A stretch of 64,000 nt of DNA. Source: a bacterium (GTDB taxonomy: Bacteria; Auribacterota; Erginobacteria; Erginobacterales; DAOSXE01). The translations under genes and the position numbers were made by a program. Under the pieces are notes generated by a model. It was not told the origin of the DNA. It was given only the letters and a program-made list of their open reading frames with translations, and did no database searches. Positions 1 through 64,000 of the stretch are shown here, piece by piece. Position 1 is the first letter of the stretch; every line of letters begins with the position of its first letter. The stretch is taken from contig DAOSXE010000015.1 of the NCBI GenBank assembly GCA_035380285.1, forward strand, positions 1,927-65,926. Direction: 5' to 3'.

Positions 1-531
1 ATCCTCTACCTGCGGCAGCACAAGGGGAAAACCCCGGAAGAAGAGCTCAAGGGGGACCGGCCCCTCGATGAGGTCCCCGCCGACCTCGCCCCCGGTCTGG
101 TGGCGAGCTACTACAACAAGATCAGTCCCGTCGGCGAACCGGTCCGGAGGACCGTGGAAAGCGACGTCTATTTCCGGCTCAACAACGACGAGGAAAAAGT
201 CGAGCGCCTGGGCCTGAAGGCCCCCCTGAGCATCGTCTGGGAGGGCCTGATCCTGATCCCCTCGGACGGCACCTACTATTTCGCCACCGAGTCCGACGAC
301 GGATCCTGGGTCTTCGTGGACGACAAGCTGGTGGTCGACAACGGGGGCAACCACGGCAACCAGTACGTCTCCGGCGAAATCGAGCTCACCGCCGGGTACC
401 ACCGGTTCCGGGTCAAGTACTTCGACAGCGCCTGGGGGGCCTGGATGAAGCTGGTCTGGACTCCCCCCGGGGGCGCGGAGGCTCCCATTCCCGCCGACCG
501 CCTGCTGCACTCGAAAGCTGAGGAGAGCTGA
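1..531 (+). CDS. PA14 domain-containing protein, C-terminal part (5-prime end lies upstream of window)
   Basis: Frame is open from nt 1 in the same frame as ORF 100..531; translation shows PA14-like signature GTYYFATESDDGSWVFVDDKLVVDNGG...GEIELTAGYHRFRVKYF. Confidence 0.6.
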   Translation: MLYLRQHKGKTPEEELKGDRPLDEVPADLAPGLVASYYNKISPVGEPVRRTVESDVYFRLNNDEEKVERLGLKAPLSIVWEGLILIPSDGTYYFATESDDGSWVFVDDKLVVDNGGNHGNQYVSGEIELTAGYHRFRVKYFDSAWGAWMKLVWTPPGGAEAPIPADRLLHSKAEES

Positions 532-556
532 CCCGGACCGGGTGCCGGGAGACGGA

Positions 557-1282
557 TCAGGAATAACGGCCGGCCGCGGCGTTGATCCGGACCCGGAGAA
601 CGTCGCGGAACATCCGCAGGGAATCGCGGACCGGGCTGACGGTCGAGCCCTCGGCGTTGAGCCATTTCACCGGGACCTCGCGGATGCGGTAGCCGAGGCG
701 ACGCGCCAGGTACAGCATCTCCACGTCGAAGCTGAACCCGTCGATCCGGCAACGGGGGGCGATGGACGACATGGCGGCGCGGGTGAAGCATTTGAATCCG
801 CACTGGGTGTCGGCTATCCCGCCGACGGCCACGGCTCGGACCAGCCCGTTGAAGACGCGGCCCATCACCCGGCGGTAGAAGGGCTGGCGGACGACCAGGT
901 CGGAACCGGAAAGGTTGCGGGAGCCGATCACCACGTCGTACCCTTCCTCCAGGAACGGGAAAAATTTCTCCACTTCCTCGATCGGGGTCGAAAGGTCGGC
1001 GTCGGAGAAAAGAACGAATTCGCCGGAAGCCGCGGCGGCGCCTTCCCGGACCGTGTACCCCTTGCCCCGGTTGAGCTTGCGGTCGACCACGGTCAGGGGA
1101 AATCCGGGGGGGCGCCAGGCCTGGGCCGCGGCGGCGGTGGCGTCGGTACTGCCGTCGCTGACCACGATCACCTCCACGGAATAGTCGCGGCCGGAAAAAT
1201 ACCCGCGCAGGCGCTCCAGGGTGGGGACCAGGCGCGCCTCTTCGTTATAGGCGGGCACGACCACGGAGAGACGGACGCTCAC
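557..1282 (-). CDS. family 2 glycosyltransferase (polyprenol-phosphate glycosyltransferase-like)
   Basis: N-terminal LSVVVPAYNEE and downstream SDADL acidic motifs typical of GT-A fold GT2 enzymes; 241 aa. Confidence 0.8.
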   Translation of the reverse strand: MSVRLSVVVPAYNEEARLVPTLERLRGYFSGRDYSVEVIVVSDGSTDATAAAAQAWRPPGFPLTVVDRKLNRGKGYTVREGAAAASGEFVLFSDADLSTPIEEVEKFFPFLEEGYDVVIGSRNLSGSDLVVRQPFYRRVMGRVFNGLVRAVAVGGIADTQCGFKCFTRAAMSSIAPRCRIDGFSFDVEMLYLARRLGYRIREVPVKWLNAEGSTVSPVRDSLRMFRDVLRVRINAAAGRYS

Positions 1283-1782
1283 AGGATCACCCCCTGTTCC
1301 AGTTTCCTGAGCTTGCCCGCGATCAGTTTACGGGAGAAGAACCCGGCCCGGTCGCTGATCAGCACCCCCTCCAGGTGGTCGGTCTCGTGCTGGATGATCC
1401 GCCCGAACAGACCGGAGCCCTCGATCTCCCGGCTCTCCCCCTCCAGACCCCGGTAGCGGATCCGGACGGTGCGGTCGCGCTCGATCTCCACGTAGATCCC
1501 GGGAAGGCTCATGCACCCTTCCTCCGCCGTTTCCCGGCCTTCGCCGCCCAGGATCTCGGGGTTGACGAAGACCTGGAAGCCGGCGCCGTCCTGGGCATCG
1601 AGCACGAATAACCGGCGGGAGTCCCCCACCTGGGTGGCGGCCAGGCCGACCGCCTGGCTGTAGTAGAGGGTGTCGCGCATCCGTTCGACCAGGGCGCGCA
1701 GATCGGAATCGAACCGTTCCACCTCCCGGGCCTTTTCCCGTAGGACCGGGTCCCCGTAAATCCTGATCGGAATCGCATTCAT
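1279..1782 (-). CDS. def: peptide deformylase
   Basis: Motifs GLAATQVG, EGCMSLPG and QHETDHLEG in translation; start placed at internal ATG (MNAIPIR) of ORF 1279..1815. Confidence 0.85.
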   Translation of the reverse strand: MNAIPIRIYGDPVLREKAREVERFDSDLRALVERMRDTLYYSQAVGLAATQVGDSRRLFVLDAQDGAGFQVFVNPEILGGEGRETAEEGCMSLPGIYVEIERDRTVRIRYRGLEGESREIEGSGLFGRIIQHETDHLEGVLISDRAGFFSRKLIAGKLRKLEQGVIL

Positions 1783-2588
1783 CTCGGTTCCTCCGCCGCC
1801 GCGGCGGCTTTCCATCCGACCGTGGCCGCGCCCGCGCCCGGGCGGCGGCGAAACCCGATCGCTCTACACATATACGCCTTGGCCTCCTCGGCGGCGGCGC
1901 GCGCCTCAAGGCCGCGGGCCAGGCCGGCGGCCAGGGCGGCGGAGAAAGTGCATCCGGTGCCGTGGAGCGGCTCCTCGGTCAGACGCGGCGAGCGCAGCCA
2001 GCAGGCCGACTTCCCGTCCCAGAAGAGGTCGTCGGCCGGCCCCGAACCGTGGCCGGCCTTGACTACGACGGCGGCGGCGCCGAAACCGGCTATGGCCCGG
2101 GCGGCGGCCAACATCTCCCCGGCGTCGGCCACCGGGAACCCCGCCAGGATCCGGGCTTCCTCGAGATTGGGAGTGACGACGCGGGCCAGGGGAAGCAGCT
2201 CCGAGATCAGCGTCCGCACGGCTTCCTTTTCCAGGAGCCGATCGCCGGAGGTGGCGACCATGACCGGATCCACCACCAGGTTGGGAAGCTTCAGGGAACG
2301 GATCCGCGCGGCCACCTCCCGGATGATGCCGGCGTTGGCCAGCATCCCGGTCTTGACCGCCGACGGGTGCATGTCCCGCGCCACCGCCTCGATCTGAGCG
2401 CCGACGAAATCCGGCTCCAGGCAGACCACCGCCTCGACCCCTCTCGTGTTCTGAGCGGTGACCGCGGTGACGGCGGTGGTCCCGAAAACTCCGAACGCCT
2501 CGAAGGTCTTGAGATCGGCCTGGATCCCGGCCCCGCCGCCGGAATCGGAACCGGCGATGGTGAGCGCGCTGTACACTTTCTCCGCCAT
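1779..2588 (-). CDS. thiD: hydroxymethylpyrimidine/phosphomethylpyrimidine kinase
   Basis: [21 protein letters not shown] and [13 protein letters not shown] motifs; start placed at internal Met of ORF 1779..2609 whose first codon is probably non-ATG; 1-nt overlap with def. Confidence 0.85.
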
Positions 2589-2742
2589 GACCGCAGAAGA
2601 ATAGGCCAAGGAAGGTGCTTTTTCAAAACAAAACCCTCCCTCCCCGGCAGGCCGGGCGAATACGGCGGGGCATTTCGGCGGAAACGGATAAAAACCGGGG
2701 GCACGTCCGCCCGCGGATTCGCGCGCCGGGGGACGTTTATTT

Positions 2743-3492
2743 TCAGCCGAGCAGGAACCCGCCGGTGTAGCGGACCGACTTCGTGTCCTGAGAGGGCAGG
2801 TTCCAGTCCCGGATCCAGCGGATCGGGCGGGGGCCGCCGCCGCAGACGGGGAACGCGCCGGCGGCCGAACAGAGCGCGTCGACCCAGAAACCGCAGGCCT
2901 CGAGGGCGAACAGCCGCCGGAGGGGCCGACGGCACTCCTCTCCCTCGGCGCACCCCCGCGGACAGACCCGGCACGGCCCGCTGGCGTAGGCGGCGAGGAC
3001 GGCGAAACCTTCCCCGCGCAGGGCTTGCGCCGTCCGGGCGATGAAGGGATGGACCCGGTTCTGGGAGAGTTCGTCCTCGTCCGCTTCCAACTGGACGACG
3101 AGGAAACCGCGGGCGCGGGAGAGAAGCTCCCGCGTCGTTTCGACCGCGGGCGCGTAGGGCGGGCACCCCTTCCACCCCCTCAGGATACCGGGGCAGGAGG
3201 GAATCGTCCCCTCGGCCGTGCGGTAGGGGATGCGGCAGAACCGCTTCACCCGCTCGGCGACGACGGAGGACAGCGGAGGCATCAGCCCGGCCCGGAGAAC
3301 GCCGGGGGCCAGCGCCGGGTCGGCGGCGTGCCGTCGCTCCAGGAGGGCGCCCAGTGCCTCGGCGCGGCGGTCGTAGAAATCCGCGAAGTCCGCGGTGGCT
3401 CCGGCGGCGGAGACGGGGGCGAGCCGCCGGGATTGCCGGATGTATTCCCGCGCCGTGCCGATTTCTCGTCCTCCGTTGTCGGCGACGGGCAC
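2743..3492 (-). CDS. cysteine-rich predicted metal-binding protein (hypothetical)
   Basis: C-terminal ~240 aa of ORF 2743..4251 has protein-like composition with clustered Cys (CRVCPRGC, SCPG); upstream part of that ORF overlaps the next gene and looks like shadow frame; start (GTG) is a guess. Confidence 0.35.
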   Translation of the reverse strand: MPVADNGGREIGTAREYIRQSRRLAPVSAAGATADFADFYDRRAEALGALLERRHAADPALAPGVLRAGLMPPLSSVVAERVKRFCRIPYRTAEGTIPSCPGILRGWKGCPPYAPAVETTRELLSRARGFLVVQLEADEDELSQNRVHPFIARTAQALRGEGFAVLAAYASGPCRVCPRGCAEGEECRRPLRRLFALEACGFWVDALCSAAGAFPVCGGGPRPIRWIRDWNLPSQDTKSVRYTGGFLLG

Positions 3493-3500
3493 GGGCGCCT

Positions 3501-4532
3501 CTAGAAACGGACCCCGGCGAAGCCGGTCACGGTGTTCATCCGGAAGTCGAACGCCTTGTCGAACTTTTCCCGCAGCTCCTCGATTTCGTCCGGGTCGCGG
3601 TCCAGGGCGTTGACCTCGCCGTCCGTACGGAAGTGCAGGTACGCCCCTCCGAAGAACAGATCGACCGCCTCCGAAACCGGGAACTCGATCCGGGCGCTGA
3701 GGCGGTAGGTGTCGAAGTCGATGTCGAGGTCCTTTTCGTGGCGGGTCTTGACGGGGAAATGCTCGGTGGAGCCGTTGTAGGAGAAAAAACCGTAGCGACC
3801 GGAGAGGACCAGGCGCACGCCGTCGGCGGGGCCGAGGGTAAGGTCGCCGCCGGCCCCGAGCACCGGAAGACCGATCCCGCCCCAGCCGTCGGTCTGGCCG
3901 CCGATCACGTACTCCACCGGGGGCTCCTCGTAGACGGTGGTCCCCCGGGGGGGGCCGTCGTCGAGATCGTACTTGCCGAAAATGCCGATCAGCCCCAGGT
4001 AGATCCAGGGAACGAGCGCCACCGATTCCGCGGGTTCGAAGGTGAAGGGGGTGAAAGCAAGATCGATCTCGACCAAACCGGAATCGAGCGAGGCCGTGAA
4101 CTCGTCCCCTTCCGGAATCATCATGTGGTCGTAGCTCTTCCCCCGGTATTCGATGTCGTCGTCGATCCCGATGTAGTAATCGCGGTTGGCCACGGCATCG
4201 GCGTCGGTTCTGAAGTAGGAAGCCTCGAAACTGAGGGTGAAGTATTTCCATTCCTTCTCCACCGCGATGCCGAAGATGGGAACCCGGTCGTTGAGGCCGA
4301 GGTCGTCCAGGGAATACGTGGAACCCTCGCTCTCCCTTCCGATCAGCTCGTAGTACGGGCGGACGGTCTCGGTCACCTCTCCCTCCAGTTCGGAGACCAT
4401 TCCGCCCCCGACCGAAATCAGCCAGCCCCGATCGATCCCGTCGTCGCGGCCCCAGCGAAAAACCCCGGTCCCGGCCCGGGCGGAAGCGGCCCAGCAGCCG
4501 GCGAGGGCGACGGCGAAAAGCAATCTATTCAT
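3501..4532 (-). CDS. secreted hypothetical protein, possible outer-membrane beta-barrel
   Basis: N-terminal signal-peptide-like MNRLLFAVALAGCWAASARA, alternating hydrophobic pattern, C-terminal aromatic residue (ends ...GVRF). Confidence 0.5.
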   Translation of the reverse strand: MNRLLFAVALAGCWAASARAGTGVFRWGRDDGIDRGWLISVGGGMVSELEGEVTETVRPYYELIGRESEGSTYSLDDLGLNDRVPIFGIAVEKEWKYFTLSFEASYFRTDADAVANRDYYIGIDDDIEYRGKSYDHMMIPEGDEFTASLDSGLVEIDLAFTPFTFEPAESVALVPWIYLGLIGIFGKYDLDDGPPRGTTVYEEPPVEYVIGGQTDGWGGIGLPVLGAGGDLTLGPADGVRLVLSGRYGFFSYNGSTEHFPVKTRHEKDLDIDFDTYRLSARIEFPVSEAVDLFFGGAYLHFRTDGEVNALDRDPDEIEELREKFDKAFDFRMNTVTGFAGVRF

Positions 4533-5298
4533 CGGCGTTCTCCCGGTAGGTTTCCAACCGGTCCTCGCCGGGGAAAAATTCCAGGAGTTCGGGCCGGCCG
4601 TCCAGAAGCCGGATCAGCGTGTAGCGTTTGACCCAACAGCCGGTGTTGCCGTACGTCCCCTCCGGGAACGAGGACAGCTCCGGACAGTGGGTGTGCCCGA
4701 GAATAACCAGGTCGTCACCCTCCCGCAGATACTCCCGGGCGCGGACCCGGTAAGCGCCCAAAACCTCTTCGGTGGCCCGGGTAAGCTCGAACCGGCGGCT
4801 GCGGGCGGAGATAAACTCCCCCAACGGCACTCCGGCCGCCGGGGGGAGGAGCCGGTACAGCCGCTGGAGCGCCGGGTTGCGCAGGAGCCGATGGAGAAAA
4901 CGGCTGCCCCGGTCCCCGGGCCGGATCCCGTCGCCGTGCCTGACCCTCACGTTCCTCCCCTGGAGCTTTCCCCGGAACTCCCGGTCGTGGACGGTGACGC
5001 CCACGGTCTCGCTGACGAACGGCCCCAGGGCGAAATCGTGGTTGCCCTGACAGTAGTGGACCTCAACCCCGGCCTCGACCAGAGAGCGGAGGGCGTGGAG
5101 AGGACGGAAATAGTCGGGCCGGACGGCGTAACGGTATTCGATCCAGAAATCGAAGAGGTCGCCGACGATGAAGATCCGGGAGGCTCCCCCGCCCCACTTT
5201 CTCAGAAAGGACTCGAGGGCGGCGCCCCGGCCCTCGCCCCCCTCGATGCCGATGCCCAGGTGGGCGTCCGAAACGAAATAAATCGGCTTTGACGGCAC
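4525..5298 (-). CDS. LpxH-like calcineurin-type metallophosphoesterase (UDP-2,3-diacylglucosamine diphosphatase family)
   Basis: Metallophosphoesterase motifs in order: FVSDAHLG, GDLFDFW, GNHDF, HGD, GHTH. Confidence 0.6.
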   Translation of the reverse strand: MPSKPIYFVSDAHLGIGIEGGEGRGAALESFLRKWGGGASRIFIVGDLFDFWIEYRYAVRPDYFRPLHALRSLVEAGVEVHYCQGNHDFALGPFVSETVGVTVHDREFRGKLQGRNVRVRHGDGIRPGDRGSRFLHRLLRNPALQRLYRLLPPAAGVPLGEFISARSRRFELTRATEEVLGAYRVRAREYLREGDDLVILGHTHCPELSSFPEGTYGNTGCWVKRYTLIRLLDGRPELLEFFPGEDRLETYRENADE

Positions 5299-5397
5299 TG
5301 GTTCGTTCCCCGGCGTTGCCGATACCCGAAAACCGGACCATCCTGCCGGCCCGGCCTGTTATAACCATACCACAGATCGGACGGAAACGCAGGAGAC

Positions 5398-6210
5398 CTA
5401 CTTCAGGTAATAGAGCCGGGGGTTCTCCCCGATCCGCACGCTCAGTTCGATATAGGGCTTGATCGAACTCATGGCGATCTTCCCCATCAGAACCTCCTCC
5501 ACCTGGAAGATCCCGGTGGCGTCGCGCATGTCGATGGCGATTTCCAGGGGTTTGGTCTCTCCCCGCTTGAGCTCGACGCTGGTCACGCTCAGGGCCGAAT
5601 ACGCGTGGATATCCCCCACGGTGGGATCGTGCTTGCGCTTCACCGCCGCCCGGGCGCGGCCGTACTCCATGTCGCAGCCGTCGGATACCAGCATGATCCC
5701 GGATTCGATCGAGTTGACCTTCATGTGGGCCATGTGACCCATGATGCATTCGAAGATATAGGAACGCAGGATGTAGACCTTTCCCTCGTCCGGATAAATA
5801 TCCCGAAGCACTTCGAAGATGAACGGATCCCCGACGCGGGTGGAATTGATCTCGTGGTCCTGGCGCCCGATCGACATGCCCAGATCGTGAAGAAACGCCG
5901 AAACCGTCAGCACCACCTGGGCGTCCTCCACATCGCCCGAACCCTCCCTGACCACGGTGGGGTCGACCCCGGACTCGGCCAGAATGCCCACGATCTTGAG
6001 GGCGTTGAGGGTGGCGATCTTGGCGTGAACCCGGCCGTGGTCGTTGAACCCGTAGCGCTCGACCGAAACCACGTTGCAAAACCCCATCAGCCGCTCCAGC
6101 GCCTTCAGCGAGAGCAGGCGCTCCAGAGCGCGGCGGGCCTTCCCTTCCGATTTCTCCAACAGTTCGACGTCGAGCTTCTTCTCGAACTCGCTCTTCGCGT
6201 ATTCCGCCAT
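5398..6210 (-). CDS. HD-domain metal-dependent phosphohydrolase
   Basis: His...His-Asp pattern (GRVHAK ... AFLHDLGM) in 270-aa product. Confidence 0.55.
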   Translation of the reverse strand: MAEYAKSEFEKKLDVELLEKSEGKARRALERLLSLKALERLMGFCNVVSVERYGFNDHGRVHAKIATLNALKIVGILAESGVDPTVVREGSGDVEDAQVVLTVSAFLHDLGMSIGRQDHEINSTRVGDPFIFEVLRDIYPDEGKVYILRSYIFECIMGHMAHMKVNSIESGIMLVSDGCDMEYGRARAAVKRKHDPTVGDIHAYSALSVTSVELKRGETKPLEIAIDMRDATGIFQVEEVLMGKIAMSSIKPYIELSVRIGENPRLYYLK

Positions 6211-6344
6211 TCTAACCTCCTGAGTCCGTCCGCCGGGACGATCGTGCTCCCGGGCCCGTTCTTCTCCGTTCGATCATAGTATATCCGGGGAGACTCGGCG
6301 GCGCGGGAAAAATTTGCCGGGACGGGGCACGGGTTTTCTGCTTT

Positions 6345-6373
6345 TTGACATTATGGAGGGAAAATGGTAATAT
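6345..6373 (+). promoter_or_regulatory. sigma70-like promoter (TTGACA-17 nt-TAATAT) upstream of the secreted repeat protein gene
   Basis: Consensus -35 TTGACA and -10 TAATAT with 17-nt spacer read directly; GGAGG Shine-Dalgarno a few nt before the ATG at 6412. Confidence 0.45.
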
Positions 6374-6411
6374 TTAAATCAGTCCATTCAATCCTTAACG
6401 GAGGCTCTTTC

Positions 6412-8775
6412 ATGCAAAAGTCTTGGTGGGCAGCAGCGGCGGCAACGGTCCTGATTCTCGCGCCCGGGGAATCCGGGGCGGCCGGCTACGTTCCCGACTA
6501 CTCCACCTACCTGGGCGGCGGCCTCAACGATACCGGCGGCGATATAGCCGTCGAAGACGGTTCCGTCTATGTCTGCGGAATGAGCGCGTCCGCCGATTTC
6601 CCCACCGTCGCACCCTACCAGGCGGGACTGCCCGGGTTCATCAACGCCGTCATCTCCCGTTTCGATTCGGACGGGAACCTGGTCTTTTCCTCCTACCTGG
6701 GAGGCTCGACCATCGACGCCGGTATCGGGGTCGCCGTCGATGAAGGGGCGGTCTGCTTGGTCGGCTATACGATGTCGTTCGATTTCCCCACCGTCGACCC
6801 CTGCCAAGCGAACCTGGAGGGTTTTCTGGACGCTTTCGTGGCTCGTTTCGACTCCGGGGGCGACCTGATCTTTTCTTCCTACCTGGGAGGGTCCGACGAA
6901 GAGCAAGCGTTCGGTGTCGCCGCCTCCGGCGGCGACATCTACATCGCCGGATTCACCACCTCCACCGACTTCCCCGTCGTCGGAGCATGGCAGCCCGCTC
7001 TGGCCGGGGGAACCGACGCCTTCGTCGCCCGGTTCCAATTCAACCCTTCCAGCAGTCTGGCCTATTCCTCCTACCTGGGAGGGACGGGAGACGACAACGC
7101 CGAGGGTATCGCGGTGGATGGAGGCGTGCTTGGAGTAGGCGGCTACACCGATTCCCTCGATTTTCCCACCAGCGACCCGCTGCAGGGCGCCCTGGCGGGA
7201 GGCTGGGACGGATTCGTTTCCGCTATCGACTTAAACCCCTCGGGCAGCCTGGTTTTTTCGTCGTACCTGGGCGGGAGCGAAGACGATTACGTCTTCAGGA
7301 TCGCCGCCGATAACGAAACCCTCTACCTGAGCGGATCGACGGATTCGACCGATTTTCCCACCGTCAACCCATTTCAGGCCTTCCTGGGCGGCAATGCCGA
7401 CGGCTTCGCCGGAGCCATCGCGCTCAACCCCTCGGCCGCCCTGATATTCTCCTCCTATCTGGGCGGCTCCGGCGACGACGACGCCACGGGGCTGGCCGTC
7501 GAAGACGGAGACATCATTCTGACCGGAGACACCGATTCCCAGGATTTTCCCACTGCCCATCCGTTCCAGCCGGGAACGGCCGGTGGCTTCGACGCCTTCG
7601 CCGCCCGCCTGGCTCTCTCCCCCGCCACGGCCTTGGTCTTTTCGTCATACCTGGGGGGAAGCGGGGACGACAGCGCCATGGGTGCCGCCGCCGAAGACGG
7701 CATCATCTATCTGGGGGGCTGGACCGAATCCACCGACTTCCCGACCGTCAACCCCTTCCAAGCCGCGGCGGCGGGAGGGGCCGATTTCTTCGTCTCCCGT
7801 CTGGTACCGGCCCCACCGACCCCGACCCCGACCGCCAGCACCGCACCCACCTGTTCCCCCAGCGCGACGCCGACGGCCGCGCCCTCCTTCTCTCCCACCC
7901 CCTTCCTCCCCTCACCCCCCACCCCCTCCCCGACCCCATACTCCTCGCCGACGCCCGCCGGGCCTCAGCCCACACCTTCCGCGGCACCGGCCACTCCTCC
8001 CTTCCTGGTTCTGGGCGCCGGCGATTATTCCGGCAACGGCCGGAGCGACATCGCCGTTTTCCGCCCCGCCACCGGGGCATGGAAAGTGCGCGGCCTGGGC
8101 ACCACCTACTTCGGCGGCGGCACCGACATCCCGGTTCCCGGAGATTACGACGGCGACGGGGTCACCGACGTCGCCGTCTTCCGCCCTTCCCGCGGTCTAT
8201 GGTGGGCCAAGGGAGTCACTCGGCTTTATTTCAACCTCGGAGACATCGGTCCCGATACCCGACCCGTTCCGGCGGATTACGACGGAGACGGCAGAACCGA
8301 TCCCGGAATCTTCACCGCCGGAGCGGCTCTCTGGGCGGTCAAGGGCGTCAGCCGATTCCACTTCGGCGCGGCCGGCGACCTGCCCGTGCCCGGAGATTAC
8401 GACGGAGACCTGGCCGCCGACGTTGCAGTCTGGCGCCCCGCCACCGGCCTCTGGGCGGTCCGGGGGATAACCAGAAAATTCTACGGGGTCGACGGAGACA
8501 TCCCCGTCCCCGGCACTTACACCTGGTACGGGGGCGGGGGCGGCCCCTTCCGAACCGAATTCGCGGTCTTCCGACCTTCCCGGGGAGTCTGGCTGATCAG
8601 CGGCGGTCCCAAATACTACTTCGGCGTGACCGGCGACCGTCCTCTTCCCGGTAAATACGTCGGGGGCGAACACGACACCCTCGGCATCTTCCGGCCCCCG
8701 ACCGGGCTTTGGGCCTTGCGAAGCATGACCAAGGTCTTCTACGGCCTTTCCGGAGACGATCCGGTTACCCGGTAA
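6412..8775 (+). CDS. secreted beta-propeller-repeat protein with Pro/Thr linker and C-terminal FG-GAP/VCBS-like repeats
   Basis: Signal peptide MQKSWWAAAAATVLILA; about eight repeats of ...FSSYLGGS...DFPT...; PT-rich linker; repeated GDYDGDG..DVAVFRP units; start placed at internal ATG of ORF 6364..8775. Confidence 0.7.
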   Translation: MQKSWWAAAAATVLILAPGESGAAGYVPDYSTYLGGGLNDTGGDIAVEDGSVYVCGMSASADFPTVAPYQAGLPGFINAVISRFDSDGNLVFSSYLGGSTIDAGIGVAVDEGAVCLVGYTMSFDFPTVDPCQANLEGFLDAFVARFDSGGDLIFSSYLGGSDEEQAFGVAASGGDIYIAGFTTSTDFPVVGAWQPALAGGTDAFVARFQFNPSSSLAYSSYLGGTGDDNAEGIAVDGGVLGVGGYTDSLDFPTSDPLQGALAGGWDGFVSAIDLNPSGSLVFSSYLGGSEDDYVFRIAADNETLYLSGSTDSTDFPTVNPFQAFLGGNADGFAGAIALNPSAALIFSSYLGGSGDDDATGLAVEDGDIILTGDTDSQDFPTAHPFQPGTAGGFDAFAARLALSPATALVFSSYLGGSGDDSAMGAAAEDGIIYLGGWTESTDFPTVNPFQAAAAGGADFFVSRLVPAPPTPTPTASTAPTCSPSATPTAAPSFSPTPFLPSPPTPSPTPYSSPTPAGPQPTPSAAPATPPFLVLGAGDYSGNGRSDIAVFRPATGAWKVRGLGTTYFGGGTDIPVPGDYDGDGVTDVAVFRPSRGLWWAKGVTRLYFNLGDIGPDTRPVPADYDGDGRTDPGIFTAGAALWAVKGVSRFHFGAAGDLPVPGDYDGDLAADVAVWRPATGLWAVRGITRKFYGVDGDIPVPGTYTWYGGGGGPFRTEFAVFRPSRGVWLISGGPKYYFGVTGDRPLPGKYVGGEHDTLGIFRPPTGLWALRSMTKVFYGLSGDDPVTR

Positions 8776-8782
8776 GCCCGCG

Positions 8783-8816
8783 GCGCCGCCCGGGGAGGTT
8801 CGTCTCCGGGCGGCGC
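8783..8816 (+). terminator. GC-rich hairpin (11-bp stem) downstream of 6412..8775, no U-tract
   Basis: gcgccgcccgg / ccgggcggcgc perfect inverted repeat with 12-nt loop directly after the stop codon. Confidence 0.25.
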
Positions 8817-8925
8817 GCCGGCGGAAACCCGAAATTTCCTTGCATTTCGGGCCGATCCGTCTATCCTGTTGCGCCCCTGTCCCCGTTTCGACGAGCCGGA
8901 CGGGGCCAACACGCGGAGCAATGCG

Positions 8926-11019
8926 ATGACCAGAGAAATACCAATCGAAAAAGTCCGAAACATCGGGGTCATGGCCCACATCGACGCCGGGAAAACCACG
9001 GTGACGGAACGCATCCTTTTCTTCACCGGCCGCAGCCATAAGATCGGAGAGGTACACGACGGCGAAGCGACCATGGACTGGATGGTTCAGGAACAGGAAC
9101 GCGGGATCACCATCACCTCGGCGGCCACCACCGCCTTCTGGAAAGGCCATAGAATCAACATCATCGATACCCCGGGCCACGTCGACTTCACCGCGGAAGT
9201 CGAGCGTTCGCTCCGGGTCCTGGACGGGACCGTCGCTCTCTTCTGCGCGGTGGGCGGCGTCCAGCCCCAGTCGGAGACGGTATGGCGCCAGGCCGAGAAA
9301 TACATGGTCCCGCGTATCGCCTTCATCAACAAGATGGACCGGATCGGGGCCGATTTCGACGGCGTGGTGAAGGAAATCGAGGTGACCCTGGGGGCCAACC
9401 CGGTTCCGATCGTGATCCCGATCGGGGCGGGCGCGGAATTCGAAGGCGTCGTCGATCTGATCGAGATGAAGGCGATTTTCTACGACGAGGCGCCCGTCGG
9501 GGCGCGGATCCGGGAAGAAGCCGTTCCGGCCGAGCTCAGGGAAAGAGCGGAAGCCGCCCGGGAGTTTTTAGTCGAACGGGTCAGCGAACAGGACGACGCC
9601 CTCATGGAGAAATACGTGGGGGGACAGGAACCCTCCCGGGACGAACTGACGGCGGCCCTGCGCGGGGCCGTCATCCGCGGGGAGGTCATCCCGGTCCTCT
9701 GCGGCGCCGCGTTCAAGAATAAGGGCGTCCGCCGGCTGCTCGACGCCATCGTCGATCTTCTCCCCTCCCCCCTCGACCTGCCCCCGGCCATCGGCACCCG
9801 CAAGGAGGAGAACAAGGAGATCATCCGCCACCCTTCCGAGGACGCCCCGCTGGCCGCCCTGGCCTTCAAGATCATGGCCGACCGGCACCTGGGGAAACTG
9901 ACCTACCTGAGGGTCTACTCGGGGGTGCTCGCCAACGGGTCGTTCGTCTTCAACTCCAACCTGGAAACCAGGCAGCGGGTGGGGCGGATATTCCTCATGC
10001 ACGCCAACAAGCAGCAGGCGGTCGACAATTTGAGAGCCGGCGAGGTGGGGGCGGTGGTCGGCCTGGCCGAGACCAGGACCGGAGACACCGTCTGCGACGA
10101 GGCGCACCCCATCATCCTGGAAAATATCGATTTCCCCGCCCCGGTGATCGGGGTGGCCGTGGCCCCCGCCAGCCGGGCGGACCGGGATCGCCTGGCGGCG
10201 GCCCTGAGCCGCCTGGCCGACGAAGACCCCACCTTCACCGTCCGCACCGAAGAGGAGACGGGCGAAGTGATCATCTCGGGCATGGGCGAACTGCACCTCG
10301 AGGTCATCGTCGATCGGCTCAAGCGCGAATTCAACGTCGCGGTCGAAGTCGGGCAACCCCAGGTCGCCTACCGGGAGACGATCCTGGGGGATATCGAGCA
10401 CCGTTACCGCCACGTCAAGCAGACCGGAGGCCACGGCCAGTTCGCCGACATCATCTTCCGGATCGAGCCGGGCCAACCCGGCGAAGGCTTCCAGTTCTTC
10501 AACGAAATCCGGGGGGGGAACATACCCCGGGAATACATTCCTTCGATCGAACGCGGGGTGGTCGACGCCATGGCCCAGGGACCCTACGCCGGATTTCCCA
10601 TGGTCGACATCGTTTATACCGTCCTGGACGGATCGGCCCACGAAGTCGACTCCTCGGACATGGCCTTCCGCACCTGCGCCGCAGTCGGCTTCAAGGAAGC
10701 CTGCCGCAAGGCGGGCCTGCAGCTTCTGGAACCGATGATGAGCGTGGAGATCGTCACCCCCGAAGAATATATCGGCCCCCTGACCGGGAGCATCTGTTCC
10801 AAGCGGGGAAAGGTAACGAGCCTGATCCACAAGGCCACGCACTGCGTCCTCGCGGGCCAGGTGCCCCTGGCCAACATGTTCGGCTATTCCTCGGAACTGC
10901 GCACCATCACCAGCGGCCGCGGCGATTTTTCCATGCATTTCGAACACTACGCCGCCGTGCCCTTCTCCCTGGCGGAGGAGATCGTGGAACGACGGCGCCG
11001 GGAAGAGAAAATTCCCTGA
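8926..11019 (+). CDS. fusA: translation elongation factor G
   Basis: GTPase motifs [18 protein letters not shown] and full-length EF-G-like architecture (697 aa from internal ATG of ORF 8869..11019). Confidence 0.95.
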
Positions 11020-11088
11020 AGCGGCGGCCGCGAGGGGGCCCGGCGGAAAAAAACCGGCTCCCCGGGGGAGGGAACCGGTCGTGGAGCT
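10915..11088. repeat. 174-bp direct repeat, left copy (putative att site); spans last 105 nt of fusA plus 69 nt downstream
   Basis: Identical nucleotide-for-nucleotide to 21573-21746 (read directly). Confidence 0.9.
11047..11078 (-). terminator. duplicated copy of the tRNA-Ala intrinsic terminator inside the left repeat; positioned to terminate the island operon
   Basis: Same sequence as 21705-21736: on the minus strand an 8-bp stem (one G-U pair) followed by U7. Confidence 0.3.
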
Positions 11089-11281
11089 TTGTCCCTCGAT
11101 CTCAAACTTACTTTGACAACGAAAATGCGCCTACCGGAACATACGATTCGTGAAGTGTGGTTTACTTCACGACCGCGTGCGAGTATCGAGCCGCTCAGCA
11201 CGGGCGCGCAATAACCAGTGTCCTTTACCGTGCTGGCATATCATCACCGCTTTCCAGACCATAAGTACTCACTCGCTGAGT

Positions 11282-12310
11282 CTACGGCACCATCCTCGCG
11301 AAGTAAGGGTAGAGACGAGAGTACCGCTCGTAGTTGCTCATCTTGGCGATACTAACTTCCTCCGAGTCATCACCCTCAGTTAGATACCCTAGAGCGGTAA
11401 CACATACTGTCCCGTCTCCCGTTTCGGTCGGCAGAATTTCTTCGAGCTTCAGACGCTCCTTCGTGCTCAGCACCGGAACATCGATCTCATCGATCAAGCC
11501 CGAAGCAGTCACATAGAGGGGGCTCGTAGCCTTAAAGTGACCAAGCAACGCATCTCGGTTATTCTCCGGACAGAACACCCCTGTTATGCTTAACATAATT
11601 GTACCATCCGAGTACTTTGCCACCTGTAGCGGAAGAAAAGTCTTCGGCTTACTGCAAGCGCTCTCCAGAACCGATAGCACCATATGACTGAGCAACCATG
11701 GGAAGTTCTCCTCTTTGAAGTTCTCCCATGTGAACAGGTCATGGTCATAGGATACTTCTGCGACTGTCATGGCCTTCAGGTAATCATCTCGAAACTCATT
11801 GAAATCTTTCTTCTTGTAGGACGGAAGTATCTGCTGATGGCGCCGAAGCTTGACCTCCCTATATACCGGGGTCTCCGCCATGAGCGTTACCCGCAGCACA
11901 CTCCATTCAAGAGCCTGACGTGCGATACCGGACACTTCTGTCAACTCTTGTCGCCCAGCATCAACGTAATCCACCCACACAATCGTTGGTTTTTCGCTGG
12001 GAAACAGCGTTGACAGGAATTCCTCAAACCGACAGGACAGAAGTTTCACTTTTTTTGAACACTGGTGGAATTTCTGTCGCCTGTACGTCTCACCATCACT
12101 CTCAACCGACACCATGTCAAGGTTCGGGAACACGTTGCTCAGCAACCTGAAGTCTTCAAGAAACGGACCTCCAAACCCGATATACAAATGCTCTTTCAAG
12201 CTATGTGTGAGTTCAAACGTACGCAGCAACTCGACCAAGACCAAGCGATCAATAGCCTTGTTGGATCGCAAATGATATGCTGGATGTTTTGGTTTTCTGA
12301 GCCAGGTCAT
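11282..12310 (-). CDS. hypothetical protein, partner of the GHKL ATPase (4-nt overlap)
   Basis: 342-aa ORF with protein-like composition, last gene of the island gene array; no motif I can assign. Confidence 0.5.
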   Translation of the reverse strand: MTWLRKPKHPAYHLRSNKAIDRLVLVELLRTFELTHSLKEHLYIGFGGPFLEDFRLLSNVFPNLDMVSVESDGETYRRQKFHQCSKKVKLLSCRFEEFLSTLFPSEKPTIVWVDYVDAGRQELTEVSGIARQALEWSVLRVTLMAETPVYREVKLRRHQQILPSYKKKDFNEFRDDYLKAMTVAEVSYDHDLFTWENFKEENFPWLLSHMVLSVLESACSKPKTFLPLQVAKYSDGTIMLSITGVFCPENNRDALLGHFKATSPLYVTASGLIDEIDVPVLSTKERLKLEEILPTETGDGTVCVTALGYLTEGDDSEEVSIAKMSNYERYSRLYPYFARMVP

Positions 12311-13740
12311 TCCCTCGCCTCCTCAAGGATCACGTCAAAGCACCTCGCCCCAACATTGGATGGATTTCTGTCGGGGCTATCAAAGATGTACTGTGAAACA
12401 CGACGCACATCCCTGACAGCACGGGTAAAGACTATTCGCTCCGTCGTCTTCTTCTTGTCCGGTCGCGGTAACACAGGTTTGTACTGTTTGCCTTTCACGG
12501 CACCGCGCGTCGCAGTCATGTGCAATTTCAATGCTCGAGTTCGAATCTCGTCAAGCGTCGCTTTGTGTGTTGATCTCATCTCACATCGAGACTTGGCAAC
12601 GAGATCCTTACCTTTCCATTGGTTAGTGTACTGAGTGAACATCTTTGTTCCCTCAATCATCTTGTCACGCACCTGCAGGTAAAGAGGAGATGAGGCCTCG
12701 ATCCCTCTTTTGGTTGTCGTCATAGGCAAGAGATTCGCGTCATCCGCACTGAATATGACAATCCCCGATATCGCAATGAATTGCATGTGGTATTGCGGCA
12801 CTCCCGAAACTCCCCACCCAGTCAAAGGCGTCTTGTCACAGTAAACTACAGTTCGGTCGTTGCAGATCACAGTCCACCCGGCCTCTGCAGAAGAATACCG
12901 CTCCTTGTAGTTCTCAAGGCCTTCGTCTGCCTCCTCTCGGCTGGGGATCGGGCTCGTGAAACCCACAACAAGGAACACATCAACCCCATCGTGTTTCCCT
13001 TCGTAGATAAAGGGCATTATCGGGTGCTTCGATCTCACCGCTTCCTCCGCGAATAGCAGGCTTATGCTCCTAGGAGTTACCGCCTTTCCGTTGATACGGA
13101 CTTCAAACCCCTTGCCAATGATGTACGCATAGTGCGTCGCTACGGCCTCACGAAACGCTCTCTCAAAGGCTCCGGATTCGAATTCCGTACGCACGGATGA
13201 GTAAATACTTCTGATTTCAAGTGTGGTACCAAGAGTTTCTGCTGGCTTGATCGCGACTACGGGAATCAACCAGTCATCCTCTTTTGATATCCACTGCGGT
13301 GATAGCCGCAAACGGTAAGAACCGTCCTTCGCATGTGTTCTGATTGTGCAGTCCGCTCCCATCTTGAAGATGGCGCGCTTCATCCCAATTCCATACGTAC
13401 CGATGGTTTTTTTCCCCTTGTCTATGTCCGCTTTAATCCGTCCCATGCGAAAGGCGTAGTCATGGTATCTCACCGGTATCCCCCCACAGTTGTCTTCAAT
13501 CCTGAAGCGCGTCCCGTCAAACTCAATACTTGCCCAATATCCCTCGTATGGGAGACGCCTAGAAAGTTGCCGTTTCGTTTCAGCCCGCTGAATACCATCT
13601 ACACAGTTATCCAGCAGATCCAGGATCGCATCCTGAAGCTCGATGTCCCTTGTTAGCATATGTACGAAAAACGACTTGACCGGATTGGCCGGAATGTGTG
13701 GGATCTTCCTAAGATGCATCTGAGTAACCTCCTTATTCAA
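12307..13740 (-). CDS. MORC/MutL-like GHKL-superfamily ATPase (restriction/defence-associated type)
   Basis: Bergerat-fold motifs: N-box LDLLDNCVDG, G1 box EDNCGGIP, G2 box GTYGIGMKRAIF in the N-terminal ~200 aa; ~270 aa C-terminal region unassigned. Confidence 0.7.
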   Translation of the reverse strand: MNKEVTQMHLRKIPHIPANPVKSFFVHMLTRDIELQDAILDLLDNCVDGIQRAETKRQLSRRLPYEGYWASIEFDGTRFRIEDNCGGIPVRYHDYAFRMGRIKADIDKGKKTIGTYGIGMKRAIFKMGADCTIRTHAKDGSYRLRLSPQWISKEDDWLIPVVAIKPAETLGTTLEIRSIYSSVRTEFESGAFERAFREAVATHYAYIIGKGFEVRINGKAVTPRSISLLFAEEAVRSKHPIMPFIYEGKHDGVDVFLVVGFTSPIPSREEADEGLENYKERYSSAEAGWTVICNDRTVVYCDKTPLTGWGVSGVPQYHMQFIAISGIVIFSADDANLLPMTTTKRGIEASSPLYLQVRDKMIEGTKMFTQYTNQWKGKDLVAKSRCEMRSTHKATLDEIRTRALKLHMTATRGAVKGKQYKPVLPRPDKKKTTERIVFTRAVRDVRRVSQYIFDSPDRNPSNVGARCFDVILEEARE

Positions 13741-14914
13741 TAAACTCCTTCATGCGACTAAGTACGCTTTCTGCCAGAATCGGGCTGATGCTATTCCCGA
13801 TCTGTCTAAAGCTGTGCCACTTCGTCGAGTCGAACTGGAACCAGTCGGGGAAGCCCTGCAACCGGGCCGCTTCCCGGGGAGTAATGACGCGCGGCTCTGT
13901 GGGGTGAATTGGCCGAAGGGCTTGGTAGCTTCCATGCTCCGGGTCTGAGCCCGATCTTAGAGTCGGACAGAACCCCTTCCGTGCCAAACGCACAGCTCGC
14001 GAAGGCCCGTCAATGGCTCCCTCCGCCAGCTTGGCGAATCTCTCCAGAACGGTTTTCGTATGCCGTGTACCAAGACAGCCTGAAACGCGGTTCTCGTCTT
14101 GCAAGCGCCTAATCGCCTCCAGATCGCCAACACCCTCTGGTATCTTGTCGCGAATCCTTTCCCAAAACGGGCCGCTGTTGTGAGGCGTTACTGTGCGCCA
14201 ACTCTGGGCTTCTTGCTGCCACTCAGGACTGATCTTCTGGCGAAGACCTAGAAGTGCCGTCCCAACGTTGACTTTCGCGACGTTGGCAGGGGGCGCAAAA
14301 CAATCCTTCGTCAACCCGTTCGCACGCCCCACAACAATACCAATAAAGAACACTCGTTCTCGACTTGTTGCCGCGCCGAAATCCGATGCTTTGAGAATAA
14401 TAGGACCGAGGTTTATGTAGTTAGCCACTCTGGCCAACGCATTCGCGCGAACTTCGTCGAATTGAGAGTCCCGTATGCCTAGCACGTTCTCAGCAATGTA
14501 AAACGTGGGTTGAAGCTCCGCCACCAACCGAAAGAAGTGGTCGAACAGGTTGTTGCGCGCGTCATTTGGTTTGCGGCGACCGATTCGACTAAAACCCTGG
14601 CATGGCGGTCCACCGATAACCCCATCAATTCCGTTGATGTCGATTTGGGCCTTCTCAATAAGTTCTGCGCCTGTGAGTTCAGCAATGTTTGCATCAACGT
14701 ATTCGTATTTAGGGAAGTTCTTCTTGAAAGCGGATTTGGCTTGGGCATTGTTATCCACGGCTGCGGCAATCTGGAAGCCTGCGCGCGCTGCACCGAGAGT
14801 CAACCCTCCCACACCGCAGAACAAGTCAATGACCGTCGGCATACCTTCTGTTCCCTTCGCCGTTTTTCTGTTACCCGTGAAGCTCAGATCCGTCTCTATT
14901 CTTAACTGTATCAA
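13733..14914 (-). CDS. dcm: DNA (cytosine-5)-methyltransferase
   Basis: Motif I DLFCGVGG, motif IV catalytic PPCQGFS, ENV motif, C-terminal QIGNSIS. Confidence 0.9.
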   Translation of the reverse strand: MIQLRIETDLSFTGNRKTAKGTEGMPTVIDLFCGVGGLTLGAARAGFQIAAAVDNNAQAKSAFKKNFPKYEYVDANIAELTGAELIEKAQIDINGIDGVIGGPPCQGFSRIGRRKPNDARNNLFDHFFRLVAELQPTFYIAENVLGIRDSQFDEVRANALARVANYINLGPIILKASDFGAATSRERVFFIGIVVGRANGLTKDCFAPPANVAKVNVGTALLGLRQKISPEWQQEAQSWRTVTPHNSGPFWERIRDKIPEGVGDLEAIRRLQDENRVSGCLGTRHTKTVLERFAKLAEGAIDGPSRAVRLARKGFCPTLRSGSDPEHGSYQALRPIHPTEPRVITPREAARLQGFPDWFQFDSTKWHSFRQIGNSISPILAESVLSRMKEFIE

Positions 14915-15313
14915 TCACAGGCACTCCTCAAATCCATCTTCTGAAAGAATCGCTAGCCTTCCCCCTCTGCGAATCCAAGTGGCTATTCTCTTCACATCTC
15001 GGCCTTCACCAAACGCTGGGGTGCGCCTCCGAACGGCGCATTCCCAAATCACGAGAACACGCCAGCCCATATCTAGCAGTTTGCCTCGCACGCACAAATC
15101 TCGCAATCTGTTGCGTTTAATCTTCTTATTCCAAAACTGCTGATTGCTCTTTGCCTTCGGCCTTCGACCACATTCATGCCCATGCCAGTAGCATCCGTGG
15201 ACGAACACAACAGTCTTATGCCCGGCTAGAACAATGTCAGGTCGGCCCGGTAGATTCCTGGCGTGTAACCGATACCTAAAGCCTTCTCCAAACAGCGTCC
15301 TACGCACCTCCAT
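14915..15313 (-). CDS. vsr: very short patch repair endonuclease
   Basis: LPGRPDIV, FVHGCYWHGHEC and GWRVLVIWECA motifs; lies immediately 5-prime of dcm on the same strand with no gap. Confidence 0.85.
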   Translation of the reverse strand: MEVRRTLFGEGFRYRLHARNLPGRPDIVLAGHKTVVFVHGCYWHGHECGRRPKAKSNQQFWNKKIKRNRLRDLCVRGKLLDMGWRVLVIWECAVRRRTPAFGEGRDVKRIATWIRRGGRLAILSEDGFEECL

Positions 15314-15386
15314 TTCCGGGCCTGTGTTTTTCCCCGATTCGCAGCCATGATCTTGTGCCGAGTCTCAGCATTTACTCGGTCCACCA

Positions 15387-15653
15387 TCAAGACTTCCCTG
15401 CCCTTTTGTCCCGTTGATGCACTTTGTTATGACAAACGATGCACAATGTCTTCAGGTTCCCTTCAATATTTACGCTGCCCTTCACGTGATGCTCGATGTG
15501 ATGCAACTCCAAGTGTCGCGGATCGAACGGGTTCCATTCGTCGTGCGCCCACGCGCAAAACCGGCACTTGTCCCCGTCGCGCCGAAGCAACGGAAGCAAG
15601 CCGAACACACAGTTCAATCGCTTGTCCGACATAGAGATGTGGGGCGACCGCAA
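15387..15653 (-). CDS. small HNH endonuclease
   Basis: CRFC ... HHIEHHVKGSVNIEGNLKTLCIVCHNKVH (HNH motif with flanking Cys pairs); 5-prime end overlaps the end of the preceding gene so true start may be the internal Met (MSDKRL). Confidence 0.6.
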   Translation of the reverse strand: MRSPHISMSDKRLNCVFGLLPLLRRDGDKCRFCAWAHDEWNPFDPRHLELHHIEHHVKGSVNIEGNLKTLCIVCHNKVHQRDKRAGKS

Positions 15654-16720
15654 CCTGCAATCTCACCAACCGCCTGACCGACAACAGCGTATGTGTCATA
15701 GCTCGGTATCCGGAGCATTGGACCGGTGAAAGACGCACAAAGAAGAGGTACTCGTTCGCGTAGATGTGCAGACCCCAAATCTCCTCCGCCAATCTTCACA
15801 CCATGGTCAGCCACTACGAACACCCAATCGCCAGAACGAAGAAAATCCAAGAATGACTGTAGAAAAGCGTCAAACCGCTCAAGGGTTCGCCAGCACGCCG
15901 ATGCATCTCCCATGTGGGCATAACGGTCAAAATCCTCCAGATTGACCATGATAAATGCCTCGTCCTCCGCCGCTGTAACCTCTGCATTCAACAGCTCAAA
16001 GCACTGCTCGTCTCGCTCAGTTCGTACTGCCATATTCGCTGGCAAGGATAGGATTTCCTGCACCTTGCCGTTGACTATCCGTCTCCATCCAAGCGGCACG
16101 AATTTCTGCAGCAGAGACTCTCCATCGATCATCTGAAAGAAGTCACGCCGTAGTTCTTCAACCGGTTCTCCGCCACGCAACGGTCTTGCAAGCACCTTCT
16201 TCACGCATAACTCCGCTGATGCATCCAACATGCAGCGGAGTGCCTGTGCGACTTTATATAGACACTCACGGGGCACGACAATTTCATCTGCACTCACGAC
16301 CACAGTGCTGTCGAGCCCCCTATAGAGCATTATTGCCCCAGTTTGCAAATGTTCGAGCCACAACTCCGGGAGAACATCCCTGCCCCTTCCCTGTTTGTTG
16401 CCAATCAACTTAACTCCACAATTATTGCCAAGCTTCATCAGAACATCACGCGGTAGCGGTTCCGAGGGTATAGGGTGAGGTTGTTTAGTTATCCATCCGA
16501 ACATCTCGCGATGTCCTTCCTCCGATCCCACCGCGACTGACGCTTGTCTCATCACATGTCCACGACCCGTGACCGCAGCATCCAATCCCATATTAAAAAG
16601 GACTGGAAGAACGGAGATTTTGCGGCCGTACTGTTCGCACAGAGTCCCTAGGGTGCTGGTCTCACCGCCGTCAGGAGCAACTCCAAAACCATCTACAACG
16701 ATCACAAAAACGCGCGACAT
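15614..16720 (-). CDS. phosphopentomutase-like metalloenzyme (alkaline phosphatase superfamily)
   Basis: N-terminal FVIVVDGFG, central NLEDFD, C-terminal VVADHG ... HLRERVPLL, matching the DeoB-type motif order. Confidence 0.7.
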   Translation of the reverse strand: MSRVFVIVVDGFGVAPDGGETSTLGTLCEQYGRKISVLPVLFNMGLDAAVTGRGHVMRQASVAVGSEEGHREMFGWITKQPHPIPSEPLPRDVLMKLGNNCGVKLIGNKQGRGRDVLPELWLEHLQTGAIMLYRGLDSTVVVSADEIVVPRECLYKVAQALRCMLDASAELCVKKVLARPLRGGEPVEELRRDFFQMIDGESLLQKFVPLGWRRIVNGKVQEILSLPANMAVRTERDEQCFELLNAEVTAAEDEAFIMVNLEDFDRYAHMGDASACWRTLERFDAFLQSFLDFLRSGDWVFVVADHGVKIGGGDLGSAHLRERVPLLCASFTGPMLRIPSYDTYAVVGQAVGEIAGCGRPTSLCRTSD

Positions 16721-18534
16721 CAGGATTCAAATTTTCTGATTCGCAGGTTAACGAATTCAACAACTTTCCGCCAAAGACTGGCGATTGAAACTTTGCTGCC
16801 AAGCGAGAGTTCTCCTTCATACTGAAGAAGAAGAGGAATGATCGGTATAGTTACCTTTAGCTTGTCCGTAACAGAAATATCAGACTTCAGCACAGTGGAA
16901 GTAACGGAGACCCGTTCTGCGACCTTAGGCAAAATGGCTGAAGATTTTATGGTGTCACAGAGCGTCGCTAACACCTCTCTGGATTCTTCAAGCAGCGCTT
17001 TCATCTCCTCTGTTTCAGGCTCATGGTCCATCGCTGAGACGAATGACTCGACAACAACATCCCGGGCCGTTCTCGCCTCTGATACCGCCTCTGTAGCAGC
17101 GATCTTCCCTGCCATCTGAAGTTGTTCGTATTCCATGACAGACGCGACGACTCTGCCCCGTATCTCTAGGATATCTTCCTCAAGCCGCTGGATGCTTTTG
17201 GGTCGGTCCTCGACTCTCAGGGTATCTTCAGTGCGTTTGAGAAGGACGAAGTCCTTGCGTAGATTATCCCGAATATCTTCCAGCCTCTGTTTCTCTACCG
17301 GTATCCCGTTAGCCACTGTTTCGTCCTTCCTCTCTTCACAGGATCTGGGAACGCCGACGATTCTCCTCACATCGGTCAGAATATCCTTTGGGGCCGATGC
17401 CTCGGAGACAGCGCCAAGAATATGCACCAATGCTGTCACGCTCGAACGTATCCGCTCTGGGTCCGAAAGCAACCCGCGTCCCATTTGAATCATCACGTCC
17501 GCACCAAATGTCTCAACGTTCTGAAATATTTCTTCGAGGAAAATACTTCCCGAAGAAACAGCGAAGCATGGTCTGAGACCATACTGATCGCCCTGTAGCT
17601 TTTCGATTTCCTCCTTCAATATTGCTTGCTCATACGGAAAATCCTGGGTGAACGGCCCTGTGTAGACAGCATCTCCACCTGCAAGTCGCGAAAGTAGGGC
17701 AATTACCTGCTCCGCTAGGTAGTGCGTGCTCTTGCGCGTCAATACACCCCGGCCGATGTTGTTCACAACGAATGCTGTCTGACCATCACACGTATCGATC
17801 ACATGCCTGACAGCCGAAAAACCCATCGCGATACAGTTGAGGGTAAAACCACAAACGCCATGGCGCTGTCCATCCTCGACCAAGCGCAAGGATGTCTCCA
17901 CATCTGCGGTTGCATTCATGAAGTAGCCCAACTTGCGCCCCGTTTTCTCTTGGGCTGCAGTAACTACGGTTTCAATGGCCTGTGCGCGTTGTCCAAATGG
18001 ACTACAACTTGGGGACACGAGCAACTCGTCGTCAATCACGTAGTCAACACCACCCTCCAATGCTCTTTGCACTGTTGGGAGAATATCAGATAGACTCATG
18101 CGCAACCGCGGTTTCAGGATGAGCCCCAGAAGCGGCCGTTGGGAAACACCAAGAAGCTTCCTAATCCCTGATACACCATACCTTGGCCCCTTGTATTCAT
18201 CGAGGCAAACTTTGGGCAATGCCAGATCCACCACGGCAAATCGCTTCAGCGCTGAAAAGACAGAGCAATAGCACACACTCCCTAGGAGCATGGCGAGACC
18301 CGTACCAAGTCCAGCAGAACAAGGCGGCAGGGACAAAAGCACTTCAAGCTCGTTCTTGGATTGATCAATCTCACGAACATCGAGAATCTCTGGGTCTTCG
18401 TGAAATTCACAAGGCTCATCGGTACGTCGCAGCGGAATCGTTCCGGTGCTGCCTAGATCCATCGCAGCGAGGAGTTGCTTCAGCCCCTTCTCACGGTTTT
18501 CTAGGATCATGTGAAGTGTTACAGTTGCATGCAT
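16720..18534 (-). CDS. RuBisCO large-subunit-like protein (RLP) with Lys-to-Ile at the carbamylation position and a ~200-aa C-terminal extension
   Basis: [29 protein letters not shown] parallels the RuBisCO [30 protein letters not shown] signature; [10 protein letters not shown] aligns to [18 protein letters not shown] parallels GHYLNATA; C-terminal region is charged and coiled-coil-like. Confidence 0.7.
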   Translation of the reverse strand: [604 protein letters not shown]

Positions 18535-18543
18535 AATCGATCC

Positions 18544-19113
18544 TTAGTGCTTAACGTCAATGACTTTGCCATCTACAAGAAAGGTTCCGCTCGTCAAGTG
18601 GTACACCTGCGGTATTGCACTTCTCAGTTTTATCTTATCCTCTGAGAACAATTCTTTATCGATATCTGCTGCAACGACCAATCCAACAACAACGTGGTGG
18701 TTTCCTGCCTCCTTGTGCCATTGCAGCTTACATTCCAGATTGACTGCACATTCTGCTATCCGCGCGGGCTTCACCTTGTTCCTCGCATATGGTGTCAATC
18801 CCGTTTCCTCAAACTCATCCACGGCCGGCGGATACTCGTTAGCAGCCTGGTAAAGTTGAGTCAGAATCTTGCTCGTAGGAATTCCTACCACAAACTCGCC
18901 GGTCTTTGAGATATTCTTGAAGGTGTCAGACTTTGGCGAGATACCAAGCGCAACCATCGGGGGGCACGTCGAACACGGCGTGAACATAGCGTAGGGTGCC
19001 AAGTTCTTAACCCCCGCTGTGTCGACCGTTGACACGAGTACAACAGGGGACGGCTGAACCAAGTAGACAACTTTTGCAACTTTGTCTAAGACCTCGATCT
19101 TCTGATACTTCAT
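18544..19113 (-). CDS. flavin reductase-like (FMN-binding split-barrel) protein
   Basis: VVLVSTVD...NLAPYAMFTPCS..PPMVALGI...DTFKNISKTGEFVVGIP pattern typical of flavin reductase family. Confidence 0.7.
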   Translation of the reverse strand: MKYQKIEVLDKVAKVVYLVQPSPVVLVSTVDTAGVKNLAPYAMFTPCSTCPPMVALGISPKSDTFKNISKTGEFVVGIPTSKILTQLYQAANEYPPAVDEFEETGLTPYARNKVKPARIAECAVNLECKLQWHKEAGNHHVVVGLVVAADIDKELFSEDKIKLRSAIPQVYHLTSGTFLVDGKVIDVKH

Positions 19114-21059
19114 CTTGTATCTCCTCTCATCTGATCTACCATTTCAACCAAATCCGCAAAAACAAGGTCTGGCCGGGAATCATGCGTGCGTCGAGCCACA
19201 TCTTCAGCAGTACTTATCCCTCCAAGAACAAGGCAAGCCAACGCTCCAGCCTTTCTGGCTGCTGCTATGTCAGTATCGAGCGAATCCCCAATTACGGCTA
19301 CCTCTTGCGGTTTCATACCCATAAGATGAAGTAGAAGGCGAAGCGAGAAGTCATTTGGTTTCCCCACGACAAAGGGCGATTTGCCAGTTACTGTTTCAAT
19401 TGCAGCCACAATCCAGCCAGTTCCGGGCTTGTCCATACCCGGAGCAGCGAACACACGATCCCGGTCCGTGCATACGAACTCCGCACCCTTCAAAATTGCT
19501 CGCTGGGCTGCCACTAGGTCGGCATATATGAAATCCTTTGAATAGCCAACGACAACTGCGTCAATGTAACCAGTGTGATCATTGGCGGCGATATCCATGC
19601 CACCGCAGGCGAGCAACTCAGGTAGTGCTGGTGCTCCACCCAGCACCAAGCAACACCTGTATCCCTTAGTGCGGCAATACTCGGCAGCGGCAATAGTGGA
19701 CGTCATGATATGCCGCGGGTCCGCTATCACGGCCATCTGGCCGAGTTTGTCTGCTAACTCCTGCTGCCTTCTTACGCTCGTGTTTGTCAAGAAGCCAACT
19801 GTAACGCCAGATTGTCGCAAAATGCGAATGGCCGCGAGGCTGGCTTCTATCGGCTTGTCTCCTTTATAGAGAACACCGTCGAGATCCAGCACAACTCCCC
19901 GTTTTGAAGCCAGATCCCGCAGCTTATCCGTGGACTTTACTGGCACCCTCGGATGGCGTGGCTCGCGTGGGCGTGAACATTGGATCGTATAGAGCGACCT
20001 CACGGCGGTATTCCAGGATAGCTTGTACTCTTCATGGCCGCGCATGAAATCAACTTCCTGTAGCCCGTTATCGCAAGCCCATCGAATCGCTTCACCCAAT
20101 AGCACTAGCCCCGGAGAACAATCGTCTAACGCCAAATCAAAGGATGTGTTCCAGTCATAGTATCTGCCACCACGGATGAAGCCCATCCGATAAGCAACTA
20201 TGTTGCCGTTCAGAAGCAGATGAAAAAGACAGAAATTCCCGGTTCCGGCGAAATCTTTCGCAACGTCATGAATGAAGCCTCTGCGCCTTGTGTCGGCAAA
20301 TGCTTGGACTCCGTGAATACTGTCCCAACGAGTATCATGGAGATCAAATAGACGTTCGAGGGTTTCATGGTCGTAATCCCGGACAACTTGGAGTTCTACC
20401 TTGCCGCGGCGGCGCAGAGCCCGCATCTTGCGGTTCAGCATTCGCCGCCGGTTTCTTGTCCGTGACTTAAGATACTTATCCCAAGAACAACCAAGTTCTA
20501 TATACGGCGCATCCTCTGCCCTGACAATAACCGGTGATAGACCGCAATCTTGAAGTGCACGTGTTACAATGTGCAAGGTGACGTCATCTTGCCGTATGTT
20601 TTGTAGCCTTATTTCATCCCATTCCAAATGGTCGCACATCGCGGCTGCGATGCGGTCGATAGGATCACATGCAAAGGCCGAGAAGACTCCGCCTAGGTAG
20701 TCACTACAACAATCAGAAAGAAGCGTAAGGATCGTATGGGATCCTACGCGTTTGCGCATCAGAGGCAGAATGGCAAGAACGTCATCTCCCAGCGCGGCCC
20801 AGAAGATGGACAATTCCCTGTCAGAACCGAAGTGGCCCCACCAGTACGAAAGCCAACGTGGATCAACCGAGACTGGAAGGTTAGGCTGTTTTTCAAGGAT
20901 CTTAACCCAGTGAGGGTAGATTGCGGACCACTCCTCATTGCTCCTCACAACACCGACCTGGGCCCTACGATAGTCGCGTTCCGTCGACATGTAGTTACGC
21001 AGGGAATATTGCCAACTTGTCTGTGATGCATCCAGCCAGCTATCGCTGCACATCATCAC
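19110..21059 (-). CDS. fusion protein: large N-terminal FemAB/CelD-like acyltransferase-type domain (tentative) plus C-terminal HAD-IIA phosphatase domain
   Basis: C-terminal HAD motifs in order (VVLDLDGVLY, FLTNTS, GKP, IGDSLDTDI) are clear; N-terminal ~370 aa Trp-rich domain assigned by resemblance only. Confidence 0.65.
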   Translation of the reverse strand: MMMCSDSWLDASQTSWQYSLRNYMSTERDYRRAQVGVVRSNEEWSAIYPHWVKILEKQPNLPVSVDPRWLSYWWGHFGSDRELSIFWAALGDDVLAILPLMRKRVGSHTILTLLSDCCSDYLGGVFSAFACDPIDRIAAAMCDHLEWDEIRLQNIRQDDVTLHIVTRALQDCGLSPVIVRAEDAPYIELGCSWDKYLKSRTRNRRRMLNRKMRALRRRGKVELQVVRDYDHETLERLFDLHDTRWDSIHGVQAFADTRRRGFIHDVAKDFAGTGNFCLFHLLLNGNIVAYRMGFIRGGRYYDWNTSFDLALDDCSPGLVLLGEAIRWACDNGLQEVDFMRGHEEYKLSWNTAVRSLYTIQCSRPREPRHPRVPVKSTDKLRDLASKRGVVLDLDGVLYKGDKPIEASLAAIRILRQSGVTVGFLTNTSVRRQQELADKLGQMAVIADPRHIMTSTIAAAEYCRTKGYRCCLVLGGAPALPELLACGGMDIAANDHTGYIDAVVVGYSKDFIYADLVAAQRAILKGAEFVCTDRDRVFAAPGMDKPGTGWIVAAIETVTGKSPFVVGKPNDFSLRLLLHLMGMKPQEVAVIGDSLDTDIAAARKAGALACLVLGGISTAEDVARRTHDSRPDLVFADLVEMVDQMRGDTR

Positions 21060-21572
21060 TCCTGTTACTTGCTTTTTTCTTCCCGGGCGGCGAGATTCTC
21101 CTCAATCATGCGTGACACAATCCAAGAGAGCGAACGCTCCTCTTTCTCCGTCAACTCTTCCAAGATTTCTTAGACTTGCGGGGTAACTCGGACGCTCAGG
21201 AGTTTTATTTTCAGTTCAACCTTGTGCCTTTTCGTAGGGTGTACGACGTCATGCATTTGCATGCTGATTTTAATAATATATGATGTGTATGCTGTGTGAT
21301 GATAGTAGAAAGAAGAAGGATCCGATAAACTGCTTTCTGTATGCCCATTAGTCGATTGATTAGTCCACCCGTCAGATGCTATAAATTGAGGCGCAGGTCA
21401 CGGGACTTTTGGAGTATGCCCAGAAGGAACGTCTGCATCGTGGAGAAGTTTACGGAATTCATGACAGCATGGAAACCGGGCTGACCGGTTTTCAATGCAA
21501 TGATGGATCGGGGAGTCAAATGCGCTGCTCGCGTGGCTCCCTGACCGCTTCGGGCGTAACCCACTCGGCGGG

Positions 21573-21677
21573 GGCCGCGGCGATTTTTCCATGCATTTCG
21601 AACACTACGCCGCCGTGCCCTTCTCCCTGGCGGAGGAGATCGTGGAACGACGGCGCCGGGAAGAGAAAATTCCCTGA
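21573..21677 (+). pseudogene. duplicated 3-prime fragment of fusA (last 34 codons plus stop) created by the repeat; not an independent gene
   Basis: Sequence identical to fusA 10915-11019 but lacks the upstream ~2 kb of the gene. Confidence 0.7.
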
Positions 21678-21704
21678 AGCGGCGGCCGCGAGGGGGCCCG
21701 GCGG

Positions 21705-21736
21705 AAAAAAACCGGCTCCCCGGGGGAGGGAACCGG
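21705..21736 (-). terminator. intrinsic terminator directly downstream of tRNA-Ala
   Basis: On minus strand: ccgguucc / ggagccgg stem (8 bp, one G-U) with 9-nt loop followed by U7, beginning 4 nt after the tRNA 3-prime end. Confidence 0.5.
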
Positions 21737-21739
21737 TCG

Positions 21740-21812
21740 TGGAGCTGAGGGGATTCGAACCCCTGACCCCATGGCTGCCAGCCATGTGCTCTCCCAGCTG
21801 AGCTACAGCCCC
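21740..21812 (-). tRNA. tRNA-Ala (anticodon GGC)
   Basis: Reverse complement folds as cloverleaf: acceptor GGGGCTG/CAGCTCC with G3-U70 alanine identity pair, D-arm GCTC/GAGC, anticodon loop CTGGCAG, T-arm AGGGG-TTCGAAT-CCCCT; CCA not encoded. Confidence 0.9.
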
Positions 21813-21826
21813 GATCAATCGGGTCA

Positions 21827-21854
21827 ACTATAGCCGCGGAGCCGATCTAGTCAA
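21827..21854 (-). promoter_or_regulatory. candidate promoter for tRNA-Ala (TTGACT-16 nt-TATAGT on minus strand)
   Basis: Near-consensus hexamers read on minus strand, -10 ending ~15 nt upstream of tRNA 5-prime end, A/T-rich upstream tract. Confidence 0.4.
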
Positions 21855-21901
21855 ATAAAAACTGCAGCGCCGTTCCCGACGCTGCCCGGGGCCGCGGGTT
21901 G

Positions 21902-21910
21902 TGGTATACT
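21902..21910 (+). promoter_or_regulatory. candidate extended -10 element (TGgTATACT) upstream of the Memo-AMMECR1 gene
   Basis: TGn-TATACT read directly ~17 nt before the ATG at 21927; no clear -35. Confidence 0.25.
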
Positions 21911-21926
21911 CAAAAGGCGGGAACCC

Positions 21927-23465
21927 ATGAACCGGATACTGCCGATAATCTGCTTGAGCGCGGCGATAGCGGGCGGGGGCTGCTCCGCCGAGGATAAGCC
22001 GGCGGCGGGGGCGGGCGAACGGAAGCCGGTCCTGGCGGGCTCCTACTATCCCGCCGACCCCGGCGAACTCAAACGGGAAGTGGATGCCCTGCTTGCCGCC
22101 GCCCCCGAAGTTTCCGTTCCCGGGAGGCTGCTGGCCGTGGTCGCTCCTCACGCCGGTTACGTTTATTCGGGACCCACCGCCGCCGCCGCCTTCAAGGCCG
22201 TGCGGGGGAGGAAGATCGCCACGGTCGTACTCGTCGGCTGCGCCCACCGGGTCGGCTTCCCCGGCGTCTCCGTCCCCGATTTCTCCTCTTACCGGACCCC
22301 CCTGGGGGCGGTGCCGGTCGATTCGGTTCTGGCGGAGCGGATCCGGGCGGCCGCCCCGGAGATTGTCAGCATTCCCGGGGTCCACCGCAGCGAACCCACC
22401 CTGGAGGCGGAGATCCCCTTCATCCAGACGGTGCTCCCCGACGCCCGGATCGTGCCGGTTTTGATCGGGGATGCGCCGCCGGCGGCCTTGGCCGCGCTGG
22501 GAACGGTCCTGGGCGACATTCTCAGGGACGATCCGGAAACGATCGCGGTCTGCAGCACCGATCTCAGCCACTACCCCGGCGTCGAAGACGCGGCCCGGGT
22601 CGACCGGCAGACGCTTGAAGCCGTGGCGGCGCTCGATCCTTCCCGTCTCGACCTGGTCCGGGAGCGCTTCGAAGGCGGGAACGTTCCCAACCTGGTCTGC
22701 GTCATGTGCGGATTCCGGGGGGTCAAGGCCGTCGTTGCCGCGGCCCTCCGGGCCGGGGCCGACGGAGCCGCCGTCATCGCCTACGCCAATTCGGCCGATT
22801 CCCCGGCGGGGAACCCCGACTCCGTGGTCGGTTACGGCGCGGTGGCGATTTACGATTCCGAACGAGACCGAGCGGACAATCAGGAGGAGCAGCCCATGAA
22901 CACCGCCACCGACGCAAATCTCTCGCCGAAGGCCCGGGCGGAACTGCTGAAGACGGCCCGCGAAGCCCTGACCGCGGTCGTCAACGGCAGGCCGCTTCCC
23001 GATTCCCCCATCGACGACCCCGAACTCCAGGGGCACCGGGGCGCGTTCGTCACCCTCAACGAAAACGGGGCCCTGCGCGGGTGCATCGGCCAGTTCACCG
23101 CCGACGAGCCCCTCTACCGGGTGGTGCGCACCATGGCCCGCGAAGCCGCCCTCCACGATCCCCGTTTCGTCCCGGTCTCCCCCGCCGAAGCGGACCGGAT
23201 CGACATCGAAATCTCGGTTCTCTCCCCCATGCGGCGGATCTCCGATCCCCTCCGGGAGGTGGTGCCGGGCAAACACGGCATCTACATCCGGCGGGGGGCG
23301 CGGGGGGGCACCTACCTGCCCCAGGTCGCCACCGAACACCACATGGGACTGGAGGAGTTCCTCTCCTCCTGCTGCGCCCACAAAGCCGGCCTGGCTCCCG
23401 ACGCCTGGAAAGACCCGGAGACGGAGGTCTACGTCTACACCGCCGAGGTCTTCGGCGAGGAGTGA
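21927..23465 (+). CDS. Memo-like / AMMECR1 fusion lipoprotein (AmmeMemoRadiSam-type domains)
   Basis: Lipoprotein-like signal (ICLSAAIAGGGCS); N-terminal AGSYYP and APHAGYVYSG; C-terminal GAFVTLNENGALRGCIG and DPRF. Confidence 0.8.
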   Translation: MNRILPIICLSAAIAGGGCSAEDKPAAGAGERKPVLAGSYYPADPGELKREVDALLAAAPEVSVPGRLLAVVAPHAGYVYSGPTAAAAFKAVRGRKIATVVLVGCAHRVGFPGVSVPDFSSYRTPLGAVPVDSVLAERIRAAAPEIVSIPGVHRSEPTLEAEIPFIQTVLPDARIVPVLIGDAPPAALAALGTVLGDILRDDPETIAVCSTDLSHYPGVEDAARVDRQTLEAVAALDPSRLDLVRERFEGGNVPNLVCVMCGFRGVKAVVAAALRAGADGAAVIAYANSADSPAGNPDSVVGYGAVAIYDSERDRADNQEEQPMNTATDANLSPKARAELLKTAREALTAVVNGRPLPDSPIDDPELQGHRGAFVTLNENGALRGCIGQFTADEPLYRVVRTMAREAALHDPRFVPVSPAEADRIDIEISVLSPMRRISDPLREVVPGKHGIYIRRGARGGTYLPQVATEHHMGLEEFLSSCCAHKAGLAPDAWKDPETEVYVYTAEVFGEE

Positions 23466-23523
23466 ACCCCGGCGGGGCGGCTCCTCCCGGTTCCGGTTTC
23501 ATCTGGATTCCGGGCGGCGAATA

Positions 23524-26214
23524 ATGCGAGAATCCTTTCGTCCGAAACGGATCCCGATGAACCCGCGTAAATCATTCACAATTTCGGCCCTGATAATCGC
23601 GGCCGCGGCCGTCGCCGCCGCCGTGGTCTTTCCCACCGAAACCGCCCGTTTCGACATCCCCGTGGCTTTCACCTTCAGCGGGGAAGACCTGCTGGTCGTC
23701 GAGAAAAACGACAACACCATCCTGCGGCTGCGCGGGTTTTCCCCCGGTGCCCCGATGCACCTGGAGGAGGAGCGGGCCATCGAACCCGACGACGACCGTT
23801 TCTACTACATGGTCAGGGACCTGTATCCGGCCCCCGGGGGGGTCATGGTCCACAGCTACATCTACGACCGTCGGACCACCGACTTTCTGGGCTACCGCTT
23901 CAACCTCTACCGGGATATCGCCCGGGCGCCCGAAACCGTCTTCACCATTTTCCTCAAGGAACCCGACGAATCCCCGGAGCTGCGCTACGCCGCCGGGCCC
24001 GGGGGGCGGCATTATTTCGCCAACAACTGCCGGGGACAACGTTGCGTCTGGCGGCTGCCGGAGGATGCCCGGGGAGTGGTCATGACAAACGGCGTTCCCC
24101 CCGCGGAGATCCAGGAGTTGGGCGACCGCAACGGCGAGTTCGGGTACTGGATGAGCCTCTTCGTCGACCCGGAGGGGACGACATACCTCTCGTCCGGCGA
24201 AGACGACCAGATCGTCCGGTTCGACTCCGAGGGCAAGCGGCTGAGGGCGTGGGGACGACCGGGACGGGAGCGGGGGGAACTTCTGGCCCCGGTGGACGTT
24301 TTCCTGCTGGCGGAGGCTCCGGGAGGGGAACCCCGGTTGACCGTGGCCGGAACCGGCAACCGCGACTGGGTCTGTTTCGACCGTGAGGGGGAACCCGTCC
24401 GGGTCATAGAACCCCTGGAAAAAGGGTATCCTTACATCGATATCCTGGTGGGAAGGATCTTCGATATCGCGGGGAGGAACCTCAGCTACGACCTGGCCAA
24501 CAAGTGCCTGGTCGTCGCGGGTCCGACCTTCGAAGCCGTCGAGGTCTTCCGCAGGCCCGCCCGGCTCCGGACGGTCCTGCTCTGGCTGGGGGCGGGGCTG
24601 CTGGTCCTGCTGATCGCCGCCCGGGACCGCCTGGCCGCCCTCTGGAGACGGAGGAGGATTCCGGTTTTTTTCAAGATCATGCTTATTTTCGCGCCGCTGG
24701 TGGTGGGGGGGTTCCTCATCAGTTCCCGGGCCCGCAAGATCAGCTACCAGGCCTACCTGGAGGAGTCGAGGCTTCGTTCCGCCAACCTGGCCCGGGCGAT
24801 CCTCAACAGCGTCCCCGTCGAGGAACTGGAGAACATCAACCGGCCCGAAGACCGGGGAAGCGAAACCTACGAGAAGATATTCGCCGCCGCCGACCGCCTG
24901 ATCGACCGCAAAAACGTCCCCCAGACTCCGAAGTGGATCATCCATAAGATCGCGGGGGGACGCTATTACTTCGGGATCAACAGCTGGAGAGGCCCCATCT
25001 TCGAGCCTTTCATCGTCCCCGCCCAGCGCAGGATGTTTCTGGACGCGCTGGTGAAGAAGGAGCCGGCCTGGGGGCGGTTCGTCGACGACCAGGGGGAGTG
25101 GGTGAGTTACCTCCTCCCCGTTCTCGATCGGCACGGCGAAGTCATCAACGTCATCGAAATCTACCGGTCCACGGAGGAGATGGCCCGGATAGAACAGGAG
25201 ACCTTGAGCAGGGTCAAGGAAAACGCGGTTCTGATCGTGATCTCCTTCACCCTGCTGGCCCTGGTCTTCTCCTGGCTGTTCGTGCGGCGCCTGAAGCGAC
25301 TGACCGTGGAAACCCGCGAAATCAGCCGGGGCGATTTCAGCCGGCGCGTCGATTCCCGGGCCCGGGACGAGGTCGGCGACCTGGGCCGCGCCTTCAACCA
25401 CATGGCCGAGGACCTGAAGAACTACACCCGGGAACTGGAGAAAACCACCGCGGAGAAGGAAAAGATCCAGAGCGAACTGCGCCTGGCCCACCAGATTCAA
25501 CAGGACATCCTTCCCCACGTTTTTCCCCCGGAGGTGGCTTCACAAAAAGTCGAACTCTTCGGCAGAATGGTGCCGGCCCGGGAGGTGGGAGGCGATTTTT
25601 ACGACTACATCATGATCGACGATCATCACATCGGAGTGGCCATCGCCGACGTTTCCGGGAAAGGGGTTCCCGCCAGCCTCTTCATGATGGTCACCCGGAC
25701 CCTGCTCTTCAGCAACGCCTCCTTCAACCGGGAAGCGGCCGAAACCATCGCCAAGGTCAACCGGCTCCTCTGCCTCAACAACACCTCCTGCACGTTCGTC
25801 ACCCTGTTTTATTTCGTCTGCGACCTGAGGACGGGCCGTTTGGAATACTGCAACGCCGGCCACAACCCGCCGGTGGTGCGCAAGGGCGGGGCCGTCCGCC
25901 TCCTGCGCGAGCCCGGAGAAACGGGGCAGCCGGCCCTGGGGATACTGGAGGATGCGGACTACCGCCAGGGGCGTATGACCCTCGATCCGGGAGACGTTCT
26001 CCTCCTCTACACCGACGGGGTCACCGAGTGGCACAACCGCGACAACGAGCTCTTCGGAGAAGAACGGCTGCTGCGGGCGGTGGCCGAAGCGGGCGACCTC
26101 CCCGCCCGCGACCTGGCCGCGACGGTTTTCGCCAAGCTGGAGGCCTTCGGGGGGGAAGTCGAGCAGTTCGACGACACCACGATGCTGGTTTTCAGATACC
26201 TGGGACATCCCTGA
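23524..26214 (+). CDS. membrane sensor PP2C-type (SpoIIE/RsbU-like) serine phosphatase with periplasmic domain and HAMP linker
   Basis: N-terminal hydrophobic segment, large extracytoplasmic region, second TM, HAMP-like segment (GDLGRAFNHMAEDL), then VGGDFYDY ... DVSGKG ... YTDGVTE. Confidence 0.8.
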   Translation: MRESFRPKRIPMNPRKSFTISALIIAAAAVAAAVVFPTETARFDIPVAFTFSGEDLLVVEKNDNTILRLRGFSPGAPMHLEEERAIEPDDDRFYYMVRDLYPAPGGVMVHSYIYDRRTTDFLGYRFNLYRDIARAPETVFTIFLKEPDESPELRYAAGPGGRHYFANNCRGQRCVWRLPEDARGVVMTNGVPPAEIQELGDRNGEFGYWMSLFVDPEGTTYLSSGEDDQIVRFDSEGKRLRAWGRPGRERGELLAPVDVFLLAEAPGGEPRLTVAGTGNRDWVCFDREGEPVRVIEPLEKGYPYIDILVGRIFDIAGRNLSYDLANKCLVVAGPTFEAVEVFRRPARLRTVLLWLGAGLLVLLIAARDRLAALWRRRRIPVFFKIMLIFAPLVVGGFLISSRARKISYQAYLEESRLRSANLARAILNSVPVEELENINRPEDRGSETYEKIFAAADRLIDRKNVPQTPKWIIHKIAGGRYYFGINSWRGPIFEPFIVPAQRRMFLDALVKKEPAWGRFVDDQGEWVSYLLPVLDRHGEVINVIEIYRSTEEMARIEQETLSRVKENAVLIVISFTLLALVFSWLFVRRLKRLTVETREISRGDFSRRVDSRARDEVGDLGRAFNHMAEDLKNYTRELEKTTAEKEKIQSELRLAHQIQQDILPHVFPPEVASQKVELFGRMVPAREVGGDFYDYIMIDDHHIGVAIADVSGKGVPASLFMMVTRTLLFSNASFNREAAETIAKVNRLLCLNNTSCTFVTLFYFVCDLRTGRLEYCNAGHNPPVVRKGGAVRLLREPGETGQPALGILEDADYRQGRMTLDPGDVLLLYTDGVTEWHNRDNELFGEERLLRAVAEAGDLPARDLAATVFAKLEAFGGEVEQFDDTTMLVFRYLGHP

Positions 26215-26345
26215 TGGCGGGAGAAACGCGGCCGGAGTACACTAAAGGCGGGGAGCGGGGCGCCGGGAGCCGGGAATGAAGCGGACCGAACGCCGATCGA
26301 ACACGCCGGGGACCCAACCCGGCGACGAAGAGAAACGAGGCTAGC

Positions 26346-27425
26346 GTGGGGGCGAAACGTCTCAAGGCCGATCCCGAAAGCATCGATTTCATTTTGGCGG
26401 CCAGTCTCCTGGCCCGTCAGCAGCGGGGCAACCACGCGGGATACTACGCGCTGGCGGCGCTGAGCCGGCTGTTGGAAAAAAACCTTCCCGGAGAGACGGG
26501 GCCGATCGAGGCCATGAACATCCGGCGGCGGCTGGACCGCCTGATCGGAGAAACCGAGTTCCCCGCCGAAATCGCCGCCAAGGTCTACGAGAACTGGAGA
26601 CCGATCCGGCCCTTCCTGGAGAAAAAAATCAGCATGGTACCCTCCCACCGCATGCGCCGGATCCGGCTTTTCGTCGAGTTGGTGGCATGGGTTTTCGAAA
26701 ACTACGCCCGGGTACCGGTCTCCGAAGTCGTCCGGGAGATGACCGTGGCCGACCTCGCCCGCCTGGAGCAGGGTTTCGGGTTCAAAGTCAGGGAGACCAA
26801 ACAAAAGAAACGGGAATTCCAGGGCTTCGCTCTCGCCGACTTCGACGACCTGCTCCGAATGCGCAAGCGCCTGGACGAGGCCGCGGGCGCCCTGGGCGGC
26901 TTGCTGGGCGACCGGGGAGGCCTCAGGCTGGGCCCCAGCCTGAGCGCGGTCGATTACACCAGTTCCTGGGTGGCCCTGACCTGGTGGGACAACCCCTTGG
27001 GCGAACCGGACGGCGAAGCCGGGTTTCGGGTCATGGCCACCACGGAAACGATCACCGCCGGCTTTTTCCTGGGCGCCGAGAGTACCCGCACCCGGGAGCG
27101 TTATTACCGGCGCCTGGGATCGGGCGAACTCGCCGGCTCCCTGGAGCGGTTCGCGGGAGCGGGGGGAACGTTCTTCGACTTTTTCTGGACCTGCAACCAG
27201 GACGAACGCCGTCCCATCGACGCGCCGGAGCAACTCCGGCCCAAGATAGAGGAGACACTGGCGGAACTCGCCTCCCTCCCCCCTCCCTACCCCGATACCC
27301 CGCTGCTGCCGGGCTGGGCCTGGACCCGTGAAGAAGCGGCGGGAATGCGGGAGCGCATCCTCCCCCTGGCCGCCGGGGCCTTCGGCCCCTGCGCCGCCTT
27401 AACGGCGGCCCTGGCCGGTCAGTAA
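26346..27425 (+). CDS. hypothetical protein
   Basis: 359-aa ORF with GTG start and protein-like composition; no recognisable motif. Confidence 0.4.
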   Translation: MGAKRLKADPESIDFILAASLLARQQRGNHAGYYALAALSRLLEKNLPGETGPIEAMNIRRRLDRLIGETEFPAEIAAKVYENWRPIRPFLEKKISMVPSHRMRRIRLFVELVAWVFENYARVPVSEVVREMTVADLARLEQGFGFKVRETKQKKREFQGFALADFDDLLRMRKRLDEAAGALGGLLGDRGGLRLGPSLSAVDYTSSWVALTWWDNPLGEPDGEAGFRVMATTETITAGFFLGAESTRTRERYYRRLGSGELAGSLERFAGAGGTFFDFFWTCNQDERRPIDAPEQLRPKIEETLAELASLPPPYPDTPLLPGWAWTREEAAGMRERILPLAAGAFGPCAALTAALAGQ

Positions 27426-28066
27426 CTGCCCCCGGAGAGTTTGAAGAGCCAGAAATCGGTGGGAACGGTCAGTTCTTTCTCCTCCTCGCCGGGAACGTCC
27501 TTGACCTCCAGCACTTCCCGCTTCGGAAACCAGAACTCCCTTCCCTCGGAAACGAGACAATAGGCGCGATCGGTTTCCCGGAGGATCCGGGCGCGCGCGG
27601 CGGTGAAGGCCTGGTCGTCCTCGCTCGGGTTTTCCAGGCGGCGGAGTTTGAAGTTGTAGTAGTTTTTCTGGATGACGAACCGGCAGCGGTCGTCCTCGAT
27701 CGGTTCGATCTCGGAAAAACAGACCCGGGGCAGAAACATCTCCCGGCCGTCGATTTCGACGCAGAGGGCGTCCTGTTCCTCCCTGACCAGGCGCCCGACG
27801 ACCTCGACCACATCTCCCAGGATCGAACCTTTGACCCCGGTGGCCTTCTCTTTCAGCCCCCTCATTTCCGCCCGCTTGGCCTCGAGGACCGATTCGAGGA
27901 TTTCCATCTCGTAGATGCCCTGCTCCGCCCGCAGACAGGAACGCACGGCTTCTTCGGGAATCCAGACCTTGCCTCCCCCCAGGTCGACCAGGCTGGCTTC
28001 CTCGGTGCGGATCAATACCTTGAGACGGAGACGGACGTAGCGTTCTTCCTCGGGCATCGAGATCAT
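27419..28066 (-). CDS. hypothetical protein (last gene of the secretion operon)
   Basis: Protein-like C-terminal 215 aa of ORF 27419..28393 starting at internal ATG (MISMPEE); upstream part of that ORF is Arg/Gly-rich shadow. Confidence 0.4.
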   Translation of the reverse strand: MISMPEEERYVRLRLKVLIRTEEASLVDLGGGKVWIPEEAVRSCLRAEQGIYEMEILESVLEAKRAEMRGLKEKATGVKGSILGDVVEVVGRLVREEQDALCVEIDGREMFLPRVCFSEIEPIEDDRCRFVIQKNYYNFKLRRLENPSEDDQAFTAARARILRETDRAYCLVSEGREFWFPKREVLEVKDVPGEEEKELTVPTDFWLFKLSGGSY

Positions 28067-28131
28067 CCCCCCGACGGTTTCCGGGTTTACCCGAAGCCCA
28101 TGGTAGCAGAAGCCGGCGCCGGGACCAAGTC

Positions 28132-31100
28132 CTACCGAAGCTCGGAGTAAGGGCTTTCGGGAACCACCTGGTTCTCCAGATCGGAAACGGGGCGGAAGGT
28201 GGTGACCACCGCGCCCGGGGAATAGCGGTGAAGGCGGATCTCCTGGTCCCACGCCCCGGATTTCCCCCAGCGCAGATCGGGGTCGGGATCGGCCCAGGTT
28301 TCGGCGGGAACGTGCCCGGCATGATCCACTCCGGTCCACGTCACCTCCAGCTCCGTCCCTCCCACCGTCAGCACCATCCCGTCGTCGATCCACCGGTAGT
28401 CGCCCTGCAGGTGCCAGCGCACGATCCCCTGGCCGGGAAGGGTATCCTTGACTTCGATTCTCCTGTCTCCGGTCTTGTAGAGAACTACCTCGCGGCGCCA
28501 GCTCAGCGCTCCGACCGTGGAAACGGTGACGCTGCGGGACAGTTCGGAAGTGTCTTCCCAGGTCTCGGCCGCCGCCGGCGGGTAGGTGCCGCCGGTCTCG
28601 ACCAGGTTATGGAGTTTGAACGACGGATTGGAGTAGTTCATGGTCACCCCGGTGACGAACTCCTCGGGACCGACCCCCAGGCTGAGGATATCGTTGCCGA
28701 AGCCGTACCGGTCCTGGCCGCTGCCGGCGACCTGGGCGCCGAGGTCGAGCATGAGGAAAAGGGCGTCGGACCCGGACCCCGACCGGTGGATGACCTTGTC
28801 CGGGGTATCCACCAGTTGCGCCAGGGACTCGTCGTAGACTCCCGCCAACGATTGTCCCGGCATCATCGGCCGGGAGAGCACGCCCCCGGGGCAGTCCCCG
28901 TCGGCGGGCGCCTCGGGAACGAGATCTTCGTTCAGGAACCAGTAGAGGTAGACGGGGTTCATGTACACGGCGAACGGCCCCATCTGGGTGCCGGGGTAAC
29001 CGTAATCGTTGCGGCCGTAGGCCACCACTTCATGGCCCCGCGCGTACTCGAAGGCCTGCTGCAGAAGCCATTTGGCCCGCGCCGCGGCGGACCGGTGCTC
29101 GGGCACGTCATCGTCCAAAACCGCGGTGGCGGCGGCCAGGACTTCGAGGAAACGGTCGGTGAAGGCCTGCAGGTAATCCTGCCCGTAGGCGGGCATGAAC
29201 CCGTTGGGAGGGAAGGTCTCGATCAGGAGACAGACCTGGCGGTAGAAGTTGTCCCGCCACCTCTTGCCTTCCCCGTCCTCCACCGGGATCTCCATCCGGT
29301 TGGAGTAAAGGGCGACCCGCAGCATTTCCCGGATGAAGAGCCCCTGCCAATAGCGCGAGTTTTCGGGCAGGGTCCAGGTGTCGTCGTAACTGAGGAGCCG
29401 GTTGGCCCAGGCAATCATCTCCCGGCCCGGCTCTCCGCCGACGATATACCCCACCACCGCGTTGAGTCCGCAGACCGTCCCCTGCGCATAGTTCCCGGTA
29501 GAAGCGACTTCGCGGCGGTCCAGGGCCAGGCGGACGAATTTCTTCTCGATCTCGGCGCGCTCGGCCGACGAGAAAATCCCGGAGGCGGCCAGGGCCAGGT
29601 AGGCCTCGGCGACGTCGGAGATGCCCCGGGAGGTGGAGGTTCCGCCCCAGTCGAAGGAGGAATCCCGGACCAGGGCCAGCAGGTTCTCGCGAAAATAGTC
29701 GGCGCAGGGCCGGTACCCGGTCGCCAGATAGATGAAAGCGGTGTTGGGGAGATAGTCGTAAAGCGCGAACCGGGCGTCGGACGCCCCCAGGTTGCCGTCG
29801 AAGTTCTTGAAGTAGCACCCGGTGGCGAAATCGATCCAGTCGGCATAGTCCTCCACGGTCAGGCTGGAAATAAACGAGGCCCTCAGGGGGGAGGCCGGGG
29901 AATAATTGCCGTTGGTTTTTCCGGGGGTGCCGAAGTTGGTGGTGGTGCCCACGCTGTAGGTGGAACTGCTCAGCGCCCGGGCCCAGTTGGACTTGGTGGA
30001 ACCGCTCACGTCGGGGTCGAGACGCTCCATCGAAAATCCTTCCTGGGTGGTCACGAACCAGCCGGCGGAACTGCAGTCCACCGTATCGATGGTCTTACCG
30101 GAGTCGTCCTTCAAGACCAGCTTGTCCCCGCTGCCGCCGCACGTCAGCGTACTGGTGGCCTGGGCCCGGGCGCCGTTGGCCTGAACCGGAACGCTCAGGG
30201 CGCTGTTGGCGACGACCACGTAGAACGCCCCCACCGGGAGTTCGTAGCTCTTGAGCGAGATGCTCCAGTTTTCGGAATCGTTGTTCAGGGTCCAGTTTTC
30301 CACCTGCTGGGCGGCATCCCCGTAATTGGCGATCTCGATCCAACAGTAGGTGGGCTGATTCAGGGTGCCGGCGTAATTGATCTCGTTGATGACCAGCTGG
30401 CTGCTGCCGCCGCTGGAAGTGGGAGCCGGCACGGGAGTGGGAGTGGGGATGGGGGTGGGGGGAGGCGTGGGGGTGGTGAGGGTGACCCCGAACCAGGTCC
30501 GGTAAGCTTCCTTGTAGGTTTCCTGGAGGAGTCCGTAGGCCAGGGTCTGCCCTTCCGGCCGATACGGTTCCGGCGGCTCCAGGTCCTGAAGATCGTATTC
30601 CGCCTCCGCCGCGGCCGAGGCCCCGGCGGCCGCGCCGGATACCGGGGTGGGAACGACCGGGGGAAGCCAGCCCGCGCGGGCGAAGGGAGTGGGAGTGGGG
30701 GTGGCCCCGAACGTGTTCAAGTCCTCTATGTCGGGGGCGTACCAGACATGAACGCCGCCGTCTCCGGAAGCGGCGAAGACCATGTCGTCCTCCACCGCCA
30801 GCCCCTGCAGCGGGGCGCCCCCGGCTTCCAGCCTGCGCGCCAGGCGGAACCCGGGCAACTCCCAGACATAGAGGGAGCCGTCGTGACAGGAGGCGTAGAG
30901 AAACCCCCGGGCGGCGGCGGCGCCCGTAACCTGGTCCCGGCAGTCGTCGAGGATTTTCAGGGGAGCGAACTCCAGGGACCAGACATAGACATTCCCGTCC
31001 GAGGAGGAAAGGTATATCCGGTCGGCGTCGGTCGCCACCGAGTTCAGGTCGCTTTCGGCGCCGGCCAGCTCCGCCAGGGGCGCTCCGGTGGTCCGGTCCC

Positions 31101-33924
31101 AGACGTAGAGCGAGTACTCCGAGCCGCCGGTGGCGGCGTAAAGCCGTCCGGCGGCGGCGTCGACCGCCGTCACCCAGCCCCGGGACACCTGCCATTCTTC
31201 CTGCTGCTGAAACCCGTTCCGGTTCCAGGCGTAAACCCGGCGGCCGGTGGTGCCGGCGTAGACCATGCCGCCGTAAGCCGCCACTCCCTCCACCGGATCT
31301 CCGATGCTGGTCTCGCCGCGCAGGGAGCGCACCGGTTTCAGGGCAAGCCGGTCCCATACGTAGACGTTCCCGTCGTCGCTGCCGCCGTAGATGTAGCGGT
31401 CGTCGGCGGCGACCGAGATTATGGCCCCGGCGTTGGGGTAGGAGCAGCGGGAGCGGCGGCTGAAATCGTCGCGGTCCCAGATATAGACGTTGCCGTCCTC
31501 GTTCCCCCCTACCACCGAGCGGGAATCGGCCCAGACGGCCTCCATCCAACCGCTTCCGCCCTCGAGCACCGCCACTTCTTCGAACGGCGCGGGGGTGACG
31601 CTGGGCACGGCCAGCAACTGGGGCGCCGGGGTCGGAGAAAAGGGCGGAGTCCCCGCCGGCGCCGCCCCGCCGGAGGGGGAAACCGTGGGAACGGGGGTCG
31701 GGGAGCCGGGCGGCGTGGAGGCCGGGGTGACGGCGGCGGTCGGCGTCGGCGCGGGGGCTTCCGGGGACGGGGAAGGAACCGACTTCGCCGGCACCTGCAG
31801 CCAACGGTCGTAGTAGGTGTTCCCCTCGACGTCCACGTACCATTCGCGGTCGACGGCGTCGATAACGGGGGGGGGATACACGGCGGTGCGGCCGGCCGCC
31901 GCCCGGGTCGGGAGCTCGGTCAGGATTTCGAAGGAAACGTCCAGATAATCGCCTTCGGCTACGATAAAAGCGGGGTCGGTCCCCAGTTGGAGCTTGACCA
32001 TGACCGGCGCGGCGGGGACGGCGGTGCGGTCGGTGTAGGCGGTGAATTCCTGACAGTAGTCGTAGGTGCGCGCCAGCCACTCCCCGTTGTCGGCCCGGGC
32101 GACGATCCATTTCCAGCCCTTCTGCCCGGCGGCGCGGGTCTCCTTGAGATCGAGATCGGTCACCCGGCTCAGGGAGAGAGGAACGGCGCCGTACTCCGGG
32201 GTCGGAGTGGCGCTGGCGCTGGGGGTGGCGCTGGGGGTCGGGGTCTTGTACCCCTCCGGCGTCGGAGTCGGAGTCGGCGTGGGCGGGCTGGGGGTGGGGG
32301 TATGGTAACCGAAAGGAGTCGGCGTCGCGGTGGGCGCGGGAGTGGGAGTGGTCGGCGGAGTCGGAGTCGGTTCCGGGGTCGGGGTGGGGCGCGAAGAGAC
32401 CGGGGAACACAGCTCTTCGTCGCTGTAGCAGATGCCGTCCCTTCCCAGCCAGAAACGGGACGAGGCCGGAGCGCCCGGGGGCAGGTAGATCCTGGTCTGG
32501 GCGACTTGGGCCTCCCCTTCTTCGAGATAGAAGTACTGGAGGTCCAGGTAATCGCCGGCTTCGATCCGGGGATCCTCGGAATCCTTCTTGATGACCAGCG
32601 AAAGCACCGCGTCCGCGTCCAGCTTGGGCCCGGGACCGGCAAAGGAGTTGAGGCTGTCCTTGACCGAGGCCAGGGGCACATCCTCGCCCGGGGCCTCCAG
32701 GCGGTATTCCCACCCCCAACTCAGGGAGGCGCGGGGCCGGGCGATGGAGAGCGTGTTGATCTGAAACGCCGCCAGGGGGGTGGCGCAGTAGGCCGGAGTC
32801 GGCGACGGCGACGGGGGAACCGTCGGCGTCGGCGCCGCCTGACAGAGGGAGACGTCCCGGTAGAGGACCCCCGTGGAATCGGGGTACCCGACCAGAGGAG
32901 CGGTCGGGTCCAGGTCCAGGGCAGGCAGGGCGATGCTGACGGCGGAACTTCCGGAACCGGTGGCGTAATCGATCTCCAGGGTGTCCCCGGGCTCGATCAC
33001 GATGTTCCCGGAGTACCCGGGATTTTTTATGATGGTCAGGCGCAGGGGGCGGTCGTCGGTGAAAACGGCGGCGACCCGCATCTGGTTGAGGTTGTCGGTG
33101 ACGTAGGCCAGGGTGGTCCTGCCGTCGGCGGTCTGGAGCAGATAGCCCCACCCGTCGGTTGAGGTGCTCCGGGGGTGGGAGAGGCTGAGGGCGTTGATCC
33201 ACCGGGCCCGGAGGGGTTCGCGGCCGGAGCAGTAATCGGGGGTGGGGGTCGGCGTGCCCGGAATCCGGGTGGGCGGGGGCGTCGGCGTCGTCAGGTAGGG
33301 CGTCGGGGAGGTCGGCCAGATGCCGAAGGCTTCGAAATAGAACTGCCGGTAGGCTTCGTCGAGGAGGGACCGGGCCAGGGTCCCGTTCTCTTCCCGGTAA
33401 GGATTCCGCGGGTAGACGGATACCCGGCGCTCGGCGCCTTCGGGCGTGGTGATGACGACGACGATCTCCTCGCTTTCGTCCCGGTGCAATCCGCCCCGGG
33501 CGGCCGCGGCCGCGGCCGCGGTCGGACCCGGGCTGGGGGTGGGGATCCGGCTGGGCGTGGGCACCGGCGTGGGCGGCGTGGCCAGGACCACGCCGAACGC
33601 CTGGAAATAAAACTCCTTGAAGCCCCGGCCGAGCAGGGAATAGTCCAGGCTCCGGTTTTCGGGCCGGTAGTCCTCCCGGGGCTCCACCATCGTCTCGCGG
33701 GTCTCCCCCGAGGGCTCGACCACGACCACGTCCACCTTCTCCGCGCCCCCGCCGTGGAGCCCCAGGCCGGCCTCGCGGGAGGCGCCCGGAACTCCCGGCA
33801 CCCGGAAGACCCGGCCGGGAGAGGGCGAGGGAGACGGCGTCGGGGACTCGGCGCCCTCGCTCCGGAGAGGGGACAGGGCCGCGGCCAGGAGCGCCCAGGC
33901 GAAAAAGAGCGGCCGCGCCTTCAC
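28132..33924 (-). CDS. giant secreted multidomain protein (1930 aa): Pro/Thr linkers, beta-propeller repeats, lamin-tail-like domain, C-terminal heparinase II/III-like region
   Basis: Signal peptide MKARPLFFAWALLAAALSPL; many PTPTP linkers; repeated DGNVYVWD-type blades; LVINEINY...WIEIANYGD segment; ~600-aa C-terminal region of helical-then-beta character; start overlaps the upstream stop (ATGA). Confidence 0.75.
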   Translation of the reverse strand: MKARPLFFAWALLAAALSPLRSEGAESPTPSPSPSPGRVFRVPGVPGASREAGLGLHGGGAEKVDVVVVEPSGETRETMVEPREDYRPENRSLDYSLLGRGFKEFYFQAFGVVLATPPTPVPTPSRIPTPSPGPTAAAAAAARGGLHRDESEEIVVVITTPEGAERRVSVYPRNPYREENGTLARSLLDEAYRQFYFEAFGIWPTSPTPYLTTPTPPPTRIPGTPTPTPDYCSGREPLRARWINALSLSHPRSTSTDGWGYLLQTADGRTTLAYVTDNLNQMRVAAVFTDDRPLRLTIIKNPGYSGNIVIEPGDTLEIDYATGSGSSAVSIALPALDLDPTAPLVGYPDSTGVLYRDVSLCQAAPTPTVPPSPSPTPAYCATPLAAFQINTLSIARPRASLSWGWEYRLEAPGEDVPLASVKDSLNSFAGPGPKLDADAVLSLVIKKDSEDPRIEAGDYLDLQYFYLEEGEAQVAQTRIYLPPGAPASSRFWLGRDGICYSDEELCSPVSSRPTPTPEPTPTPPTTPTPAPTATPTPFGYHTPTPSPPTPTPTPTPEGYKTPTPSATPSASATPTPEYGAVPLSLSRVTDLDLKETRAAGQKGWKWIVARADNGEWLARTYDYCQEFTAYTDRTAVPAAPVMVKLQLGTDPAFIVAEGDYLDVSFEILTELPTRAAAGRTAVYPPPVIDAVDREWYVDVEGNTYYDRWLQVPAKSVPSPSPEAPAPTPTAAVTPASTPPGSPTPVPTVSPSGGAAPAGTPPFSPTPAPQLLAVPSVTPAPFEEVAVLEGGSGWMEAVWADSRSVVGGNEDGNVYIWDRDDFSRRSRCSYPNAGAIISVAADDRYIYGGSDDGNVYVWDRLALKPVRSLRGETSIGDPVEGVAAYGGMVYAGTTGRRVYAWNRNGFQQQEEWQVSRGWVTAVDAAAGRLYAATGGSEYSLYVWDRTTGAPLAELAGAESDLNSVATDADRIYLSSSDGNVYVWSLEFAPLKILDDCRDQVTGAAAARGFLYASCHDGSLYVWELPGFRLARRLEAGGAPLQGLAVEDDMVFAASGDGGVHVWYAPDIEDLNTFGATPTPTPFARAGWLPPVVPTPVSGAAAGASAAAEAEYDLQDLEPPEPYRPEGQTLAYGLLQETYKEAYRTWFGVTLTTPTPPPTPIPTPTPVPAPTSSGGSSQLVINEINYAGTLNQPTYCWIEIANYGDAAQQVENWTLNNDSENWSISLKSYELPVGAFYVVVANSALSVPVQANGARAQATSTLTCGGSGDKLVLKDDSGKTIDTVDCSSAGWFVTTQEGFSMERLDPDVSGSTKSNWARALSSSTYSVGTTTNFGTPGKTNGNYSPASPLRASFISSLTVEDYADWIDFATGCYFKNFDGNLGASDARFALYDYLPNTAFIYLATGYRPCADYFRENLLALVRDSSFDWGGTSTSRGISDVAEAYLALAASGIFSSAERAEIEKKFVRLALDRREVASTGNYAQGTVCGLNAVVGYIVGGEPGREMIAWANRLLSYDDTWTLPENSRYWQGLFIREMLRVALYSNRMEIPVEDGEGKRWRDNFYRQVCLLIETFPPNGFMPAYGQDYLQAFTDRFLEVLAAATAVLDDDVPEHRSAAARAKWLLQQAFEYARGHEVVAYGRNDYGYPGTQMGPFAVYMNPVYLYWFLNEDLVPEAPADGDCPGGVLSRPMMPGQSLAGVYDESLAQLVDTPDKVIHRSGSGSDALFLMLDLGAQVAGSGQDRYGFGNDILSLGVGPEEFVTGVTMNYSNPSFKLHNLVETGGTYPPAAAETWEDTSELSRSVTVSTVGALSWRREVVLYKTGDRRIEVKDTLPGQGIVRWHLQGDYRWIDDGMVLTVGGTELEVTWTGVDHAGHVPAETWADPDPDLRWGKSGAWDQEIRLHRYSPGAVVTTFRPVSDLENQVVPESPYSELR

Positions 33925-34481
33925 TTGCGTTCCGCCCCCTGGTTTTTGAGGGGCTCGGCCGAAATGATCGTCGCCTCGACGTCGAGCAGGTCGTCGTTCT
34001 TGCGGTTGAGAGCCACGGTCAGTTCCCGGATCACCTGGCTGCCTCCGTTCTGGTACTCGACGGCGTAGAGAAAGTCCACCAGTTGATCCAGGGGGACCCC
34101 CGCCAGCTCCACCTGCAGCTCCACCACCTTATACAGGTCGTGCACGGTCCGGTTGCGGGTGTTCATCTTGGTCAGTTCGGCCGCCGGGGCCTTCTCCGCG
34201 GCCAATTTCTCGATCAGGCCCTGATTCAGCACGGTTTCGCCGCCCACCCCGCCCATGCCCCGGAGGATCTGGTCGGTTTTGGACCGCAAGACCGCGTACT
34301 TGCGGTGGAGACGTTCCATCTTCTGCAGGGAGATCTCCTGCTCTTCGATCCGTTCGTTGACGCCGACCCATTGGTCCCAGAGCGAACCTTCCCGCAGGAA
34401 AAGAAACCAGACCACGGCGATGAGAAGAAACCCGCCGCCGCCGACGAGCACCGTCCGTTTTTCCCGTTGCTTGAGGGCCAT
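33921..34481 (-). CDS. type II secretion GspM-like protein
   Basis: Single N-terminal TM (LVGGGGFLLIAVVWFLFL) plus ~150-aa periplasmic domain, positioned after the GspL-like gene. Confidence 0.5.
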   Translation of the reverse strand: MALKQREKRTVLVGGGGFLLIAVVWFLFLREGSLWDQWVGVNERIEEQEISLQKMERLHRKYAVLRSKTDQILRGMGGVGGETVLNQGLIEKLAAEKAPAAELTKMNTRNRTVHDLYKVVELQVELAGVPLDQLVDFLYAVEYQNGGSQVIRELTVALNRKNDDLLDVEATIISAEPLKNQGAERK

Positions 34482-34484
34482 CCG

Positions 34485-36113
34485 TTACTCCTGGCGGATA
34501 AGGGGAATGGTGTAGGTGAACTCGACCGTCACCGTCTTCGCCCCGTCTTTCCTGGTCTTGGCCGGGCTTTCCTTGAGTTGGTCGCCGATGAACAGCGCCG
34601 AGGACTGAATCGCCTTCTTGATCAGTTCGGCGGTGCCGTAATTCTCGGTGCGGGCCCGCAAGCGGACACGGTCCTGGTTGATGTCGAGTTCGACCACCTG
34701 GACCTTGAGCTTGTCGGGAATGACCCGGCTCAGTTCCAGGAGGGCGTCCAATCCGGAAATGCTGCTGAACTCCCGGTAGTAATCGAAATTATCCCGCATC
34801 TCCTTCAGGGAATCCTCCATGGCCTGCAGCTCGCGGCCCCGGGCCTGCTGGGCCTGTTCGGGGAAAGCCGAAGCCAGAATTCCGGAGATGCGGGCCTGGA
34901 GAGCGGCCGATTCCGTCTCCTTCGCCCCCATCCTCAGGTGCAGGGAAACGGCGAACGCGGCCAAGAGGCCCAGAATCAACCCCAAGGTGATCAGAAGGCG
35001 CCGGCGGACCGCTCCCCACGAACCCGCCCAGGTCAACTCCTCCTTGCGGAAATTCACCCGCCGGCCCTCCCGGCCCACGGCGAACGAGGCCATCCCCATC
35101 GCTTCCCCGGCCCCGGGGAGGCGGTGCTTTCCTTCCCTGACGCCCGTCCAGGGATCGGCCGGCTGCGAGGCGCCCCCCGCCAGCCGCTCCAGGGACTCCC
35201 GCAACCCGGGGAGGTCCGCGCCCCCTCCGGTCAGGAGCAGCCGGTCCGGCGGCCGGCCCCCGGTCGCGGCGCCGGCGGTGTGCAGGGTCCGGGAAATCTC
35301 GGCTTCGAAACGGGCCAGACAGGCGCTCACGGCCGCTTCCACCTTCCCGGCTTCGGGGGCGCCCAGGCCGACCCCGCGTTTGAGGCTCTCGGCTTCGGGA
35401 AACGGGGCCCCCGTCTCCTTCATGACGGCGGCGGTGACGGTATCGCCCCCCCAGGTGAAACTTCGCAGCAGCACCAGGCGCCCGTCCTGGAAGAACCCGG
35501 CCGAGGTGTGCGCGGCCCCGACCTCGAGCAGGGCGGTCACGCCGGAGTCGAGAATCTGCCCTCCCCGGCGGCAGGCGTCGGCGAGACCGGGGAAATCGAC
35601 TCCGATCCCGGCGGGGTCGATCCCGGCCTCGGCCAGAAGTTCCAGTTGGCCGGCCAGGAAATCCTTGCGGGCGGCGACCATCATCACCCTGGTCTTGCCC
35701 TCTTCCAGGACTTCCTGAGGCCAGAAGTCGATGACCACCTGGTCCAACGGGAAGGGTATGTGCAGTTCCGCCTCCGAGGAGATGACCTGTTCGATCAGGT
35801 TGAGGCGGGTGAAGGGGACGACCAGGCTGCGCAGGAAAACCCGGTGCAGGGGCAGGGCACAGACGGTCACTTCCGCCCGGGGCGCCTTCGGGGAAAAAAG
35901 CTCGCGCAGCGCCGCGGCCGTTTCTTCCCGTCCCGGCGCCGCGGGGGCGGTCCGGGCGATCGCGGCGGAGCGGGCCCAGGAAACCCGCGGAAGCCGGCCC
36001 CGGGCGCGGCGGGCCACCACCGCGCGAACGGCGGTGGTGCCGATGTCGATCCCCAGCGCGCTGCCGGGGATATCGGCCCGCTGCCTCATTTTTTCCAAGA
36101 AGTCTTTCATCAT
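34485..36113 (-). CDS. type II secretion GspL / PilM-PilN-like assembly protein
   Basis: N-terminal actin-like ATPase-fold motif (LGIDIGTTAVRAVV), central TM, periplasmic C-terminal domain. Confidence 0.6.
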   Translation of the reverse strand: MMKDFLEKMRQRADIPGSALGIDIGTTAVRAVVARRARGRLPRVSWARSAAIARTAPAAPGREETAAALRELFSPKAPRAEVTVCALPLHRVFLRSLVVPFTRLNLIEQVISSEAELHIPFPLDQVVIDFWPQEVLEEGKTRVMMVAARKDFLAGQLELLAEAGIDPAGIGVDFPGLADACRRGGQILDSGVTALLEVGAAHTSAGFFQDGRLVLLRSFTWGGDTVTAAVMKETGAPFPEAESLKRGVGLGAPEAGKVEAAVSACLARFEAEISRTLHTAGAATGGRPPDRLLLTGGGADLPGLRESLERLAGGASQPADPWTGVREGKHRLPGAGEAMGMASFAVGREGRRVNFRKEELTWAGSWGAVRRRLLITLGLILGLLAAFAVSLHLRMGAKETESAALQARISGILASAFPEQAQQARGRELQAMEDSLKEMRDNFDYYREFSSISGLDALLELSRVIPDKLKVQVVELDINQDRVRLRARTENYGTAELIKKAIQSSALFIGDQLKESPAKTRKDGAKTVTVEFTYTIPLIRQE

Positions 36114-36131
36114 CTTCGCGTCGCCGCCGGC

Positions 36132-37409
36132 CTACTCGCTTTCCGTCGTCGGTATCCAGGGGGATTCCACTTTCCACCGGAGAATGACCATCCGCTCGTC
36201 CAGGCGGTGGACCAGGGCCCGCACCCGGCAGGTGGCGCGGGGGGGGCGTCCGGGAGAGTCTTCTCCGCCCGGGCTTCCCCCGACCCGTCCCTCGGATATG
36301 ATTGTAAAAAAATCGCTTTCGACCTTGAACCGCTTTTCCAAACCCGGCGGCAGATCGCAGTCCAGTTCGCCCAGCGACGTTTCGTCCAGCTCCTCGAAAG
36401 GAAGCTCGTCCCGGGCCTGGGCCAGGCACTGGGCCGCGTCCAAGGCGTCGTCCTCGTATTCCTCCCCCAAACTCCTCAGTCCCAGGGCGATCACCGGGAC
36501 CGAGGCGGTGTTAAGGTTGATATAGCCGTCAGAGTATACTGTAAAGTACGAACGAAACCCCGAAAATGGTTCATCTTCGCCGGAAGGTTCGGACTCCTCG
36601 GAGCCTTCCGCGCCCTCCAGCCGGATTTCCTCCGGGGCCGGCCCCAGAAACAGGTACCGGGTCATATCCTTGATCAGACTGATCTCCCCCGGCGTTTCCA
36701 TCGGGGCTTTCTTGATCGTGTACCCGGGATCGCCGAGGCTGTAATCGCTCTTCCCCCGGTCGTTGGACGTGATCCAGTTGGCCAGATTTCCGGAAATGTC
36801 CTCGGCGTTCTCCAACTCCAGGTACTCGAAAAACCAGGTGAGAACGTCGACCATCTTCTCTTCCTCGGGCCAGGGGTCGTCCTCGTCCCGGTCGGTCCCC
36901 TCCCCTCCCGGTTCGGGGTCGGGGCTGGTCCCGGTAACGGTCGATCCCTCGTCCCCCCCACCCTCCCCTTCGTCCTTGCTCTCCCCCTCCAGTTTGGAGA
37001 TCAGACCGGTGACCTCCTTGACCCCTTTTTCTTCCTTGATGAGGAGGTTGATGTTGAACTTGCGGTCCTCGTCGACGACGGCGAAGGCGAAACCGCCCCG
37101 GCCCAGCTCGACTTCGGACTGGGCCACGGCCCAGGGATCGATCAGCGAGTCGTAGGGCTTGGCTTCCATCTCCCCCTGCGCTTCCCCCGATTCCTCCAGG
37201 TCGCTGAGCTTGTCCTGCGCCAGCAGGTCCATGGCTTGAGCCACCCCGGCTCGGGCCAGGCAGTACGCTTCTTCGCTGTCGCGGAAGGCGGAGGCCATCC
37301 GGGCGTCGAGGCTGATCAGGTAGGAAAACTGCAGCACCAGGACGGCCAGAACCGCCGCCATGAAAACCACGACCATCAGCACCGCGCCGTTCTGGGAGGA
37401 AACGCGCAT
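36132..37409 (-). CDS. type II secretion GspK-like minor pseudopilin
   Basis: N-terminal hydrophobic pilin-like segment and large acidic periplasmic domain; start at internal ATG (MRVSSQ) overlapping upstream stop (TGATG). Confidence 0.55.
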   Translation of the reverse strand: MRVSSQNGAVLMVVVFMAAVLAVLVLQFSYLISLDARMASAFRDSEEAYCLARAGVAQAMDLLAQDKLSDLEESGEAQGEMEAKPYDSLIDPWAVAQSEVELGRGGFAFAVVDEDRKFNINLLIKEEKGVKEVTGLISKLEGESKDEGEGGGDEGSTVTGTSPDPEPGGEGTDRDEDDPWPEEEKMVDVLTWFFEYLELENAEDISGNLANWITSNDRGKSDYSLGDPGYTIKKAPMETPGEISLIKDMTRYLFLGPAPEEIRLEGAEGSEESEPSGEDEPFSGFRSYFTVYSDGYINLNTASVPVIALGLRSLGEEYEDDALDAAQCLAQARDELPFEELDETSLGELDCDLPPGLEKRFKVESDFFTIISEGRVGGSPGGEDSPGRPPRATCRVRALVHRLDERMVILRWKVESPWIPTTESE

Positions 37410-38095
37410 CACCGATCCTCCTCCGGCGGCGCCTTGCTCCCTCCGGCCGGAACCCAGGCGGCGACGGAAAACCGCCGGACATCCTCCTCTTCGTCGGAGG
37501 GACCGAAGCCGACGGTGACCTTGACCGCCGTGGGCAGCGCCTCTTCCTCGAGGATATCCCATTCGTCCTGCCAGGCTTCCTCCTCGGGGCTGTAGTATTT
37601 GAAATCGAGGGAGCGGACGCCCTCCGCCAGTATCATCTCCTCCCCGCCCTCGAACGGTTCGTCCAGGCTGTAGCAGGGAGCGACCTTGGCCATGAGCTTG
37701 TCTTCTTCCCGATAGTAGGAAATCTCCCAGGTGTCGTAACCGGGGGTGTCCTCCCGACCGGAGCGGAGGAAGGTGGTGGTGATGAAGCTGATCCGGTCCG
37801 ACTCGAAACCGCCCGCCCAGAGATCGTCGGTCAGAAATAGGTTTTTAACGTCGTCTTCGTCCTCTCCCGCATAAAAAGGAACGTAGATGCCGCTCAATTC
37901 CCGCTCCAGCCCCCCCAGCACCACCCGCGCCGCCTGGTAGGCGTCGGAACCGGTGCGGTAGCGGCGGCTGGAGCCGACCACGGTGGAAAAGGACCAGTAG
38001 ACCGAGGAAAGGATCACCGCGGTGAGGGCGGCGGCGATCAACAGTTCCAGAATGGTGAACCCGGCTTGCCCCGGGGAGGCGGCGCTCTTATTCAA
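37409..38095 (-). CDS. GspJ-like pseudopilin
   Basis: Prepilin-type N-terminus GFTILELLIAAALTAVIL. Confidence 0.6.
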   Translation of the reverse strand: MNKSAASPGQAGFTILELLIAAALTAVILSSVYWSFSTVVGSSRRYRTGSDAYQAARVVLGGLERELSGIYVPFYAGEDEDDVKNLFLTDDLWAGGFESDRISFITTTFLRSGREDTPGYDTWEISYYREEDKLMAKVAPCYSLDEPFEGGEEMILAEGVRSLDFKYYSPEEEAWQDEWDILEEEALPTAVKVTVGFGPSDEEEDVRRFSVAAWVPAGGSKAPPEEDR

Positions 38096-38507
38096 CCGGC
38101 TTCTCCTCGGGTTCCGGGTATTCGAGGTTGACGATATAGGTGGAGAAGGCGACCTTCCTCCCCTCTTCCTCCCCTCCCTCGGGGAACGAAACCCCCTCGA
38201 CCTGGGCCAGGGATTCGGCCACCTCGCCGACCGCCGCCTTCCAGCGCAGATGTTCCCATTCCTCCACGACCCCGCCGTAGTCGCCCTGGGCGGCGGGAAG
38301 TCCGATCGCCTCCACCGTCGCCAGAGCGGAAGCGGCCGCCAGCGTTTCTCCGGTGCGTTCCTTGGATCGGGCGAAATTCTTCAGGACCGAACCGTGGGTG
38401 AGCAGGAGGGGGGAGAGGGATATCCCCAGCAGAGCGACCGCGACCATGACCTCGATCAGGGTAAACCCCCGGGCCCCGGGAAACGACTTCTCAGCCCTTG
38501 ATCTCAA
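38088..38507 (-). CDS. GspI-like pseudopilin
   Basis: Prepilin-type N-terminus GFTLIEVMVAVALLGI. Confidence 0.55.
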   Translation of the reverse strand: MRSRAEKSFPGARGFTLIEVMVAVALLGISLSPLLLTHGSVLKNFARSKERTGETLAAASALATVEAIGLPAAQGDYGGVVEEWEHLRWKAAVGEVAESLAQVEGVSFPEGGEEEGRKVAFSTYIVNLEYPEPEEKPVE

Positions 38508-38967
38508 CCTCGCTTCTCCCCACGTACGGTTTGAGGTTGATGATGTAGCGGCGGCCGAAATCGTCGGCGCTGCGCAGCACGATCTCGGCCCCGTCCGAAT
38601 TTCCGCCGGGATAGAAGTAGATCGGGGAGGAGACCGTTCCCGAGAGCCGCAGCCCCTCGGGGATGGCCTGGGGGGCGCCCAGCCGGCCCGGGACCGTTTC
38701 CTGGGAACCGTCGGCGCCCAGGCGCCCCAACCGGAAGGTCTTGTCGTTGCGGTCGAGGTAGACCAGGTAGATCCGGCCCTCGAGGACGGCTCGGGCCCGG
38801 GCGTAGTCCAGGGTGCCGGCCAGCCGCCGGGTGAACCCCACCGCCTTGCGGGAAGAGATCAGCCCGGTGAACCGGGGGAAAACCACCAGGGCCAGCACTC
38901 CGATCAGGGCGGCCACGATCGCCAGTTCCAGGAGGGTGAACCCCCGGTTTTCGGGGCGGCGGCGCAT
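38491..38967 (-). CDS. GspH-like pseudopilin
   Basis: Prepilin-type N-terminus GFTLLELAIVAALIGVL. Confidence 0.55.
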   Translation of the reverse strand: MRRRPENRGFTLLELAIVAALIGVLALVVFPRFTGLISSRKAVGFTRRLAGTLDYARARAVLEGRIYLVYLDRNDKTFRLGRLGADGSQETVPGRLGAPQAIPEGLRLSGTVSSPIYFYPGGNSDGAEIVLRSADDFGRRYIINLKPYVGRSEVEIKG

Positions 38968-38988
38968 GACGTCGAGGGCTCCCCGGCC

Positions 38989-39408
38989 TCAGTTGGCGAT
39001 ATCCTGGTTCTCGCCTTCGCCGCCGGGGGACGCGTCCTTGCCGTAGGAGACGATGGTGTAATCGGCTCCCTCGGCCCCGCCTTTCGTGTAGATGTAGGCG
39101 TTCCCCCAGGGATCCTTGGGAATCTCCTGCTTCTTCAGGTAGGGCCCCGACCACCCGTCCGTGCTTCCCTCGGCCCGGACCAGGCCGTCGAGACTGCCGG
39201 GATAGTCGTAGACGTCGGCGTAGTACATCTCCAAGGCGTCGGCGAACGCCTGGATCTGGGCCTGGGCGGCGGCCTGCTTTCCCCGCCCGATGCGCTTCAT
39301 GAAAGCCGCCCCCACCACCGCGGTCAGGAGCCCGATGATGGCGATCACCACCATCAGCTCGACCAGGGTGAACCCCGCGGACCGTTGTCGTGCGTTCTTT
39401 CTTTTCAT
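38989..39408 (-). CDS. gspG: type II secretion major pseudopilin GspG
   Basis: GFTLVELMVVIAIIGLL prepilin N-terminus and DPWGNAYIY signature. Confidence 0.85.
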   Translation of the reverse strand: MKRKNARQRSAGFTLVELMVVIAIIGLLTAVVGAAFMKRIGRGKQAAAQAQIQAFADALEMYYADVYDYPGSLDGLVRAEGSTDGWSGPYLKKQEIPKDPWGNAYIYTKGGAEGADYTIVSYGKDASPGGEGENQDIAN

Positions 39409-39500
39409 GCTACCTCCCCCCGGCGCCGGAGAGAGACCCGGAGGGTTTCCCCGCCGCGCTCCCGGCGCCGGTTTTCGTTTTGTTCGTCACGAGCGTCTTC

Positions 39501-40721
39501 CTAGATCTGAATATCGGACATCTGCAGAATCGGCAGCAGGATGGAGATGACGATAAATCCCACCACCACCCCCATGAACAGGATCATGATCGGCTCCAGC
39601 ACCGTGGTCAGAACGCTGACCGAAGCCTCGACCTCGTCTTCGTAGGCCTGGGCCATCTTGAAGAGCATGTCCTCCAGAGCCGCGCTCGACTCCCCTACCG
39701 AGAGCATGTGCACCACGATCGGGGGGAACACCCGGCTCTGCCGGAAAGGCTCGGCGATGGATTTCCCGGCCCTGACCGCGTCCTTGGCCTGTTCGATGGC
39801 CTCTCCCACCGCCTGGTTGTTGACGATGTTCTTGACGATGTCGAAGGAGTGCAGGAGCGGCGTCCCGCTGGAGAGGAGGATGCCCAGCGTGCGGCTGAAA
39901 CGGACGATGGTGAGCTTGCGGAAAATGGGGCCGAAGATGGGGATCTTGAGCTTCCAGCAGTCCACCAGGTACCGGGCCCGCTTGCCCCGGGACCAGACCC
40001 GGTAGATCAGATATACCCCCCCCAGGACCAGGAGAATCAACCACCAGTATTCCTGGACGAGCGTGCTGGCGTTGATCAGGATCCGGGTGGGCAACGGCAG
40101 CGCCTTCTCGGTGTCCTCGAAGAGGACGATGATGGTGGGGACGACCTTGATCAGGAGAAACGCCACCACGAGCACGCCCACCATGGATACCACCACCGGG
40201 TAGAGCATGGCCCCCCGGACGGTGCTGCGCAGCTTGAGGTTCTTCTCCGCCAGGTCCGCCAGACGGCCCAGCACCATCTCCAGCGCCCCCGCGGTTTCGC
40301 CGGCCTTGACCATGTTGACGTAGAGGGGGGAAAAAATCCGGGGATGCTCGGCCAGGGCGTCGGCGAAGGTGGAGCCGGCGTTGACCTGGTCCCGGATCTG
40401 GATCACCACCCGCTTGAGGGGGTTGCCTTCGAACTGTTCGATCAGGGCGCTCAGGGAGGGGACCAAAGGCATCCCCGCCCCAACCAGGGTGGAGAGCTGG
40501 CGGGTGAAGACGGAGACGTCGGAGGCCTTGATCCTCCCCAGGATGCGGGAGACGTTGACCTCGCTCTGCAGCCCGATCTTCTCCTCGCTGCGGACGATCT
40601 CGGTCGGGTAGAGGGCCTGGCGCCGGAGTTTGGTGCGGGCGTCGGCCGGGGAATCGGCGTCGATGATCCCCGTCACCTGGCTCCCTTTCCCGTTCAATGC
40701 CTTGTATTCGAAAACCGCCAT
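39501..40721 (-). CDS. gspF: type II secretion inner-membrane platform protein GspF
   Basis: 406 aa with two GspF-type repeats and three hydrophobic segments. Confidence 0.85.
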   Translation of the reverse strand: MAVFEYKALNGKGSQVTGIIDADSPADARTKLRRQALYPTEIVRSEEKIGLQSEVNVSRILGRIKASDVSVFTRQLSTLVGAGMPLVPSLSALIEQFEGNPLKRVVIQIRDQVNAGSTFADALAEHPRIFSPLYVNMVKAGETAGALEMVLGRLADLAEKNLKLRSTVRGAMLYPVVVSMVGVLVVAFLLIKVVPTIIVLFEDTEKALPLPTRILINASTLVQEYWWLILLVLGGVYLIYRVWSRGKRARYLVDCWKLKIPIFGPIFRKLTIVRFSRTLGILLSSGTPLLHSFDIVKNIVNNQAVGEAIEQAKDAVRAGKSIAEPFRQSRVFPPIVVHMLSVGESSAALEDMLFKMAQAYEDEVEASVSVLTTVLEPIMILFMGVVVGFIVISILLPILQMSDIQI

Positions 40722-40758
40722 CCGTCTTCCCGTCCCGTTCGCCGGGCCGCTCCCGGCT

Positions 40759-42486
40759 TCAGACCTCGATGATATCTTCCTGCGTGACCCGGATCACTTC
40801 CTCGACGGTCGTCTCTCCGCTCACGACCTTGCGGGCCCCGTCCATTCTCAGGGTGCGCATCCCCCGCTTGAGGGCGGCGCGCTTGATCGTGCCCACGTCC
40901 ACCCGCTCCACCACCATCCGCCTGATCTCGTCGTCGACCAGCAGCAGTTCGAATATGGCCGAACGCCCCATGTAGCCGGAATGAAAACACTTCTCGCATC
41001 CCTTTCCCCGTACCAGGGGGCGCCCCTCGAGCTGGTCGAGGGCGAGGCCGATGCTTTTGAGTTCCTCCTCGCTGGGCGCGTAGGACTCACCGCAGTGGGG
41101 GCAGATGGTGCGGACCAGGCGCTGGGCCATGATCCCCACCACCGAGGAAGAGACCAGGTAGGGCTCGACTCCCATGTCGATCATCCTGGTGATGGCCCCG
41201 GCGGCGTCGTTGGTGTGGAGGGTGCTGAAGACCAGGTGGCCGGTCAGCGAAGCCTGGATGGCGATTTCGGCGGTCTCGGTGTCGCGCATCTCGCCGACCA
41301 GGACGATATCCGGGTCCTGGCGGAGAATCGAGCGCAACCCGTTGGCGAAGGTGAGGTTGATCTTGGGAGCGACCTGGATCTGCCCGATCCCGGGCAGCTG
41401 GTACTCCACCGGGTCCTCGATGGTGATGATGTTCTTGTCCAGGGAGTTCATCTCGTGCAGAGCGGCGTAGAGCGTGGTGGTCTTTCCCGACCCCGTGGGC
41501 CCGGTCACCAGGATGATGCCGTGGGTGAGTTTCAACAGCCGGCGCAGGAGCTTAAGGCCGTCGTCGCCCAGCCCCAGATCGTGGAGCCCGAACAACTGGC
41601 TGGACTTGTCCAGGAGCCTCAACACGATCCGTTCCCCGAACGAAACCGGGATGACCGAGACCCGGATATCGATCTCCCGGTCGGTGATCCGGATCTTGAT
41701 CCTGCCGTCCTGGGGGAGGCGCTTCTCGGCGATGTTGAGGTTGGCCATGATCTTGACGCGGGAGATGATCGAGGACTGGTACTGTTTGGGCGGGCTGAGG
41801 ACCTCGTAGAGAACGCCGTCGATCCGGTAGCGGACCCGCAGGTCCTTTTCGAAGGGTTCGATGTGGATATCGCTGGCCCGGGCCTTGACCGCCTCGAAGA
41901 TGATCAGGTTGATCAATTTGATCACCGGGGCCTTGGCGGCGATGTCCAGAAGGTCCTCGGCGGCGTCGGTGATGGTCACCATCTCCGGAGCGTCTTCGTC
42001 TTCCTCCAGCCCCTCCAACATGGCCTCGGCGGCGCCGTCGGCGTGTCCGTAGCAGCGGTTGGCGATCCGGACGATCTCCTCGGGCACCGAGACGATCACG
42101 TCCAGGTTGCGGTCGAGAAGAAGGCGGAGGTCGTCCAGAGGCTGAACGTCGAGGGGGTCGGCCATCGCCACCTTGACCGTTCCGTCGGCGGACGCACCCA
42201 GGGGGATAAGCCGGTTGGCCAGAAGAAAATTGAGCGGGACCCGGGAGACCAGCGCCTTGTCCACGCGCTCCTCGGTCAGGTGCTCCTCGAAGGGGAACCC
42301 CAGGCATTCGGCCAGGGCCCGGCGGACCTGGCTGTCCCGAACCAACCCGGCTTCGATCAGTTCCTCGGTCAGCGACCGGCTTTCGCCCGGAGACCATTTA
42401 TCCAGAACCTTGTCCAGAGCCGGCCGGGCGAGGGCGCCGGCGCCGACCAGCTTCTCGGCTACTTCCTTTTCCAGAACCTCGTTCAT
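40759..42486 (-). CDS. gspE: type II secretion ATPase GspE
   Basis: Walker A GPTGSGKTTT, Asp box, tetracysteine CPHCG...CEKCFHSG near C-terminus. Confidence 0.9.
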   Translation of the reverse strand: MNEVLEKEVAEKLVGAGALARPALDKVLDKWSPGESRSLTEELIEAGLVRDSQVRRALAECLGFPFEEHLTEERVDKALVSRVPLNFLLANRLIPLGASADGTVKVAMADPLDVQPLDDLRLLLDRNLDVIVSVPEEIVRIANRCYGHADGAAEAMLEGLEEDEDAPEMVTITDAAEDLLDIAAKAPVIKLINLIIFEAVKARASDIHIEPFEKDLRVRYRIDGVLYEVLSPPKQYQSSIISRVKIMANLNIAEKRLPQDGRIKIRITDREIDIRVSVIPVSFGERIVLRLLDKSSQLFGLHDLGLGDDGLKLLRRLLKLTHGIILVTGPTGSGKTTTLYAALHEMNSLDKNIITIEDPVEYQLPGIGQIQVAPKINLTFANGLRSILRQDPDIVLVGEMRDTETAEIAIQASLTGHLVFSTLHTNDAAGAITRMIDMGVEPYLVSSSVVGIMAQRLVRTICPHCGESYAPSEEELKSIGLALDQLEGRPLVRGKGCEKCFHSGYMGRSAIFELLLVDDEIRRMVVERVDVGTIKRAALKRGMRTLRMDGARKVVSGETTVEEVIRVTQEDIIEV

Positions 42487-42504
42487 CGCCTTTCTCCCGC
42501 CGGC

Positions 42505-44937
42505 CTACTGGCGCAAGCGCGCGGTCCCCCGTTTCGTCTCTTCCTCGTCGGGGCGGCCGAAGGTTACCCGGGGCAGGTTGTTGAGGAACCCCAGGGCGCT
42601 CCCGGAATCGGTTTCGGCCGGAACCGCCTCCGGCGGTTTTTCTTCGGAAGCGGCCGTCTCCGGTGCCGGTTCCGCGGGGGCGGAAACTTCCTCCGGCGCC
42701 GGTTTCGCCTCGGAAACGGCGGCTTCCGGGGCCTCGCCCGCGGGGGGCGCGGCCTCCGATTTCTCCTCGTACGCGGCCGCGGGAGCGGGCTCTTCCTCCT
42801 CCCCGGCGGCCGCCCGTTCTTCCCGGAGGACCCGGTCGAAGAAGGCGGAACCGGAATTCTCTTCCCGGTAGATGCTCTTGAGTTCGTCGAGGCGCTCCTG
42901 CTGCTTGCGCCGCGCCTCTTCTTCCCGCAGCCGGGTCTCGTTTTCGTCCTCGGAGAGGCGCAGGTCGATATAGGGCATTTCGTGCCGTTTCATCGCGGTC
43001 AGATCGGCGATCTGCTGGGTGGTTTTGACCACCCGGGGCGTGATGAAGACCAGGAGGTTGCGCTTGGCGGTGGTGTTGGTCTCCCAGCGGAAGAGATATC
43101 CCAGCAGGGGGATGTCGCCGAGGAAGGGGATCTTGTCCTCGGTCTGGGTCTTTTCGTCCTGGATCAGGCCGGAGATCACGATGGTGTGGTTGTCCTTGAC
43201 GATGACGTTGGTTTCGGTGATGCGCTTGTAGGTTTCCGGGGTCAGGTAGTACCCCGACACCGATTGACCGATGATCGACGAAATCTCCTGGCTGATCTCG
43301 AGCCGGACCATGCGGTCGCGGCTGATGTGGGGGGTGATCTTGAGTTTGATCCCCACGTCCTTATACTCGATGTCCTGATAATCGTTGTTGTTGTCGTTGC
43401 TGTTGATCTCGATCTTGCTCACGTAGGGGATGTTCTTGACCACTTCGATCGACGCTTCCTCGTTGTCCATGGTCAGGACCTGGGGAGTGGAGAGGATATC
43501 GACGTCCTGGTTGGTCTGAAGGGCATGGATGAGCACGGCCAGGTCGGGGATGCTGGTGCCGGTGCCCGCCATCTTCTGAACGAACCCCATGGTCCCCCCG
43601 GAAAGGCCGCTGGTGACGATGGCGGTGGGATCGGAGGCCTGAGCGGCGAGCATGGAGGAGAGGGCGTTCCCGCTGGAAGACCAGCTCGAACCTCCGTAGC
43701 CCTGGGCGTTGCTGCGGCCGGCGCCCATGGAAGAATAACCCTGCCCGGTGGGAAGCCCCTGGGTCTGCCCCTCGTTGCCGATCGACTGGATCTCGACGCC
43801 GAGTTCGAAGGACTTGTCGTAAGCGACTTCGGCGATCAGGACCTCGACCAGGACCTGGTCGCGCATGATGTCCAGCTGCTTGATGATGTTCTGCAGGGAG
43901 GCGTAATCCTCGGGGGTGGCGTCGATGATCAGGGAGTTGGTGGCCTTGTCTTCGCTGATGAGGGGGACGACCTCCCCTCCCGTGGTTTTGCGCTTGCCGA
44001 TGACGTTGTTGAGGACCTTGGATATCTCTTCGGCGTCGGAGTTCCGGAGAAAATAAACGTGGATGTTGGTGCGTTCGGTTTCGACGTCGAGCTTCTTGAT
44101 CAGTTCGATGACCTGGCGGGTGTCTTCGGAGTTGGCGAGGATGATCAGGGAGTTGGTCCGTTCGTCGGCGATGAGCTTGAGAGTCGATTCCGTGGGCTGC
44201 AGCTGCTGGCGGTTGCGGCGGCGGGGGGTGGGGGGCGTCCCCGGAACCGTTCCGGCTTCCTCGATGACCTGGGTCAGTTCCGCCGCCAGGGTCTCGGCGG
44301 CGGCGTAGCGCAGGGGCAACACCGTGATTCGGGTCTCGTAGCCGGGAACGTCGAGTTCCTTGATGATCTTGACCAGCCGGTGGATGTTGGAGGAAACGTC
44401 GGTCACGATCAGGGTGTTGGTCATGGGATAGGGGATGACGCTGGCCTCCTTGGAGAAGAGCGGCCCCAGGGCGGCCCGGACCTTCTCGACCTCGGCGTAC
44501 TCCAGGGGAATGAGCTGCGTGATCAGGGTGTCTTCGGGCACGATCTGTTCCAGGTTGTCGCCGACCGCGGTCTGGATGTTCCTCTGGCTGCCCAGGCGCT
44601 TGGTCGAGACCTTGATCACTTTCCCCGAGGGGACGGCGGTGAACCCGCGCACTTCCAGGATCGATTCGAAGACCTTGTAGGCCTCGTCCAGGGGGATCAT
44701 GGTGGGGGAGATGACGGTCACCGTGCCCCGGACGTCGTTGTCGACGATGAAGTTCTTCCCGGTCAGATCGCTGATGTACTTGATGACCAGCCGGATGTCG
44801 ACGTTGTCGAAATCCATGCTGACCATGCCTTCGTCGTCCGCCGGCTGCTGCGCCCGGACCGGCCTCCCGGGAAAAGCCAGTCCCAGGAGGCAAAGAAGGA
44901 GGACGGGTAGTGTGCGGATTCCGTGGTTTTTTCTCAT
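42505..44937 (-). CDS. gspD: type II secretion secretin GspD with Ala/Glu/Pro-rich C-terminal extension
   Basis: Signal peptide, N-domain repeats, secretin core (VPFLGDIPLLGYLFR), ~150-aa low-complexity tail. Confidence 0.9.
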   Translation of the reverse strand: MRKNHGIRTLPVLLLCLLGLAFPGRPVRAQQPADDEGMVSMDFDNVDIRLVIKYISDLTGKNFIVDNDVRGTVTVISPTMIPLDEAYKVFESILEVRGFTAVPSGKVIKVSTKRLGSQRNIQTAVGDNLEQIVPEDTLITQLIPLEYAEVEKVRAALGPLFSKEASVIPYPMTNTLIVTDVSSNIHRLVKIIKELDVPGYETRITVLPLRYAAAETLAAELTQVIEEAGTVPGTPPTPRRRNRQQLQPTESTLKLIADERTNSLIILANSEDTRQVIELIKKLDVETERTNIHVYFLRNSDAEEISKVLNNVIGKRKTTGGEVVPLISEDKATNSLIIDATPEDYASLQNIIKQLDIMRDQVLVEVLIAEVAYDKSFELGVEIQSIGNEGQTQGLPTGQGYSSMGAGRSNAQGYGGSSWSSSGNALSSMLAAQASDPTAIVTSGLSGGTMGFVQKMAGTGTSIPDLAVLIHALQTNQDVDILSTPQVLTMDNEEASIEVVKNIPYVSKIEINSNDNNNDYQDIEYKDVGIKLKITPHISRDRMVRLEISQEISSIIGQSVSGYYLTPETYKRITETNVIVKDNHTIVISGLIQDEKTQTEDKIPFLGDIPLLGYLFRWETNTTAKRNLLVFITPRVVKTTQQIADLTAMKRHEMPYIDLRLSEDENETRLREEEARRKQQERLDELKSIYREENSGSAFFDRVLREERAAAGEEEEPAPAAAYEEKSEAAPPAGEAPEAAVSEAKPAPEEVSAPAEPAPETAASEEKPPEAVPAETDSGSALGFLNNLPRVTFGRPDEEETKRGTARLRQ

Positions 44938-45016
44938 GCGGTTTCCCCTGCTCGATGTTGGCTCTGTAATCGGCTTCGTTTCCCGGGCCCGCGCGGGCGC
45001 CCGTTGCCGATTCGTT

Positions 45017-45970
45017 TCATTGCGTCGGATCCAGTTCCTGGTCCTGGACCAGATATTCCAATTGAACGTGCCGGTCCCCCCGGAGGACGTCGACGACCAC
45101 CGTCTGCGCGTCCTGGATCTTGAGGAGGATGTCCATGGCTTCCTGTTTGCCGGTGATGGTCAACCCGTTGACTTCCTGGATCACGTCCCCCTCCCTCACC
45201 CCCAGCTTGTAGGCCAGGTGCTCCCGGGGCAGGACGACGATCTCGTAACCGGAGGCCGGCCCCCGGGTCCGCCCCTGGGGCGGATACCAGGGACGGCACC
45301 CCACCGTCCGCAGGGAGCCGATGACGTCGTCGGGGACCAGCCGGAAGTTCTCCCCCCCGCGGGCCAGCTTCTCCAGCATCTTCTCGTTGACCAGCTTCCA
45401 CATCCCCCGGCGGCTGACCAGCCAGCGGTTCGGCCCCAGTTTCTTGAAGACCCGGGAAAAATGGAGCCGGTTTTCCGGGACCGGGATGTGGCCGATGAAC
45501 GACGAGATCACGTGGCGGCGGCCGTTGTTCTCCAGGGTGACGTCGATGCGGTCGATTTCGACCACCCGCCAGCCCCGGATGACGTCGTCGAGGCGGTAGA
45601 TCTTCTGGGTCTTGCTGGCCAGGTCCTCGATGATCGCCCAGCTGCGGCGGGGATCGTCGAAGACCGAGGTTCCCTTGAGTTCGAGGCGGGGCGGCGGCGC
45701 CGTCGGGGGCGGCGGGGTCGGGGGCGCTTTTTCCTCGGGCGGCTGGAACTTGGTCTGCCAGAGGTTGCGCGCGAGGATGGCGCCGTAGTAGCCGGGGCCG
45801 GGAGCCGAAGCTTCCCCCCCGGAGCCGCCGTCGTGCTCGTAGGTCACCGACGCGCCCACCTCGCCGGCGCGGGGCGGAACGACGATGGTCCAGATCAGAT
45901 ACCCCACGCCGGCGGCCAGGACGATCCCCAGGAAGTAATTGACGAAGCTGATGTAGCGGCGCGGTATCAC
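45017..45970 (-). CDS. GspC-like protein with C-terminal PDZ domain
   Basis: N-terminal TM, Pro-rich linker, PDZ-like GDVIQEVNGLTITGKQEAMDILL at the C-terminus; directly upstream of gspD. Confidence 0.6.
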   Translation of the reverse strand: MIPRRYISFVNYFLGIVLAAGVGYLIWTIVVPPRAGEVGASVTYEHDGGSGGEASAPGPGYYGAILARNLWQTKFQPPEEKAPPTPPPPTAPPPRLELKGTSVFDDPRRSWAIIEDLASKTQKIYRLDDVIRGWRVVEIDRIDVTLENNGRRHVISSFIGHIPVPENRLHFSRVFKKLGPNRWLVSRRGMWKLVNEKMLEKLARGGENFRLVPDDVIGSLRTVGCRPWYPPQGRTRGPASGYEIVVLPREHLAYKLGVREGDVIQEVNGLTITGKQEAMDILLKIQDAQTVVVDVLRGDRHVQLEYLVQDQELDPTQ

Positions 45971-46713
45971 TCCCCCCCCTCCGTCCCGGCGGCGGCCGAG
46001 GCCGCGCGCTCGCGGCGGACCCGCCGCGCCAGTTCGTCGACCTGGAACGCGGGGGGGAGCAGGACCGCTTCGCCCTCCCGCTTGCGGCCGGCATTGAGCA
46101 GGAACCGGAAATCGCCGTGGAGGTCCCTGACCAGCTCGCGGTAGCGGGACCCGGGGGAGAGCGTCCGGGTGAGGGAGAGGGCCCGCCCCTGAAGGTCGCG
46201 GGAAACGATGTCCTCCAGCAGTTCGTCCCAGGTCCCGTAGCCGCCGGCCTCCAACCGGTCCAGGACCTCCTCCACCTGCTCCAGGTAGTCGACCAGGACC
46301 GCGTCCGGGTCGCGGACGGGCGACGGGGAAAACGTCAGGGCCTCGGTGAAGGAGGGAGCCGGCCGGCGGACGAGGAAAAACCAGCCCGTCCCGGCCAGCA
46401 CGACGACGGCGGCGGCCGCCGCCGCCACCCGCGCCAGGGGAAGAATCGGAAAGACCGGGGGCTTTTTAAGTTCCTGTTCCAGCCGCTCCACCACGGCGTG
46501 GTCGGCGGCGGGGGAGAACACGGGGGGAGCGGCGGGGAGAGACTCCCAGGCCCGGGAGAGTTCCTCGCGGTAAGCCCGGCAGCCGGGGCAGTCCTCGAGG
46601 TGCTCGCGGACCCGCTCGGAAAAGCAGTCGGGCCCCGCGATCCCCAGGATCCGGTCCCGCAGGAGTTCCCGCACGGATCGACAATTCTCAGGTTGTTTCT
46701 TCATTCCCTTCAT
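45967..46713 (-). CDS. anti-sigma factor (zinc-finger type, HxxxCxxC)
   Basis: N-terminal HLEDCPGC motif, central TM; overlaps the end of the ECF sigma gene. Confidence 0.6.
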   Translation of the reverse strand: MKGMKKQPENCRSVRELLRDRILGIAGPDCFSERVREHLEDCPGCRAYREELSRAWESLPAAPPVFSPAADHAVVERLEQELKKPPVFPILPLARVAAAAAAVVVLAGTGWFFLVRRPAPSFTEALTFSPSPVRDPDAVLVDYLEQVEEVLDRLEAGGYGTWDELLEDIVSRDLQGRALSLTRTLSPGSRYRELVRDLHGDFRFLLNAGRKREGEAVLLPPAFQVDELARRVRRERAASAAAGTEGGE

Positions 46714-47290
46714 CGAGGTAGCGGCTCAGGCGCAGGCGGAGGTGCTCCAGGGCGTAATGCAGCCGCGACCTCACCGTCCCCGGCGGGACTCCGGTAACTT
46801 CGGCGATTTCACGGTAGGTCAGCCCGTTGATGCGGTTCAAAACAACCACCTCGCGGTGCGCCGCGCTCAATTCCCGCAATTCCCGGTCCAGCATTTCCCG
46901 GAACTCGGCGGCGGCGGCCTCGTCGCCGGGGCCGGGCCCCGGATATTCCAGCAGGTCCCCGTGGGTCGTTCCTTCCTCCTCTTCGGACGTCAAAGGCGCG
47001 TCCAGGGACCAGGTCCGTTTGCGTTTCATGCTCCTCAATTCGTCGCGGCAACGGTTGGCGGCGATGGCATAGAGCCAGGTCTTGAATTTTTTCCCCGCCC
47101 GGAACTTCGGCGCTCCGCGAAACACCCGTATGAACGTATCCTGATAAGCCTCCTGGGCCCGGTGGTAGTCCCGGATCATTCCCACCATGAACGCCATCAG
47201 GGGATCCCGGTAGCGTCCCATCAGCTCTTCCAATGCGCCCGTGTCTCCGCCGGCGCAGCGTTCGATCAGTTTCTCGTCGGTTTCAATCAT
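46688..47290 (-). CDS. ECF-family RNA polymerase sigma factor
   Basis: Sigma-70 region 2 (DTFIRVF ... WLYAIAANRCRDE) and region 4 (LTYREIAEVTGVPPGTVRSRL). Confidence 0.9.
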   Translation of the reverse strand: MIETDEKLIERCAGGDTGALEELMGRYRDPLMAFMVGMIRDYHRAQEAYQDTFIRVFRGAPKFRAGKKFKTWLYAIAANRCRDELRSMKRKRTWSLDAPLTSEEEEGTTHGDLLEYPGPGPGDEAAAAEFREMLDRELRELSAAHREVVVLNRINGLTYREIAEVTGVPPGTVRSRLHYALEHLRLRLSRYLDEGNEETT

Positions 47291-47436
47291 CTCTTACTAC
47301 GCCCGAAGACGGCAACCGGTTCATCCCTGAAGAGAAGCGGGCGGGTTTTTCTTCCCTTCGCGAAGAAAATCAGTATCTTATGGCTTCAATCGGCTTTTGT
47401 TAATCTAATTATACCCGAACCGGAAAGGACTTCGTC

Positions 47437-48066
47437 ATGACCAGTTCCTACCGACTGATCCTGGCCTCCGTCTCCCCCCGCCGCAATCAGCTTCTGCGGA
47501 GCGCGGGACTCCGCTTCGAGACCCGCCCGGCCCGGACCGACGAAGCGACCTTTCCCGGCCGGCCGGCCCGGACGGTGGAATACAACTCCCGTATCAAGGC
47601 CGAGGCCGTCGCGGAAACCGATCCCGGGGCGATCGTCATCGGCTCCGACACCGTGGTCTTCCGCCGGGAGATTCTGGGGAAACCCGCCGACCTCCGGGAA
47701 GCCCGGCGGATGCTGGCCGAACTGGGGGGCAAAAGCCACAGCGTCTTCACCGGGGTGACCGTGATCTTCCCCCGTCCCCGGGAAACGGTCACGGGTTGCA
47801 GCGAAAGCCGGGTCCGGTTCAAGCCCCTCGACGACGAGACCATCGACCGTTACTTCGCCCTGGTCGATCCGCTGGACAAGGCCGGGGCCTACGCCGTTCA
47901 GGAGCACGGCGAACTCCTCATCGACCGGGTCGAGGGCTCCTACTCGACCGTGATCGGGCTCCCCCTGGAGTCCCTGGTCTCGATTCTCGAACGACACCCC
48001 GGATCGGGCCTTCCCGCCGACGGACTGAAACGGCTGGTCGCCGAACTGGGCAACCCCTTCGGCTGA
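47437..48066 (+). CDS. maf: Maf-family nucleoside triphosphate pyrophosphatase
   Basis: LILASVSPRR ... GSDTVV ... AYAVQE motifs. Confidence 0.85.
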   Translation: MTSSYRLILASVSPRRNQLLRSAGLRFETRPARTDEATFPGRPARTVEYNSRIKAEAVAETDPGAIVIGSDTVVFRREILGKPADLREARRMLAELGGKSHSVFTGVTVIFPRPRETVTGCSESRVRFKPLDDETIDRYFALVDPLDKAGAYAVQEHGELLIDRVEGSYSTVIGLPLESLVSILERHPGSGLPADGLKRLVAELGNPFG

Positions 48067-48133
48067 CCCGAACTCCGGGGGAAGGCGGAAAGAGGCATGA
48101 CTTGAAGCCGACGTTCGAAGGATATCGCGAACA

Positions 48134-48952
48134 ATGACGCCGCAGGCGATCGCGGGGCTGGCGGCGGCGGCGCTCGTCGCGGCGGCGGCGGGCCGCGCCG
48201 CGGAGTATCGGGACGGGACGTTCTTCGGAATGGCCCGTGACCAATCCTCGAAAACCTCGATCAAGCTTGAGGTGACGGTTCGACAGGGCAGAATCCGCGA
48301 CATCGTCTTTCTGCAAACGCCTTCGTATCGGAAAAACCAGGCCGAAGCCGAGTTGATGCGCCAGCGGATCCTGGCGTCCCAGGAGACCGGCGTCCTTGCC
48401 ACCGCCATGACCACCGCCCCTTCGCGCCTGGTCCGGGAAGCGGTCGCGGACGCGCTCTCCCGCGCGGACCCGGCGCCCGAGGCGTGGAGCGGGCCCGCGG
48501 AAACCGGCCCGAGAATCGAAATCGACACCACGCTGGGAACCATGGAAGCGGTCCTCTACCCGGCCCTGGCGCCCCTGACGTCGGAGAAGTTCCTTGCCCT
48601 CGTCCGGGAAGGATATTATGATAAATGGATAGTGCGAAAGACGATCGCCCGGACCCTGCTCCAGGTCGCTCCCGGAACCGGGAGCCGGGTGGAGGGGGGA
48701 GTTCAGGCACTGGAGCCGCCGGCCGCGGGGGCCGGTTTCGATCGGGTGGGAATGATCGGAATATCGCGCGACGAGGTCCCGGGGTTCGTGGTCAACGCCG
48801 CCAGGGCGCCGTGGTTGGACGGGCAGTACGTGATCGTGGGAAGAATAACCCGAGGGTTCAAGATCATCGCCGAGATCGCCTTGAACGGGGGGACCCTCGG
48901 GGAAAACACGGAGATAACGAGCATCCGCCCGGCCGGGGCCGCGCGGGATTGA
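48134..48952 (+). CDS. cyclophilin-like peptidyl-prolyl isomerase domain protein with N-terminal extension
   Basis: C-terminal FVVNAARAPWLDGQYVIVGRITRGFKII resembles the cyclophilin FFI...WLDG.HVVFG segment; N-terminal part unassigned. Confidence 0.5.
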   Translation: MTPQAIAGLAAAALVAAAAGRAAEYRDGTFFGMARDQSSKTSIKLEVTVRQGRIRDIVFLQTPSYRKNQAEAELMRQRILASQETGVLATAMTTAPSRLVREAVADALSRADPAPEAWSGPAETGPRIEIDTTLGTMEAVLYPALAPLTSEKFLALVREGYYDKWIVRKTIARTLLQVAPGTGSRVEGGVQALEPPAAGAGFDRVGMIGISRDEVPGFVVNAARAPWLDGQYVIVGRITRGFKIIAEIALNGGTLGENTEITSIRPAGAARD

Positions 48953-48953
48953 G

Positions 48954-50414
48954 ATGAAAGCACGGGCCATCATCGCAGGGATTCTGGCGGGAACGCTCGG
49001 GGGCGCCGCGGCGGTTCCGGGGTTCACCGTGAAAACCGGCGAAAACGGCGGATTCGCCCATTGGGGCGACGGCGGCGGCACCATATTCTACGAAGTGGCG
49101 GACCCAACCGAGGCGATCGGAGACCGGGAACTGAACCGTATCGAAACCGCCTTCCAGACCTGGGCCGCGCCTGCTCACGGAACCGTCCGTTTCGTCTTCA
49201 CCGGCCGCACCCGCAGGCCGCGGGCCGAAAAAGACGACCGCAACCTCCTGGTCTGGCGGAAAGATTGGCCCTACGGGGCCGACAACCTGGCGATGACCAC
49301 CACCTGGATGAACCCGGAAACCGCCGCCATCGACGAAGTGGACATCGAGTTCAACGCCCGCGACTACGACTGGACGGACGGCGGACCGGTCGATCTTCTC
49401 ACCGTCGCCCTCCACGAAATCGGCCACCTGCTCGGCCTCGGACATTCCTTCTACGCCGAAGCGGCGATGCACGACTCCCTGCCGCCGGAACATCCGATCA
49501 AGCGGACGCTGAGCCGCGACGACCTCGACGCCGTGGCGTTTCTCTACCCGGTGCGGAACTGTCATTTCTCGGTCTATCCCCTCGCCCCCGCCCGCCGGAG
49601 CCGGGCCGAGGTCTCCCGGCTCCCCGGGCCCGGCTCACCGTCCTTTCAGCGTTCGATCGCCCTGGCCGCCGTCGACGCCGACCGCGACGGCGTCGTCGAC
49701 CAGGTCGCGGCGGCTTGGAACGGCGCCAATGGGCGCCCCCGGTTCGAAGTCCGGGATTTCCGGCCCGACGGCCCCGGCCGTTATCCCCTGGTCCTGGGGC
49801 CCGTCGCTCCTCCCGAACTGAAGGGAGTGCGGGCCTTGGCCGGGGTCGACCTCGACGGCGACGGTTTTGTCGCCGAACTGGCCGCCGTCACCGGCGACGG
49901 GGAACGGGAGACGGTGCGGTTCTTCGATCTTCTCGATCCGGCCGGGGGCCCGGCGGCCGAACTCGATCTGGGACGTTCCCCCGCCTGCAACGTGGTGGGG
50001 ATCGCCGCTCTCAACGTCCCCGGGGAAGCGGCGCTGGCGATCCTGCGGGCCGAGCGCGACGGTTTCCTGCTGGAAATCGTCCCCCTTCCGGACCCCGGCG
50101 AAAAACGGCGCGCGGAACCGACCGCCAGCCTGCGCCTTCCCGGCTTCGGGAACGGTTCGCGTCTGCTGGGGATAGCTTCATCCCCCGACGCCGACGTCCG
50201 GGAACTGCTCTTTCTGGAGTACTCGCCGGAAGACGGCGCCTGGATACACGGTTTCGACCTGGAAAGGGATCTTTCGGGAGCCGTGACGGACCTTTCCTAT
50301 AATTCGTCGTTCCCCGCCGGGGAAGAATCCGGCGCCCTGCTCTACCGGATGGCGGTGATGGATCCCGACCGCGACGGCTGGGCCGACGAGCTGGTCATCC
50401 TCGGCGTTCACTGA
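48954..50414 (+). CDS. matrixin-like zinc metalloprotease with C-terminal FG-GAP/VCBS-like repeats
   Basis: HEIGHLLGLGHS (HExxHxxGxxH) zinc-binding motif; signal peptide; repeated D.DGDG units. Confidence 0.7.
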   Translation: MKARAIIAGILAGTLGGAAAVPGFTVKTGENGGFAHWGDGGGTIFYEVADPTEAIGDRELNRIETAFQTWAAPAHGTVRFVFTGRTRRPRAEKDDRNLLVWRKDWPYGADNLAMTTTWMNPETAAIDEVDIEFNARDYDWTDGGPVDLLTVALHEIGHLLGLGHSFYAEAAMHDSLPPEHPIKRTLSRDDLDAVAFLYPVRNCHFSVYPLAPARRSRAEVSRLPGPGSPSFQRSIALAAVDADRDGVVDQVAAAWNGANGRPRFEVRDFRPDGPGRYPLVLGPVAPPELKGVRALAGVDLDGDGFVAELAAVTGDGERETVRFFDLLDPAGGPAAELDLGRSPACNVVGIAALNVPGEAALAILRAERDGFLLEIVPLPDPGEKRRAEPTASLRLPGFGNGSRLLGIASSPDADVRELLFLEYSPEDGAWIHGFDLERDLSGAVTDLSYNSSFPAGEESGALLYRMAVMDPDRDGWADELVILGVH

Positions 50415-51241
50415 TCTTCCCGGGCGGGAGCGCCTAGCTCCAGATACGAACAGGCTTCGGGCAGAAACCGCTCGATCTCCCGGATCCGGTCGGCGGTGGC
50501 GGGGTGGGTGGCCAAAAACTCCGGAGGTTCGGTCCCGGGGGCACGCATCATCCTCTTCCAGAAAGGGACCGCCTCCCGGGGATCGTATCCGGCCCGGGCG
50601 GTCAGGATGAGGCCGATCCGGTCGGCCTCGTACTCCTGGGTGCGGCTGTAGGGCAGAAGAATGCCGATCCTGCTTCCGAGGCCGTACGCGGCCAGGGCCA
50701 GCGCCCGGGTGGTCTCCGGCTCGTCCTCCAGAGCCGCGGCGAGGGCGACGGCCCCCATTTCCGCCAGGAGCAGCTGGCTGAGGCGCTCGTTGCCGTGGCC
50801 GGCGATGGCGTGCGCGATCTCGTGACCGATAACCACCGCCAGGCCGTCGACGTTTTCGGTGTAGGGCAGTATCCCGGTATAGACGGCGATCTTGCCCCCC
50901 GGAAGACACCAGGCGTTGGCGGTCTCGTCGTCCTCGATGAGGGTGAACCTCCATTGATATCCGGCGATCCGTTCCCCGTAGCCGAGTTCGCGCAGGAAAT
51001 CCTCGGCGGCGGCGGCCAGGCGCTTGCCCACCCTTCTCACCTGCCCCGAAGCCCGGGGGTCCGTGGAGATCTCCGACTGGGAGAGAATCTCCCGGTAGGA
51101 CGCGATCCCCAGCCGTTGCACCTCGTCGTCGGAGAAAAGGCTGAGCTGGCTGCGGCCGGTGTGGGGGACGGTGGCGCAGCCGATAAGCGCGGCGGCCATG
51201 GATGCCGCCGCCGGAAAAAGCGACCGGGCGAGACGGTTCAC
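50408..51241 (-). CDS. M48-family zinc metallopeptidase (lipoprotein)
   Basis: HEIAHAIAGH and downstream EYEADRIG; lipoprotein-type signal (AALIGCAT). Confidence 0.8.
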   Translation of the reverse strand: MNRLARSLFPAAASMAAALIGCATVPHTGRSQLSLFSDDEVQRLGIASYREILSQSEISTDPRASGQVRRVGKRLAAAAEDFLRELGYGERIAGYQWRFTLIEDDETANAWCLPGGKIAVYTGILPYTENVDGLAVVIGHEIAHAIAGHGNERLSQLLLAEMGAVALAAALEDEPETTRALALAAYGLGSRIGILLPYSRTQEYEADRIGLILTARAGYDPREAVPFWKRMMRAPGTEPPEFLATHPATADRIREIERFLPEACSYLELGAPAREDQ

Positions 51242-53019
51242 GGGAAAACCGCTCCTTCCCCGGCGGGGCGGACCCGGAAAACGCGCGCCCCCACCCCTTC
51301 GCCCGGGTCGAAACGTTCGGCGATCGGATAGAAGCTCGTCAACGAGGCCGGTTCGTAATTAAGCCGGTACAGCAGGGTTTTTTTCAGATCGCTCAGTTTC
51401 CGGATGTGAGCGGGCTGGGGGCCGATGACGGTATTGCCCCGAATGGCGAAGCGGTCGTGGAGAGGGTCGACCGCCGTCACCGCGAAACAACGGGTGTTGA
51501 TTTCGAGAAGATCGACTCCGCGCTCCCGCAACCGCCTCCAGGCCGAATCCTCGTCCAACCAATATACCCGGTTGACGTCCACGTCGATCCGTTCGGGGGT
51601 GGTCAAGGGCCGCAGGGAAGTCACGGCCCGGATGAAGAAACCCTGATTCCACGGGGCGAAAATCACCTCTCCCGGGCGGGTGAGGGGCGCCAGGCTCCGA
51701 TAGAGTTCATATTCCACCTGGGAGCTGCTGGTTCCGGCCGTGCTCCAGCACCAGAACGCGGACAACGCCGCCGGGACCAGAAACCACGCGTACCGCCAGG
51801 CGCGGCGGGGCAGGAAGAAAAACCAGACCCAGACCGGCGCGGCGGCCGCCTGGATGCGGGTGGCCCACAGCGACGCCAGGGAAGGCCCGCCCGCGAAGAA
51901 AACGGCTGCGAAGGGCATCTCCAGCCCCAGGAAGGAGGCCGCGGACGGTGCCAGCAGGTTGAGGGCGACGAAACCCAGACCGGCGGCGGCCGCGGCCAGA
52001 CCGGGACCGAGACCGATGCCGGCCAGGGCGACGCCGGCCAGGGCGGCCAGGGCCGGATCGAGAAGACGCGCACCCCGGTTGACCGCGAAGGCGACGGCGG
52101 CGGCGGTGAGCGCCACCACCGCGGGGAAAAACTCCCGGCGGGCGGCGGAGCGGTACAGGCCCCAGGGAACCAGGAAAAGAAAGAGCCCGTAGCGGTTCCA
52201 CAGCCCGTTGGGCGGGAAAGGCTGAAGGTCACCCACCCCGATCCTCACCTGGGCGGCGAGGTCGATGCCGCGGACCCGGGCGGCCAGGGGGGCCAGCCAT
52301 TCCAGAAGGCGGGCCTGAAAGAGCAGCCCGAGCCCGGCCAGGAGCAGGACCAGGCCGGCGAAATACAGAAACGGACCGAAGCGGCGGCGAGAAGACCGTC
52401 CCAGGGCGCGCGCGGGAACGTACAAAAGCGCCGCCAGAAGCCCCCCGGCCGCCAACGGCCCCACCATGAGGCCGGCCCCGAGCGCAAGCACCGCGGTCGC
52501 CCCCCAGAAGAGCCGGCTCCCGCCCCGTTCCCAGGCGGCGACGGCCCCCAAAAACACGAGGGTCAGTGGCAGCCCGGCCAGGTCGTGGGAGAAGTTGGCC
52601 AGGCAGAGGGTGAGCGGAGCGGGAAGAAAGGCGAAAACCAGGCCCGCCCACCACCCCGACTCCCTCCCGGCGCAGCGGCCGACCCACACCGCCACCAGCA
52701 GCGCCGTCAGGGAAGACAGGAGCACGCCGGTCAGAACCACGGCGGCATAGAGGGGGGCTCCTCCGAAAAACAGCCCGGGAAACCGCAGCAGCCAGAACGT
52801 CGGATCGAACGGAGAGAGACGCTCGCTTCCCCCGGCCACGCCGTAATAGTACCAAATCTCGATCAGATGAGACGCCTGCCAGCCGTTGCGCAGAAAGAAA
52901 GCCGCGTTGAGAACGGCGCGGACGGCGAAAGCGGCCGCGAAGACGGTCCACCAAGGGAACCGCCTATCGTCATCCGGCCGTTCGAGCCCGGGAAACGCTG
53001 TCGGATTCGTCTTCTTCAT
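51238..53019 (-). CDS. polytopic membrane protein, possible GT-C-type glycosyltransferase
   Basis: 593 aa with ~12 hydrophobic helices and C-terminal soluble domain; family assignment tentative. Confidence 0.45.
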   Translation of the reverse strand: MKKTNPTAFPGLERPDDDRRFPWWTVFAAAFAVRAVLNAAFFLRNGWQASHLIEIWYYYGVAGGSERLSPFDPTFWLLRFPGLFFGGAPLYAAVVLTGVLLSSLTALLVAVWVGRCAGRESGWWAGLVFAFLPAPLTLCLANFSHDLAGLPLTLVFLGAVAAWERGGSRLFWGATAVLALGAGLMVGPLAAGGLLAALLYVPARALGRSSRRRFGPFLYFAGLVLLLAGLGLLFQARLLEWLAPLAARVRGIDLAAQVRIGVGDLQPFPPNGLWNRYGLFLFLVPWGLYRSAARREFFPAVVALTAAAVAFAVNRGARLLDPALAALAGVALAGIGLGPGLAAAAAGLGFVALNLLAPSAASFLGLEMPFAAVFFAGGPSLASLWATRIQAAAAPVWVWFFFLPRRAWRYAWFLVPAALSAFWCWSTAGTSSSQVEYELYRSLAPLTRPGEVIFAPWNQGFFIRAVTSLRPLTTPERIDVDVNRVYWLDEDSAWRRLRERGVDLLEINTRCFAVTAVDPLHDRFAIRGNTVIGPQPAHIRKLSDLKKTLLYRLNYEPASLTSFYPIAERFDPGEGVGARVFRVRPAGEGAVFP

Positions 53020-53109
53020 GGTCCGGACGGCGCCGGCATCCGGGCGCCGGGGCGCTCCCGGCGCCCGGATGCCAGTATACCAGAGAATGACCCGCGCGCG
53101 GGCACGGGC

Positions 53110-53847
53110 TCATCGGGGAAAATCGTAGAAAAACCGGTCCGCCAACCGGTCCGCTCCCCCCCTCAACGCCGCCCCGACCAGCCAGGGGCGGCGAAGCAGG
53201 TACCAATCGCCGAAATAATCGAACTTGCGGCAGGAGGTGGTGATAAAGGCCCGGTACAGGGTCCGGAATCTTCGGCCGGTGCGACGGCCGTGGGCGCGCA
53301 GCCGACGGGCAAAGTCGATATCCTCGCCTACGCGGCGACCGGGATCGAAACCGCCCACGGCTTCGAAATCGCGGCGGCGGCACCAGAACAGACCCGCCGA
53401 AAGCCCGATCGGGACCGAACAGTAGATGAGAAGCCCGGTCAGCGCGATTCCCAGGGAAAGCCGTTCGGGCCGGATCATGACGCCGCCCCCGACGCACCGG
53501 GGGTTTCGCAACTTCCGTTCGATCTCGGAGAGCATGTTGTCGGACATGACGCTGTCGGCATCGACGGTCACCAGGATCTTCCCGCGGGCGAGACGGGCCC
53601 CGGCGTTGCGGACCAGGGAAAGGTTCCGGGCGTTTTCGACCGCCACCTGCGCTCCTCGGGCCCGGGCGATCTCCCCGGTCCCGTCGGTGCACCGGTTGCA
53701 GACCACGATGGTTTCCACCGCGCCCGGGCAGGCGCGCGAGGCGCGGGCGGTGGCATCGAGGCAGGCGCCGATCCGCTCGCTCTCGTCCCGGGCGGGAACC
53801 ACAACGGAAAAAAGAGGCGCGAAGGTTTGTGCGGGAACGGCCGTCAA
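53110..53847 (-). CDS. family 2 glycosyltransferase
   Basis: FSVVVPARDE, VDADSV motifs of GT-A fold. Confidence 0.8.
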   Translation of the reverse strand: MTAVPAQTFAPLFSVVVPARDESERIGACLDATARASRACPGAVETIVVCNRCTDGTGEIARARGAQVAVENARNLSLVRNAGARLARGKILVTVDADSVMSDNMLSEIERKLRNPRCVGGGVMIRPERLSLGIALTGLLIYCSVPIGLSAGLFWCRRRDFEAVGGFDPGRRVGEDIDFARRLRAHGRRTGRRFRTLYRAFITTSCRKFDYFGDWYLLRRPWLVGAALRGGADRLADRFFYDFPR

Positions 53848-54842
53848 TTATCCCGAGGCTCGCCGCCGGGCCTGAAGAGGTCGAGGAAACGGTCCTCGTA
53901 TTCCTCGTAGATTCCCCAGTGATCGAGTTCGGCCTTGAGGTGAGCCGCCAGGGCCAGATCCCGTTCCACCTGCTTGAACAGCTCCTCGATCCGGGCGATT
54001 ACTTCCCCCGGCACCGGCTCGTCCTCGTCCCATTCCTCGTCGTCGGAATAGGCCAAACCTTCCTCCCCCTCATCCATTTCCTCGAAATCCTCGTCGTCCA
54101 TGGGCATCAACGAGGCCATGGTCTCCTGGGCTTTCTTCCCCATTTCCGCCACTTCCTGATCGAAACGGACGATCGCTTCTTCGAACCCCCCGGCTCCGAA
54201 GGGCAGGTTGAGAAACTTGGTCAGAACCTGAAGCAGCGTCCTGGACGTGCGGGGGTTTTCGAAATTGATCGTATAATAGGGGACTTCCCCCAGAAGACAC
54301 ATGCCGGGCAGGTTTTCCCGGGCGGCGGCGCCCAGGAGGAGGCCGTTCAGCCCGCTGATCTGCCCGGTCTTGAGCAGGCGCATTCCCGCCTGGCGCAGGT
54401 GGTCGCGGAGTTCGGGGCTGTTGGCCACCCCCCAGAAACCGGGGGTCTCCCGATGCTGGATGGGGCTGGGAGCGGCGGCGAAGGTTATGATCCGGTACAC
54501 CCCCATCCGCCGGGCCAGGCCGATCGCTTCGGCGGCCATCCGGGCCTGATGGGAAACGTCGGGCTGGGCGTCCCCGGAGAGGAGGATGAGGTCACCCCCG
54601 GAATAAACGTTCTTCCAAAAATAAAAATTGGTTTCCGGAAGGTTGGGGACACGGGCCAGACCGGCATCGACCTCGATGCTGTTGGGGGCGAAATAGTCCT
54701 CGGCGTGAACGTAGGCAAAACGCTCAGCTCCCAGAACCTCGATCAGATACGAGACGATCTGGGAGGCCACGTACCCCATCCCCGGCCATGCGGCCAGGAG
54801 TTGGGGGTGCTTGAGACGAGGATTTTTCAGATAAGTGATCAT
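53844..54842 (-). CDS. PAC2-family protein
   Basis: MITYLKNPRLKHPQLLAAWPGMGYVA N-terminus and acidic C-terminal tail; start at internal ATG of ORF 53844..54917. Confidence 0.6.
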   Translation of the reverse strand: MITYLKNPRLKHPQLLAAWPGMGYVASQIVSYLIEVLGAERFAYVHAEDYFAPNSIEVDAGLARVPNLPETNFYFWKNVYSGGDLILLSGDAQPDVSHQARMAAEAIGLARRMGVYRIITFAAAPSPIQHRETPGFWGVANSPELRDHLRQAGMRLLKTGQISGLNGLLLGAAARENLPGMCLLGEVPYYTINFENPRTSRTLLQVLTKFLNLPFGAGGFEEAIVRFDQEVAEMGKKAQETMASLMPMDDEDFEEMDEGEEGLAYSDDEEWDEDEPVPGEVIARIEELFKQVERDLALAAHLKAELDHWGIYEEYEDRFLDLFRPGGEPRDN

Positions 54843-54856
54843 CGACGTTCGCCGTT

Positions 54857-55069
54857 TCAGAAGAACCAGAGCAGGAAGGCAAGGACCGCCGACCCGACCA
54901 GAAGCGCTCCCAGCCAATGTCTCCAGCCGTACAGCAGACCGGTGAGCGGGCCGACCGGCTCTTCCAGCAGCTCCCCGCAGTAGATGCAGTTCAGGTTTTC
55001 GTCCGGGGTGGGCTGGCCGCAGTGAGGACAGCGCACCAGCCCCGGTCCGGGGTCATTTCCCCTTCTCAA
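54857..55069 (-). CDS. small zinc-ribbon membrane protein
   Basis: CPHCG ... CIYCG double Cys pair followed by one hydrophobic helix; 70 aa. Confidence 0.4.
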   Translation of the reverse strand: MRRGNDPGPGLVRCPHCGQPTPDENLNCIYCGELLEEPVGPLTGLLYGWRHWLGALLVGSAVLAFLLWFF

Positions 55070-56414
55070 GCTTCTCGGCCTGGCGTTCGTAATCCCTGGC
55101 CGCGGCCTCGTGTCCCCGGGCGCGGCTGATCCGGGCCACCAGTTTCAGGGCCTCGATCTTATCCCGGAGAAACGAACCCTCGGCGGTCTTGGTCGCGGCC
55201 CGGGCCAGCTGGACCGCGCTTTCGGACATGCCCCGCTTGAACTGGGCCTCGGCCATATTGACCAGGACCAGGGTGTTGCCGGGGAAAGTCACCAGCAGCT
55301 GCTCCAGGACTTCCTTGGCCGCGGCCAGGTCTTTTTTCTTCTCCAGTTCGAGGGCGAGCCCGGTCAGGCAACCGAAGACGTCCAGGTTCTTCCCCAGAGC
55401 TTCGCGGATACGTCCGTGAACCCCGAGCTTGAATTCGTCTCCCAGGCCCCGGTAGGCGGCTTCCAGGATGCTGTGGGCGTGAAGAACCTCCATGGGGTAG
55501 TAGAACGGGGTTTCCGAGAGACCGTCTTCGGTCAGTTCCGCGGCTTTCTTGAATTCGCCCTTTTTCAGGCGATATTCCCCCATGGCCAGCTTGGAACGGG
55601 AATCCCAGGGCTCGCGCTTCTGCTTCTGGATGGCGCGGATCCGGTCCAGCCAATCCTTGGCCTCGTCCAGCTTCTCCTCCAAAAGGCAGAGTTCGGCCAG
55701 CTGGATCATGGCTTGATAGGATTCGGGCTCCGTTTTCAGGATCCTGTTGAAGGTGCGGCGGGCGGAGGCGTAATCGCCGAGGTCGAGGTAGGCCAACCCG
55801 ATCCACTTGACCGCGTCCATGTCGTCTTTCCTGATCTTCACCGCCTGCGTCAGGAATTCGATCGCGTCCTTTTTTCTGCCCACTTTCATGTAAAGACGCC
55901 CCAGGTCCTTGATCCGCCGGTGGGTGGCGCCGAAAACCCGGATCGCTTCCTTGAGGTTCTGAATCCCCTGCTGATGTTCGTCCATGACGAAATAGAGCTC
56001 GTAGAGGGCCGCGTACGAGCGCTCCTTCAGGGGACTGGTCCGGGGTATGTCCTTGAAGACGGCGACGGCCTCGGGAAGCTTTCCCCTCCGTTTATATATC
56101 CGGGCCAGGCGCACGTGCGCCGACCAGCTCTCCCCTTCCTTGACCAACTGCTTGTAGAGATCCACGGCGGAAGCCGATTTCCCCATCTCCTCATACACGC
56201 CGGCCAGCTGTTCCCGGATGAGCCGGTCCCGGGGAAAGACCGAGAGCGCCAGCTTCAGCACCGCCACCGCCTGCTCGTGCTCGCCCCGGCGGGCGAGCAG
56301 CGTGGCCAGGTGTTTATACGGCCCGTCCAGGCTGGGCCGATCGACGATTCGGTCCCGGACCTCGCGTTCCTTGGCCCCCTTCAATTTCAATTCCAGATCC
56401 TTGATCGTTTTCAT
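55053..56414 (-). CDS. tetratricopeptide-repeat protein
   Basis: Multiple 34-residue TPR-like units (A..Y...G.Y..A pattern) throughout. Confidence 0.8.
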   Translation of the reverse strand: MKTIKDLELKLKGAKEREVRDRIVDRPSLDGPYKHLATLLARRGEHEQAVAVLKLALSVFPRDRLIREQLAGVYEEMGKSASAVDLYKQLVKEGESWSAHVRLARIYKRRGKLPEAVAVFKDIPRTSPLKERSYAALYELYFVMDEHQQGIQNLKEAIRVFGATHRRIKDLGRLYMKVGRKKDAIEFLTQAVKIRKDDMDAVKWIGLAYLDLGDYASARRTFNRILKTEPESYQAMIQLAELCLLEEKLDEAKDWLDRIRAIQKQKREPWDSRSKLAMGEYRLKKGEFKKAAELTEDGLSETPFYYPMEVLHAHSILEAAYRGLGDEFKLGVHGRIREALGKNLDVFGCLTGLALELEKKKDLAAAKEVLEQLLVTFPGNTLVLVNMAEAQFKRGMSESAVQLARAATKTAEGSFLRDKIEALKLVARISRARGHEAAARDYERQAEKLEKGK

Positions 56415-56520
56415 CCTGACCCCCTTGGACGGTTGCAACTTTGATTTTCAGGATAGCGCAGCCCGAAGAAGCCAGGGAAGCAAAAAGCCTCGGCCCGGCG
56501 TTCGCGGCGTCGGCGACCGG

Positions 56521-56558
56521 GGCGCGGGAGGCGGGGCCGGGGCCCCGCCTCCCGCGCC
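56521..56558 (-). terminator. perfect 18-bp GC-rich inverted repeat after the kinase-fusion gene (no U-tract)
   Basis: ggcgcgggaggcggggcc / ggccccgcctcccgcgcc read directly, just past the stop codon of 56568..57932. Confidence 0.3.
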
Positions 56559-56567
56559 GGGGAGAGG

Positions 56568-57932
56568 TCAATACTCGTAGACGCTCCCGCCGATGAATTC
56601 CCGCAGAAGGGAATCGGCGGGGATGACGGAATCGTCCTCGAGAACGTCGACCTGTTCCAGCCAGTCGAGGCAGCGACGGGCCCGGGCATGGGCATCCTCG
56701 CGGCCCGGAGAGGCAGCGAACGCCTCCACCGCCCGGCGCAGGCTCTCGTACGTGTATTTCTTATGTACGGGAAGCTCGTACGGCAGATAGCCGTTGATGA
56801 CCGCGTCGGCCTCCTTGATGAAGGGAACGATGTACTTTTTTTCGGAATCCCGGACGTAATGCCAGTGTCCCACCGTCATTTCCGGGGAGTAGTTGCGGTG
56901 GAGGTTGTCCCGGACCATCCGCCGCAGGAGCCGGATGTCGGTCCAGGGAACGAAGTTCCCGTCACTGCCGGTCAGCTGACAGATCGCCTCGATATACACC
57001 CGGAACTGGCTTTTGCGGGGTACGCCCCGGGTCACCTGGTCGTGGAGGCCGTGGAGCCCCTCGACCACCAGGATTTCCCCGGGTGCGAGCTGCATCGTCT
57101 TGCCCGTTTCCTCGCGGCGGCCGGTTTTGAAGTTATAGACCGGCACCACCGTTTCTTTCCCGGCCAGGAGATCCTTAAGGTTCCTGTTGATGGTGGCGAT
57201 GTCCAGGGCCCCGGGCGTTTCGAAATCATAGTCGCCGTATTCGTCCCGGGGCTGGTCCTTGAGGTTCCAGAAATAATTGTCCAGGGCCAGAAGCTGCAGT
57301 TTTTCGCCCGCGGTCCGCAAGGCCTCGCAGATCTTCATCGTGGTCGTGGTCTTGCCCGAAGAACTCGGTCCGGCCACGATCACGAGCCTGATCCGGTCCC
57401 GGTGGGAGAGGATCTCGCCCGCGATTTTCCAGATCGCGCCCTCGTAGGCGCGGTTCACGTCGCGGATGACCTCCCCGTACCCTCCGAAAGCGAGTCTCCG
57501 GTTGATCCCCTCGATGCTGTCGACGTCGCGTTCACGGTTCCAGGACCGCGACCGGGTCACGATTTCCATGCGGTAGAGCTCTTCCCAGGTCACCCCCGGC
57601 GAGGAAGCCTGCTTCGGAGAGGGCTTCGTGCCCGCGCTCTTCTTCGCCGCCGTCTTTTTCGCGACCGCTCGCTTGACCGCGGTTTTCTTCGGGGACACCT
57701 TCTTCGCGGCGGTTTTTTTGACCGCGGCTTTCTTCGGGGGCGCCTTCTTCGCGGCGGTTTTTTTGACCGCGGCTTTCTTCGGGGGCGCCTTCTTCACGGC
57801 GGTTTTTTTGACCGCGCTCTTCTTCGCCGCCGTCTTTTTCGCGACCGCCTGCTTGACCGCGGCCTTCTTGGGGGCGGCCTTCTTCGGGGCCGCTTTCTTC
57901 TTGGTCGGCATCAATACCTCCTGGATGCTCAT
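56568..57932 (-). CDS. histone H1-like Lys/Ala-repeat N-terminal tail fused to a uridine-kinase/phosphoribulokinase-family P-loop domain
   Basis: N-terminal ~100 aa of KKAAPKKAAVKK repeats; then Walker A VIVAGPSSSGKTTT and LALDNYF motif. Confidence 0.7.
   Translation of the reverse strand: MSIQEVLMPTKKKAAPKKAAPKKAAVKQAVAKKTAAKKSAVKKTAVKKAPPKKAAVKKTAAKKAPPKKAAVKKTAAKKVSPKKTAVKRAVAKKTAAKKSAGTKPSPKQASSPGVTWEELYRMEIVTRSRSWNRERDVDSIEGINRRLAFGGYGEVIRDVNRAYEGAIWKIAGEILSHRDRIRLVIVAGPSSSGKTTTTMKICEALRTAGEKLQLLALDNYFWNLKDQPRDEYGDYDFETPGALDIATINRNLKDLLAGKETVVPVYNFKTGRREETGKTMQLAPGEILVVEGLHGLHDQVTRGVPRKSQFRVYIEAICQLTGSDGNFVPWTDIRLLRRMVRDNLHRNYSPEMTVGHWHYVRDSEKKYIVPFIKEADAVINGYLPYELPVHKKYTYESLRRAVEAFAASPGREDAHARARRCLDWLEQVDVLEDDSVIPADSLLREFIGGSVYEY
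57620..57911. repeat. coding tandem repeats (45-bp unit duplicated, plus shorter copies) encoding the Lys/Ala tail
   Basis: cttcgcggcggtttttttgaccgcggctttcttcgggggcgcc occurs twice in tandem; related units flank it. Confidence 0.7.
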
Positions 57933-57954
57933 CCGCTACGGCTGCAGAAGGGTA

Positions 57955-57987
57955 CGCCCGGGCGGCCGCAGCCGGGCCGCCCGGGCG
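57955..57987 (-). terminator. 13-bp GC-rich hairpin between the two histone-like genes
   Basis: cgcccgggcggcc / ggccgcccgggcg with 7-nt loop, downstream of the stop at 58031. Confidence 0.25.
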
Positions 57988-58030
57988 TTGACCCGCGCCC
58001 GGCGGGCGCGGGAACTGTGCGTACTCGGTG

Positions 58031-58303
58031 TTACTTTTTCTTGGCAGACTTTTTGGCGGCTTTCTTCGGAGCCGCTTTCTTGGCCACTGCCTTCTTGGGG
58101 GCGGCCTTCTTGGCGACGGCCTTCTTCGGGGCCGCTTTCTTGGCCACGGCCTTCTTGGGGGCGGCCTTCTTCACCGCGGCTTTCTTCGGGGCCGCTTTCT
58201 TGGCCGCGGCCTTCTTCGGCGCCGCTTTCTTGGCGGCGGCCTTCTTCGGCGCCGCTTTCTTGGCGGCGGCCTTCTTCGGGGCGGCTTTCTTCTGGGCGGG
58301 CAT
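58031..58303 (-). CDS. histone H1-like nucleoid protein (Lys/Ala repeat)
   Basis: 90-aa product composed almost entirely of KKAAPKKAAA decapeptide repeats; start at internal ATG (MPAQKK) of ORF 58031..58345. Confidence 0.7.
   Translation of the reverse strand: MPAQKKAAPKKAAAKKAAPKKAAAKKAAPKKAAAKKAAPKKAAVKKAAPKKAVAKKAAPKKAVAKKAAPKKAVAKKAAPKKAAKKSAKKK
58040..58290. repeat. 30-bp periodic coding repeat (KKAAPKKAAA units)
   Basis: About eight near-identical 30-nt units read directly. Confidence 0.7.
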
Positions 58304-58430
58304 CGTCTGCCTCCTTGGTGTTGCCATGGCTGCCGAAACCCTCACCCGGACAGCGACAGCCGCTCCGCCCGGGCGGGCCGGCCGGACACGAAAACCGGCC
58401 GGACCCTACTATTCTCTTTCTTGGCGCCAA

Positions 58431-58459
58431 GTTTTATTCCTTCCCCGCATGTTGTCAAC
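58431..58459 (-). promoter_or_regulatory. candidate promoter for the histone-like gene (TTGACA-17 nt-TAAAAC on minus strand)
   Basis: Hexamers read on the minus strand ~130 nt upstream of the start codon. Confidence 0.25.
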
Positions 58460-58675
58460 ATTGATTTCGCATCGATTTTTTAAAAGCGGCGGCCGGGGCG
58501 CGAACCCGGGCGCGCGACGACGACCGGGCGCGGGGGCGGAGCGGGGAGCGGACTCGGACGGCGAACGGCGGGGGCGGCGGGGCGGGGCCGACTTTTTCTC
58601 GACAACAACGCGCCGGCTGGTAAAAGATATCTCTTGGAAAACGAACCGAGAAAATCCCATCGGGAAACATCGAGG

Positions 58676-59056
58676 ATGAAAATCACCGCCATCGTCGCCC
58701 GCGGACGCGACGCCGGGACCAGGTTCGAGGAGGTCGAACTCGAAGAACACGAAATCGACGAGGGACCGGGCTCGCCGGTTTTGAGCGCCACCGAGCGCCT
58801 CCCGGCCGGGCGCGCCACCTTCATGAACATCCCCCGGGGGTGGCGCTGGGATTGGCACTCCTCTCCTACCCGGGATTTCGTCTACGTGGTCGAGGGGCAG
58901 GTCACCGTCACCGTGGGAACGCGAGGAGCCGAGGAGAGCCGATCTTTCGGACCCGGAGAACTGTTCTGTTTCGACGACCCCGTGGGGCGGGGCCATCGGA
59001 CGACGGTGGACCGGGCCAGCCGCCTGGTGCACATCCAGGGACTGAAGGATTCCTGA
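58676..59056 (+). CDS. cupin-fold small protein
   Basis: 126 aa from internal ATG (MKITAIV); beta-rich with conserved Gly/His spacing; assignment tentative. Confidence 0.45.
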   Translation: MKITAIVARGRDAGTRFEEVELEEHEIDEGPGSPVLSATERLPAGRATFMNIPRGWRWDWHSSPTRDFVYVVEGQVTVTVGTRGAEESRSFGPGELFCFDDPVGRGHRTTVDRASRLVHIQGLKDS

Positions 59057-59161
59057 GGCGGCGGGGGGGCCCGGCGCGGCTTTGCCGCTTGAGCGCGCGG
59101 CCGGAAAGCCGTAGTATCGGAGCCGGGGGCCGAAACCAGAGCCGCATCCGGAGAATAAAAA

Positions 59162-59872
59162 ATGTACGACTTTCTCTTGCCCGATCACTGGGTCTTGATC
59201 CTCCGCATCCTGGCGGCGGCCGTCCTGGGTGGAGCCGTCGGTTTCGAACGCGAACTGCACGGGCGCGCCGCCGGGCTCCGAACTCATCTCCTGGTCAGTA
59301 CCGGCGCCGCCGCCTTCACGATCCTCTCCACCCACGTCGCCGAATTCGGAGTGGCGTGGGGAGGCGGGTTCAGCAGGGTCACCGATCCGGGCCGGATCGC
59401 CGCCCAGATCGTTACCGGCATCGGATTCCTCGGAGCCGGAGCCATCATCAAGGAGGGGTTCACGGTCCGGGGTCTGACCACCGCCGCCTGCCTGTGGGTG
59501 GCGGCCGCGATCGGCATGGCCAGCGGGGCCGGTTTCCTTCTCATCGCCGCGGCGGTGACGGCCATCTCCCTGGGCGCCCTGATCGGGCTGAATTATTTCG
59601 AAAAACTCCACCACCGGGACATCTACCGCGACCTGACCGTCGTTCTCCCCAACGACGCCGACGTCACCGGTCTCATCAACCTGGTGAAGAGAAAGCAGAT
59701 CAGGATCCTGTTTTTCGATTTCACCCGCGACTACCTGACCCACACCACCACCGCCCAGATGTCGCTCAAGCTTTCCCACCGGGGCCAGGCGGAGCAGTTG
59801 TCCCACGACATCATCATCTCCCTGGAAACGAGCGGCATCCCCCTGAAATCGATCACGTGGTCGCATCCGTAA
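59162..59872 (+). CDS. MgtC/SapB-family membrane protein
   Basis: N-terminal hydrophobic domain with GFERE ... AGLRTH motif and soluble C-terminal domain. Confidence 0.85.
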   Translation: MYDFLLPDHWVLILRILAAAVLGGAVGFERELHGRAAGLRTHLLVSTGAAAFTILSTHVAEFGVAWGGGFSRVTDPGRIAAQIVTGIGFLGAGAIIKEGFTVRGLTTAACLWVAAAIGMASGAGFLLIAAAVTAISLGALIGLNYFEKLHHRDIYRDLTVVLPNDADVTGLINLVKRKQIRILFFDFTRDYLTHTTTAQMSLKLSHRGQAEQLSHDIIISLETSGIPLKSITWSHP

Positions 59873-59978
59873 CCTCCCCCGCCGGGAAGACGGGAGGGAG
59901 GAGGCGAAGCGCGGACGAAGGTTCCGAAGGCCGGTCGCGGCCGGGTTCCGGAGCCGAAAGAAATTGCAAGGAGCGGTT

Positions 59979-60248
59979 ATGAAACACGAGGAGCTCAACC
60001 GGCGCCTGGAAGACCTGCACCGGGAACTGGCGGGCAGCGCGGAGCTGGACGAAGAGACCCGAAAGAACGTGCAGACCCTGATGGGCGACATATCCCGGCT
60101 CATGGACGGGAACGCCCGAAACGACGGCGGCGGGGGGTCCCCGATAGAAGCCGTCGAATCCCAGATCCGGGCGCTGGAGGTGCAACACCCGAAGCTGGCG
60201 GCCGCCCTGGGGCGCATCGTGGACATGCTCAGCGGCATGGGCATCTAA
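59979..60248 (+). CDS. small hypothetical protein
   Basis: AAGGAG Shine-Dalgarno 8 nt before ATG (MKHEEL); 89 aa. Confidence 0.35.
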   Translation: MKHEELNRRLEDLHRELAGSAELDEETRKNVQTLMGDISRLMDGNARNDGGGGSPIEAVESQIRALEVQHPKLAAALGRIVDMLSGMGI

Positions 60249-60254
60249 ACCCTT

Positions 60255-61034
60255 ATGCGCGGCCCCATGCTCGTCGCCCACCGGGGGGCCTCGGCCGCGG
60301 CCCCCGAAAACACCCTGGCCGCGGTGCGGGCGGCCTGGGAGGCGGGGGCCGACGCCGTTGAAGGCGATTTCCGCCTGACGCGGGACGGGGTCGTCGTCTG
60401 CATCCACGACGCCACCACCGCCCGCACCGCCGACATCGATCTGACCGTGGCCGCGGCGCCCCTGGCCCGGCTGCGGGAAGCGGACGTCGGCAGCGGCAAG
60501 GGACGGCGCTGGGCCGGAGAACGCATCCCCACCATCGACGAAGTCCTGGACGCCGTGCCCGCGGACAAGACCATCCTGATCGAGATCAAGGACGGCCCCG
60601 GTCTCGTCGTCCCCGTCGCCCGCGCCCTCAAGCGGGCGCTCCTGCCCCCCGAGCGCGCCGTGATCATCGCATTCGATCCCGCCGTGATCCGCCGGGCCCG
60701 GGAGGTCATGCCCGCGACGCGGCGCTACTGGCTGACCGGCCCCGAGGGATGCCGGACGGCGGAGGCGCTGGCCGGGTTCCTGGAGAAGATCGGCGCCGAC
60801 GGAGCCGGGTGCCGTGTTCACCGGGGAATCGACCGGCGGTTCGCGGCGGCGCTGCGGAAAAGAGGCAAGGAGCTGAACGTCTGGACCGTCGACCGGGCCG
60901 ACGCCGCCCGGCGGCTGGCCGCGGCCGGGGTCGATTCCATCTCCACCAACCGCCCGGGCCCGATCGGAGAGGCCCTGGAAGCGGCCGGCCTGCGAAAGGC
61001 GCGCCCCGGGGGCCCCGGAGACTCAGGAGGCTGA
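60255..61034 (+). CDS. glycerophosphodiester phosphodiesterase
   Basis: VAHRGASAAAPENTLAA ... GADAVEGDFRLTRDGVVVCIHD. Confidence 0.85.
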   Translation: MRGPMLVAHRGASAAAPENTLAAVRAAWEAGADAVEGDFRLTRDGVVVCIHDATTARTADIDLTVAAAPLARLREADVGSGKGRRWAGERIPTIDEVLDAVPADKTILIEIKDGPGLVVPVARALKRALLPPERAVIIAFDPAVIRRAREVMPATRRYWLTGPEGCRTAEALAGFLEKIGADGAGCRVHRGIDRRFAAALRKRGKELNVWTVDRADAARRLAAAGVDSISTNRPGPIGEALEAAGLRKARPGGPGDSGG

Positions 61035-62039
61035 AATCGACCCGGCCCGGGGCGGTGGGGTCGCCGCCGCGGCGCGGTAGAGGGAGACCACGGCCCCGAT
61101 CACCCGGCGGCTCTCCGACAAGGGGTAGCGGGGGGGAGCGTCGTCCAGGATCGATTCCTCCATCGCCTCCACTTCGCAGAGATACGGATCGACCTCCTCG
61201 GTTTCGATGATCTCCTCGCGGTCGTCGGGGAAGACCCGGATGATCCCGCTGGTTTTCCCGTCGAGGTTGGGCTGGAAGGGGTTGGGGAGGATCAGGCGCC
61301 CTCCCTCCCCCACCACCTCGGCCCCGACCCGGTAGGGGAGGCAAAACCCGCAGTCGAACTGGACCAGGGTCCCCGAAGCCATCAGGAACTGGCCGGCGAA
61401 GAGGCAATCGACCCCCGCGGCGTTGTGCTTCATGGCGCCCGCGAATTCCACGACACGGGAGGCGTCCAGGCCCAAAGCCAGAGAGACGGGGTAGACGCCC
61501 ACGTCCCAGAGACACCCGCCCCCCAGTTCGGGGCACAGCCGGATATTCCCGGAGTCCTCGGACAGGGTGAAGGAATAATGGGCGCGGATCAGGCGCAACC
61601 TCCCCACGGCGCCGTCCTCGACCAGTTCGCGAAGGGAGAGAAACTGGGGGTGCATGCGGTACGCCATCCCCTCCATCAAAACCCGGCCGGCGGCGCGGGC
61701 GGCCGTTTCCAGTTCCCGGAGCCGGGCCGGGTCGAGGACCAGGGGTTTTTCGCAGAGAACGTGCTTGCCCGCCGTCAGGGCCCGGAGGGTCCATTCGTAG
61801 TGCAGGCTGTTGGGAAGCGGGATGTAGACGGCGTCGATCCCGTCGGATTCGATCAGCTCCCGGTAGGAGCCCGCCACCCGGGGGATGTTCCAGAAGGAGG
61901 CGAACTCCTCGGCCCGGGATCGATCCCTCCCCGCCACCGTCACCAGCTCGGAACGCTCCGAAGTCGCGAGCGCCGGAATCAACCGGCGGTTGACCCGGGC
62001 CGTGGAAACGATCCCCCAACGCACCTTGTCGCCGTTCAT
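61023..62039 (-). CDS. Gfo/Idh/MocA-family oxidoreductase
   Basis: N-terminal Rossmann segment VRWGIVSTARV and EKPL motif. Confidence 0.85.
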   Translation of the reverse strand: MNGDKVRWGIVSTARVNRRLIPALATSERSELVTVAGRDRSRAEEFASFWNIPRVAGSYRELIESDGIDAVYIPLPNSLHYEWTLRALTAGKHVLCEKPLVLDPARLRELETAARAAGRVLMEGMAYRMHPQFLSLRELVEDGAVGRLRLIRAHYSFTLSEDSGNIRLCPELGGGCLWDVGVYPVSLALGLDASRVVEFAGAMKHNAAGVDCLFAGQFLMASGTLVQFDCGFCLPYRVGAEVVGEGGRLILPNPFQPNLDGKTSGIIRVFPDDREEIIETEEVDPYLCEVEAMEESILDDAPPRYPLSESRRVIGAVVSLYRAAAATPPPRAGSISAS

Positions 62040-63232
62040 GCCCGCACCTCCCTTGACTCTCCCGCGGAAATAAGCAGGCGCACTCCCTCCCGCGCGATTT
62101 CCAGTTCTTCATCGTTGGGAACGACCAGGATCCGGATCCGGGAAACGGAAGCGGCGACGTCGGCGCACCGGCTTCCGTCGGCCCGGCGGTTCAACTCCGG
62201 ATCGAGCCGCACCCCCGCGAACTCCAGCCCCCGGCAGGCTTCTTCCCTGACCGCCGGGAGCGTCAAACCGACCTCGTCGGTGAAGATCAAGGCGTCCGCG
62301 CCGCCGAGCAGGGCCAGGTAACCTCCTATATAGAGCCGGAGACGGTGGAAGTAGGCGGCGACGGCCAGAGCGGCGTCGGGAAGGCGACGGCGGCCGAGCA
62401 GGTCGCCGAGATCGCCGGAATCCCCGGAGAGCCCCAGCAGCCCGGACTCCCGGTTCAAGATCCGGGACACCCGGCCGGGCGACAATCCGGATCGGACCAG
62501 GGCCAGGACCGCCTCCGGGTCGATATCCCCGCTGCGGGTGGCCATCACCAGCCCCTGGAGCGGGGAGAATCCCATGGAAGTGTCGAGCGGACGGCCGGCG
62601 GCGATCGCCGCCGCGCTGGACCCGCCCGTCCCCAGGTGGCAGGCGACCAGGCGCAGCTCGTCTTCCCGTCTCTGCAGGAAACGGGCGGCGGCGGCGACCA
62701 CCGACCGATAGGACAAGCCGTGGAAGCCGAACTTGCGCAAACCGCAGCGGCGGGCGAGATCGCGGGGCACGGCGTAGACCGCGGCCTGGGGCGGCAGCCC
62801 GGCGTGGAAGGAGGTGTCGAAACAGGCGTACTGGGGAAGACCGGGGTAGCGGTCCCGCGCGGCTTCGATCACCGCCAGCGAGAGGGGGTTGTGGAGGGGG
62901 GCCAGGGACAGGCCTTCCCGCAGCCGTTCCAGGGTTTCGGGTCCGATGAGGGCCGGAGCCGGAAAGGCCGTTCCGCCGTGGACGACACGGTGCCCGACCG
63001 CGTCCGGTTCCAGCCCCCGGGACCGCAGCTCCCGGAATACCTCCCCGGCCGCGGACCGGTGGCCGCGGCTATCGGCATCCGCAGGGAGAGACCGGCCCCG
63101 GTCGCCTTTTGCGGAAGGGCCGATCCCTCCGACCCGGCCGGAAGCGGAAGCCACGGGGTCCCCCTCCCCCCGGGTTTCGAAGAGTTTCCAGGAGAGGGAC
63201 GAGGAGCCGCAGTTGAGAACCAGGATATCCAT
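62036..63232 (-). CDS. ackA: acetate/propionate kinase
   Basis: MDILVLNCGSSSLSWKLFE and CHLGTGGSSAAAIAAGRPLDTSMGFSPLQGLVMATRSGDIDP; start at internal ATG of ORF 62036..63583. Confidence 0.85.
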   Translation of the reverse strand: MDILVLNCGSSSLSWKLFETRGEGDPVASASGRVGGIGPSAKGDRGRSLPADADSRGHRSAAGEVFRELRSRGLEPDAVGHRVVHGGTAFPAPALIGPETLERLREGLSLAPLHNPLSLAVIEAARDRYPGLPQYACFDTSFHAGLPPQAAVYAVPRDLARRCGLRKFGFHGLSYRSVVAAAARFLQRREDELRLVACHLGTGGSSAAAIAAGRPLDTSMGFSPLQGLVMATRSGDIDPEAVLALVRSGLSPGRVSRILNRESGLLGLSGDSGDLGDLLGRRRLPDAALAVAAYFHRLRLYIGGYLALLGGADALIFTDEVGLTLPAVREEACRGLEFAGVRLDPELNRRADGSRCADVAASVSRIRILVVPNDEELEIAREGVRLLISAGESREVRA

Positions 63233-63458
63233 AGCCGAACCGGGGCAAGCATATCCTTTCCGCCCCCGGGGGAGAACCTTTTTCAGGTGGTGTCTCCCCC
63301 CCCCGCCGGACCGGGAAAAGCGAATTTTATTGCGGGACGAATCCGGTCCATTATAATCACAAAAAAATCCGTTAAACCATTTCCGAAACGGCGGGGAGGA
63401 TCTCCTGTCCTCCCGGTCCCCCCCTTCCTCGGCGAAGCGCAGGGGGAAAGGATCGATA

Positions 63459-64000
63459 ATGAATTCATTGCTGCGAAACTGCGGGATCGTATTGTTCTCT
63501 TTAACCGCGGCCGCGGGGACGGCCCGGGCCCTGGAGGTCGAGTTGACCGGGGCGGAAACGGTCAGCCGCTGCGAGGCCGACACCTACTACATCTCCGTCG
63601 GGAACCCCGCCTGGACCGCCCACACCGCGGAGAACATCGTCCTGGTCGACACGGTCCCCCCCGACGGATTCGTCTTCCAGAACGATTCCGCCTCCATCAC
63701 CACCCCCCAGGGCTCCCTGTCCGGAAGCGGGGCCAACCCGGGGATTTCCGGGAGTGACCTGACCTGGGACCTGAACGCCCTTTTCGGATCCAGCATCACC
63801 CTGGCGCCCGGCGACACCCTGGATATCGAGTTCGCCCTGGAGATCGACTGCGACGGCAACAGCGGCCAGAACGACCTGACGGTCAGCTACGACTTCCCGT
63901 TCCCCGTGCCCCAGTCCGATACCGAGGCTCTCTTCATCACGGTGATGCCCGGGGACATCAACCTCCTCAAGACCCCGGTGACCCAGGAGGCCGGGATGGG
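63459..64000 (+). CDS. secreted hypothetical protein, 3-prime partial (runs off window)
   Basis: GGGGGAAAGG Shine-Dalgarno before ATG; signal peptide MNSLLRNCGIVLFSLTAAAGTARA; frame open to end of window. Confidence 0.45.
   Translation, partial: MNSLLRNCGIVLFSLTAAAGTARALEVELTGAETVSRCEADTYYISVGNPAWTAHTAENIVLVDTVPPDGFVFQNDSASITTPQGSLSGSGANPGISGSDLTWDLNALFGSSITLAPGDTLDIEFALEIDCDGNSGQNDLTVSYDFPFPVPQSDTEALFITVMPGDINLLKTPVTQEAGM

Follow-up and report, generated by a model that had tools for sequence, protein, structure and literature searches.

Genes for an ECF sigma/anti-sigma pair, a type II secretion machine and a giant lyase-like exported protein form one conserved row in Candidatus Auribacterota

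Gene content and packing of the locus

The window, i.e., the entire stretch of 64,000 nucleotides that was analyzed, contains a row of 15 minus-strand genes that runs from position 47290 down to 27419 without any gap exceeding 92 nt. The row starts with an ECF sigma factor and an anti-sigma factor, continues with GspC to GspM and ends with a 1930-aa protein carrying a signal peptide and a 215-aa open reading frame. Divergently oriented genes bound it at its head and a convergent gene at its end. Its features are as follows:

47375..47403, minus strand: sigma-70-like site TTAACA-17-TAAGAT, possible basal promoter (consensus scan only)
47298..47323, minus strand: ECF-class promoter TGAAC-N17-CGTA (sequence conservation, motif scan)
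46688..47290, minus strand: ECF (group 4) sigma factor, 200 aa (Sigma70_r2, Sigma70_r4_2, Sigma70_ECF; TIGR02937)
45967..46713, minus strand: single-pass anti-sigma factor, 248 aa (zf-HC2, NF052375, HxxxCxxC)
45017..45970, minus strand: GspC, 317 aa, T2SSC region and C-terminal PDZ (T2SSC match)
42505..44937, minus strand: GspD secretin, 810 aa (type_II_gspD_N0, Secretin_N, Secretin)
40759..42486, minus strand: GspE ATPase, 575 aa (T2SSE, 476 bits, E 6e-143; MshEN)
39501..40721, minus strand: GspF inner-membrane platform, 406 aa (T2SSF in two stretches, 205 bits, E 3e-61)
38989..39408, minus strand: GspG major pseudopilin, 139 aa (T2SSG, 101 bits, E 6e-29; N_methyl)
38491..38967, minus strand: GspH minor pseudopilin (GspH, above Pfam cutoff)
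38088..38507, minus strand: GspI minor pseudopilin (N_methyl; XpsI/GspI matches below cutoff)
37409..38095, minus strand: GspJ minor pseudopilin (T2SSJ, above Pfam cutoff)
36132..37409, minus strand: GspK minor pseudopilin (425 aa) containing an acidic insertion (NF037980)
34485..36113, minus strand: GspL-equivalent, 542 aa (PilM_2, E 2e-28)
33921..34481, minus strand: GspM, 186 aa (T2SSM, 28.5 bits, cutoff 27.8)
28132..33924, minus strand: giant exported protein, 1930 aa (signal peptide; follows GspM)
27419..28066, minus strand: conserved cytoplasmic protein, 215 aa, three small beta-barrel repeats

An earlier note on this DNA had named the same genes, and strand and coordinates bear it out for each of them; the range it gave for the unit, beginning at 28132, left out the 215-aa reading frame (27419-28066) that its own text counted as a member. 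This gene is indeed next in the row here and it is conserved, but other genomes carry it elsewhere, so that its link to the unit is loose. From head to end, successive genes are separated by -26, -4, 79, 18, 37, 92, 21, -17, -8, -1, 18, 3, -4 and 65 nt, with at least five junctions overlapping. Neither an intergenic minus-strand terminator within the row nor an intrinsic terminator 3' of the giant gene or of the 215-aa gene was found. Real genes have a GC3 of 0.77-0.90 at a genome GC content of 65%; long plus-strand reading frames across the region (e.g., 40630-44910) were dismissed as antisense shadows on the basis of codon-position GC.

The secretion machine

GspC combines an HR region (T2SSC, 28.3 bits at a cutoff of 27; GspC_delta, 89.9 bits at a cutoff of 150) with a PDZ domain, the matches to which stay below cutoff. 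Such a protein is specific for type II secretion systems (T2SS) and missing from type IV pili, and profile searches found none of PilT, PilN, PilO and PilP in the row. The gspC gene overlaps the stop codon of the anti-sigma gene by 4 nt. GspD is a secretin (type_II_gspD_N0, 89.8 bits; three stretches of Secretin_N; Secretin, 178 bits, E 1e-52) that has a signal peptide and ends in an acidic tail of about 170 aa rich in Glu, Ala and Pro, and its homologues carry the NCBI name GspD. GspE, GspF and GspG are all present, and the minor pseudopilins GspH, GspI, GspJ and GspK follow in canonical order and position. GspK reaches 84 bits with NF037980, below the cutoff of 130, and matches T2SSK_1st weakly, while its orthologues match T2SSK.

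The designation GspL used in the earlier note is right as to position. By family, the protein belongs to PilM_2/FtsA and not to T2SSL, for which the gene at this place yielded no match: it is a 542-aa fusion of a PilM/FtsA-like cytoplasmic domain to a transmembrane and periplasmic part, and also matches an Amuc_1101-family PilM-like model (E 6e-33, below cutoff). We take a PilM-like gene at this position to be structurally equivalent to gspL. The description of the system as complete applies to the row from GspC to GspM; a Pfam scan of most of the likely genes in the 64-kb window returned no prepilin peptidase GspO (Peptidase_A24), and neither GspN nor a pilotin was present among the scanned genes. 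In many bacteria GspO is encoded apart from the other Gsp genes, and it may be encoded elsewhere in this genome as well.

The sigma/anti-sigma pair and its promoter

The sigma factor matches Sigma70_r2 and Sigma70_r4_2 with E values of about 1e-16 and TIGR02937 with 97 bits (cutoff 42.9). Its gene overlaps that of the anti-sigma factor by 26 nt. Three parts make up the anti-sigma factor: the zinc motif HxxxCxxC towards the N-terminus, a single transmembrane helix and, in the periplasm, a conserved domain of about 130 aa (residues ~116-248) that matches no known family. Its matches to zf-HC2 (19.6 bits at a cutoff of 22.2, E 1e-3) and to the anti-sigma model NF052375 (E 7.5e-8) are weak and below cutoff, respectively; the zinc-motif residues H38, C42 and C45 are nevertheless invariant in four lineages, and motifs in the periplasmic domain are also conserved. 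The sigma factor has no regions other than 2 and 4 and is paired with a putatively co-transcribed class I anti-sigma factor bearing HxxxCxxC, which places it in ECF group 4. No FecR domain or TonB-receptor match was detected in the anti-sigma factor or in neighboring genes.

A promoter-like element, TGAAC-N17-CGTA, ends 7 nt before the ATG of the sigma gene, so that the transcript would have no leader or a very short one. The window contains no other intergenic match, the chance expectation being 0.43. In the window and in the related loci L095, L096 and L097, TGAAC and CGTA are invariant and equally spaced within an upstream region that cannot otherwise be aligned, and each of the related loci (about 22 kb each) contains exactly one match, always before the sigma gene. 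Conserved in four lineages, this AAC-type -35 and CGT-type -10 element is a putative autoregulatory promoter; it is of the same motif class as the promoters of Bacillus ECF sigma factors, with -35 tgaAAC and -10 CGTA (PMC5758882). A second strict match within gspK (36547-36573, spacer 18) is not conserved and was rejected as chance level, and the relaxed motif GAAC-N16-18-CGT occurs at chance frequency (32 observed, 31.5 expected). The sigma-70-like site upstream of the ECF promoter, with 9 of 12 consensus matches, is weak and as frequent as expected by chance for the region.

A conserved single promoter would fit with the entire row being read from it under autoregulation. As it is the only one of ECF type, it could reach genes as far as 20 kb downstream only by read-through. 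Gaps between genes in the relatives reach 160-284 nt and could offer room for independent promoters.

Conservation in related genomes

When one genome for each GTDB species was scanned with GspE, the matches listed included no close relative, the best of them being 57% identical; relatives were found via homologues of GspD and of the giant protein. The order sigma factor, anti-sigma factor, GspC to GspM and giant is kept in L095, L096 and L097, which extend to the sigma end and represent divergent lineages of Candidatus Auribacterota (GspD 59-66% identical; sigma orthologues at the same position, 52-53% identical). The assertion that an ECF sigma factor belongs to the same unit as the Gsp genes and the giant is borne out by recurrence. 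In every further contig that reaches past GspM (L009-L013), the giant gene follows. Flanking genes vary between lineages: those downstream differ in L009-L013, and L095 has a ribosomal/rpoA cluster upstream. Because the row recurs in three divergent Auribacterota lineages, we regard it as a conserved unit and not as a chance neighborhood. Among close relatives, one type of GspD was seen. In the window, L096 and L097, genes for a signal-peptide-bearing M10 metalloprotease and a PPIase adjoin the sigma gene.

The coupling of the giant to the machinery stated in the earlier note is supported by gene order in the relatives. The 4-nt overlap with gspM is real, but the start codon is GTG and the shared sequence GTGA instead of ATGA, and translational coupling by such an overlap would be confined to this genome, the gap between gspM and the giant gene in relatives being 32-230 nt.

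The giant exported protein

The N-terminal part of the 1930-aa protein comprises a Sec signal peptide, two modules of about 50 aa termed YRPEN and three beta domains of about 130 aa. A WD40 propeller (residues ~785-1075), a third YRPEN module and a lamin-tail domain (1174-1283) make up the middle, and a polysaccharide-lyase-like domain of 586 aa (residues 1345-1930, window positions 28135-29892) forms the C-terminus; Pro/Thr linkers separate the parts. Cargo of type II systems must carry a Sec signal peptide, and one is present in all homologues of the giant. A JGI gene call of 1867 aa was rejected because the signal peptide, present in every homologue, is missing from it. We also discarded the idea that the YRPEN module is a secretion tag shared with other proteins; the module is confined to giant genes.

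The C-terminal domain combines an (alpha/alpha) toroid with a beta-sandwich, i.e., the fold of heparinase II/III-like polysaccharide lyases (PL12/15/17/21/33/35 type). Similar folds are found in GAGase II (8khv), PL35 (9o3q), PL17 (9irq), PL40 (9vtk), PL12 (5jmf/4fnv), PL15 (3a0o) and DS-epimerase (6hzn), with sequence identities of only 9-13%, and searches of Pfam, NCBIfam and PDB with the giant and its distant homologues, including a profile, gave no match that would place it in a lyase family by sequence. The domain family is rare: in 1.84 billion clusters, no more than 23 representatives could be detected. Stand-alone members have signal peptides or membrane anchors, and one combines the domain with Laminin_G_3 and dockerin. 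Lyases of this type have a catalytic Tyr/His and a residue that neutralizes charge at the cleft between toroid and sandwich. Tyr, Asn, Glu, Arg, Lys and Trp positions are invariant in the family. Several residues conserved in the rest of the family are replaced in this genome and in P0131, the relative nearest to it: ENS(R/A)HY reads ENSRYW, PHNG reads PPNG, HRxxW reads HRSGS and YAN reads FGN, such that the conserved His of ENSxHY and that of PHNG are absent. Judging from these substitutions, catalysis may be altered or lost in this genome and in P0131.

A model for the row and its alternatives

The genes present, their tight packing, the synteny and promoter kept in relatives, the signal peptides and the fold are established; we infer that the sigma factor controls the genes behind it, that the giant is secreted via this machine and that it is an enzyme. 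In the reading that we cautiously prefer, and hold to be somewhat better than an even bet, the row is a self-contained Candidatus Auribacterota module in which the ECF pair drives a T2SS together with its 1930-aa lyase-like cargo. [quoted passage not shown] The earlier note suggested envelope stress as the signal and a single dedicated substrate; both are speculative. The freed sigma factor would then fire its own promoter, TGAAC-N17-CGTA, and read-through along the 15-gene row would provide GspC to GspM and the giant protein. The latter would be exported to the periplasm by Sec, fold there and pass through the GspD secretin as the principal cargo. Its conserved business end would be the C-terminal domain from a rare family represented in no Pfam model, and the propeller, the lamin-tail and the beta domains on their Pro/Thr linkers would serve in binding or spacing. 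Given the heparinase II/III-like lyase fold, the cargo would act on acidic extracellular polysaccharide.

T2SSs usually secrete several substrates, and the machine might accordingly be the lineage's general-purpose housekeeping system for many exoproteins, with the giant merely co-encoded and the ECF pair tuning the machine. The single GspD type among close relatives and the exported M10 metalloprotease and PPIase conserved beside the sigma gene speak for this option. Against it, the giant stays with GspM across lineages in which the flanks have changed, and the cargoes of housekeeping systems are usually scattered around the genome; we therefore rate it as possible but rather unlikely. We give still less credence to the giant remaining on the machine or the cell surface as a PilY1-like adhesin or binding platform, in which the lyase-like domain would be a carbohydrate-binding module. 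Such a role would suit a protein of this size that is exported by Sec, has a beta-propeller and is encoded within a pilus-like operon; substituted His, Trp and Tyr residues are compatible with binding without catalysis, and the phylum was described in print as having 'type IV pili', with no T2SS listed (PMC9324843). However, the row contains a GspC with PDZ, a T2SSG-type GspG, GspK and GspM and lacks PilT, PilN, PilO and PilP, the giant gene comes after GspL-M and not beside the minor pseudopilins, the protein has no match to the PilY1/PilC family (Neisseria_PilC), its propeller being solely of the canonical WD40 type, and inspection revealed no C-terminal anchoring signal.

A periplasmic or envelope enzyme acting on the cell's own polysaccharide (compare AlgL and the C5-epimerase), which came to lie beside the T2SS through co-regulation or history, appears very improbable: 200-kDa beads on Pro/Thr linkers with a propeller and a lamin-tail domain are typical of an extracellular protein, and the giant is linked specifically to GspM, whereas glycosyltransferase neighbors vary. 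Doubtful, too, is a more far-reaching version, restricted to the phylum, of a closed sensory-secretory circuit, in which the periplasmic domain of the anti-sigma factor would monitor the cargo or polysaccharide products and the T2SS would serve a single 200-kDa protein that either founds a new lyase family or stays in place as a PilY1-like organelle at the pseudopilus tip.

Should the preferred model of an ECF-driven module with its own cargo be true, machine, regulator and cargo would be united in one compact, portable transcription unit in a phylum without cultured members, a single 586-aa domain would be a candidate for a new polysaccharide-lyase family, and sigma factor, anti-sigma factor and promoter would make up a triplet with a defined target motif that is usable as an orthogonal switch. 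The model would also correct the published picture of Auribacterota envelope systems and point to extracellular polysaccharide breakdown in the ecology of the phylum, in anoxic digesters and lakes. Our understanding of the mechanisms of type II secretion or ECF signaling is left unchanged.

Comparison with known systems

Large Sec-exported cargo proteins (116-165 kDa) that are encoded in or next to a gsp operon and depend on it are reportedly represented by PulA of the Klebsiella pul system and by SslE (YghJ) of E. coli T2SS-beta. Both are said to be lipoproteins, a pullulanase and a mucinase, whose genes lie upstream of the gsp genes or diverge from them. The row described here shares with them a large Sec-exported, here putative, cargo encoded with gsp genes but differs in lipoprotein nature, gene position and enzyme class, and we know of no ECF pair in the pul or T2SS-beta operon. 

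In Pseudomonas, the VreI/VreR pair adjoins the Hxc T2SS and LapA and regulates the T2SS together with its cargo; overexpression of the sigma factor VreI raises hxc and cargo transcripts (PMC2729926). Both loci have an ECF pair directly beside a T2SS cluster and, at the cluster end, a cargo gene, dedicated there and putative here. VreI/VreR, however, is a FecI/FecR-type surface-signaling pair with the receptor-like VreA, whereas here the anti-sigma factor is a single-pass protein with a zinc motif, without FecR and without a receptor gene. Moreover, the ECF pair occupies the first two places of a packed row, unlike VreI/VreR, the phyla differ, and a 1930-aa lyase-like protein takes the place of a small phosphatase.

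Among the classic cargoes of type II systems are polysaccharide lyases: the Out system of Dickeya and Pectobacterium exports folded pectate lyases, and its GspC and GspD take part in cargo recognition (PMC7949064). Unlike the giant, the Out pectate lyases are small beta-helix proteins, many per system, and encoded elsewhere in the genome. On the regulatory side, sigma-W/RsiW of Bacillus subtilis is likewise an autoregulated sigma/anti-sigma operon with a -35 tgaAAC and a -10 CGTA (PMC5758882), and the best NCBIfam matches include SigW models, at scores below the equivalog cutoffs. The periplasmic domains of the anti-sigma factors are unrelated, and the operon runs on into 13 further genes here. 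The main text of the ECF reclassification names the T3SS-linked ECF32 and no T2SS-linked group (PMC7826278). Since the row is kept in relatives, we see in it a lineage-specific version of a known design and not a new kind of system.

Composition and conservation of the gene row

The row consists of fifteen minus-strand genes extending from 47290 down to 27419, as the earlier note had described it, an observation that is confirmed. Successive genes are separated by -26, -4, 79, 18, 37, 92, 21, -17, -8, -1, 18, 3, -4 and 65 nt. GC content of the window is about 65%, and a third-position GC of 0.77-0.90 marks the real genes, a measure by which long ORFs on the opposite strand were rejected as antisense shadows. 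At the head of the row, profile searches recognized an ECF sigma factor followed by an anti-sigma factor with one membrane pass. The Gsp genes they support are GspC (T2SSC region and PDZ domain), the secretin GspD (N0, N-domains and secretin domain), GspE, GspF, GspM and five pseudopilins, of which GspG is the major one and GspH, I, J and K are minor. By sequence, the assignments of GspD, E, F and G are unambiguous; GspC, H, J and M score barely above the curated cutoffs, and GspI and GspK, which fall below, are assigned in part by their position in the row. The place of GspL is taken by a 542-aa PilM-like protein outside the T2SSL family, a correction to the earlier note. The system had also been called complete: GspC to GspM are indeed found, with this reservation for GspL, and no prepilin peptidase, GspN or pilotin is present among the window genes scanned. 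GTG is the start codon of the giant gene, whose overlap with the GspM stop codon reads GTGA, not ATGA. Two of the Gsp proteins carry acidic regions:

42505-43020 (-), last ~170 aa of GspD, forming a long acidic tail rich in Glu, Ala and Pro; most relatives lack it or have a shorter one (740-765 aa vs 810 aa)
36132-37409 (-), GspK, with an acidic Asp/Glu/Gly-rich insertion

Identical genes are present in two NCBI MAGs and on a JGI metagenome contig of 159 kb. Among named organisms, GspD, the giant and the 215-aa product of the last gene in the row have their closest relatives in MAGs of Candidatus Aureabacteria/Auribacterota and of the 'PVC group', Ca. Euphemobacter frigidus being one of them. 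The detailed published description of the phylum lists type IV pili and makes no mention of type II secretion (PMC9324843). When contigs encoding giant homologues (41-44% identity over the best local alignment) were compared, the giant was located directly 3' of GspM in a GspD/E-to-M row in every such contig (L009-L013). GspD homologues with 59-66% identity were used to reach the sigma end, and the three lineages whose contigs extend far enough (L095, L096, L097) exhibit the order sigma, anti-sigma, GspC to GspM, with sigma factors 52-53% and anti-sigma factors 32-36% identical. A 1756-1881-aa WD40/LTD protein follows GspM in L095 and L097, and L096 stops at GspM.

In the window, the row is bordered by divergent plus-strand genes for Maf, PPIase and M10 peptidase at the sigma end and by a convergent plus-strand gene at the far end. 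Upstream lies a ribosomal-protein/rpoA cluster in L095, while L096, L097 and the window share genes for PRK, TPR and PAC2 proteins, a ~610-aa unknown gene, PPIase and M10 peptidase, the last two being conserved neighbors of the sigma gene that are encoded on the same strand in L096 and L097 and inverted in the window. The downstream flank is a HAMP-SpoIIE gene in the window, GT9-GT2-UDPGP in L009 and L013 and DUF4139/YjeF in L011. The arrangement is beyond chance, and as gene order is kept while the flanks differ between lineages, the stretch from sigma to giant is a conserved unit.

A predicted ECF-type promoter in front of the sigma gene

The regions upstream of the sigma gene in the four lineages (window, L095, L096, L097) align hardly at all, save for TGAAC, exactly 17 nt and CGTA, which are invariant in all four. 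CGTA ends 7 nt before the sigma start codon in the window and L095, and 14 nt before it in L096 and L097. Judged by its sequence, the predicted element belongs to the ECF sigma promoter class; the autoregulatory promoter of Bacillus sigma-W has tgaAAC at -35 and CGTA at -10 (PMC5758882). A single strict match is present in each relative locus (~22 kb), in every case by the sigma gene; the giant and the gsp genes there are preceded by none. The window has two, with 0.43 expected by chance: one is the site at the sigma gene; the second, inside gspK, has another spacer, is not conserved and was discarded. The anti-sigma factors of the four lineages share an invariant HxxxCxxC and one transmembrane helix, and their periplasmic domain of ~130 aa has conserved motifs and belongs to no known family. 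Together, predicted promoter and sigma/anti-sigma pair show the features of an autoregulated ECF module. We infer that some 13 downstream genes would be transcribed from the sigma promoter, because the genes are tightly packed and co-oriented, no intergenic terminators were found within the window row and the order is conserved. Intergenic gaps reach 284 nt in relatives and could hold promoters of their own.

The giant protein carries a lyase-like C-terminal domain

The giant opens with a Sec-type signal peptide, followed by two 'YRPEN' modules and three beta domains of ~130 aa each. A single WD40-type propeller comes next, then a third YRPEN module and a lamin-tail domain (49 bits vs a cutoff of 34), and the protein ends in a C-terminal domain of 586 aa; Pro/Thr-rich linkers separate the parts. 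Homologues of 1543-2358 aa retain this order and differ in how many propellers and beta domains they have. Because all of them have signal peptides, a JGI gene call of 1867 aa, truncated and devoid of a signal peptide, was rejected. The YRPEN modules (~50 aa each, consensus E/PxxxYRPENxxLxYxLLxxxYKxxYxxxFG) occur two or three times per homologue, each immediately ahead of a Pro/Thr linker, and nowhere outside giant genes in the window or the other loci compared:

33577-33738 (-), first YRPEN module
33319-33459 (-), second YRPEN module
30469-30612 (-), third YRPEN module

Conservation is highest in the C-terminal domain (46-65% identity), which has no sequence match in Pfam, NCBIfam or PDB. When 1.84 billion cluster representatives were searched exhaustively with HMMER, only 23 relatives came up, none with a Pfam family in the homologous region; they include stand-alone exported proteins, and one has Laminin_G_3 and dockerin domains. 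The confident AlphaFold model (pLDDT 81, pTM 0.87, 13-sequence alignment) consists of a helical toroid followed by a beta-sandwich.

Structural matches of the modeled C-terminal domain (match, score)
GAGase II, 20.4 (462 residues aligned)
PL35 chondroitinase, 19.1
PL17 alginate lyase, 18.6
PL40 ulvan lyase, 18.3
heparinase III, 17.9 / 17.6
dermatan-sulfate epimerase, 17.5
PL15 oligoalginate lyase, 17.0

The domain probably represents a new lyase-like family, carried by the putative cargo of the T2SS. A caveat is that several positions conserved in the rest of the family are replaced in the window genome and in its nearest relative P0131; in the window genome, ENS(R/A)HY reads ENSRYW, PHNG reads PPNG, HRxxW reads HRSGS and YAN reads FGN.

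The 215-aa gene at the end of the row

The gene (27419-28066 in the window) comes after the giant in four lineages. L098 and L099 carry it behind a gene with a ParB_N domain, beside GT9-GT2-UDPGP and with no T2SS nearby; in L100 it stands alone. We treat it as a loosely attached neighbor rather than a proven part of the system. Its product is cytoplasmic, lineage-restricted and more conserved than the giant, with three small beta-barrel repeats and the motif TDxAYL...GxExWxPK; some family members are annotated by JGI as 'RNase P/MRP subunit p29'.

Proposed mechanism and alternatives

The anti-sigma factor would keep sigma at the membrane until a periplasmic cue frees it. Sigma would then boost its own operon and hence machine and cargo, a step we regard as somewhat favored. 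With similar, guarded confidence we propose that the cargo crosses the inner membrane via Sec, folds and exits through GspD. Outside the cell, the giant may bind or cleave an acidic polysaccharide, with chances of catalysis in the window orthologue evenly balanced. The earlier proposal of a secretion system dedicated to one envelope-stress-regulated substrate is upheld in part and sharpened: the row from sigma to giant is conserved and has a predicted ECF-type promoter, dedication to one substrate is one possible reading of it, and envelope stress as the signal is an assumption.

A rival is a general-purpose T2SS with several cargoes, and a candidate for a second cargo is encoded beyond the sigma gene:

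48954-50414 (+), 486-aa M10 (matrixin-type) metalloprotease with signal peptide, HEIGHLLGLGH and a repeat-rich C-terminal half
48134-48952 (+), adjoining PPIase

The constant position of the giant behind GspM, in lineages whose other flanks have changed, argues against this rival. Less probably, the giant might remain on the cell surface or the pseudopilus, or be a periplasmic glycan-processing enzyme that is merely co-located with the T2SS.

Other features of the window

A block of ~10 kb with 51% GC, vs 65% for the genome, is bounded by a tRNA gene:

11282-21812 (-), low-GC block
21739-21812, tRNA-Ala(GGC)
56568-57935 and 58031-58405 (-), outside the block, two genes with lysine-rich regions of the histone H1-like HC2 (chlamydial nucleoid protein) type

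The block encodes a Methyltransf_35 protein, a GHKL ATPase, a type II C5 DNA methylase with Vsr nicking endonuclease, a phosphopentomutase-like metalloenzyme, a 604-aa RuBisCO-large-like protein, a flavin reductase and a GNAT-HAD fusion. The GNAT-HAD fusion, flavin reductase and RuBisCO-like genes are present on the independent MAG contig L007 as well, as far as the locus reaches, so an assembly chimera can be dismissed for this part at least. The block is probably an island gained by horizontal transfer at the tRNA. One of the two HC2-region genes is fused to a phosphoribulokinase/uridine-kinase domain.

Comparison with known systems

Cargo genes attached to gsp operons are exemplified by PulA and SslE. 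Among the best 80 GspE loci from GTDB species representatives, 15, all labeled Acidobacteriota (including L033, L034, L044 and L049), have an ECF sigma gene on the strand of GspE and ~1.8 kb upstream of it. In L033 (8043-11692), genes for an ECF sigma factor, a zinc-motif anti-sigma-like protein and a 228-aa protein precede GspE-F-G, and the secretin lies ~10 kb beyond. ECF-headed GspE-F-G rows of the type II secretion or type IV pilus-like kind thus occur in at least a second phylum as well; the ECF reclassification paper names no T2SS-linked group in its main text (PMC7826278). Polysaccharide lyases secreted by T2SS are already familiar (PMC7949064). In the closest documented design, VreI/VreR of P. 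aeruginosa is encoded next to the Hxc T2SS with its cargo LapA, and hxc and lapA transcripts rise when the sigma factor VreI is overexpressed (PMC2729926). VreI/VreR, however, is of the FecI/FecR type with the receptor-like VreA, neither of which is found in the window system. An ECF-headed T2SS row in an uncultured phylum is tidy and testable, and will come as no surprise to the specialist.

Follow-up and report, generated by a model that had tools for sequence, protein, structure and literature searches.

Type II secretion system (T2SS) substrates are usually encoded by genes scattered around the genome, and we know of no described signal by which the system recognizes its substrates. Klebsiella pullulanase PulA is a dedicated T2SS cargo encoded with pulC-O, and the sslE gene adjoins its T2SS-beta genes. 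E. coli SslE (YghJ, ∼180 kDa) is exported by a dedicated T2SS (PMC3707838, PMC5012682). In polysaccharide lyases of the heparinase II/III class the beta-domain carries a catalytic His (His401 in GAGase II, His413 in Alg17c, and His424 in HepIII), and the HxHxD motif of GAGase II, as read from mutagenic primers, is GTSHAHMDVGSF, with His403 and Asp405 as metal ligands (PMC12088678). Lyases that consist of a toroid only (PL5 and PL38) need no His from a beta-domain (table in PMC12088678).

In this work we analyzed a 64,000-nt stretch of DNA (the window), in which the first-pass annotation had reported a 1930-aa ORF at 28132-33924. The ORF is present, followed by a stop codon, on the minus strand (28132..33924), with a GTG start at 33924 in the ORF list. 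The GTG overlaps the TGA stop codon of gspM by 4 nt (GTGA). The giant ORF is a genuine coding gene: domain matches and homologues were found for the minus-strand frame only. The long overlapping plus-strand ORF of 1644 aa (28228..33162) was rejected as a high-GC artefact with a G/R/P-rich translation, as were the other long overlapping ORFs. An identical protein in public data (P0008) has been called 63 codons shorter (1867 aa); this start was rejected because it drops the signal peptide that is kept by the orthologues and disregards the GTGA overlap with gspM. The first-pass annotation was silent on the strand, the T2SS operon, the two repeated modules termed A and B below, and the lack of support from any profile HMM for the C-terminal region.

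The giant gene directly follows a complete type II secretion operon (gspD-M). The operon as a whole (33921..46094, minus strand; delimited by Pfam, ORFs, and the order in orthologous loci) starts with an unannotated 386-aa ORF from the ORF list (44934-46094), which is followed, all on the minus strand, by gspD (42505-44937), gspE (40759-42486), gspF (39501-40721), gspG (38989-39408), gspH (38491-38967), a gspI-like gene (38088-38507), gspJ (37409-38095), a gspK-like gene (36132-37562), a PilM/GspL-like gene (34485-36113), and gspM (33921-34481). On the other side, 65 nt past the giant ORF, lies a conserved 215-aa gene (27419..28066, minus strand) without signal peptide; it contains three internal repeats, has a weak S1_2 match as its sole Pfam match, and shares 51-55% identity with the same-position gene in loci L001, L003, L004, L007, L008, and L009. 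The gene order gspK, pilM/L, gspM, giant gene, and 215-aa gene is common to loci L001/2, L003, L004, L007, L009, and L011, and the conserved-order loci include Ca. Euphemobacter frigidus (Auribacterota). At least seven orthologous loci share the operon order and the 215-aa gene, with 46-57% identity in the C-terminal module of the giant protein. The last large gene of this T2SS operon in Auribacterota is the giant gene, which is conserved and cargo-like. Two features of a dedicated T2SS cargo were found together, i.e., a Sec-type leader (by inspection) and conserved linkage to a complete gsp cluster.

The Sec-type signal peptide occupies aa 1 to ∼24 (MKARPLFFAWALLAAALSPLRSEG; 33853..33924, minus strand). 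By inspection and hydropathy, MKARPLFFAWALLAAALSPLRSEGAE has a ∼12-residue hydrophobic core as well as a basic n-region; no lipobox Cys was seen in the leader by sequence inspection, and a similar leader is found at the N-terminus of all full-length orthologues. All modules are separated by windows of 40-72% P+T+S, and the longest Pro/Thr/Ser linker (aa 511-574; 32203..32394, minus strand, by composition) reaches up to 72% P+T+S. A seven-bladed WD40-type beta-propeller is predicted at aa 781-1062 (30739..31584, minus strand) by Pfam WD40 and blade motifs: PF00400 scored 44.6 bits (cutoff, 27), many propeller families matched aa 787-1070, and seven DGNVYVWD-type motifs (aa 810, 851, 894, 936, 976, 1015, and 1055) are spaced by ∼41 aa. 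It is followed by a lamin-tail domain (LTD) at aa 1174 to ∼1340 (29905..30405, minus strand), for which Pfam PF00932 matched aa 1174-1283 with an E-value of 7.5e-13 (49.3 bits vs. a gathering cutoff of 34.3). The signal peptide, the many Pro/Thr linkers, the repeated DGNVYVWD-type blades, and the lamin-tail reading of the LVINEINY...WIEIANYGD segment, all proposed in the first-pass annotation from the letters alone, were borne out. A literature search found no paper connecting lamin-tail domains with type II secretion, and co-mentions of LTD and polysaccharide lyases were unrelated.

Two additional unannotated modules, the 47-aa A module and the ∼130-aa B module, are present in three copies each within aa 60-715 and 1105-1151. 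The A module has the pattern Y.P..K[ST][LI].Y.LL...Y...Y...FG..LTT and is invariably followed by a PT linker. Copies 1 and 2 are found at aa 70-116 (33577..33717) and aa 160-206 (33307..33447), and copy 3 (aa 1105-1151; 30472..30612, all on the minus strand) directly precedes the LTD, a position that is the same in all orthologues. The A module has no match in Pfam, and AF2 modeled copy 2 as a single helix with low confidence. The B modules, predicted beta-sandwiches, lie on the minus strand at aa 228-365 (32830..33243; terminal Cys pair C232/C361), aa 376-510 (32395..32799; C380/C506), and aa 575-714 (31783..32202), where the terminal Cys pair has been lost. Pfam and NCBIfam searches with the whole giant protein found nothing for aa 1-780 or aa 1340-1930. 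Orthologues differ freely in the number of propellers and in their N-terminal modules.

We propose, with about even confidence, that this giant modular exoprotein is the dedicated cargo of the adjacent T2SS and acts on acidic glycans. The gene would be transcribed with the gsp operon and translationally coupled to it through the observed GTGA overlap. With its N-terminal signal peptide the protein would be exported by Sec and fold in the periplasm, with disulfides probably formed by the Cys pairs that close the B modules, and it would then pass through the GspD secretin to the cell surface or the medium; the T2SS route is proposed on gene order, because operon membership is conserved. Outside the cell, the Pro/Thr linkers would space the lineage-variable A modules, the B beta-sandwiches, and the WD40 propeller(s), which probably serve attachment or reach, and the invariant C-terminal cassette of A module, LTD, and heparinase II/III fold would be the business end.

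The C-terminal module is the best-conserved part of the giant protein (46-57% identity among orthologues; the propeller has 29-41% and the LTD 35-41%). For aa 1342-1930, the AF2 model reached a pTM of 0.81 from an alignment of eight sequences, with pLDDT <50 in the most conserved loop (module residues 172-184), and consists of ∼12 helices forming a toroid and then a beta-sandwich. The first-pass annotation had described the ∼600-aa C-terminal region as alternating helical and beta structure; both parts were found, in sequential rather than alternating order. The toroid half (aa ∼1355-1680; 28885..29862, minus strand, from the AF2 model and fold matches) contains the motifs GNYAQG..CGLNAVVGY (N1478, Q1481), LSYDDTWTLPENSRYW (E1521, Y1525), and FPPNGF (N1574). 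The beta-sandwich half (aa ∼1681-1915; 28180..28884, minus strand, from the AF2 model, fold matches, and hhalign) contains IHRSG (R1714), GFGNDILSL (N1744), GPEEF (E1754), and RWHLQG (W1837, H1838). In Foldseek, the top 36 matches of the module model all belonged to the heparinase-type lyase class (E-values of 1.4e-12 to 1e-8), and dermatan-sulfate epimerase was among the best fold matches. In the predicted structure, the module thus has the two domains, an (alpha/alpha) toroid and an antiparallel beta-sandwich, of PL12/15/17/21/33/35/39.

PF07940, PF16332 (DUF4962), PF16889, and PF05426 had no match in the giant protein at E-values up to 1. In 10 further sequences, which were relatives or weaker profile-search matches, there was none at E-values up to 0.01. 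Searches with phmmer and with the family profile against all PDB sequences returned chance matches only and no PDB lyase. No Pfam, NCBIfam, or PDB profile recognized the C-terminal module. With hhalign against PL35 PF07940 sequences (an alignment rebuilt from database fragments), the beta-domain of the module gave a P-value of 2.5e-4 and a probability of 43%, compared with a P-value of 0.2 for the reversed control, which suggests a weak yet specific link; the toroid half alone gave no signal beyond the reversed control. Four of the weaker profile matches (P0052, P0058, P0062, and P0073) were considered as bridges to known lyases and rejected, having no Pfam or PDB relation. The polysaccharide lyase-type reading in the first-pass annotation, for which profile HMMs and structure prediction of the C-terminal 600 aa had been named as checks, was supported by the fold in AF2 and Foldseek; profile HMMs lent it no support, and the HxHxD signature is absent. 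The module belongs to a rare unannotated family, listed as "hypothetical protein" in every source.

At the strand equivalent to HxHxD, the module has the aligned segment ...YGFGNDILSL (Y-G-F-G-N-D). The whole of aa 1342-1930 is free of HxH motifs, and none of the 21 relatives has a conserved His at this strand. Because the HxHxD catalytic/metal signature is missing, lyase activity of the module, suggested by the fold model, is plausible but unproven. In a relaxed hhalign alignment of low posterior confidence, N192/Q195 of PL35 pair with N1478/Q1481, and P241-E242...Y246-W247 with P1520-E1521...Y1525-W1526. Position 1525 is Y in three of the 21 tabulated relatives (the window protein, P0020, and P0001) and H in the other 18. 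A catalytic set chosen by eye (N1522 as neutralizer, Y1580/Y1584 as Tyr, and F1742 at the His site) was discarded, since hhalign against PL35 gave another register (N1478, Y1525); positions 1580 and 1584 vary among F, W, Q, R, and P in the relatives. Polar residues (Q, Y, E, R, N, D, and H) account for many of the ∼35 module positions that are invariant or near-invariant across relatives that are 21-55% identical and that include archaeal and Patescibacteria sequences. This retention of polar residues at such divergence is a pattern typical of a catalytic or ligand site.

The family-wide absence of the canonical HxHxD and the H/Y/F/W variation at candidate toroid Tyr positions would also suit a non-catalytic glycan-binding adhesin, a pseudo-lyase exported by the T2SS whose C-terminal module, LTD, B modules, and propeller bind polysaccharide, particles, or cells; the PT spacers, repeated beta-sandwiches, and propeller recall surface adhesins. 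We consider this unlikely. The ∼35 conserved residues exceed what is usual for binding modules, PL5 and PL38 manage without a beta-domain His (PMC12088678), and the residue at position 1525 is in every case a His or a Tyr, either of which can serve as acid/base. For the dedicated cargo that we favor, the C-terminal cassette would bind an acidic uronate-containing polysaccharide and probably cleave it by beta-elimination. The putative active site would be non-canonical, with Y1525 (His in most relatives) as acid/base and N1478/Q1481 near the carboxylate, and it would lack the beta-domain His of PL12/15/17/21/35. The function suggested by the first-pass annotation, an extracellular glycan-degrading or adhesion protein, fits this evidence, its lyase part only at the level of fold.

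The gene cluster that surrounds P0007, a stand-alone homologue, encodes GT2/GT4 glycosyltransferases, epimerases, and a PMT-family enzyme, which provides a glycan link for the proposed cargo. In the orthologous loci L001-L003, GT9, GT2, and UDP-sugar pyrophosphorylase genes are found a few genes downstream. Taken with the fold match to dermatan-sulfate epimerase, which is a polymer-modifying enzyme, these neighbors would agree with a role in processing the cell's own exopolysaccharide, in which the module, much like AlgL in alginate export, would trim or modify an acidic polymer of the cell's own making at its surface instead of foraging for environmental glycans. This role seems rather improbable to us: the conserved linkage is to the T2SS and not to glycosyltransferases, and downstream of the giant/215-aa gene pair the window contains an unannotated ORF of 359 aa and a gene for a HAMP-SpoIIE phosphatase, which are not glycan synthesis genes. 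Against the proposed action on acidic glycans, the scanned window ORFs included no glycan-utilization genes. We rate it as very unlikely that the giant protein is not cargo but a structural part of the secretion or pilus machinery, sitting PilY1-like on the pseudopilus tip or capping the secretin. In favor of such a role, the position after gspM is strictly kept and translationally coupled in every orthologous locus, a seven-bladed propeller is present, and Auribacterota MAGs have been annotated with type IV pili (PMC9324843), but a PilY1-like identity was rejected because a PilY1/PilC PF05567 match is absent in Pfam. In addition, there is no pilin-like N-terminus, the conserved part is the enzyme-fold module while propeller number and N-terminal modules vary, and the operon has the T2SS hallmarks GspK, GspH, GspJ, and the GspD N0 domain.

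Extending the dedicated-cargo reading, we tentatively suggest that the module is a new lyase or uronate-epimerase family with a rewired active site (a toroid base that can be either His or Tyr, and neither a His nor a metal site in the beta-domain), which together with the lineage-specific A module and the co-conserved 215-aa cytoplasmic partner might form a one-T2SS-one-giant-cargo unit defining how Auribacterota contact extracellular polymers. Present in no other proteins and always at two fixed positions, the A module could then be the T2SS recognition element. We concluded that the locus is interesting, yet not a new kind of system. One giant putative cargo at the end of the gsp operon across an uncultured phylum offers a clean natural pairing in which the recognition determinant could be sought; the A module is one candidate. 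If active, the module would be a new CAZy-type lyase family with another chemistry on the heparinase II/III scaffold. For Auribacterota, known from MAGs only, the locus provides a functional hypothesis, extracellular acidic-glycan processing.

Compared with described systems, the giant protein as proposed here resembles SslE and PulA in being a large Sec-dependent, glycan-active exoprotein with a dedicated T2SS. SslE and PulA are lipoproteins encoded upstream of, or divergently from, the gsp genes, whereas the giant protein has no lipobox and its gene comes last, overlapping gspM by 4 nt and preceding the conserved gene for the 215-aa cytoplasmic protein. The domains of SslE/PulA (M60 protease or GH13) bear no relation to the LTD and lyase fold of the giant protein. 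PilY1/PilC are likewise large secreted proteins with a seven-bladed propeller encoded among pilus/pseudopilus genes; the propeller here, however, is of the WD40 type and its copy number differs from orthologue to orthologue, and the giant gene follows gspM and not the minor pilins, with which PilY1/PilC are encoded. In human dermatan-sulfate epimerase 1 (DS-epi1; 6HZN), a beta-domain His is part of the His/Tyr/His set used by the enzyme. DS-epi1 matches the module in fold with no detectable sequence similarity, and its beta-domain His has no counterpart in the module. The nearest fold class is PL35, with GAGase II (8KHV) and GAGase VII (8KHW), and related two-domain lyases are PL17 Alg17c (4NEI), PL15 Atu3025 (3A0O), PL12 heparinase III (4MMH/4FNV), PL21 heparinase II (2FUQ), PL33, and PL39. 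The beta-domains of PL35 and the module are co-linear, with ..MRtSW.. corresponding to ..IHRSGW.. and GmQdY to GpEEF; in the toroid, a low-confidence likeness relates N-W-x-Q to N-Y-x-Q, and P-E-x-x-x-Y-W occurs in both. In contrast to PL35 and the related lyases, to which it is 10-13% identical, the module has no HxHxD strand, forms the end of a 1930-aa protein after an LTD, a propeller, and PT linkers, and is encoded in a T2SS operon instead of a polysaccharide-utilization locus.

The 1930-aa ORF that the first-pass annotation had reported at 28132-33924 is present on the minus strand with a GTG start. Because this DNA has a GC content of 63-70%, long ORFs occur in several frames, among them one of 1644 aa on the opposite strand; domain matches and homologues were found in the minus-strand frame only. 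An identical protein (P0008, from JGI metagenomes 3300010350 and 3300009775) was called 63 codons shorter. The stretch dropped by such public calls (33736-33924, minus strand) carries the signal peptide, and without it gspM is followed by an artificial gap of 185 nt. We rejected the public start (1867 aa; P0008, L016, and L017) in favor of the longer form, since its GTG start overlaps the TGA stop of the preceding gene (AAGTGA), it gains the classical leader MKARPLFFAWALLAAALSPLRSEG, and a similar leader is found at the start of every full-length orthologue.

Behind the signal peptide (aa 1 to ~24), an A module of 47 aa occurs twice (aa 70-116 and 160-206; 33577-33717 and 33307-33447, minus strand). 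Next come three B modules of ~130 aa (aa 228-365, 376-510, and 575-714), with a Cys pair closing each of the first two, and a WD40-type propeller of seven blades (aa 781-1062), whose motifs lie at 810, 851, 894, 936, 976, 1015, and 1055. The remainder consists of another copy of the A module (aa 1105-1151; 30472-30612, minus strand), a lamin-tail domain (LTD; aa 1174-1283; Pfam PF00932, 49.3 bits vs a cutoff of 34.3), a Ser/Thr linker, and a C-terminal module of ~590 aa. All modules are spaced by Pro/Thr-rich linkers with a P+T+S content of up to 72%. The linkers, propeller blades, and lamin-tail-like segment had all been noted in the first-pass annotation and are borne out here. The A, B, and C-terminal modules have no match in Pfam or NCBIfam.

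A complete type II secretion system (T2SS) operon lies directly upstream of the giant gene on the same strand. It contains gspD (Secretin, Secretin_N, and N0 domains), gspE, gspF, gspG, gspH, gspJ, a gspI-like pseudopilin gene, and a PilM/GspL-like gene, all on the minus strand, together with gspK (weak match) and gspM (28.5 bits vs a cutoff of 27.8). A 386-aa ORF (44934-46094, minus strand) without a Pfam match overlaps the gspD start by 4 nt; judging from where it lies, it may encode a GspC-like protein or a different inner-membrane partner of the secretin. Three full-length orthologues (P0009, P0010, and P0011; 41-44% identity) are likewise positioned after gspM. Scanning the GTDB species representatives brought in further loci, from PVC-group MAGs and from Ca. 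Euphemobacter frigidus (phylum Auribacterota). By tblastn, the order gspK, pilM/L, gspM, giant gene (WD40, LTD, lyase fold), and a 215-aa gene was found in all loci with enough flank (L001/2, L003, L004, L007, L009, and L011), except that no 215-aa gene was detectable in L011. In the window this gene (27419-28066, minus strand) follows the giant ORF at a distance of 65 nt and encodes three internal ~60-aa repeats and no signal peptide. It shares 51-55% identity with the same-position gene in six orthologous loci, a conservation similar to that of the lyase-fold module and well above that of the giant protein overall; it gave only a sub-threshold S1_2 match in Pfam and yielded no PDB relative. 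Stand-alone C-terminal modules without T2SS genes were found in a Bacteroidaceae MAG, Patescibacteria, Aenigmatarchaeota, Planctomycetales, and Aerophobetes.

Several neighboring features were also recorded. One stand-alone homologue (P0007, locus L006) lies inside a GT2/GT4/epimerase/PMT cluster. In the giant-protein loci L001-L003, genes for GT9, GT2, and UDP-sugar pyrophosphorylase lie 2-4 genes farther downstream, which is not the case in the window. There, an 896-aa HAMP and SpoIIE (PP2C phosphatase) protein is encoded convergently to the giant-gene pair (23524-26214, plus strand), followed by an unannotated 359-aa ORF (26346-27425, plus strand). A matrixin (Peptidase_M10) domain is present in a 486-aa ORF (48954-50414, plus strand) some 3 kb past the distal end of the T2SS operon, which could encode another secreted protein; the large ORFs near it (47386-48543, minus strand; 51202-53910, plus strand) have no Pfam match. 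A low-GC island (~11300-22000, minus strand; 0.51-0.53 vs 0.63-0.70 elsewhere in the window) encodes a putative O-methyltransferase, an HATPase_c_3 protein, a C5 cytosine DNA methylase, a metalloenzyme-superfamily protein, a RuBisCO-large-chain-like protein, and a GNAT and HAD fusion; it looks horizontally acquired, combining modification/defence with a sugar-phosphate pathway.

Among orthologues the N-terminal content varies: propellers number one to three and B modules none to three, and there are other inserts. The cassette of A module, PT linker, LTD, and lyase-fold module is constant. The A module is restricted to the T2SS-linked giant proteins (window, L001-L004, L007-L009, and L011), with none elsewhere in the window or in the 17 loci examined. 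Its placement is fixed, close to the N-terminus and once more shortly ahead of the LTD, with a TTPTPPP linker behind it in each case; it may be an element for targeting or recognition.

Relatives of the C-terminal module are rare: seven turned up when 5.8 billion clusters were searched by word index, and exhaustive profile searching across 1.84 billion representatives gave 20 below 1e-30 and 65 below 1e-3. Wherever the source gives a name, it is 'hypothetical protein'. Ten proteins from the profile search (six clear relatives and four weaker) lacked Pfam domains at an E cutoff of 0.01, and no PDB sequence was matched, either with the module alone or with a family profile of 12 sequences. One relative, P0003 (JGI, 690 aa), ends in an FHA domain where the final beta-strands would be; it lies on a contig of 2.2 kb and is probably a chimera produced by assembly or by a frameshift. 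The AlphaFold2 model (8-sequence alignment; mean pLDDT 74, pTM 0.81) shows ~12 helices (module residues 43-289) and then a beta-sandwich (340-571). The top 36 Foldseek matches (E 1.4e-12 to 1e-8, before the list falls to ~3e-4) are all two-domain lyases (PL35, 17, 33, 15, 12, 21, and 39) or DS-epimerase. A second ranking of fold matches agrees, with heparinase III, PL15, exo-heparinase, and heparinase II farther down. The heparinase II/III-like call in the first-pass annotation was therefore right as a fold, seen in structure prediction and missed by profile HMMs.

The catalytic set of the superfamily comprises a toroid Asn neutralizer, a toroid Tyr ~54 residues on, and a beta-domain His: N192/Y246/H401 in the PL35 enzyme GAGase II, N201/Y258/H413 in PL17, and N240/Y294/H424 in heparinase III (PMC12088678). 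Local GAGase II motifs SSNNWNQVCNAG, PDGAYPEGYSYWGYG, and GTSHAHMDVGSFVM were rebuilt from the mutagenic primers of that work, and 120 PL35-like sequences (PF16332 or PF07940) fetched with these fragments were aligned and compared, profile to profile, with the 21-sequence C-terminal-module family. The beta-domain matched PL35 over 161 columns (P 2.5e-4, probability 43%; reversed control P 0.2), and the toroid signal was no better than the reversed control. The HAHMD strand aligns to ...YGFGNDIL in the window module, a position without a conserved His in any of the 21 relatives. Unlike canonical lyases, of which the beta-domain His in an HxHxD strand is a defining feature, the window module has no HxH motif anywhere.

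A relaxed full-length alignment, at low posterior confidence, pairs N192-W-N-Q with N1478-Y-A-Q1481 and P-E-G-Y-S-Y246-W with P1520-E-N-S-R-Y1525-W. Tyr occupies position 1525 in the window protein, P0020, and P0001, and His does so in the other 18 relatives tabulated. Tyr and His can both act as acid/base. Residues 1525/1526/1573 (29350-29352, 29347-29349, and 29206-29208, minus strand), which belong to the best-conserved motifs, read Y/W/P in the window protein and P0020, Y/Y/Q in P0001, and H/Y/H in most relatives; Tyr at 1525 is accompanied by loss of His1573 in all three proteins, and by Y to W at 1526 in the first two. That the changes travel together suggests that the three positions are neighbors in the site. 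About 35 residues, many of them polar, are invariant or nearly so among relatives of 21-55% identity (including Q1481, Y1493, E1521, S1523, R1536, N1574, R1714, N1744, E1754, R1811, D1827, and H1838), and the module is the most conserved part of the protein (46-57% identity vs 29-41% for the propeller). These two observations argue for a functional site, probably catalytic but non-canonical; a binding-only role for the module is possible.

The architecture, the fold, the operon linkage, and the conservation of that linkage are shown. We infer a secretion route, a substrate class, and catalysis: the protein would be exported by Sec, fold in the periplasm, and be released or displayed on the surface through the T2SS, with the LTD and lyase-fold cassette acting extracellularly on acidic polysaccharide and the variable N-terminal modules serving as spacers or adhesive parts. 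Alternatively, the whole protein could be a non-catalytic adhesin, or an enzyme processing the cell's own EPS; a PilY1-like machine component is the remaining alternative. The original observation is confirmed, and its interpretation is supported for fold and localization. In the literature searched, no paper linked an LTD to type II secretion, and two papers mentioning LTDs with polysaccharide lyases were unrelated.

We concluded that this is a lyase-fold family with a putatively rewired site and a T2SS with a probable dedicated cargo encoded in its operon, and not a new category. PulA with the pul genes provides one analogy to the giant protein and its T2SS. The closest functional analogy is SslE/T2SS-beta of E. 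coli, in which SslE, a ~180-kDa glycan-active exoprotein, is secreted by a dedicated T2SS (PMC3707838, PMC5012682).

Follow-up and report, generated by a model that had tools for sequence, protein, structure and literature searches.

The window analysed here, 64,000 nucleotides of bacterial DNA, encodes a kinase whose N-terminus is extended by a predicted disordered, lysine-rich tail of 105 residues, and this tail–kinase fusion is genuine and conserved in a lineage of uncultivated PVC-group bacteria related to Candidatus Auribacterota. Directly upstream of the kinase gene (gene B) lies a small gene (gene A) for a standalone repeat protein of similar composition. We favor, at a probability of about 0.55, the reading that the tail tethers a nucleoside kinase of the salvage type to polyanions (nucleic acid) without specificity and that the gene A product is a free H1/Hc2-like protein.

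Organization of the two repeat genes

Both genes are on the minus strand, at the positions given for them in the original prediction, with gene B downstream of gene A and separated from it by a spacer of 119 nt. In all frames of the 64-kb window, the only Lys-rich stretches are gene A and the tail of gene B. Gene A (positions 58031–58303, TAA stop included) encodes a 90-aa protein of the form (KKAAPKKAAA)n, as had been predicted, with 41% Lys, 41% Ala, and 10% Pro, a pI of 11.6, and a net charge of +37. A Shine-Dalgarno-like AAGGAGG (58310–58316, minus strand) is situated 6 nt before its ATG. The protein is encoded by a 30-bp tandem array (58056–58291, minus strand; 7.9 copies, 85% matches, Tandem Repeats Finder score 325), in which exact repetition extends over at most 44 nt at an offset of 30 nt. 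Gene A is present as a called 90-aa gene in public assemblies, and no entry with its exact protein sequence was found in the protein collection that we searched.

The open reading frame of gene B spans 56568–57932 (454 aa). Translation likely starts at the ATG at 57911 (MPTKKK), which follows an AGGAGG (57917–57922, minus strand) at a distance of 5 nt and at which the deposited 447-aa protein also starts; the gene then occupies 56568–57911. The original prediction had described about 100 aa of related repeats continuing into a Walker A kinase domain, and this architecture is borne out. Residues 1–105 (57597–57911, minus strand) consist of Lys/Ala/Pro/Thr/Val repeats, with 35% Lys, 1% Arg, 28% Ala, 10% Pro, no Asp or Glu, and a net charge of +38, while residues 106–447 (56571–57596, minus strand) make up the kinase core, with the Walker A motif GPSSSGKTT at residues 181–189 (57345–57371, minus strand). 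The tail-coding segment contains a 45-bp tandem array (57632–57896, minus strand; 5.9 copies, score 274), which can also be read with a 90-bp period; Tandem Repeats Finder thus returned both unit sizes, 30 and 45 bp, that had been predicted for the two genes. In the AlphaFold2 model, residues 1–100 have pLDDT values of 46–54 and no secondary structure, and the core exceeds 90 over most of its length.

Aligned from the base before the ATG, gene A DNA is ~78% identical to the tail-coding DNA of gene B over 216 nt. The alignment score is 166, compared with 40 ± 8 for codon-order shuffles, a control that also removes the 15-nt periodicity, so that a shared period could explain part of the collinearity. 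Given that the two segments are collinear from the start codon, gene A is probably a paralogue of the tail-coding 5′ end of gene B, and would be a lineage-specific one that expanded with its own 30-bp unit. Gene A was missing from the equivalent position in every relative examined, and the database search yielded no specific homologues of its product: all 48 of 48 matches were compositional, to similar tails on other domains, namely HU, SWIB, and ribosomal protein L30.

The spacer between the genes contains a pair of G+C-rich hairpins (57954–58012, minus strand) with stems of 9 bp and ~14 bp and no U-tract, and the RNA fold of positions 57905–58040 has an energy of −70.1 kcal/mol (z = −3.4 relative to shuffles). 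A terminator scan of the coding (minus) strand matched neither hairpin; the pair is possibly a terminator, an attenuator, or a transcript-stabilizing element. A scan for sigma-70 promoters across 56300–58900 found none, and an Rfam scan detected neither a riboswitch nor another known RNA close to the two genes, its sole match in the window being a tRNA at 21740–21812.

Authenticity of the tail–kinase fusion

An artefact of assembly or gene calling, in which the repeats caused an H1-like gene to be joined with a kinase gene, was an outcome that the original prediction had itself named. Some observations are of the kind that such an artefact would produce: a JGI contig (L011) begins inside the 45-bp array, one deposited protein (P0270) was called from an internal Met, and short-read assemblers could miscount the copies because of a 98-nt run of exact tandem sequence in the gene B tail, the longest there (53 nt repeated at an offset of 45 nt). 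However, three assemblies agree exactly in their DNA across both arrays, although these assemblies were perhaps built in part from the same public reads, so that their identity is not proof of independent samples. The junction between tail and core (…PSPKQASSPGVTWEELY…) is unique sequence that runs on in frame, and tails occur at this position in over 40 homologue clusters, which come from many samples and genera. One tailed homologue (P0009, 112-aa tail) is located on a 298-kb contig of MAG MFD02416.bin.2.262, apparently a long-read (Nanopore) assembly, as judged from the match of its name to Microflora Danica sample labels; a Nanopore MAG study from that project exists (PMC12313526). On the strength of the three identical assemblies and the many tailed homologues we rejected an assembly join, and we consider an artefact of any of these kinds extremely improbable.

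The caution that repeat number may vary between strains or be mis-assembled proved well founded. Three near-identical alleles (P0272, P0001, and P0271) carry one, two, and three copies, respectively, of the 45-bp unit APPKKAAVKKTAAKK (15 aa) in a protein that is identical in all other respects, and the array-internal start of contig L011 illustrates the second problem. Because short-read assemblies interrupt these arrays or differ in their length, the annotated lengths of these genes are unreliable without long reads.

The kinase core and its subfamily

The core scores well above the cut-off of PF00485, the phosphoribulokinase (PRK)/uridine kinase family (81.2 against 22 bits, E = 1.2e-22), over residues 185–380 in the numbering of the 454-aa open reading frame, equivalent to profile positions 3–188 of 196. 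A search of PDB structures with Foldseek gave the uridine-cytidine kinases (UCKs) of T. thermophilus and human as the best matches (E = 5e-12, target-normalized TM-score 0.7–0.78), and PanK structures match the gene B model less well. Between uridine kinase and phosphoribulokinase, for which a profile search had been proposed, the fold is nearest to UCK: the phosphoribulokinase NCBIfam model scores 62.3 against a cut-off of 236 bits, and in the structure ranking the PRK entries (target-normalized TM-score 0.4–0.53) come after every UCK entry. The predicted membership in the uridine kinase family therefore stands for PF00485 and for the fold; it does not extend to canonical Udk, of which gene B is not an orthologue since it scores below the cut-offs of the equivalogs TIGR00235 (95.1 against 220.3 bits) and NF004018 (91.8 against 180 bits). 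In our reading, gene B codes for a nucleoside kinase that has the uridine/cytidine-kinase fold and resides in the cytoplasm, with a nucleoside as the presumed substrate.

Gene B shares the P-loop fold and PF00485 with the structurally characterized Udk/UCK enzymes (ttCK, PDB 3asy/3asz; human UCK2, PDB 1udw/1uej) but is only ~24% identical to them. Unlike these enzymes, it has an extra helical subdomain of ~70 aa on either side of the P-loop domain, giving a core composed of an N-terminal helical subdomain (residues ~109–170), a UCK-like P-loop domain (~176–375), and a C-terminal helical subdomain (~377–447). It also contains a family-specific 13-aa insertion ahead of the Arg-rich lid, and a Lys-rich tail that canonical Udk does not have. 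An alignment was made to what we take to be the UCK2 sequence and residue numbering. The catalytic Asp (UCK2 D62), the P-loop Lys, Tyr112, Phe114, and Arg166/169/174 are kept in gene B and in six diverse homologues, while the base-specificity residue His117 is replaced by Gly and the ribose-binding Asp84 by Glu in all seven aligned family members. Because of these two replacements and the insertion, the substrate of gene B may not be uridine or cytidine.

The subfamily defined by the ~345-aa core comprises 938 cluster representatives at E < 1e-30 and is uncharacterized. Longer members, which include ATP-cone–kinase proteins in Elusimicrobiota and Sumerlaeota/BRC1 and ThrRS-N/TGS-like–kinase proteins of ~550 aa, have this core in common with gene B at 35–53% identity over nearly its full length, and their accessory module occupies the N-terminal position, as does the tail of gene B. 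In these proteins, the module is a folded ligand-binding domain, whereas that of gene B is a disordered polycation. The ATP-cone matches (PF03477) have E-values of 1e-15 to 1e-42, and the ThrRS-N/TGS matches are weak. A literature search for ATP-cone or TGS domains with uridine kinase retrieved no relevant experimental study of the subfamily, and the paper describing the Auribacterota makes no mention of histone-like proteins or of a kinase of the gene B type.

These domain combinations bear on whether RNA, tRNA, or a nucleotide bound to one of them is the substrate of the kinase, in place of free nucleosides, with the tail as one of several alternative RNA-binding handles alongside the ThrRS-N/TGS-like and TrmK fusions. 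The exchange of the base-specificity His for Gly and the insertion near the lid would suit such a substrate, as would a fusion to TrmK, a tRNA methyltransferase, and the weak resemblance of the N-terminal region of most members to ThrRS-N/TGS. Yet only one cluster representative has the TrmK fusion and the TGS matches fall short of the threshold, the catalytic Asp of nucleoside kinases and the Tyr, Phe, and Arg residues that bind ribose and phosphate are retained, nucleoside kinases are the best fold matches, and the fusions to ATP-cone and shikimate kinase suggest small-molecule nucleotide metabolism. We therefore regard action on RNA or tRNA as very improbable.

Evolution and possible function of the tail

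Of the 77 full-length homologue clusters closest to gene B (61–80% identity), ~43 have Lys-rich tails of 24–133 aa, and in the other 34, the tail is missing or the N-terminus is short and not Lys-rich. Within the syntenic lineage, too, N-terminal tails of at most 10 residues occur in a few members (L013/L039, L041, and L025). On this distribution, the enzyme can dispense with the tail. A tail absent from all homologues would have spoken against the original prediction, and dozens of homologues have one. The view that a tail of this type is unusual on a kinase holds for kinases generally; within the lineage of tailed homologues, it is the norm. In a neighbor-joining tree, the tailed homologues fall into two clades, with short deep branches, so that the tail may have arisen once or twice. 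The gene order MocA-kinase-TPR-PAC2 is common to the tailed loci with flanks long enough to judge and was not found around tail-less or ATP-cone homologues. Because it is restricted to the tailed lineage, this order gives no clue to function, and a conserved operon was rejected as such a clue.

Tail length varies more than fivefold among homologues and the sequence is not conserved; the tails of relatives have other repeat periods (48, 36/18, or 33 bp) or no detectable repeat. Such drift, the copy-number differences between near-identical alleles, and the loss or reduction of the tail in many close homologues, a few syntenic ones among them, are what a tolerated low-complexity expansion would show, arising where replication slipped in a 5′ end rich in Lys codons, without function of its own, neither useful nor harmful to the kinase, and with gene A as a by-product. 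The composition of the tails argues against this explanation, which we consider unlikely. Gene B is part of a ~64% G+C genome, and its tail has 35% Lys and 1% Arg compared with 4% Lys and 10% Arg in the core; across homologues, R/(K+R) is 0.03–0.30 in tails and 0.53–0.76 in cores. The preference for Lys over Arg thus opposes both the Arg preference of the core and the mutational pressure of a G+C-rich genome. Tail K+R is 0.29–0.46 across homologues independently of the G+C proxy, so that charge density is kept in genomes of 49% to 66% G+C, and tail Ala content tracks the proxy (rho 0.66). Acidic residues are almost missing (~1.2 per tail on average), the reading frame is unbroken in every homologue, and an N-terminal start of the form M-x-x-KKK recurs across genera. 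The tails retain charge density and the preference for Lys over Arg, not sequence, and they grow by lineage-specific tandem duplications.

The net charge of the core is −9 to +1 (mean −6.0) in tail-bearing and −9 to +15 (mean +0.4) in tail-less homologues, a difference with a raw p of 1e-9 that is confounded by phylogeny and accompanied by widely overlapping ranges; we therefore treat core acidity as no more than a weak hint of tail–core interaction. Rather than a tether, the tail could be a regulatory module in the slot of the ATP-cone and TGS domains. It would switch the activity or oligomeric state of the kinase upon binding a polyanion (polyphosphate or RNA) or by bending back against the core, which is mildly acidic. 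Distant members of the subfamily bear one or two ATP-cones, or an ATP-cone with a Metallophos domain, at the equivalent position, where most ~550-aa representatives have their weak ThrRS-N/TGS-like matches. Pseudomonas AlgP, a protein of KPAA-type H1-like repeats, serves a polyanion other than DNA in associating with polyphosphate granules (PMC9239181), although, unlike gene B, it is without an enzymatic domain. Given the caveats on core charge and the lack of any confident tail–core contact in the AlphaFold2 model, we hold a regulatory module to be quite unlikely. A search of the gene A/gene B locus found no link to polyphosphate.

The description of both repeat regions as histone H1-like is apt for their composition only. 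The Pfam HC2 profile (PF07382, cut-off 40) gives 47.8 bits for the gene B tail and 32.4 for gene A, and NF038053 gives 46.6 and 30, both below its cut-off of 80, these being low-complexity compositional matches. NF038052 scores 32.5 against a cut-off of 135 for the tail, with no match for gene A at E ≤ 0.01. Neither protein matches the globular winged-helix domain of Pfam Linker_histone at E ≤ 0.01, and no folded domain is predicted in the tail, by AlphaFold2, or in gene A. Chlamydiae, the source of the Hc2 proteins, are also members of the PVC group. Chlamydial Hc2 (HctB) and the H1-like proteins of Bordetella and Burkholderia are small, Lys/Ala-rich, pentamer-based repeat proteins that resemble gene A in composition only, and their repeat number varies between strains through duplication or deletion of multi-pentamer units (PMC2848022). 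Hc2 is 165–237 aa long with 36-aa elements, whereas gene A has 90 aa and 10-aa units, and, unlike the gene B tail, Hc2 is not fused to an enzyme.

Closer in architecture are enzymes and binding proteins with Lys-repeat tails. Such tails confer or increase DNA binding in Streptomyces TopA (PMC5714199), in M. smegmatis Ku, with PAKKA repeats (PMC3553676), and in Streptomyces DdbA, which combines H1-like and DksA-like parts (PMC3643593), the gains shown being in affinity for DNA, in processivity, or in condensation. Chlamydial Hc2, with its variable repeat number (PMC2848022), is a further precedent for DNA binding by Lys repeats. In the tailed proteins, and in HU with an H1-like C-terminal tail, a disordered Lys/Ala/Pro repeat tail is joined to a folded domain, as in gene B. 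Most of their partner domains already act on DNA or RNA, whereas the partner in gene B is a small-molecule kinase and the tail is N-terminal.

These analogues, together with a content of 35–41% Lys and no acidic residues, suggest DNA binding or nucleoid association for the tail and for gene A. In our preferred reading of a polyanion tether, the N-terminus of the kinase would have gained, in the PVC-group relatives of Candidatus Auribacterota, a disordered polycationic tail whose composition is that of a linker-histone C-terminal domain. Its length and sequence would drift, even between near-identical strains, as 15–48-bp units are tandemly duplicated or deleted in frame, while selection would keep Lys at ~30–40% and acidic residues almost absent. 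The tail would bind polyanions non-specifically by charge, with DNA or RNA as the likeliest partner and polyphosphate as a possible one, and would concentrate the kinase, maybe as an oligomer, on the nucleoid or on RNA. It would thereby fill the N-terminal position that regulatory or ligand-binding modules (ATP-cone, ThrRS-N/TGS-like) hold in other family members, and the gene A product would most likely be a small, free, H1/Hc2-like nucleoid-associated protein.

What tethering would gain is not obvious, because the substrates of a nucleoside kinase are small molecules that can diffuse.

A more far-reaching proposal, which we rate as distinctly improbable, makes the tail interchangeable with other handles (ThrRS-N/TGS-like, TrmK, and ATP-cone) that sense nucleic acids or nucleotides, in a family whose role is tied to RNA, tRNA, or the nucleoid. 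The kinase would be chromatin- or RNA-bound, and about four tails per oligomer would help to compact DNA together with the gene A protein. If this were true, nucleotide salvage would be physically coupled to nucleic-acid turnover.

Lys/Ala-repeat H1-like tails are a recurring bacterial route to non-specific DNA affinity, and most of those described so far, to our knowledge, are attached to proteins that already deal with nucleic acids (HU, TopA, Ku, DksA-like, SWIB, and ribosomal proteins). A tail on a nucleotide-salvage-type kinase, conserved across an uncultivated PVC-group lineage, would widen the range of this module, and the locus flags a large uncharacterized kinase subfamily. Because tail lengths between 0 and 133 aa on a single orthologous core, alleles of one, two, and three copies with identical cores, and folded ATP-cone or TGS-like modules at the equivalent position in relatives can be compared directly, the family offers a clean natural experiment.

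Two lysine-rich repeat genes on the minus strand

The kinase gene (56568-57911, minus strand) lies 119 nt downstream of a co-directional, free-standing repeat gene (58031-58303, minus strand). The latter encodes a 90-aa protein of the form MPAQ(KKAAPKKAAA)n…KKSAKKK that consists of 41% Lys, 41% Ala and 10% Pro, contains no acidic residues and has a net charge of +37; an AAGGAGG sequence is located 6 nt 5' of its ATG. The kinase reading frame is open up to 57932, and the ATG at 57911 (MPTKKK…), at which the deposited 447-aa protein starts, has AGGAGG 5 nt upstream; an M-x-x-KKK start is common to its relatives. Residues 1-105 form a tail of 35% Lys, 28% Ala, 10% Pro and 1% Arg with no Asp or Glu (net +38). 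The Walker A motif GPSSSGKTT is in the mildly acidic remainder of the protein (342 residues, net -4). Strand, composition and motif confirm the original prediction of two histone H1-like repeat genes, one fused to a uridine-kinase-family P-loop domain, and Tandem Repeats Finder recovers both predicted repeat units, as a 30-bp array (58056-58291, 7.9 copies) and a 45-bp array (57632-57896, 5.9 copies). A scan of all frames of the window showed no further Lys-rich stretch. In the intergenic spacer, two highly stable G+C hairpins that lack a U-tract lie at 57954-58012, and a 136-nt stretch that includes them folds at -70 kcal/mol (z -3.4). A 663-aa plus-strand ORF (56688-58679) antisense to both genes was rejected, as homologues back the minus-strand genes only; spurious long ORFs of this sort are usual on the antisense strand of G+C-rich DNA.

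No specific homologues of the free-standing gene turned up: each of the 48 database matches reflects composition alone and falls on a Lys/Ala tail of SWIB/MDM2, ribosomal protein L30, HU, dodecin or a similar protein. The gene is not found at the corresponding position in any relative examined. In the relatives, a MocA gene is situated directly upstream of the kinase, ~130-560 nt away; in the window genome, four opposite-strand genes (GDPD, DUF4404, MgtC and cupin) and the repeat gene separate the two. The repeat gene and the tail-coding DNA align collinearly over 216 nt at ~78% identity, starting one base ahead of the ATG and with no large gaps; the alignment scores 166 versus 40 +/- 8 for codon-order shuffles, which break the 15-nt periodicity. 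The first 20 residues are nearly alike (MPAQKKAAPKKAAAKKAAPK versus MPTKKKAAPKKAAPKKAAVK). We read the gene as a probable copy of the kinase 5' end that was later expanded by its own 30-bp unit. Because the shuffle control loses the periodicity, convergence is a less likely alternative source of the likeness.

A uridine-cytidine kinase fold with a variable N-terminus

Residues 185-380 of the kinase reading frame (454 aa) match Pfam PF00485 (PRK/uridine kinase; E 1.2e-22). The profile search proposed to decide between uridine kinase, phosphoribulokinase and related families ranks the first highest: the top NCBIfam models are uridine-kinase equivalogs, scoring well under their cut-offs (95 versus 220 and 92 versus 180 bits), and the phosphoribulokinase model scores lower still (62 bits, cut-off 236). 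Among PDB entries searched by sequence, the uridine-cytidine kinases (UCKs) of T. thermophilus and human match best. In an AlphaFold2 model based on 71 homologues, pLDDT is >90 over most of the core and the tail is predicted to be disordered; a Foldseek search of the PDB ranks UCKs first (E 5e-12, target-normalised TM-score 0.7-0.78), above phosphoribulokinases and pantothenate kinases. Aligned to what we take to be the human UCK2 sequence, the family keeps the catalytic Asp62, the P-loop Lys, Tyr112, Phe114 and Arg166/169/174; Asp84 is changed to Glu and the base-selecting His117 to Gly, and a 13-residue insertion precedes the Arg-rich lid. The sub-cut-off equivalog scores, the fold matches and this pattern of kept and changed residues point to a UCK-fold kinase of putative nucleoside type that is not a canonical Udk orthologue. 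That the kinase is directed at RNA we regard as very improbable.

The subfamily is large: an exhaustive profile-free scan returned 938 cluster representatives at E <1e-30, and P0122-P0269 are among the family representatives. The subfamily shares a ~345-aa core, composed of a helical subdomain, the P-loop domain and a second helical subdomain, and its N-terminus is a variable slot. This slot can hold one or two ATP-cones or Metallophos plus an ATP-cone, with shikimate kinase and the tRNA methyltransferase TrmK seen once each; the majority of members (~550 aa) carry a ~230-aa region with weak ThrRS-N/TGS-like matches. Public annotations read 'nucleoside kinase', 'uridine kinase' or, uninformatively, 'response regulator SirA', and a literature search found no paper on this subfamily. 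The tail could be a regulatory module standing in for the ATP-cone or TGS-like domain, which we consider unlikely. Among proteins P0001-P0080, core net charge is -9 to +1 (mean -6.0) with a tail versus -9 to +15 (mean +0.4) without (Mann-Whitney p 1e-9, phylogeny ignored); the uniformly mildly acidic tailed cores are a weak hint of tail-core coupling, confounded by phylogeny.

Distribution and evolution of the tail

The DNA over both arrays is 100% identical in GCA_964456375.1, GCA_036822455.1 and ENA ERZ795048. Lys-rich N-terminal tails of 24-133 aa occur in 43 of the 77 closest full-length homologue clusters (core identity 61-80%), and the other 34 have no tail or a short N-terminus that is not Lys-rich. 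Neither an assembly join nor a tail missing from all homologues, the two ways in which the original prediction might have failed, is seen, and with three identical assemblies and this many tailed clusters an artefactual fusion is scarcely credible. Named carriers include Candidatus Erginobacter occultus and Candidatus Euphemobacter frigidus (short tail), both Candidatus Auribacterota of the PVC group; no tail is present in Candidatus Tritonobacter lacicola or an 'Aureabacteria' MAG. One tailed homologue is on a 298-kb contig of MAG MFD02416.bin.2.262, which, to judge by a name of the kind used in the Microflora Danica Nanopore catalogue, presumably derives from long reads.

Repeat number, suspected from the outset to vary or to be collapsed in assembly, does differ: within the 90%-identity cluster of the window protein, the unit APPKKAAVKKTAAKK is present in one, two and three copies in P0272, P0001 and P0271, respectively, in otherwise identical sequences, and a JGI contig (L011) begins within the tail array. 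Because the array contains an exact tandem stretch of 98 nt, the 1- and 2-copy alleles could be assembler collapses rather than real polymorphism; an artefact is less probable for the 3-copy allele. On this evidence the tail-kinase fusion is genuine, conserved in one lineage and apparently polymorphic.

The tail sequence is not conserved but its composition is, with a K+R fraction of 0.29-0.46 in genomes of 49% to 66% G+C. With falling G+C, tail Ala gives way to Thr and Ser (tail Ala versus G+C proxy, rho 0.66), and Lys content does not follow G+C. R/(K+R) is 0.03-0.30 in tails versus 0.53-0.76 in cores of the same proteins (K35/R1 versus K4/R10 in the window protein). Since this contrast opposes mutational pressure in a G+C-rich genome, the Lys preference is the main argument that selection for a Lys-rich polycation, not neutral drift, probably shaped the tail, and it makes a tolerated expansion without function rather unlikely. 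Repeat periods of 45, 48, 36/18 or 33 bp, or none detectable, depending on lineage, indicate that the tails grew through independent tandem duplications and then diverged.

Gene neighbourhood and a possible role for the tail

The order MocA-type oxidoreductase, kinase, TPR protein, PAC2-family protein is kept at every tailed locus with long enough flanks (short contigs L002, L024 and L042 are uninformative) and does not occur beside tail-less or ATP-cone relatives. A few loci with vestigial tails (<=10 aa; L013/L039, L041, L025) also have the TPR gene downstream and mostly the PAC2 gene. Judged by similarity and gene order, the source bacterium probably falls within or near the Auribacterota. 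The order extends from TPR (~450 aa) and PAC2 (~330 aa; proteasome-assembly-chaperone-like) to a Pfam-less ~595-aa protein and, in the relatives' loci, then a peptidyl-prolyl isomerase, with neighbourhood protein identities of 51-76% across the tailed lineage (window 53844-56438, minus strand; L003-L006, L012-L019, L025-L026, L029-L030, L039-L049). In the window genome, a glycosyltransferase precedes the Pfam-less protein, and M48 and M10 peptidases lie between it and the isomerase. Two genes on from the polycationic kinase tail, in the downstream direction, the PAC2-family protein (53844-54917, minus strand) is strongly acidic over a stretch near its C-terminal third (…MPMDDEDFEEMDEGEEGLAYSDDEEWDEDEP…).

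A ~100-aa Pfam-less protein with a Lys/Arg-rich C-terminal tail (…KKAAPKAKKARRRKKSKKKAA) is encoded ~2.7 kb upstream of tail-less kinases on the same strand (L007 2874-3182; L020 ~1202-1351; L022 ~440-589; L023 ~1247-1369; L051 ~553-720), and Lys-rich tails thus seem common in these PVC-group genomes. Elsewhere, a gene called as 3774 aa (L001 1-4453; by mapping of L001, window ~63459-64000, plus strand) begins close to the window's end and runs on past it along the source contig, and a tRNA gene (21740-21812, minus strand) is the sole Rfam match in the window at the gathering threshold.

Lys-repeat tails of this class mediate non-specific DNA binding, condensation or processivity in chlamydial Hc2, in which repeat number varies as it does here (PMC2848022), in Streptomyces TopA (PMC5714199), in M. 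smegmatis Ku (PMC3553676) and in Streptomyces DdbA, a DksA-like protein with an H1-like domain at its N-terminus (PMC3643593). Such tails can instead serve polyphosphate granules, as for AlgP (PMC9239181). In view of these analogues, the predicted disorder and a fitting charge density, the evidence best supports a tail that would act as an electrostatic tether, anchoring a nucleoside kinase by charge to nucleic acid or another polyanion; the product of the free-standing gene would be a free nucleoid-associated paralogue. The function is proposed by analogy, and none of the findings upsets current understanding. What is new is the partner of the H1-like polycationic tail, unexpectedly a kinase of nucleotide metabolism; its subfamily is unstudied and its phylum uncultivated.
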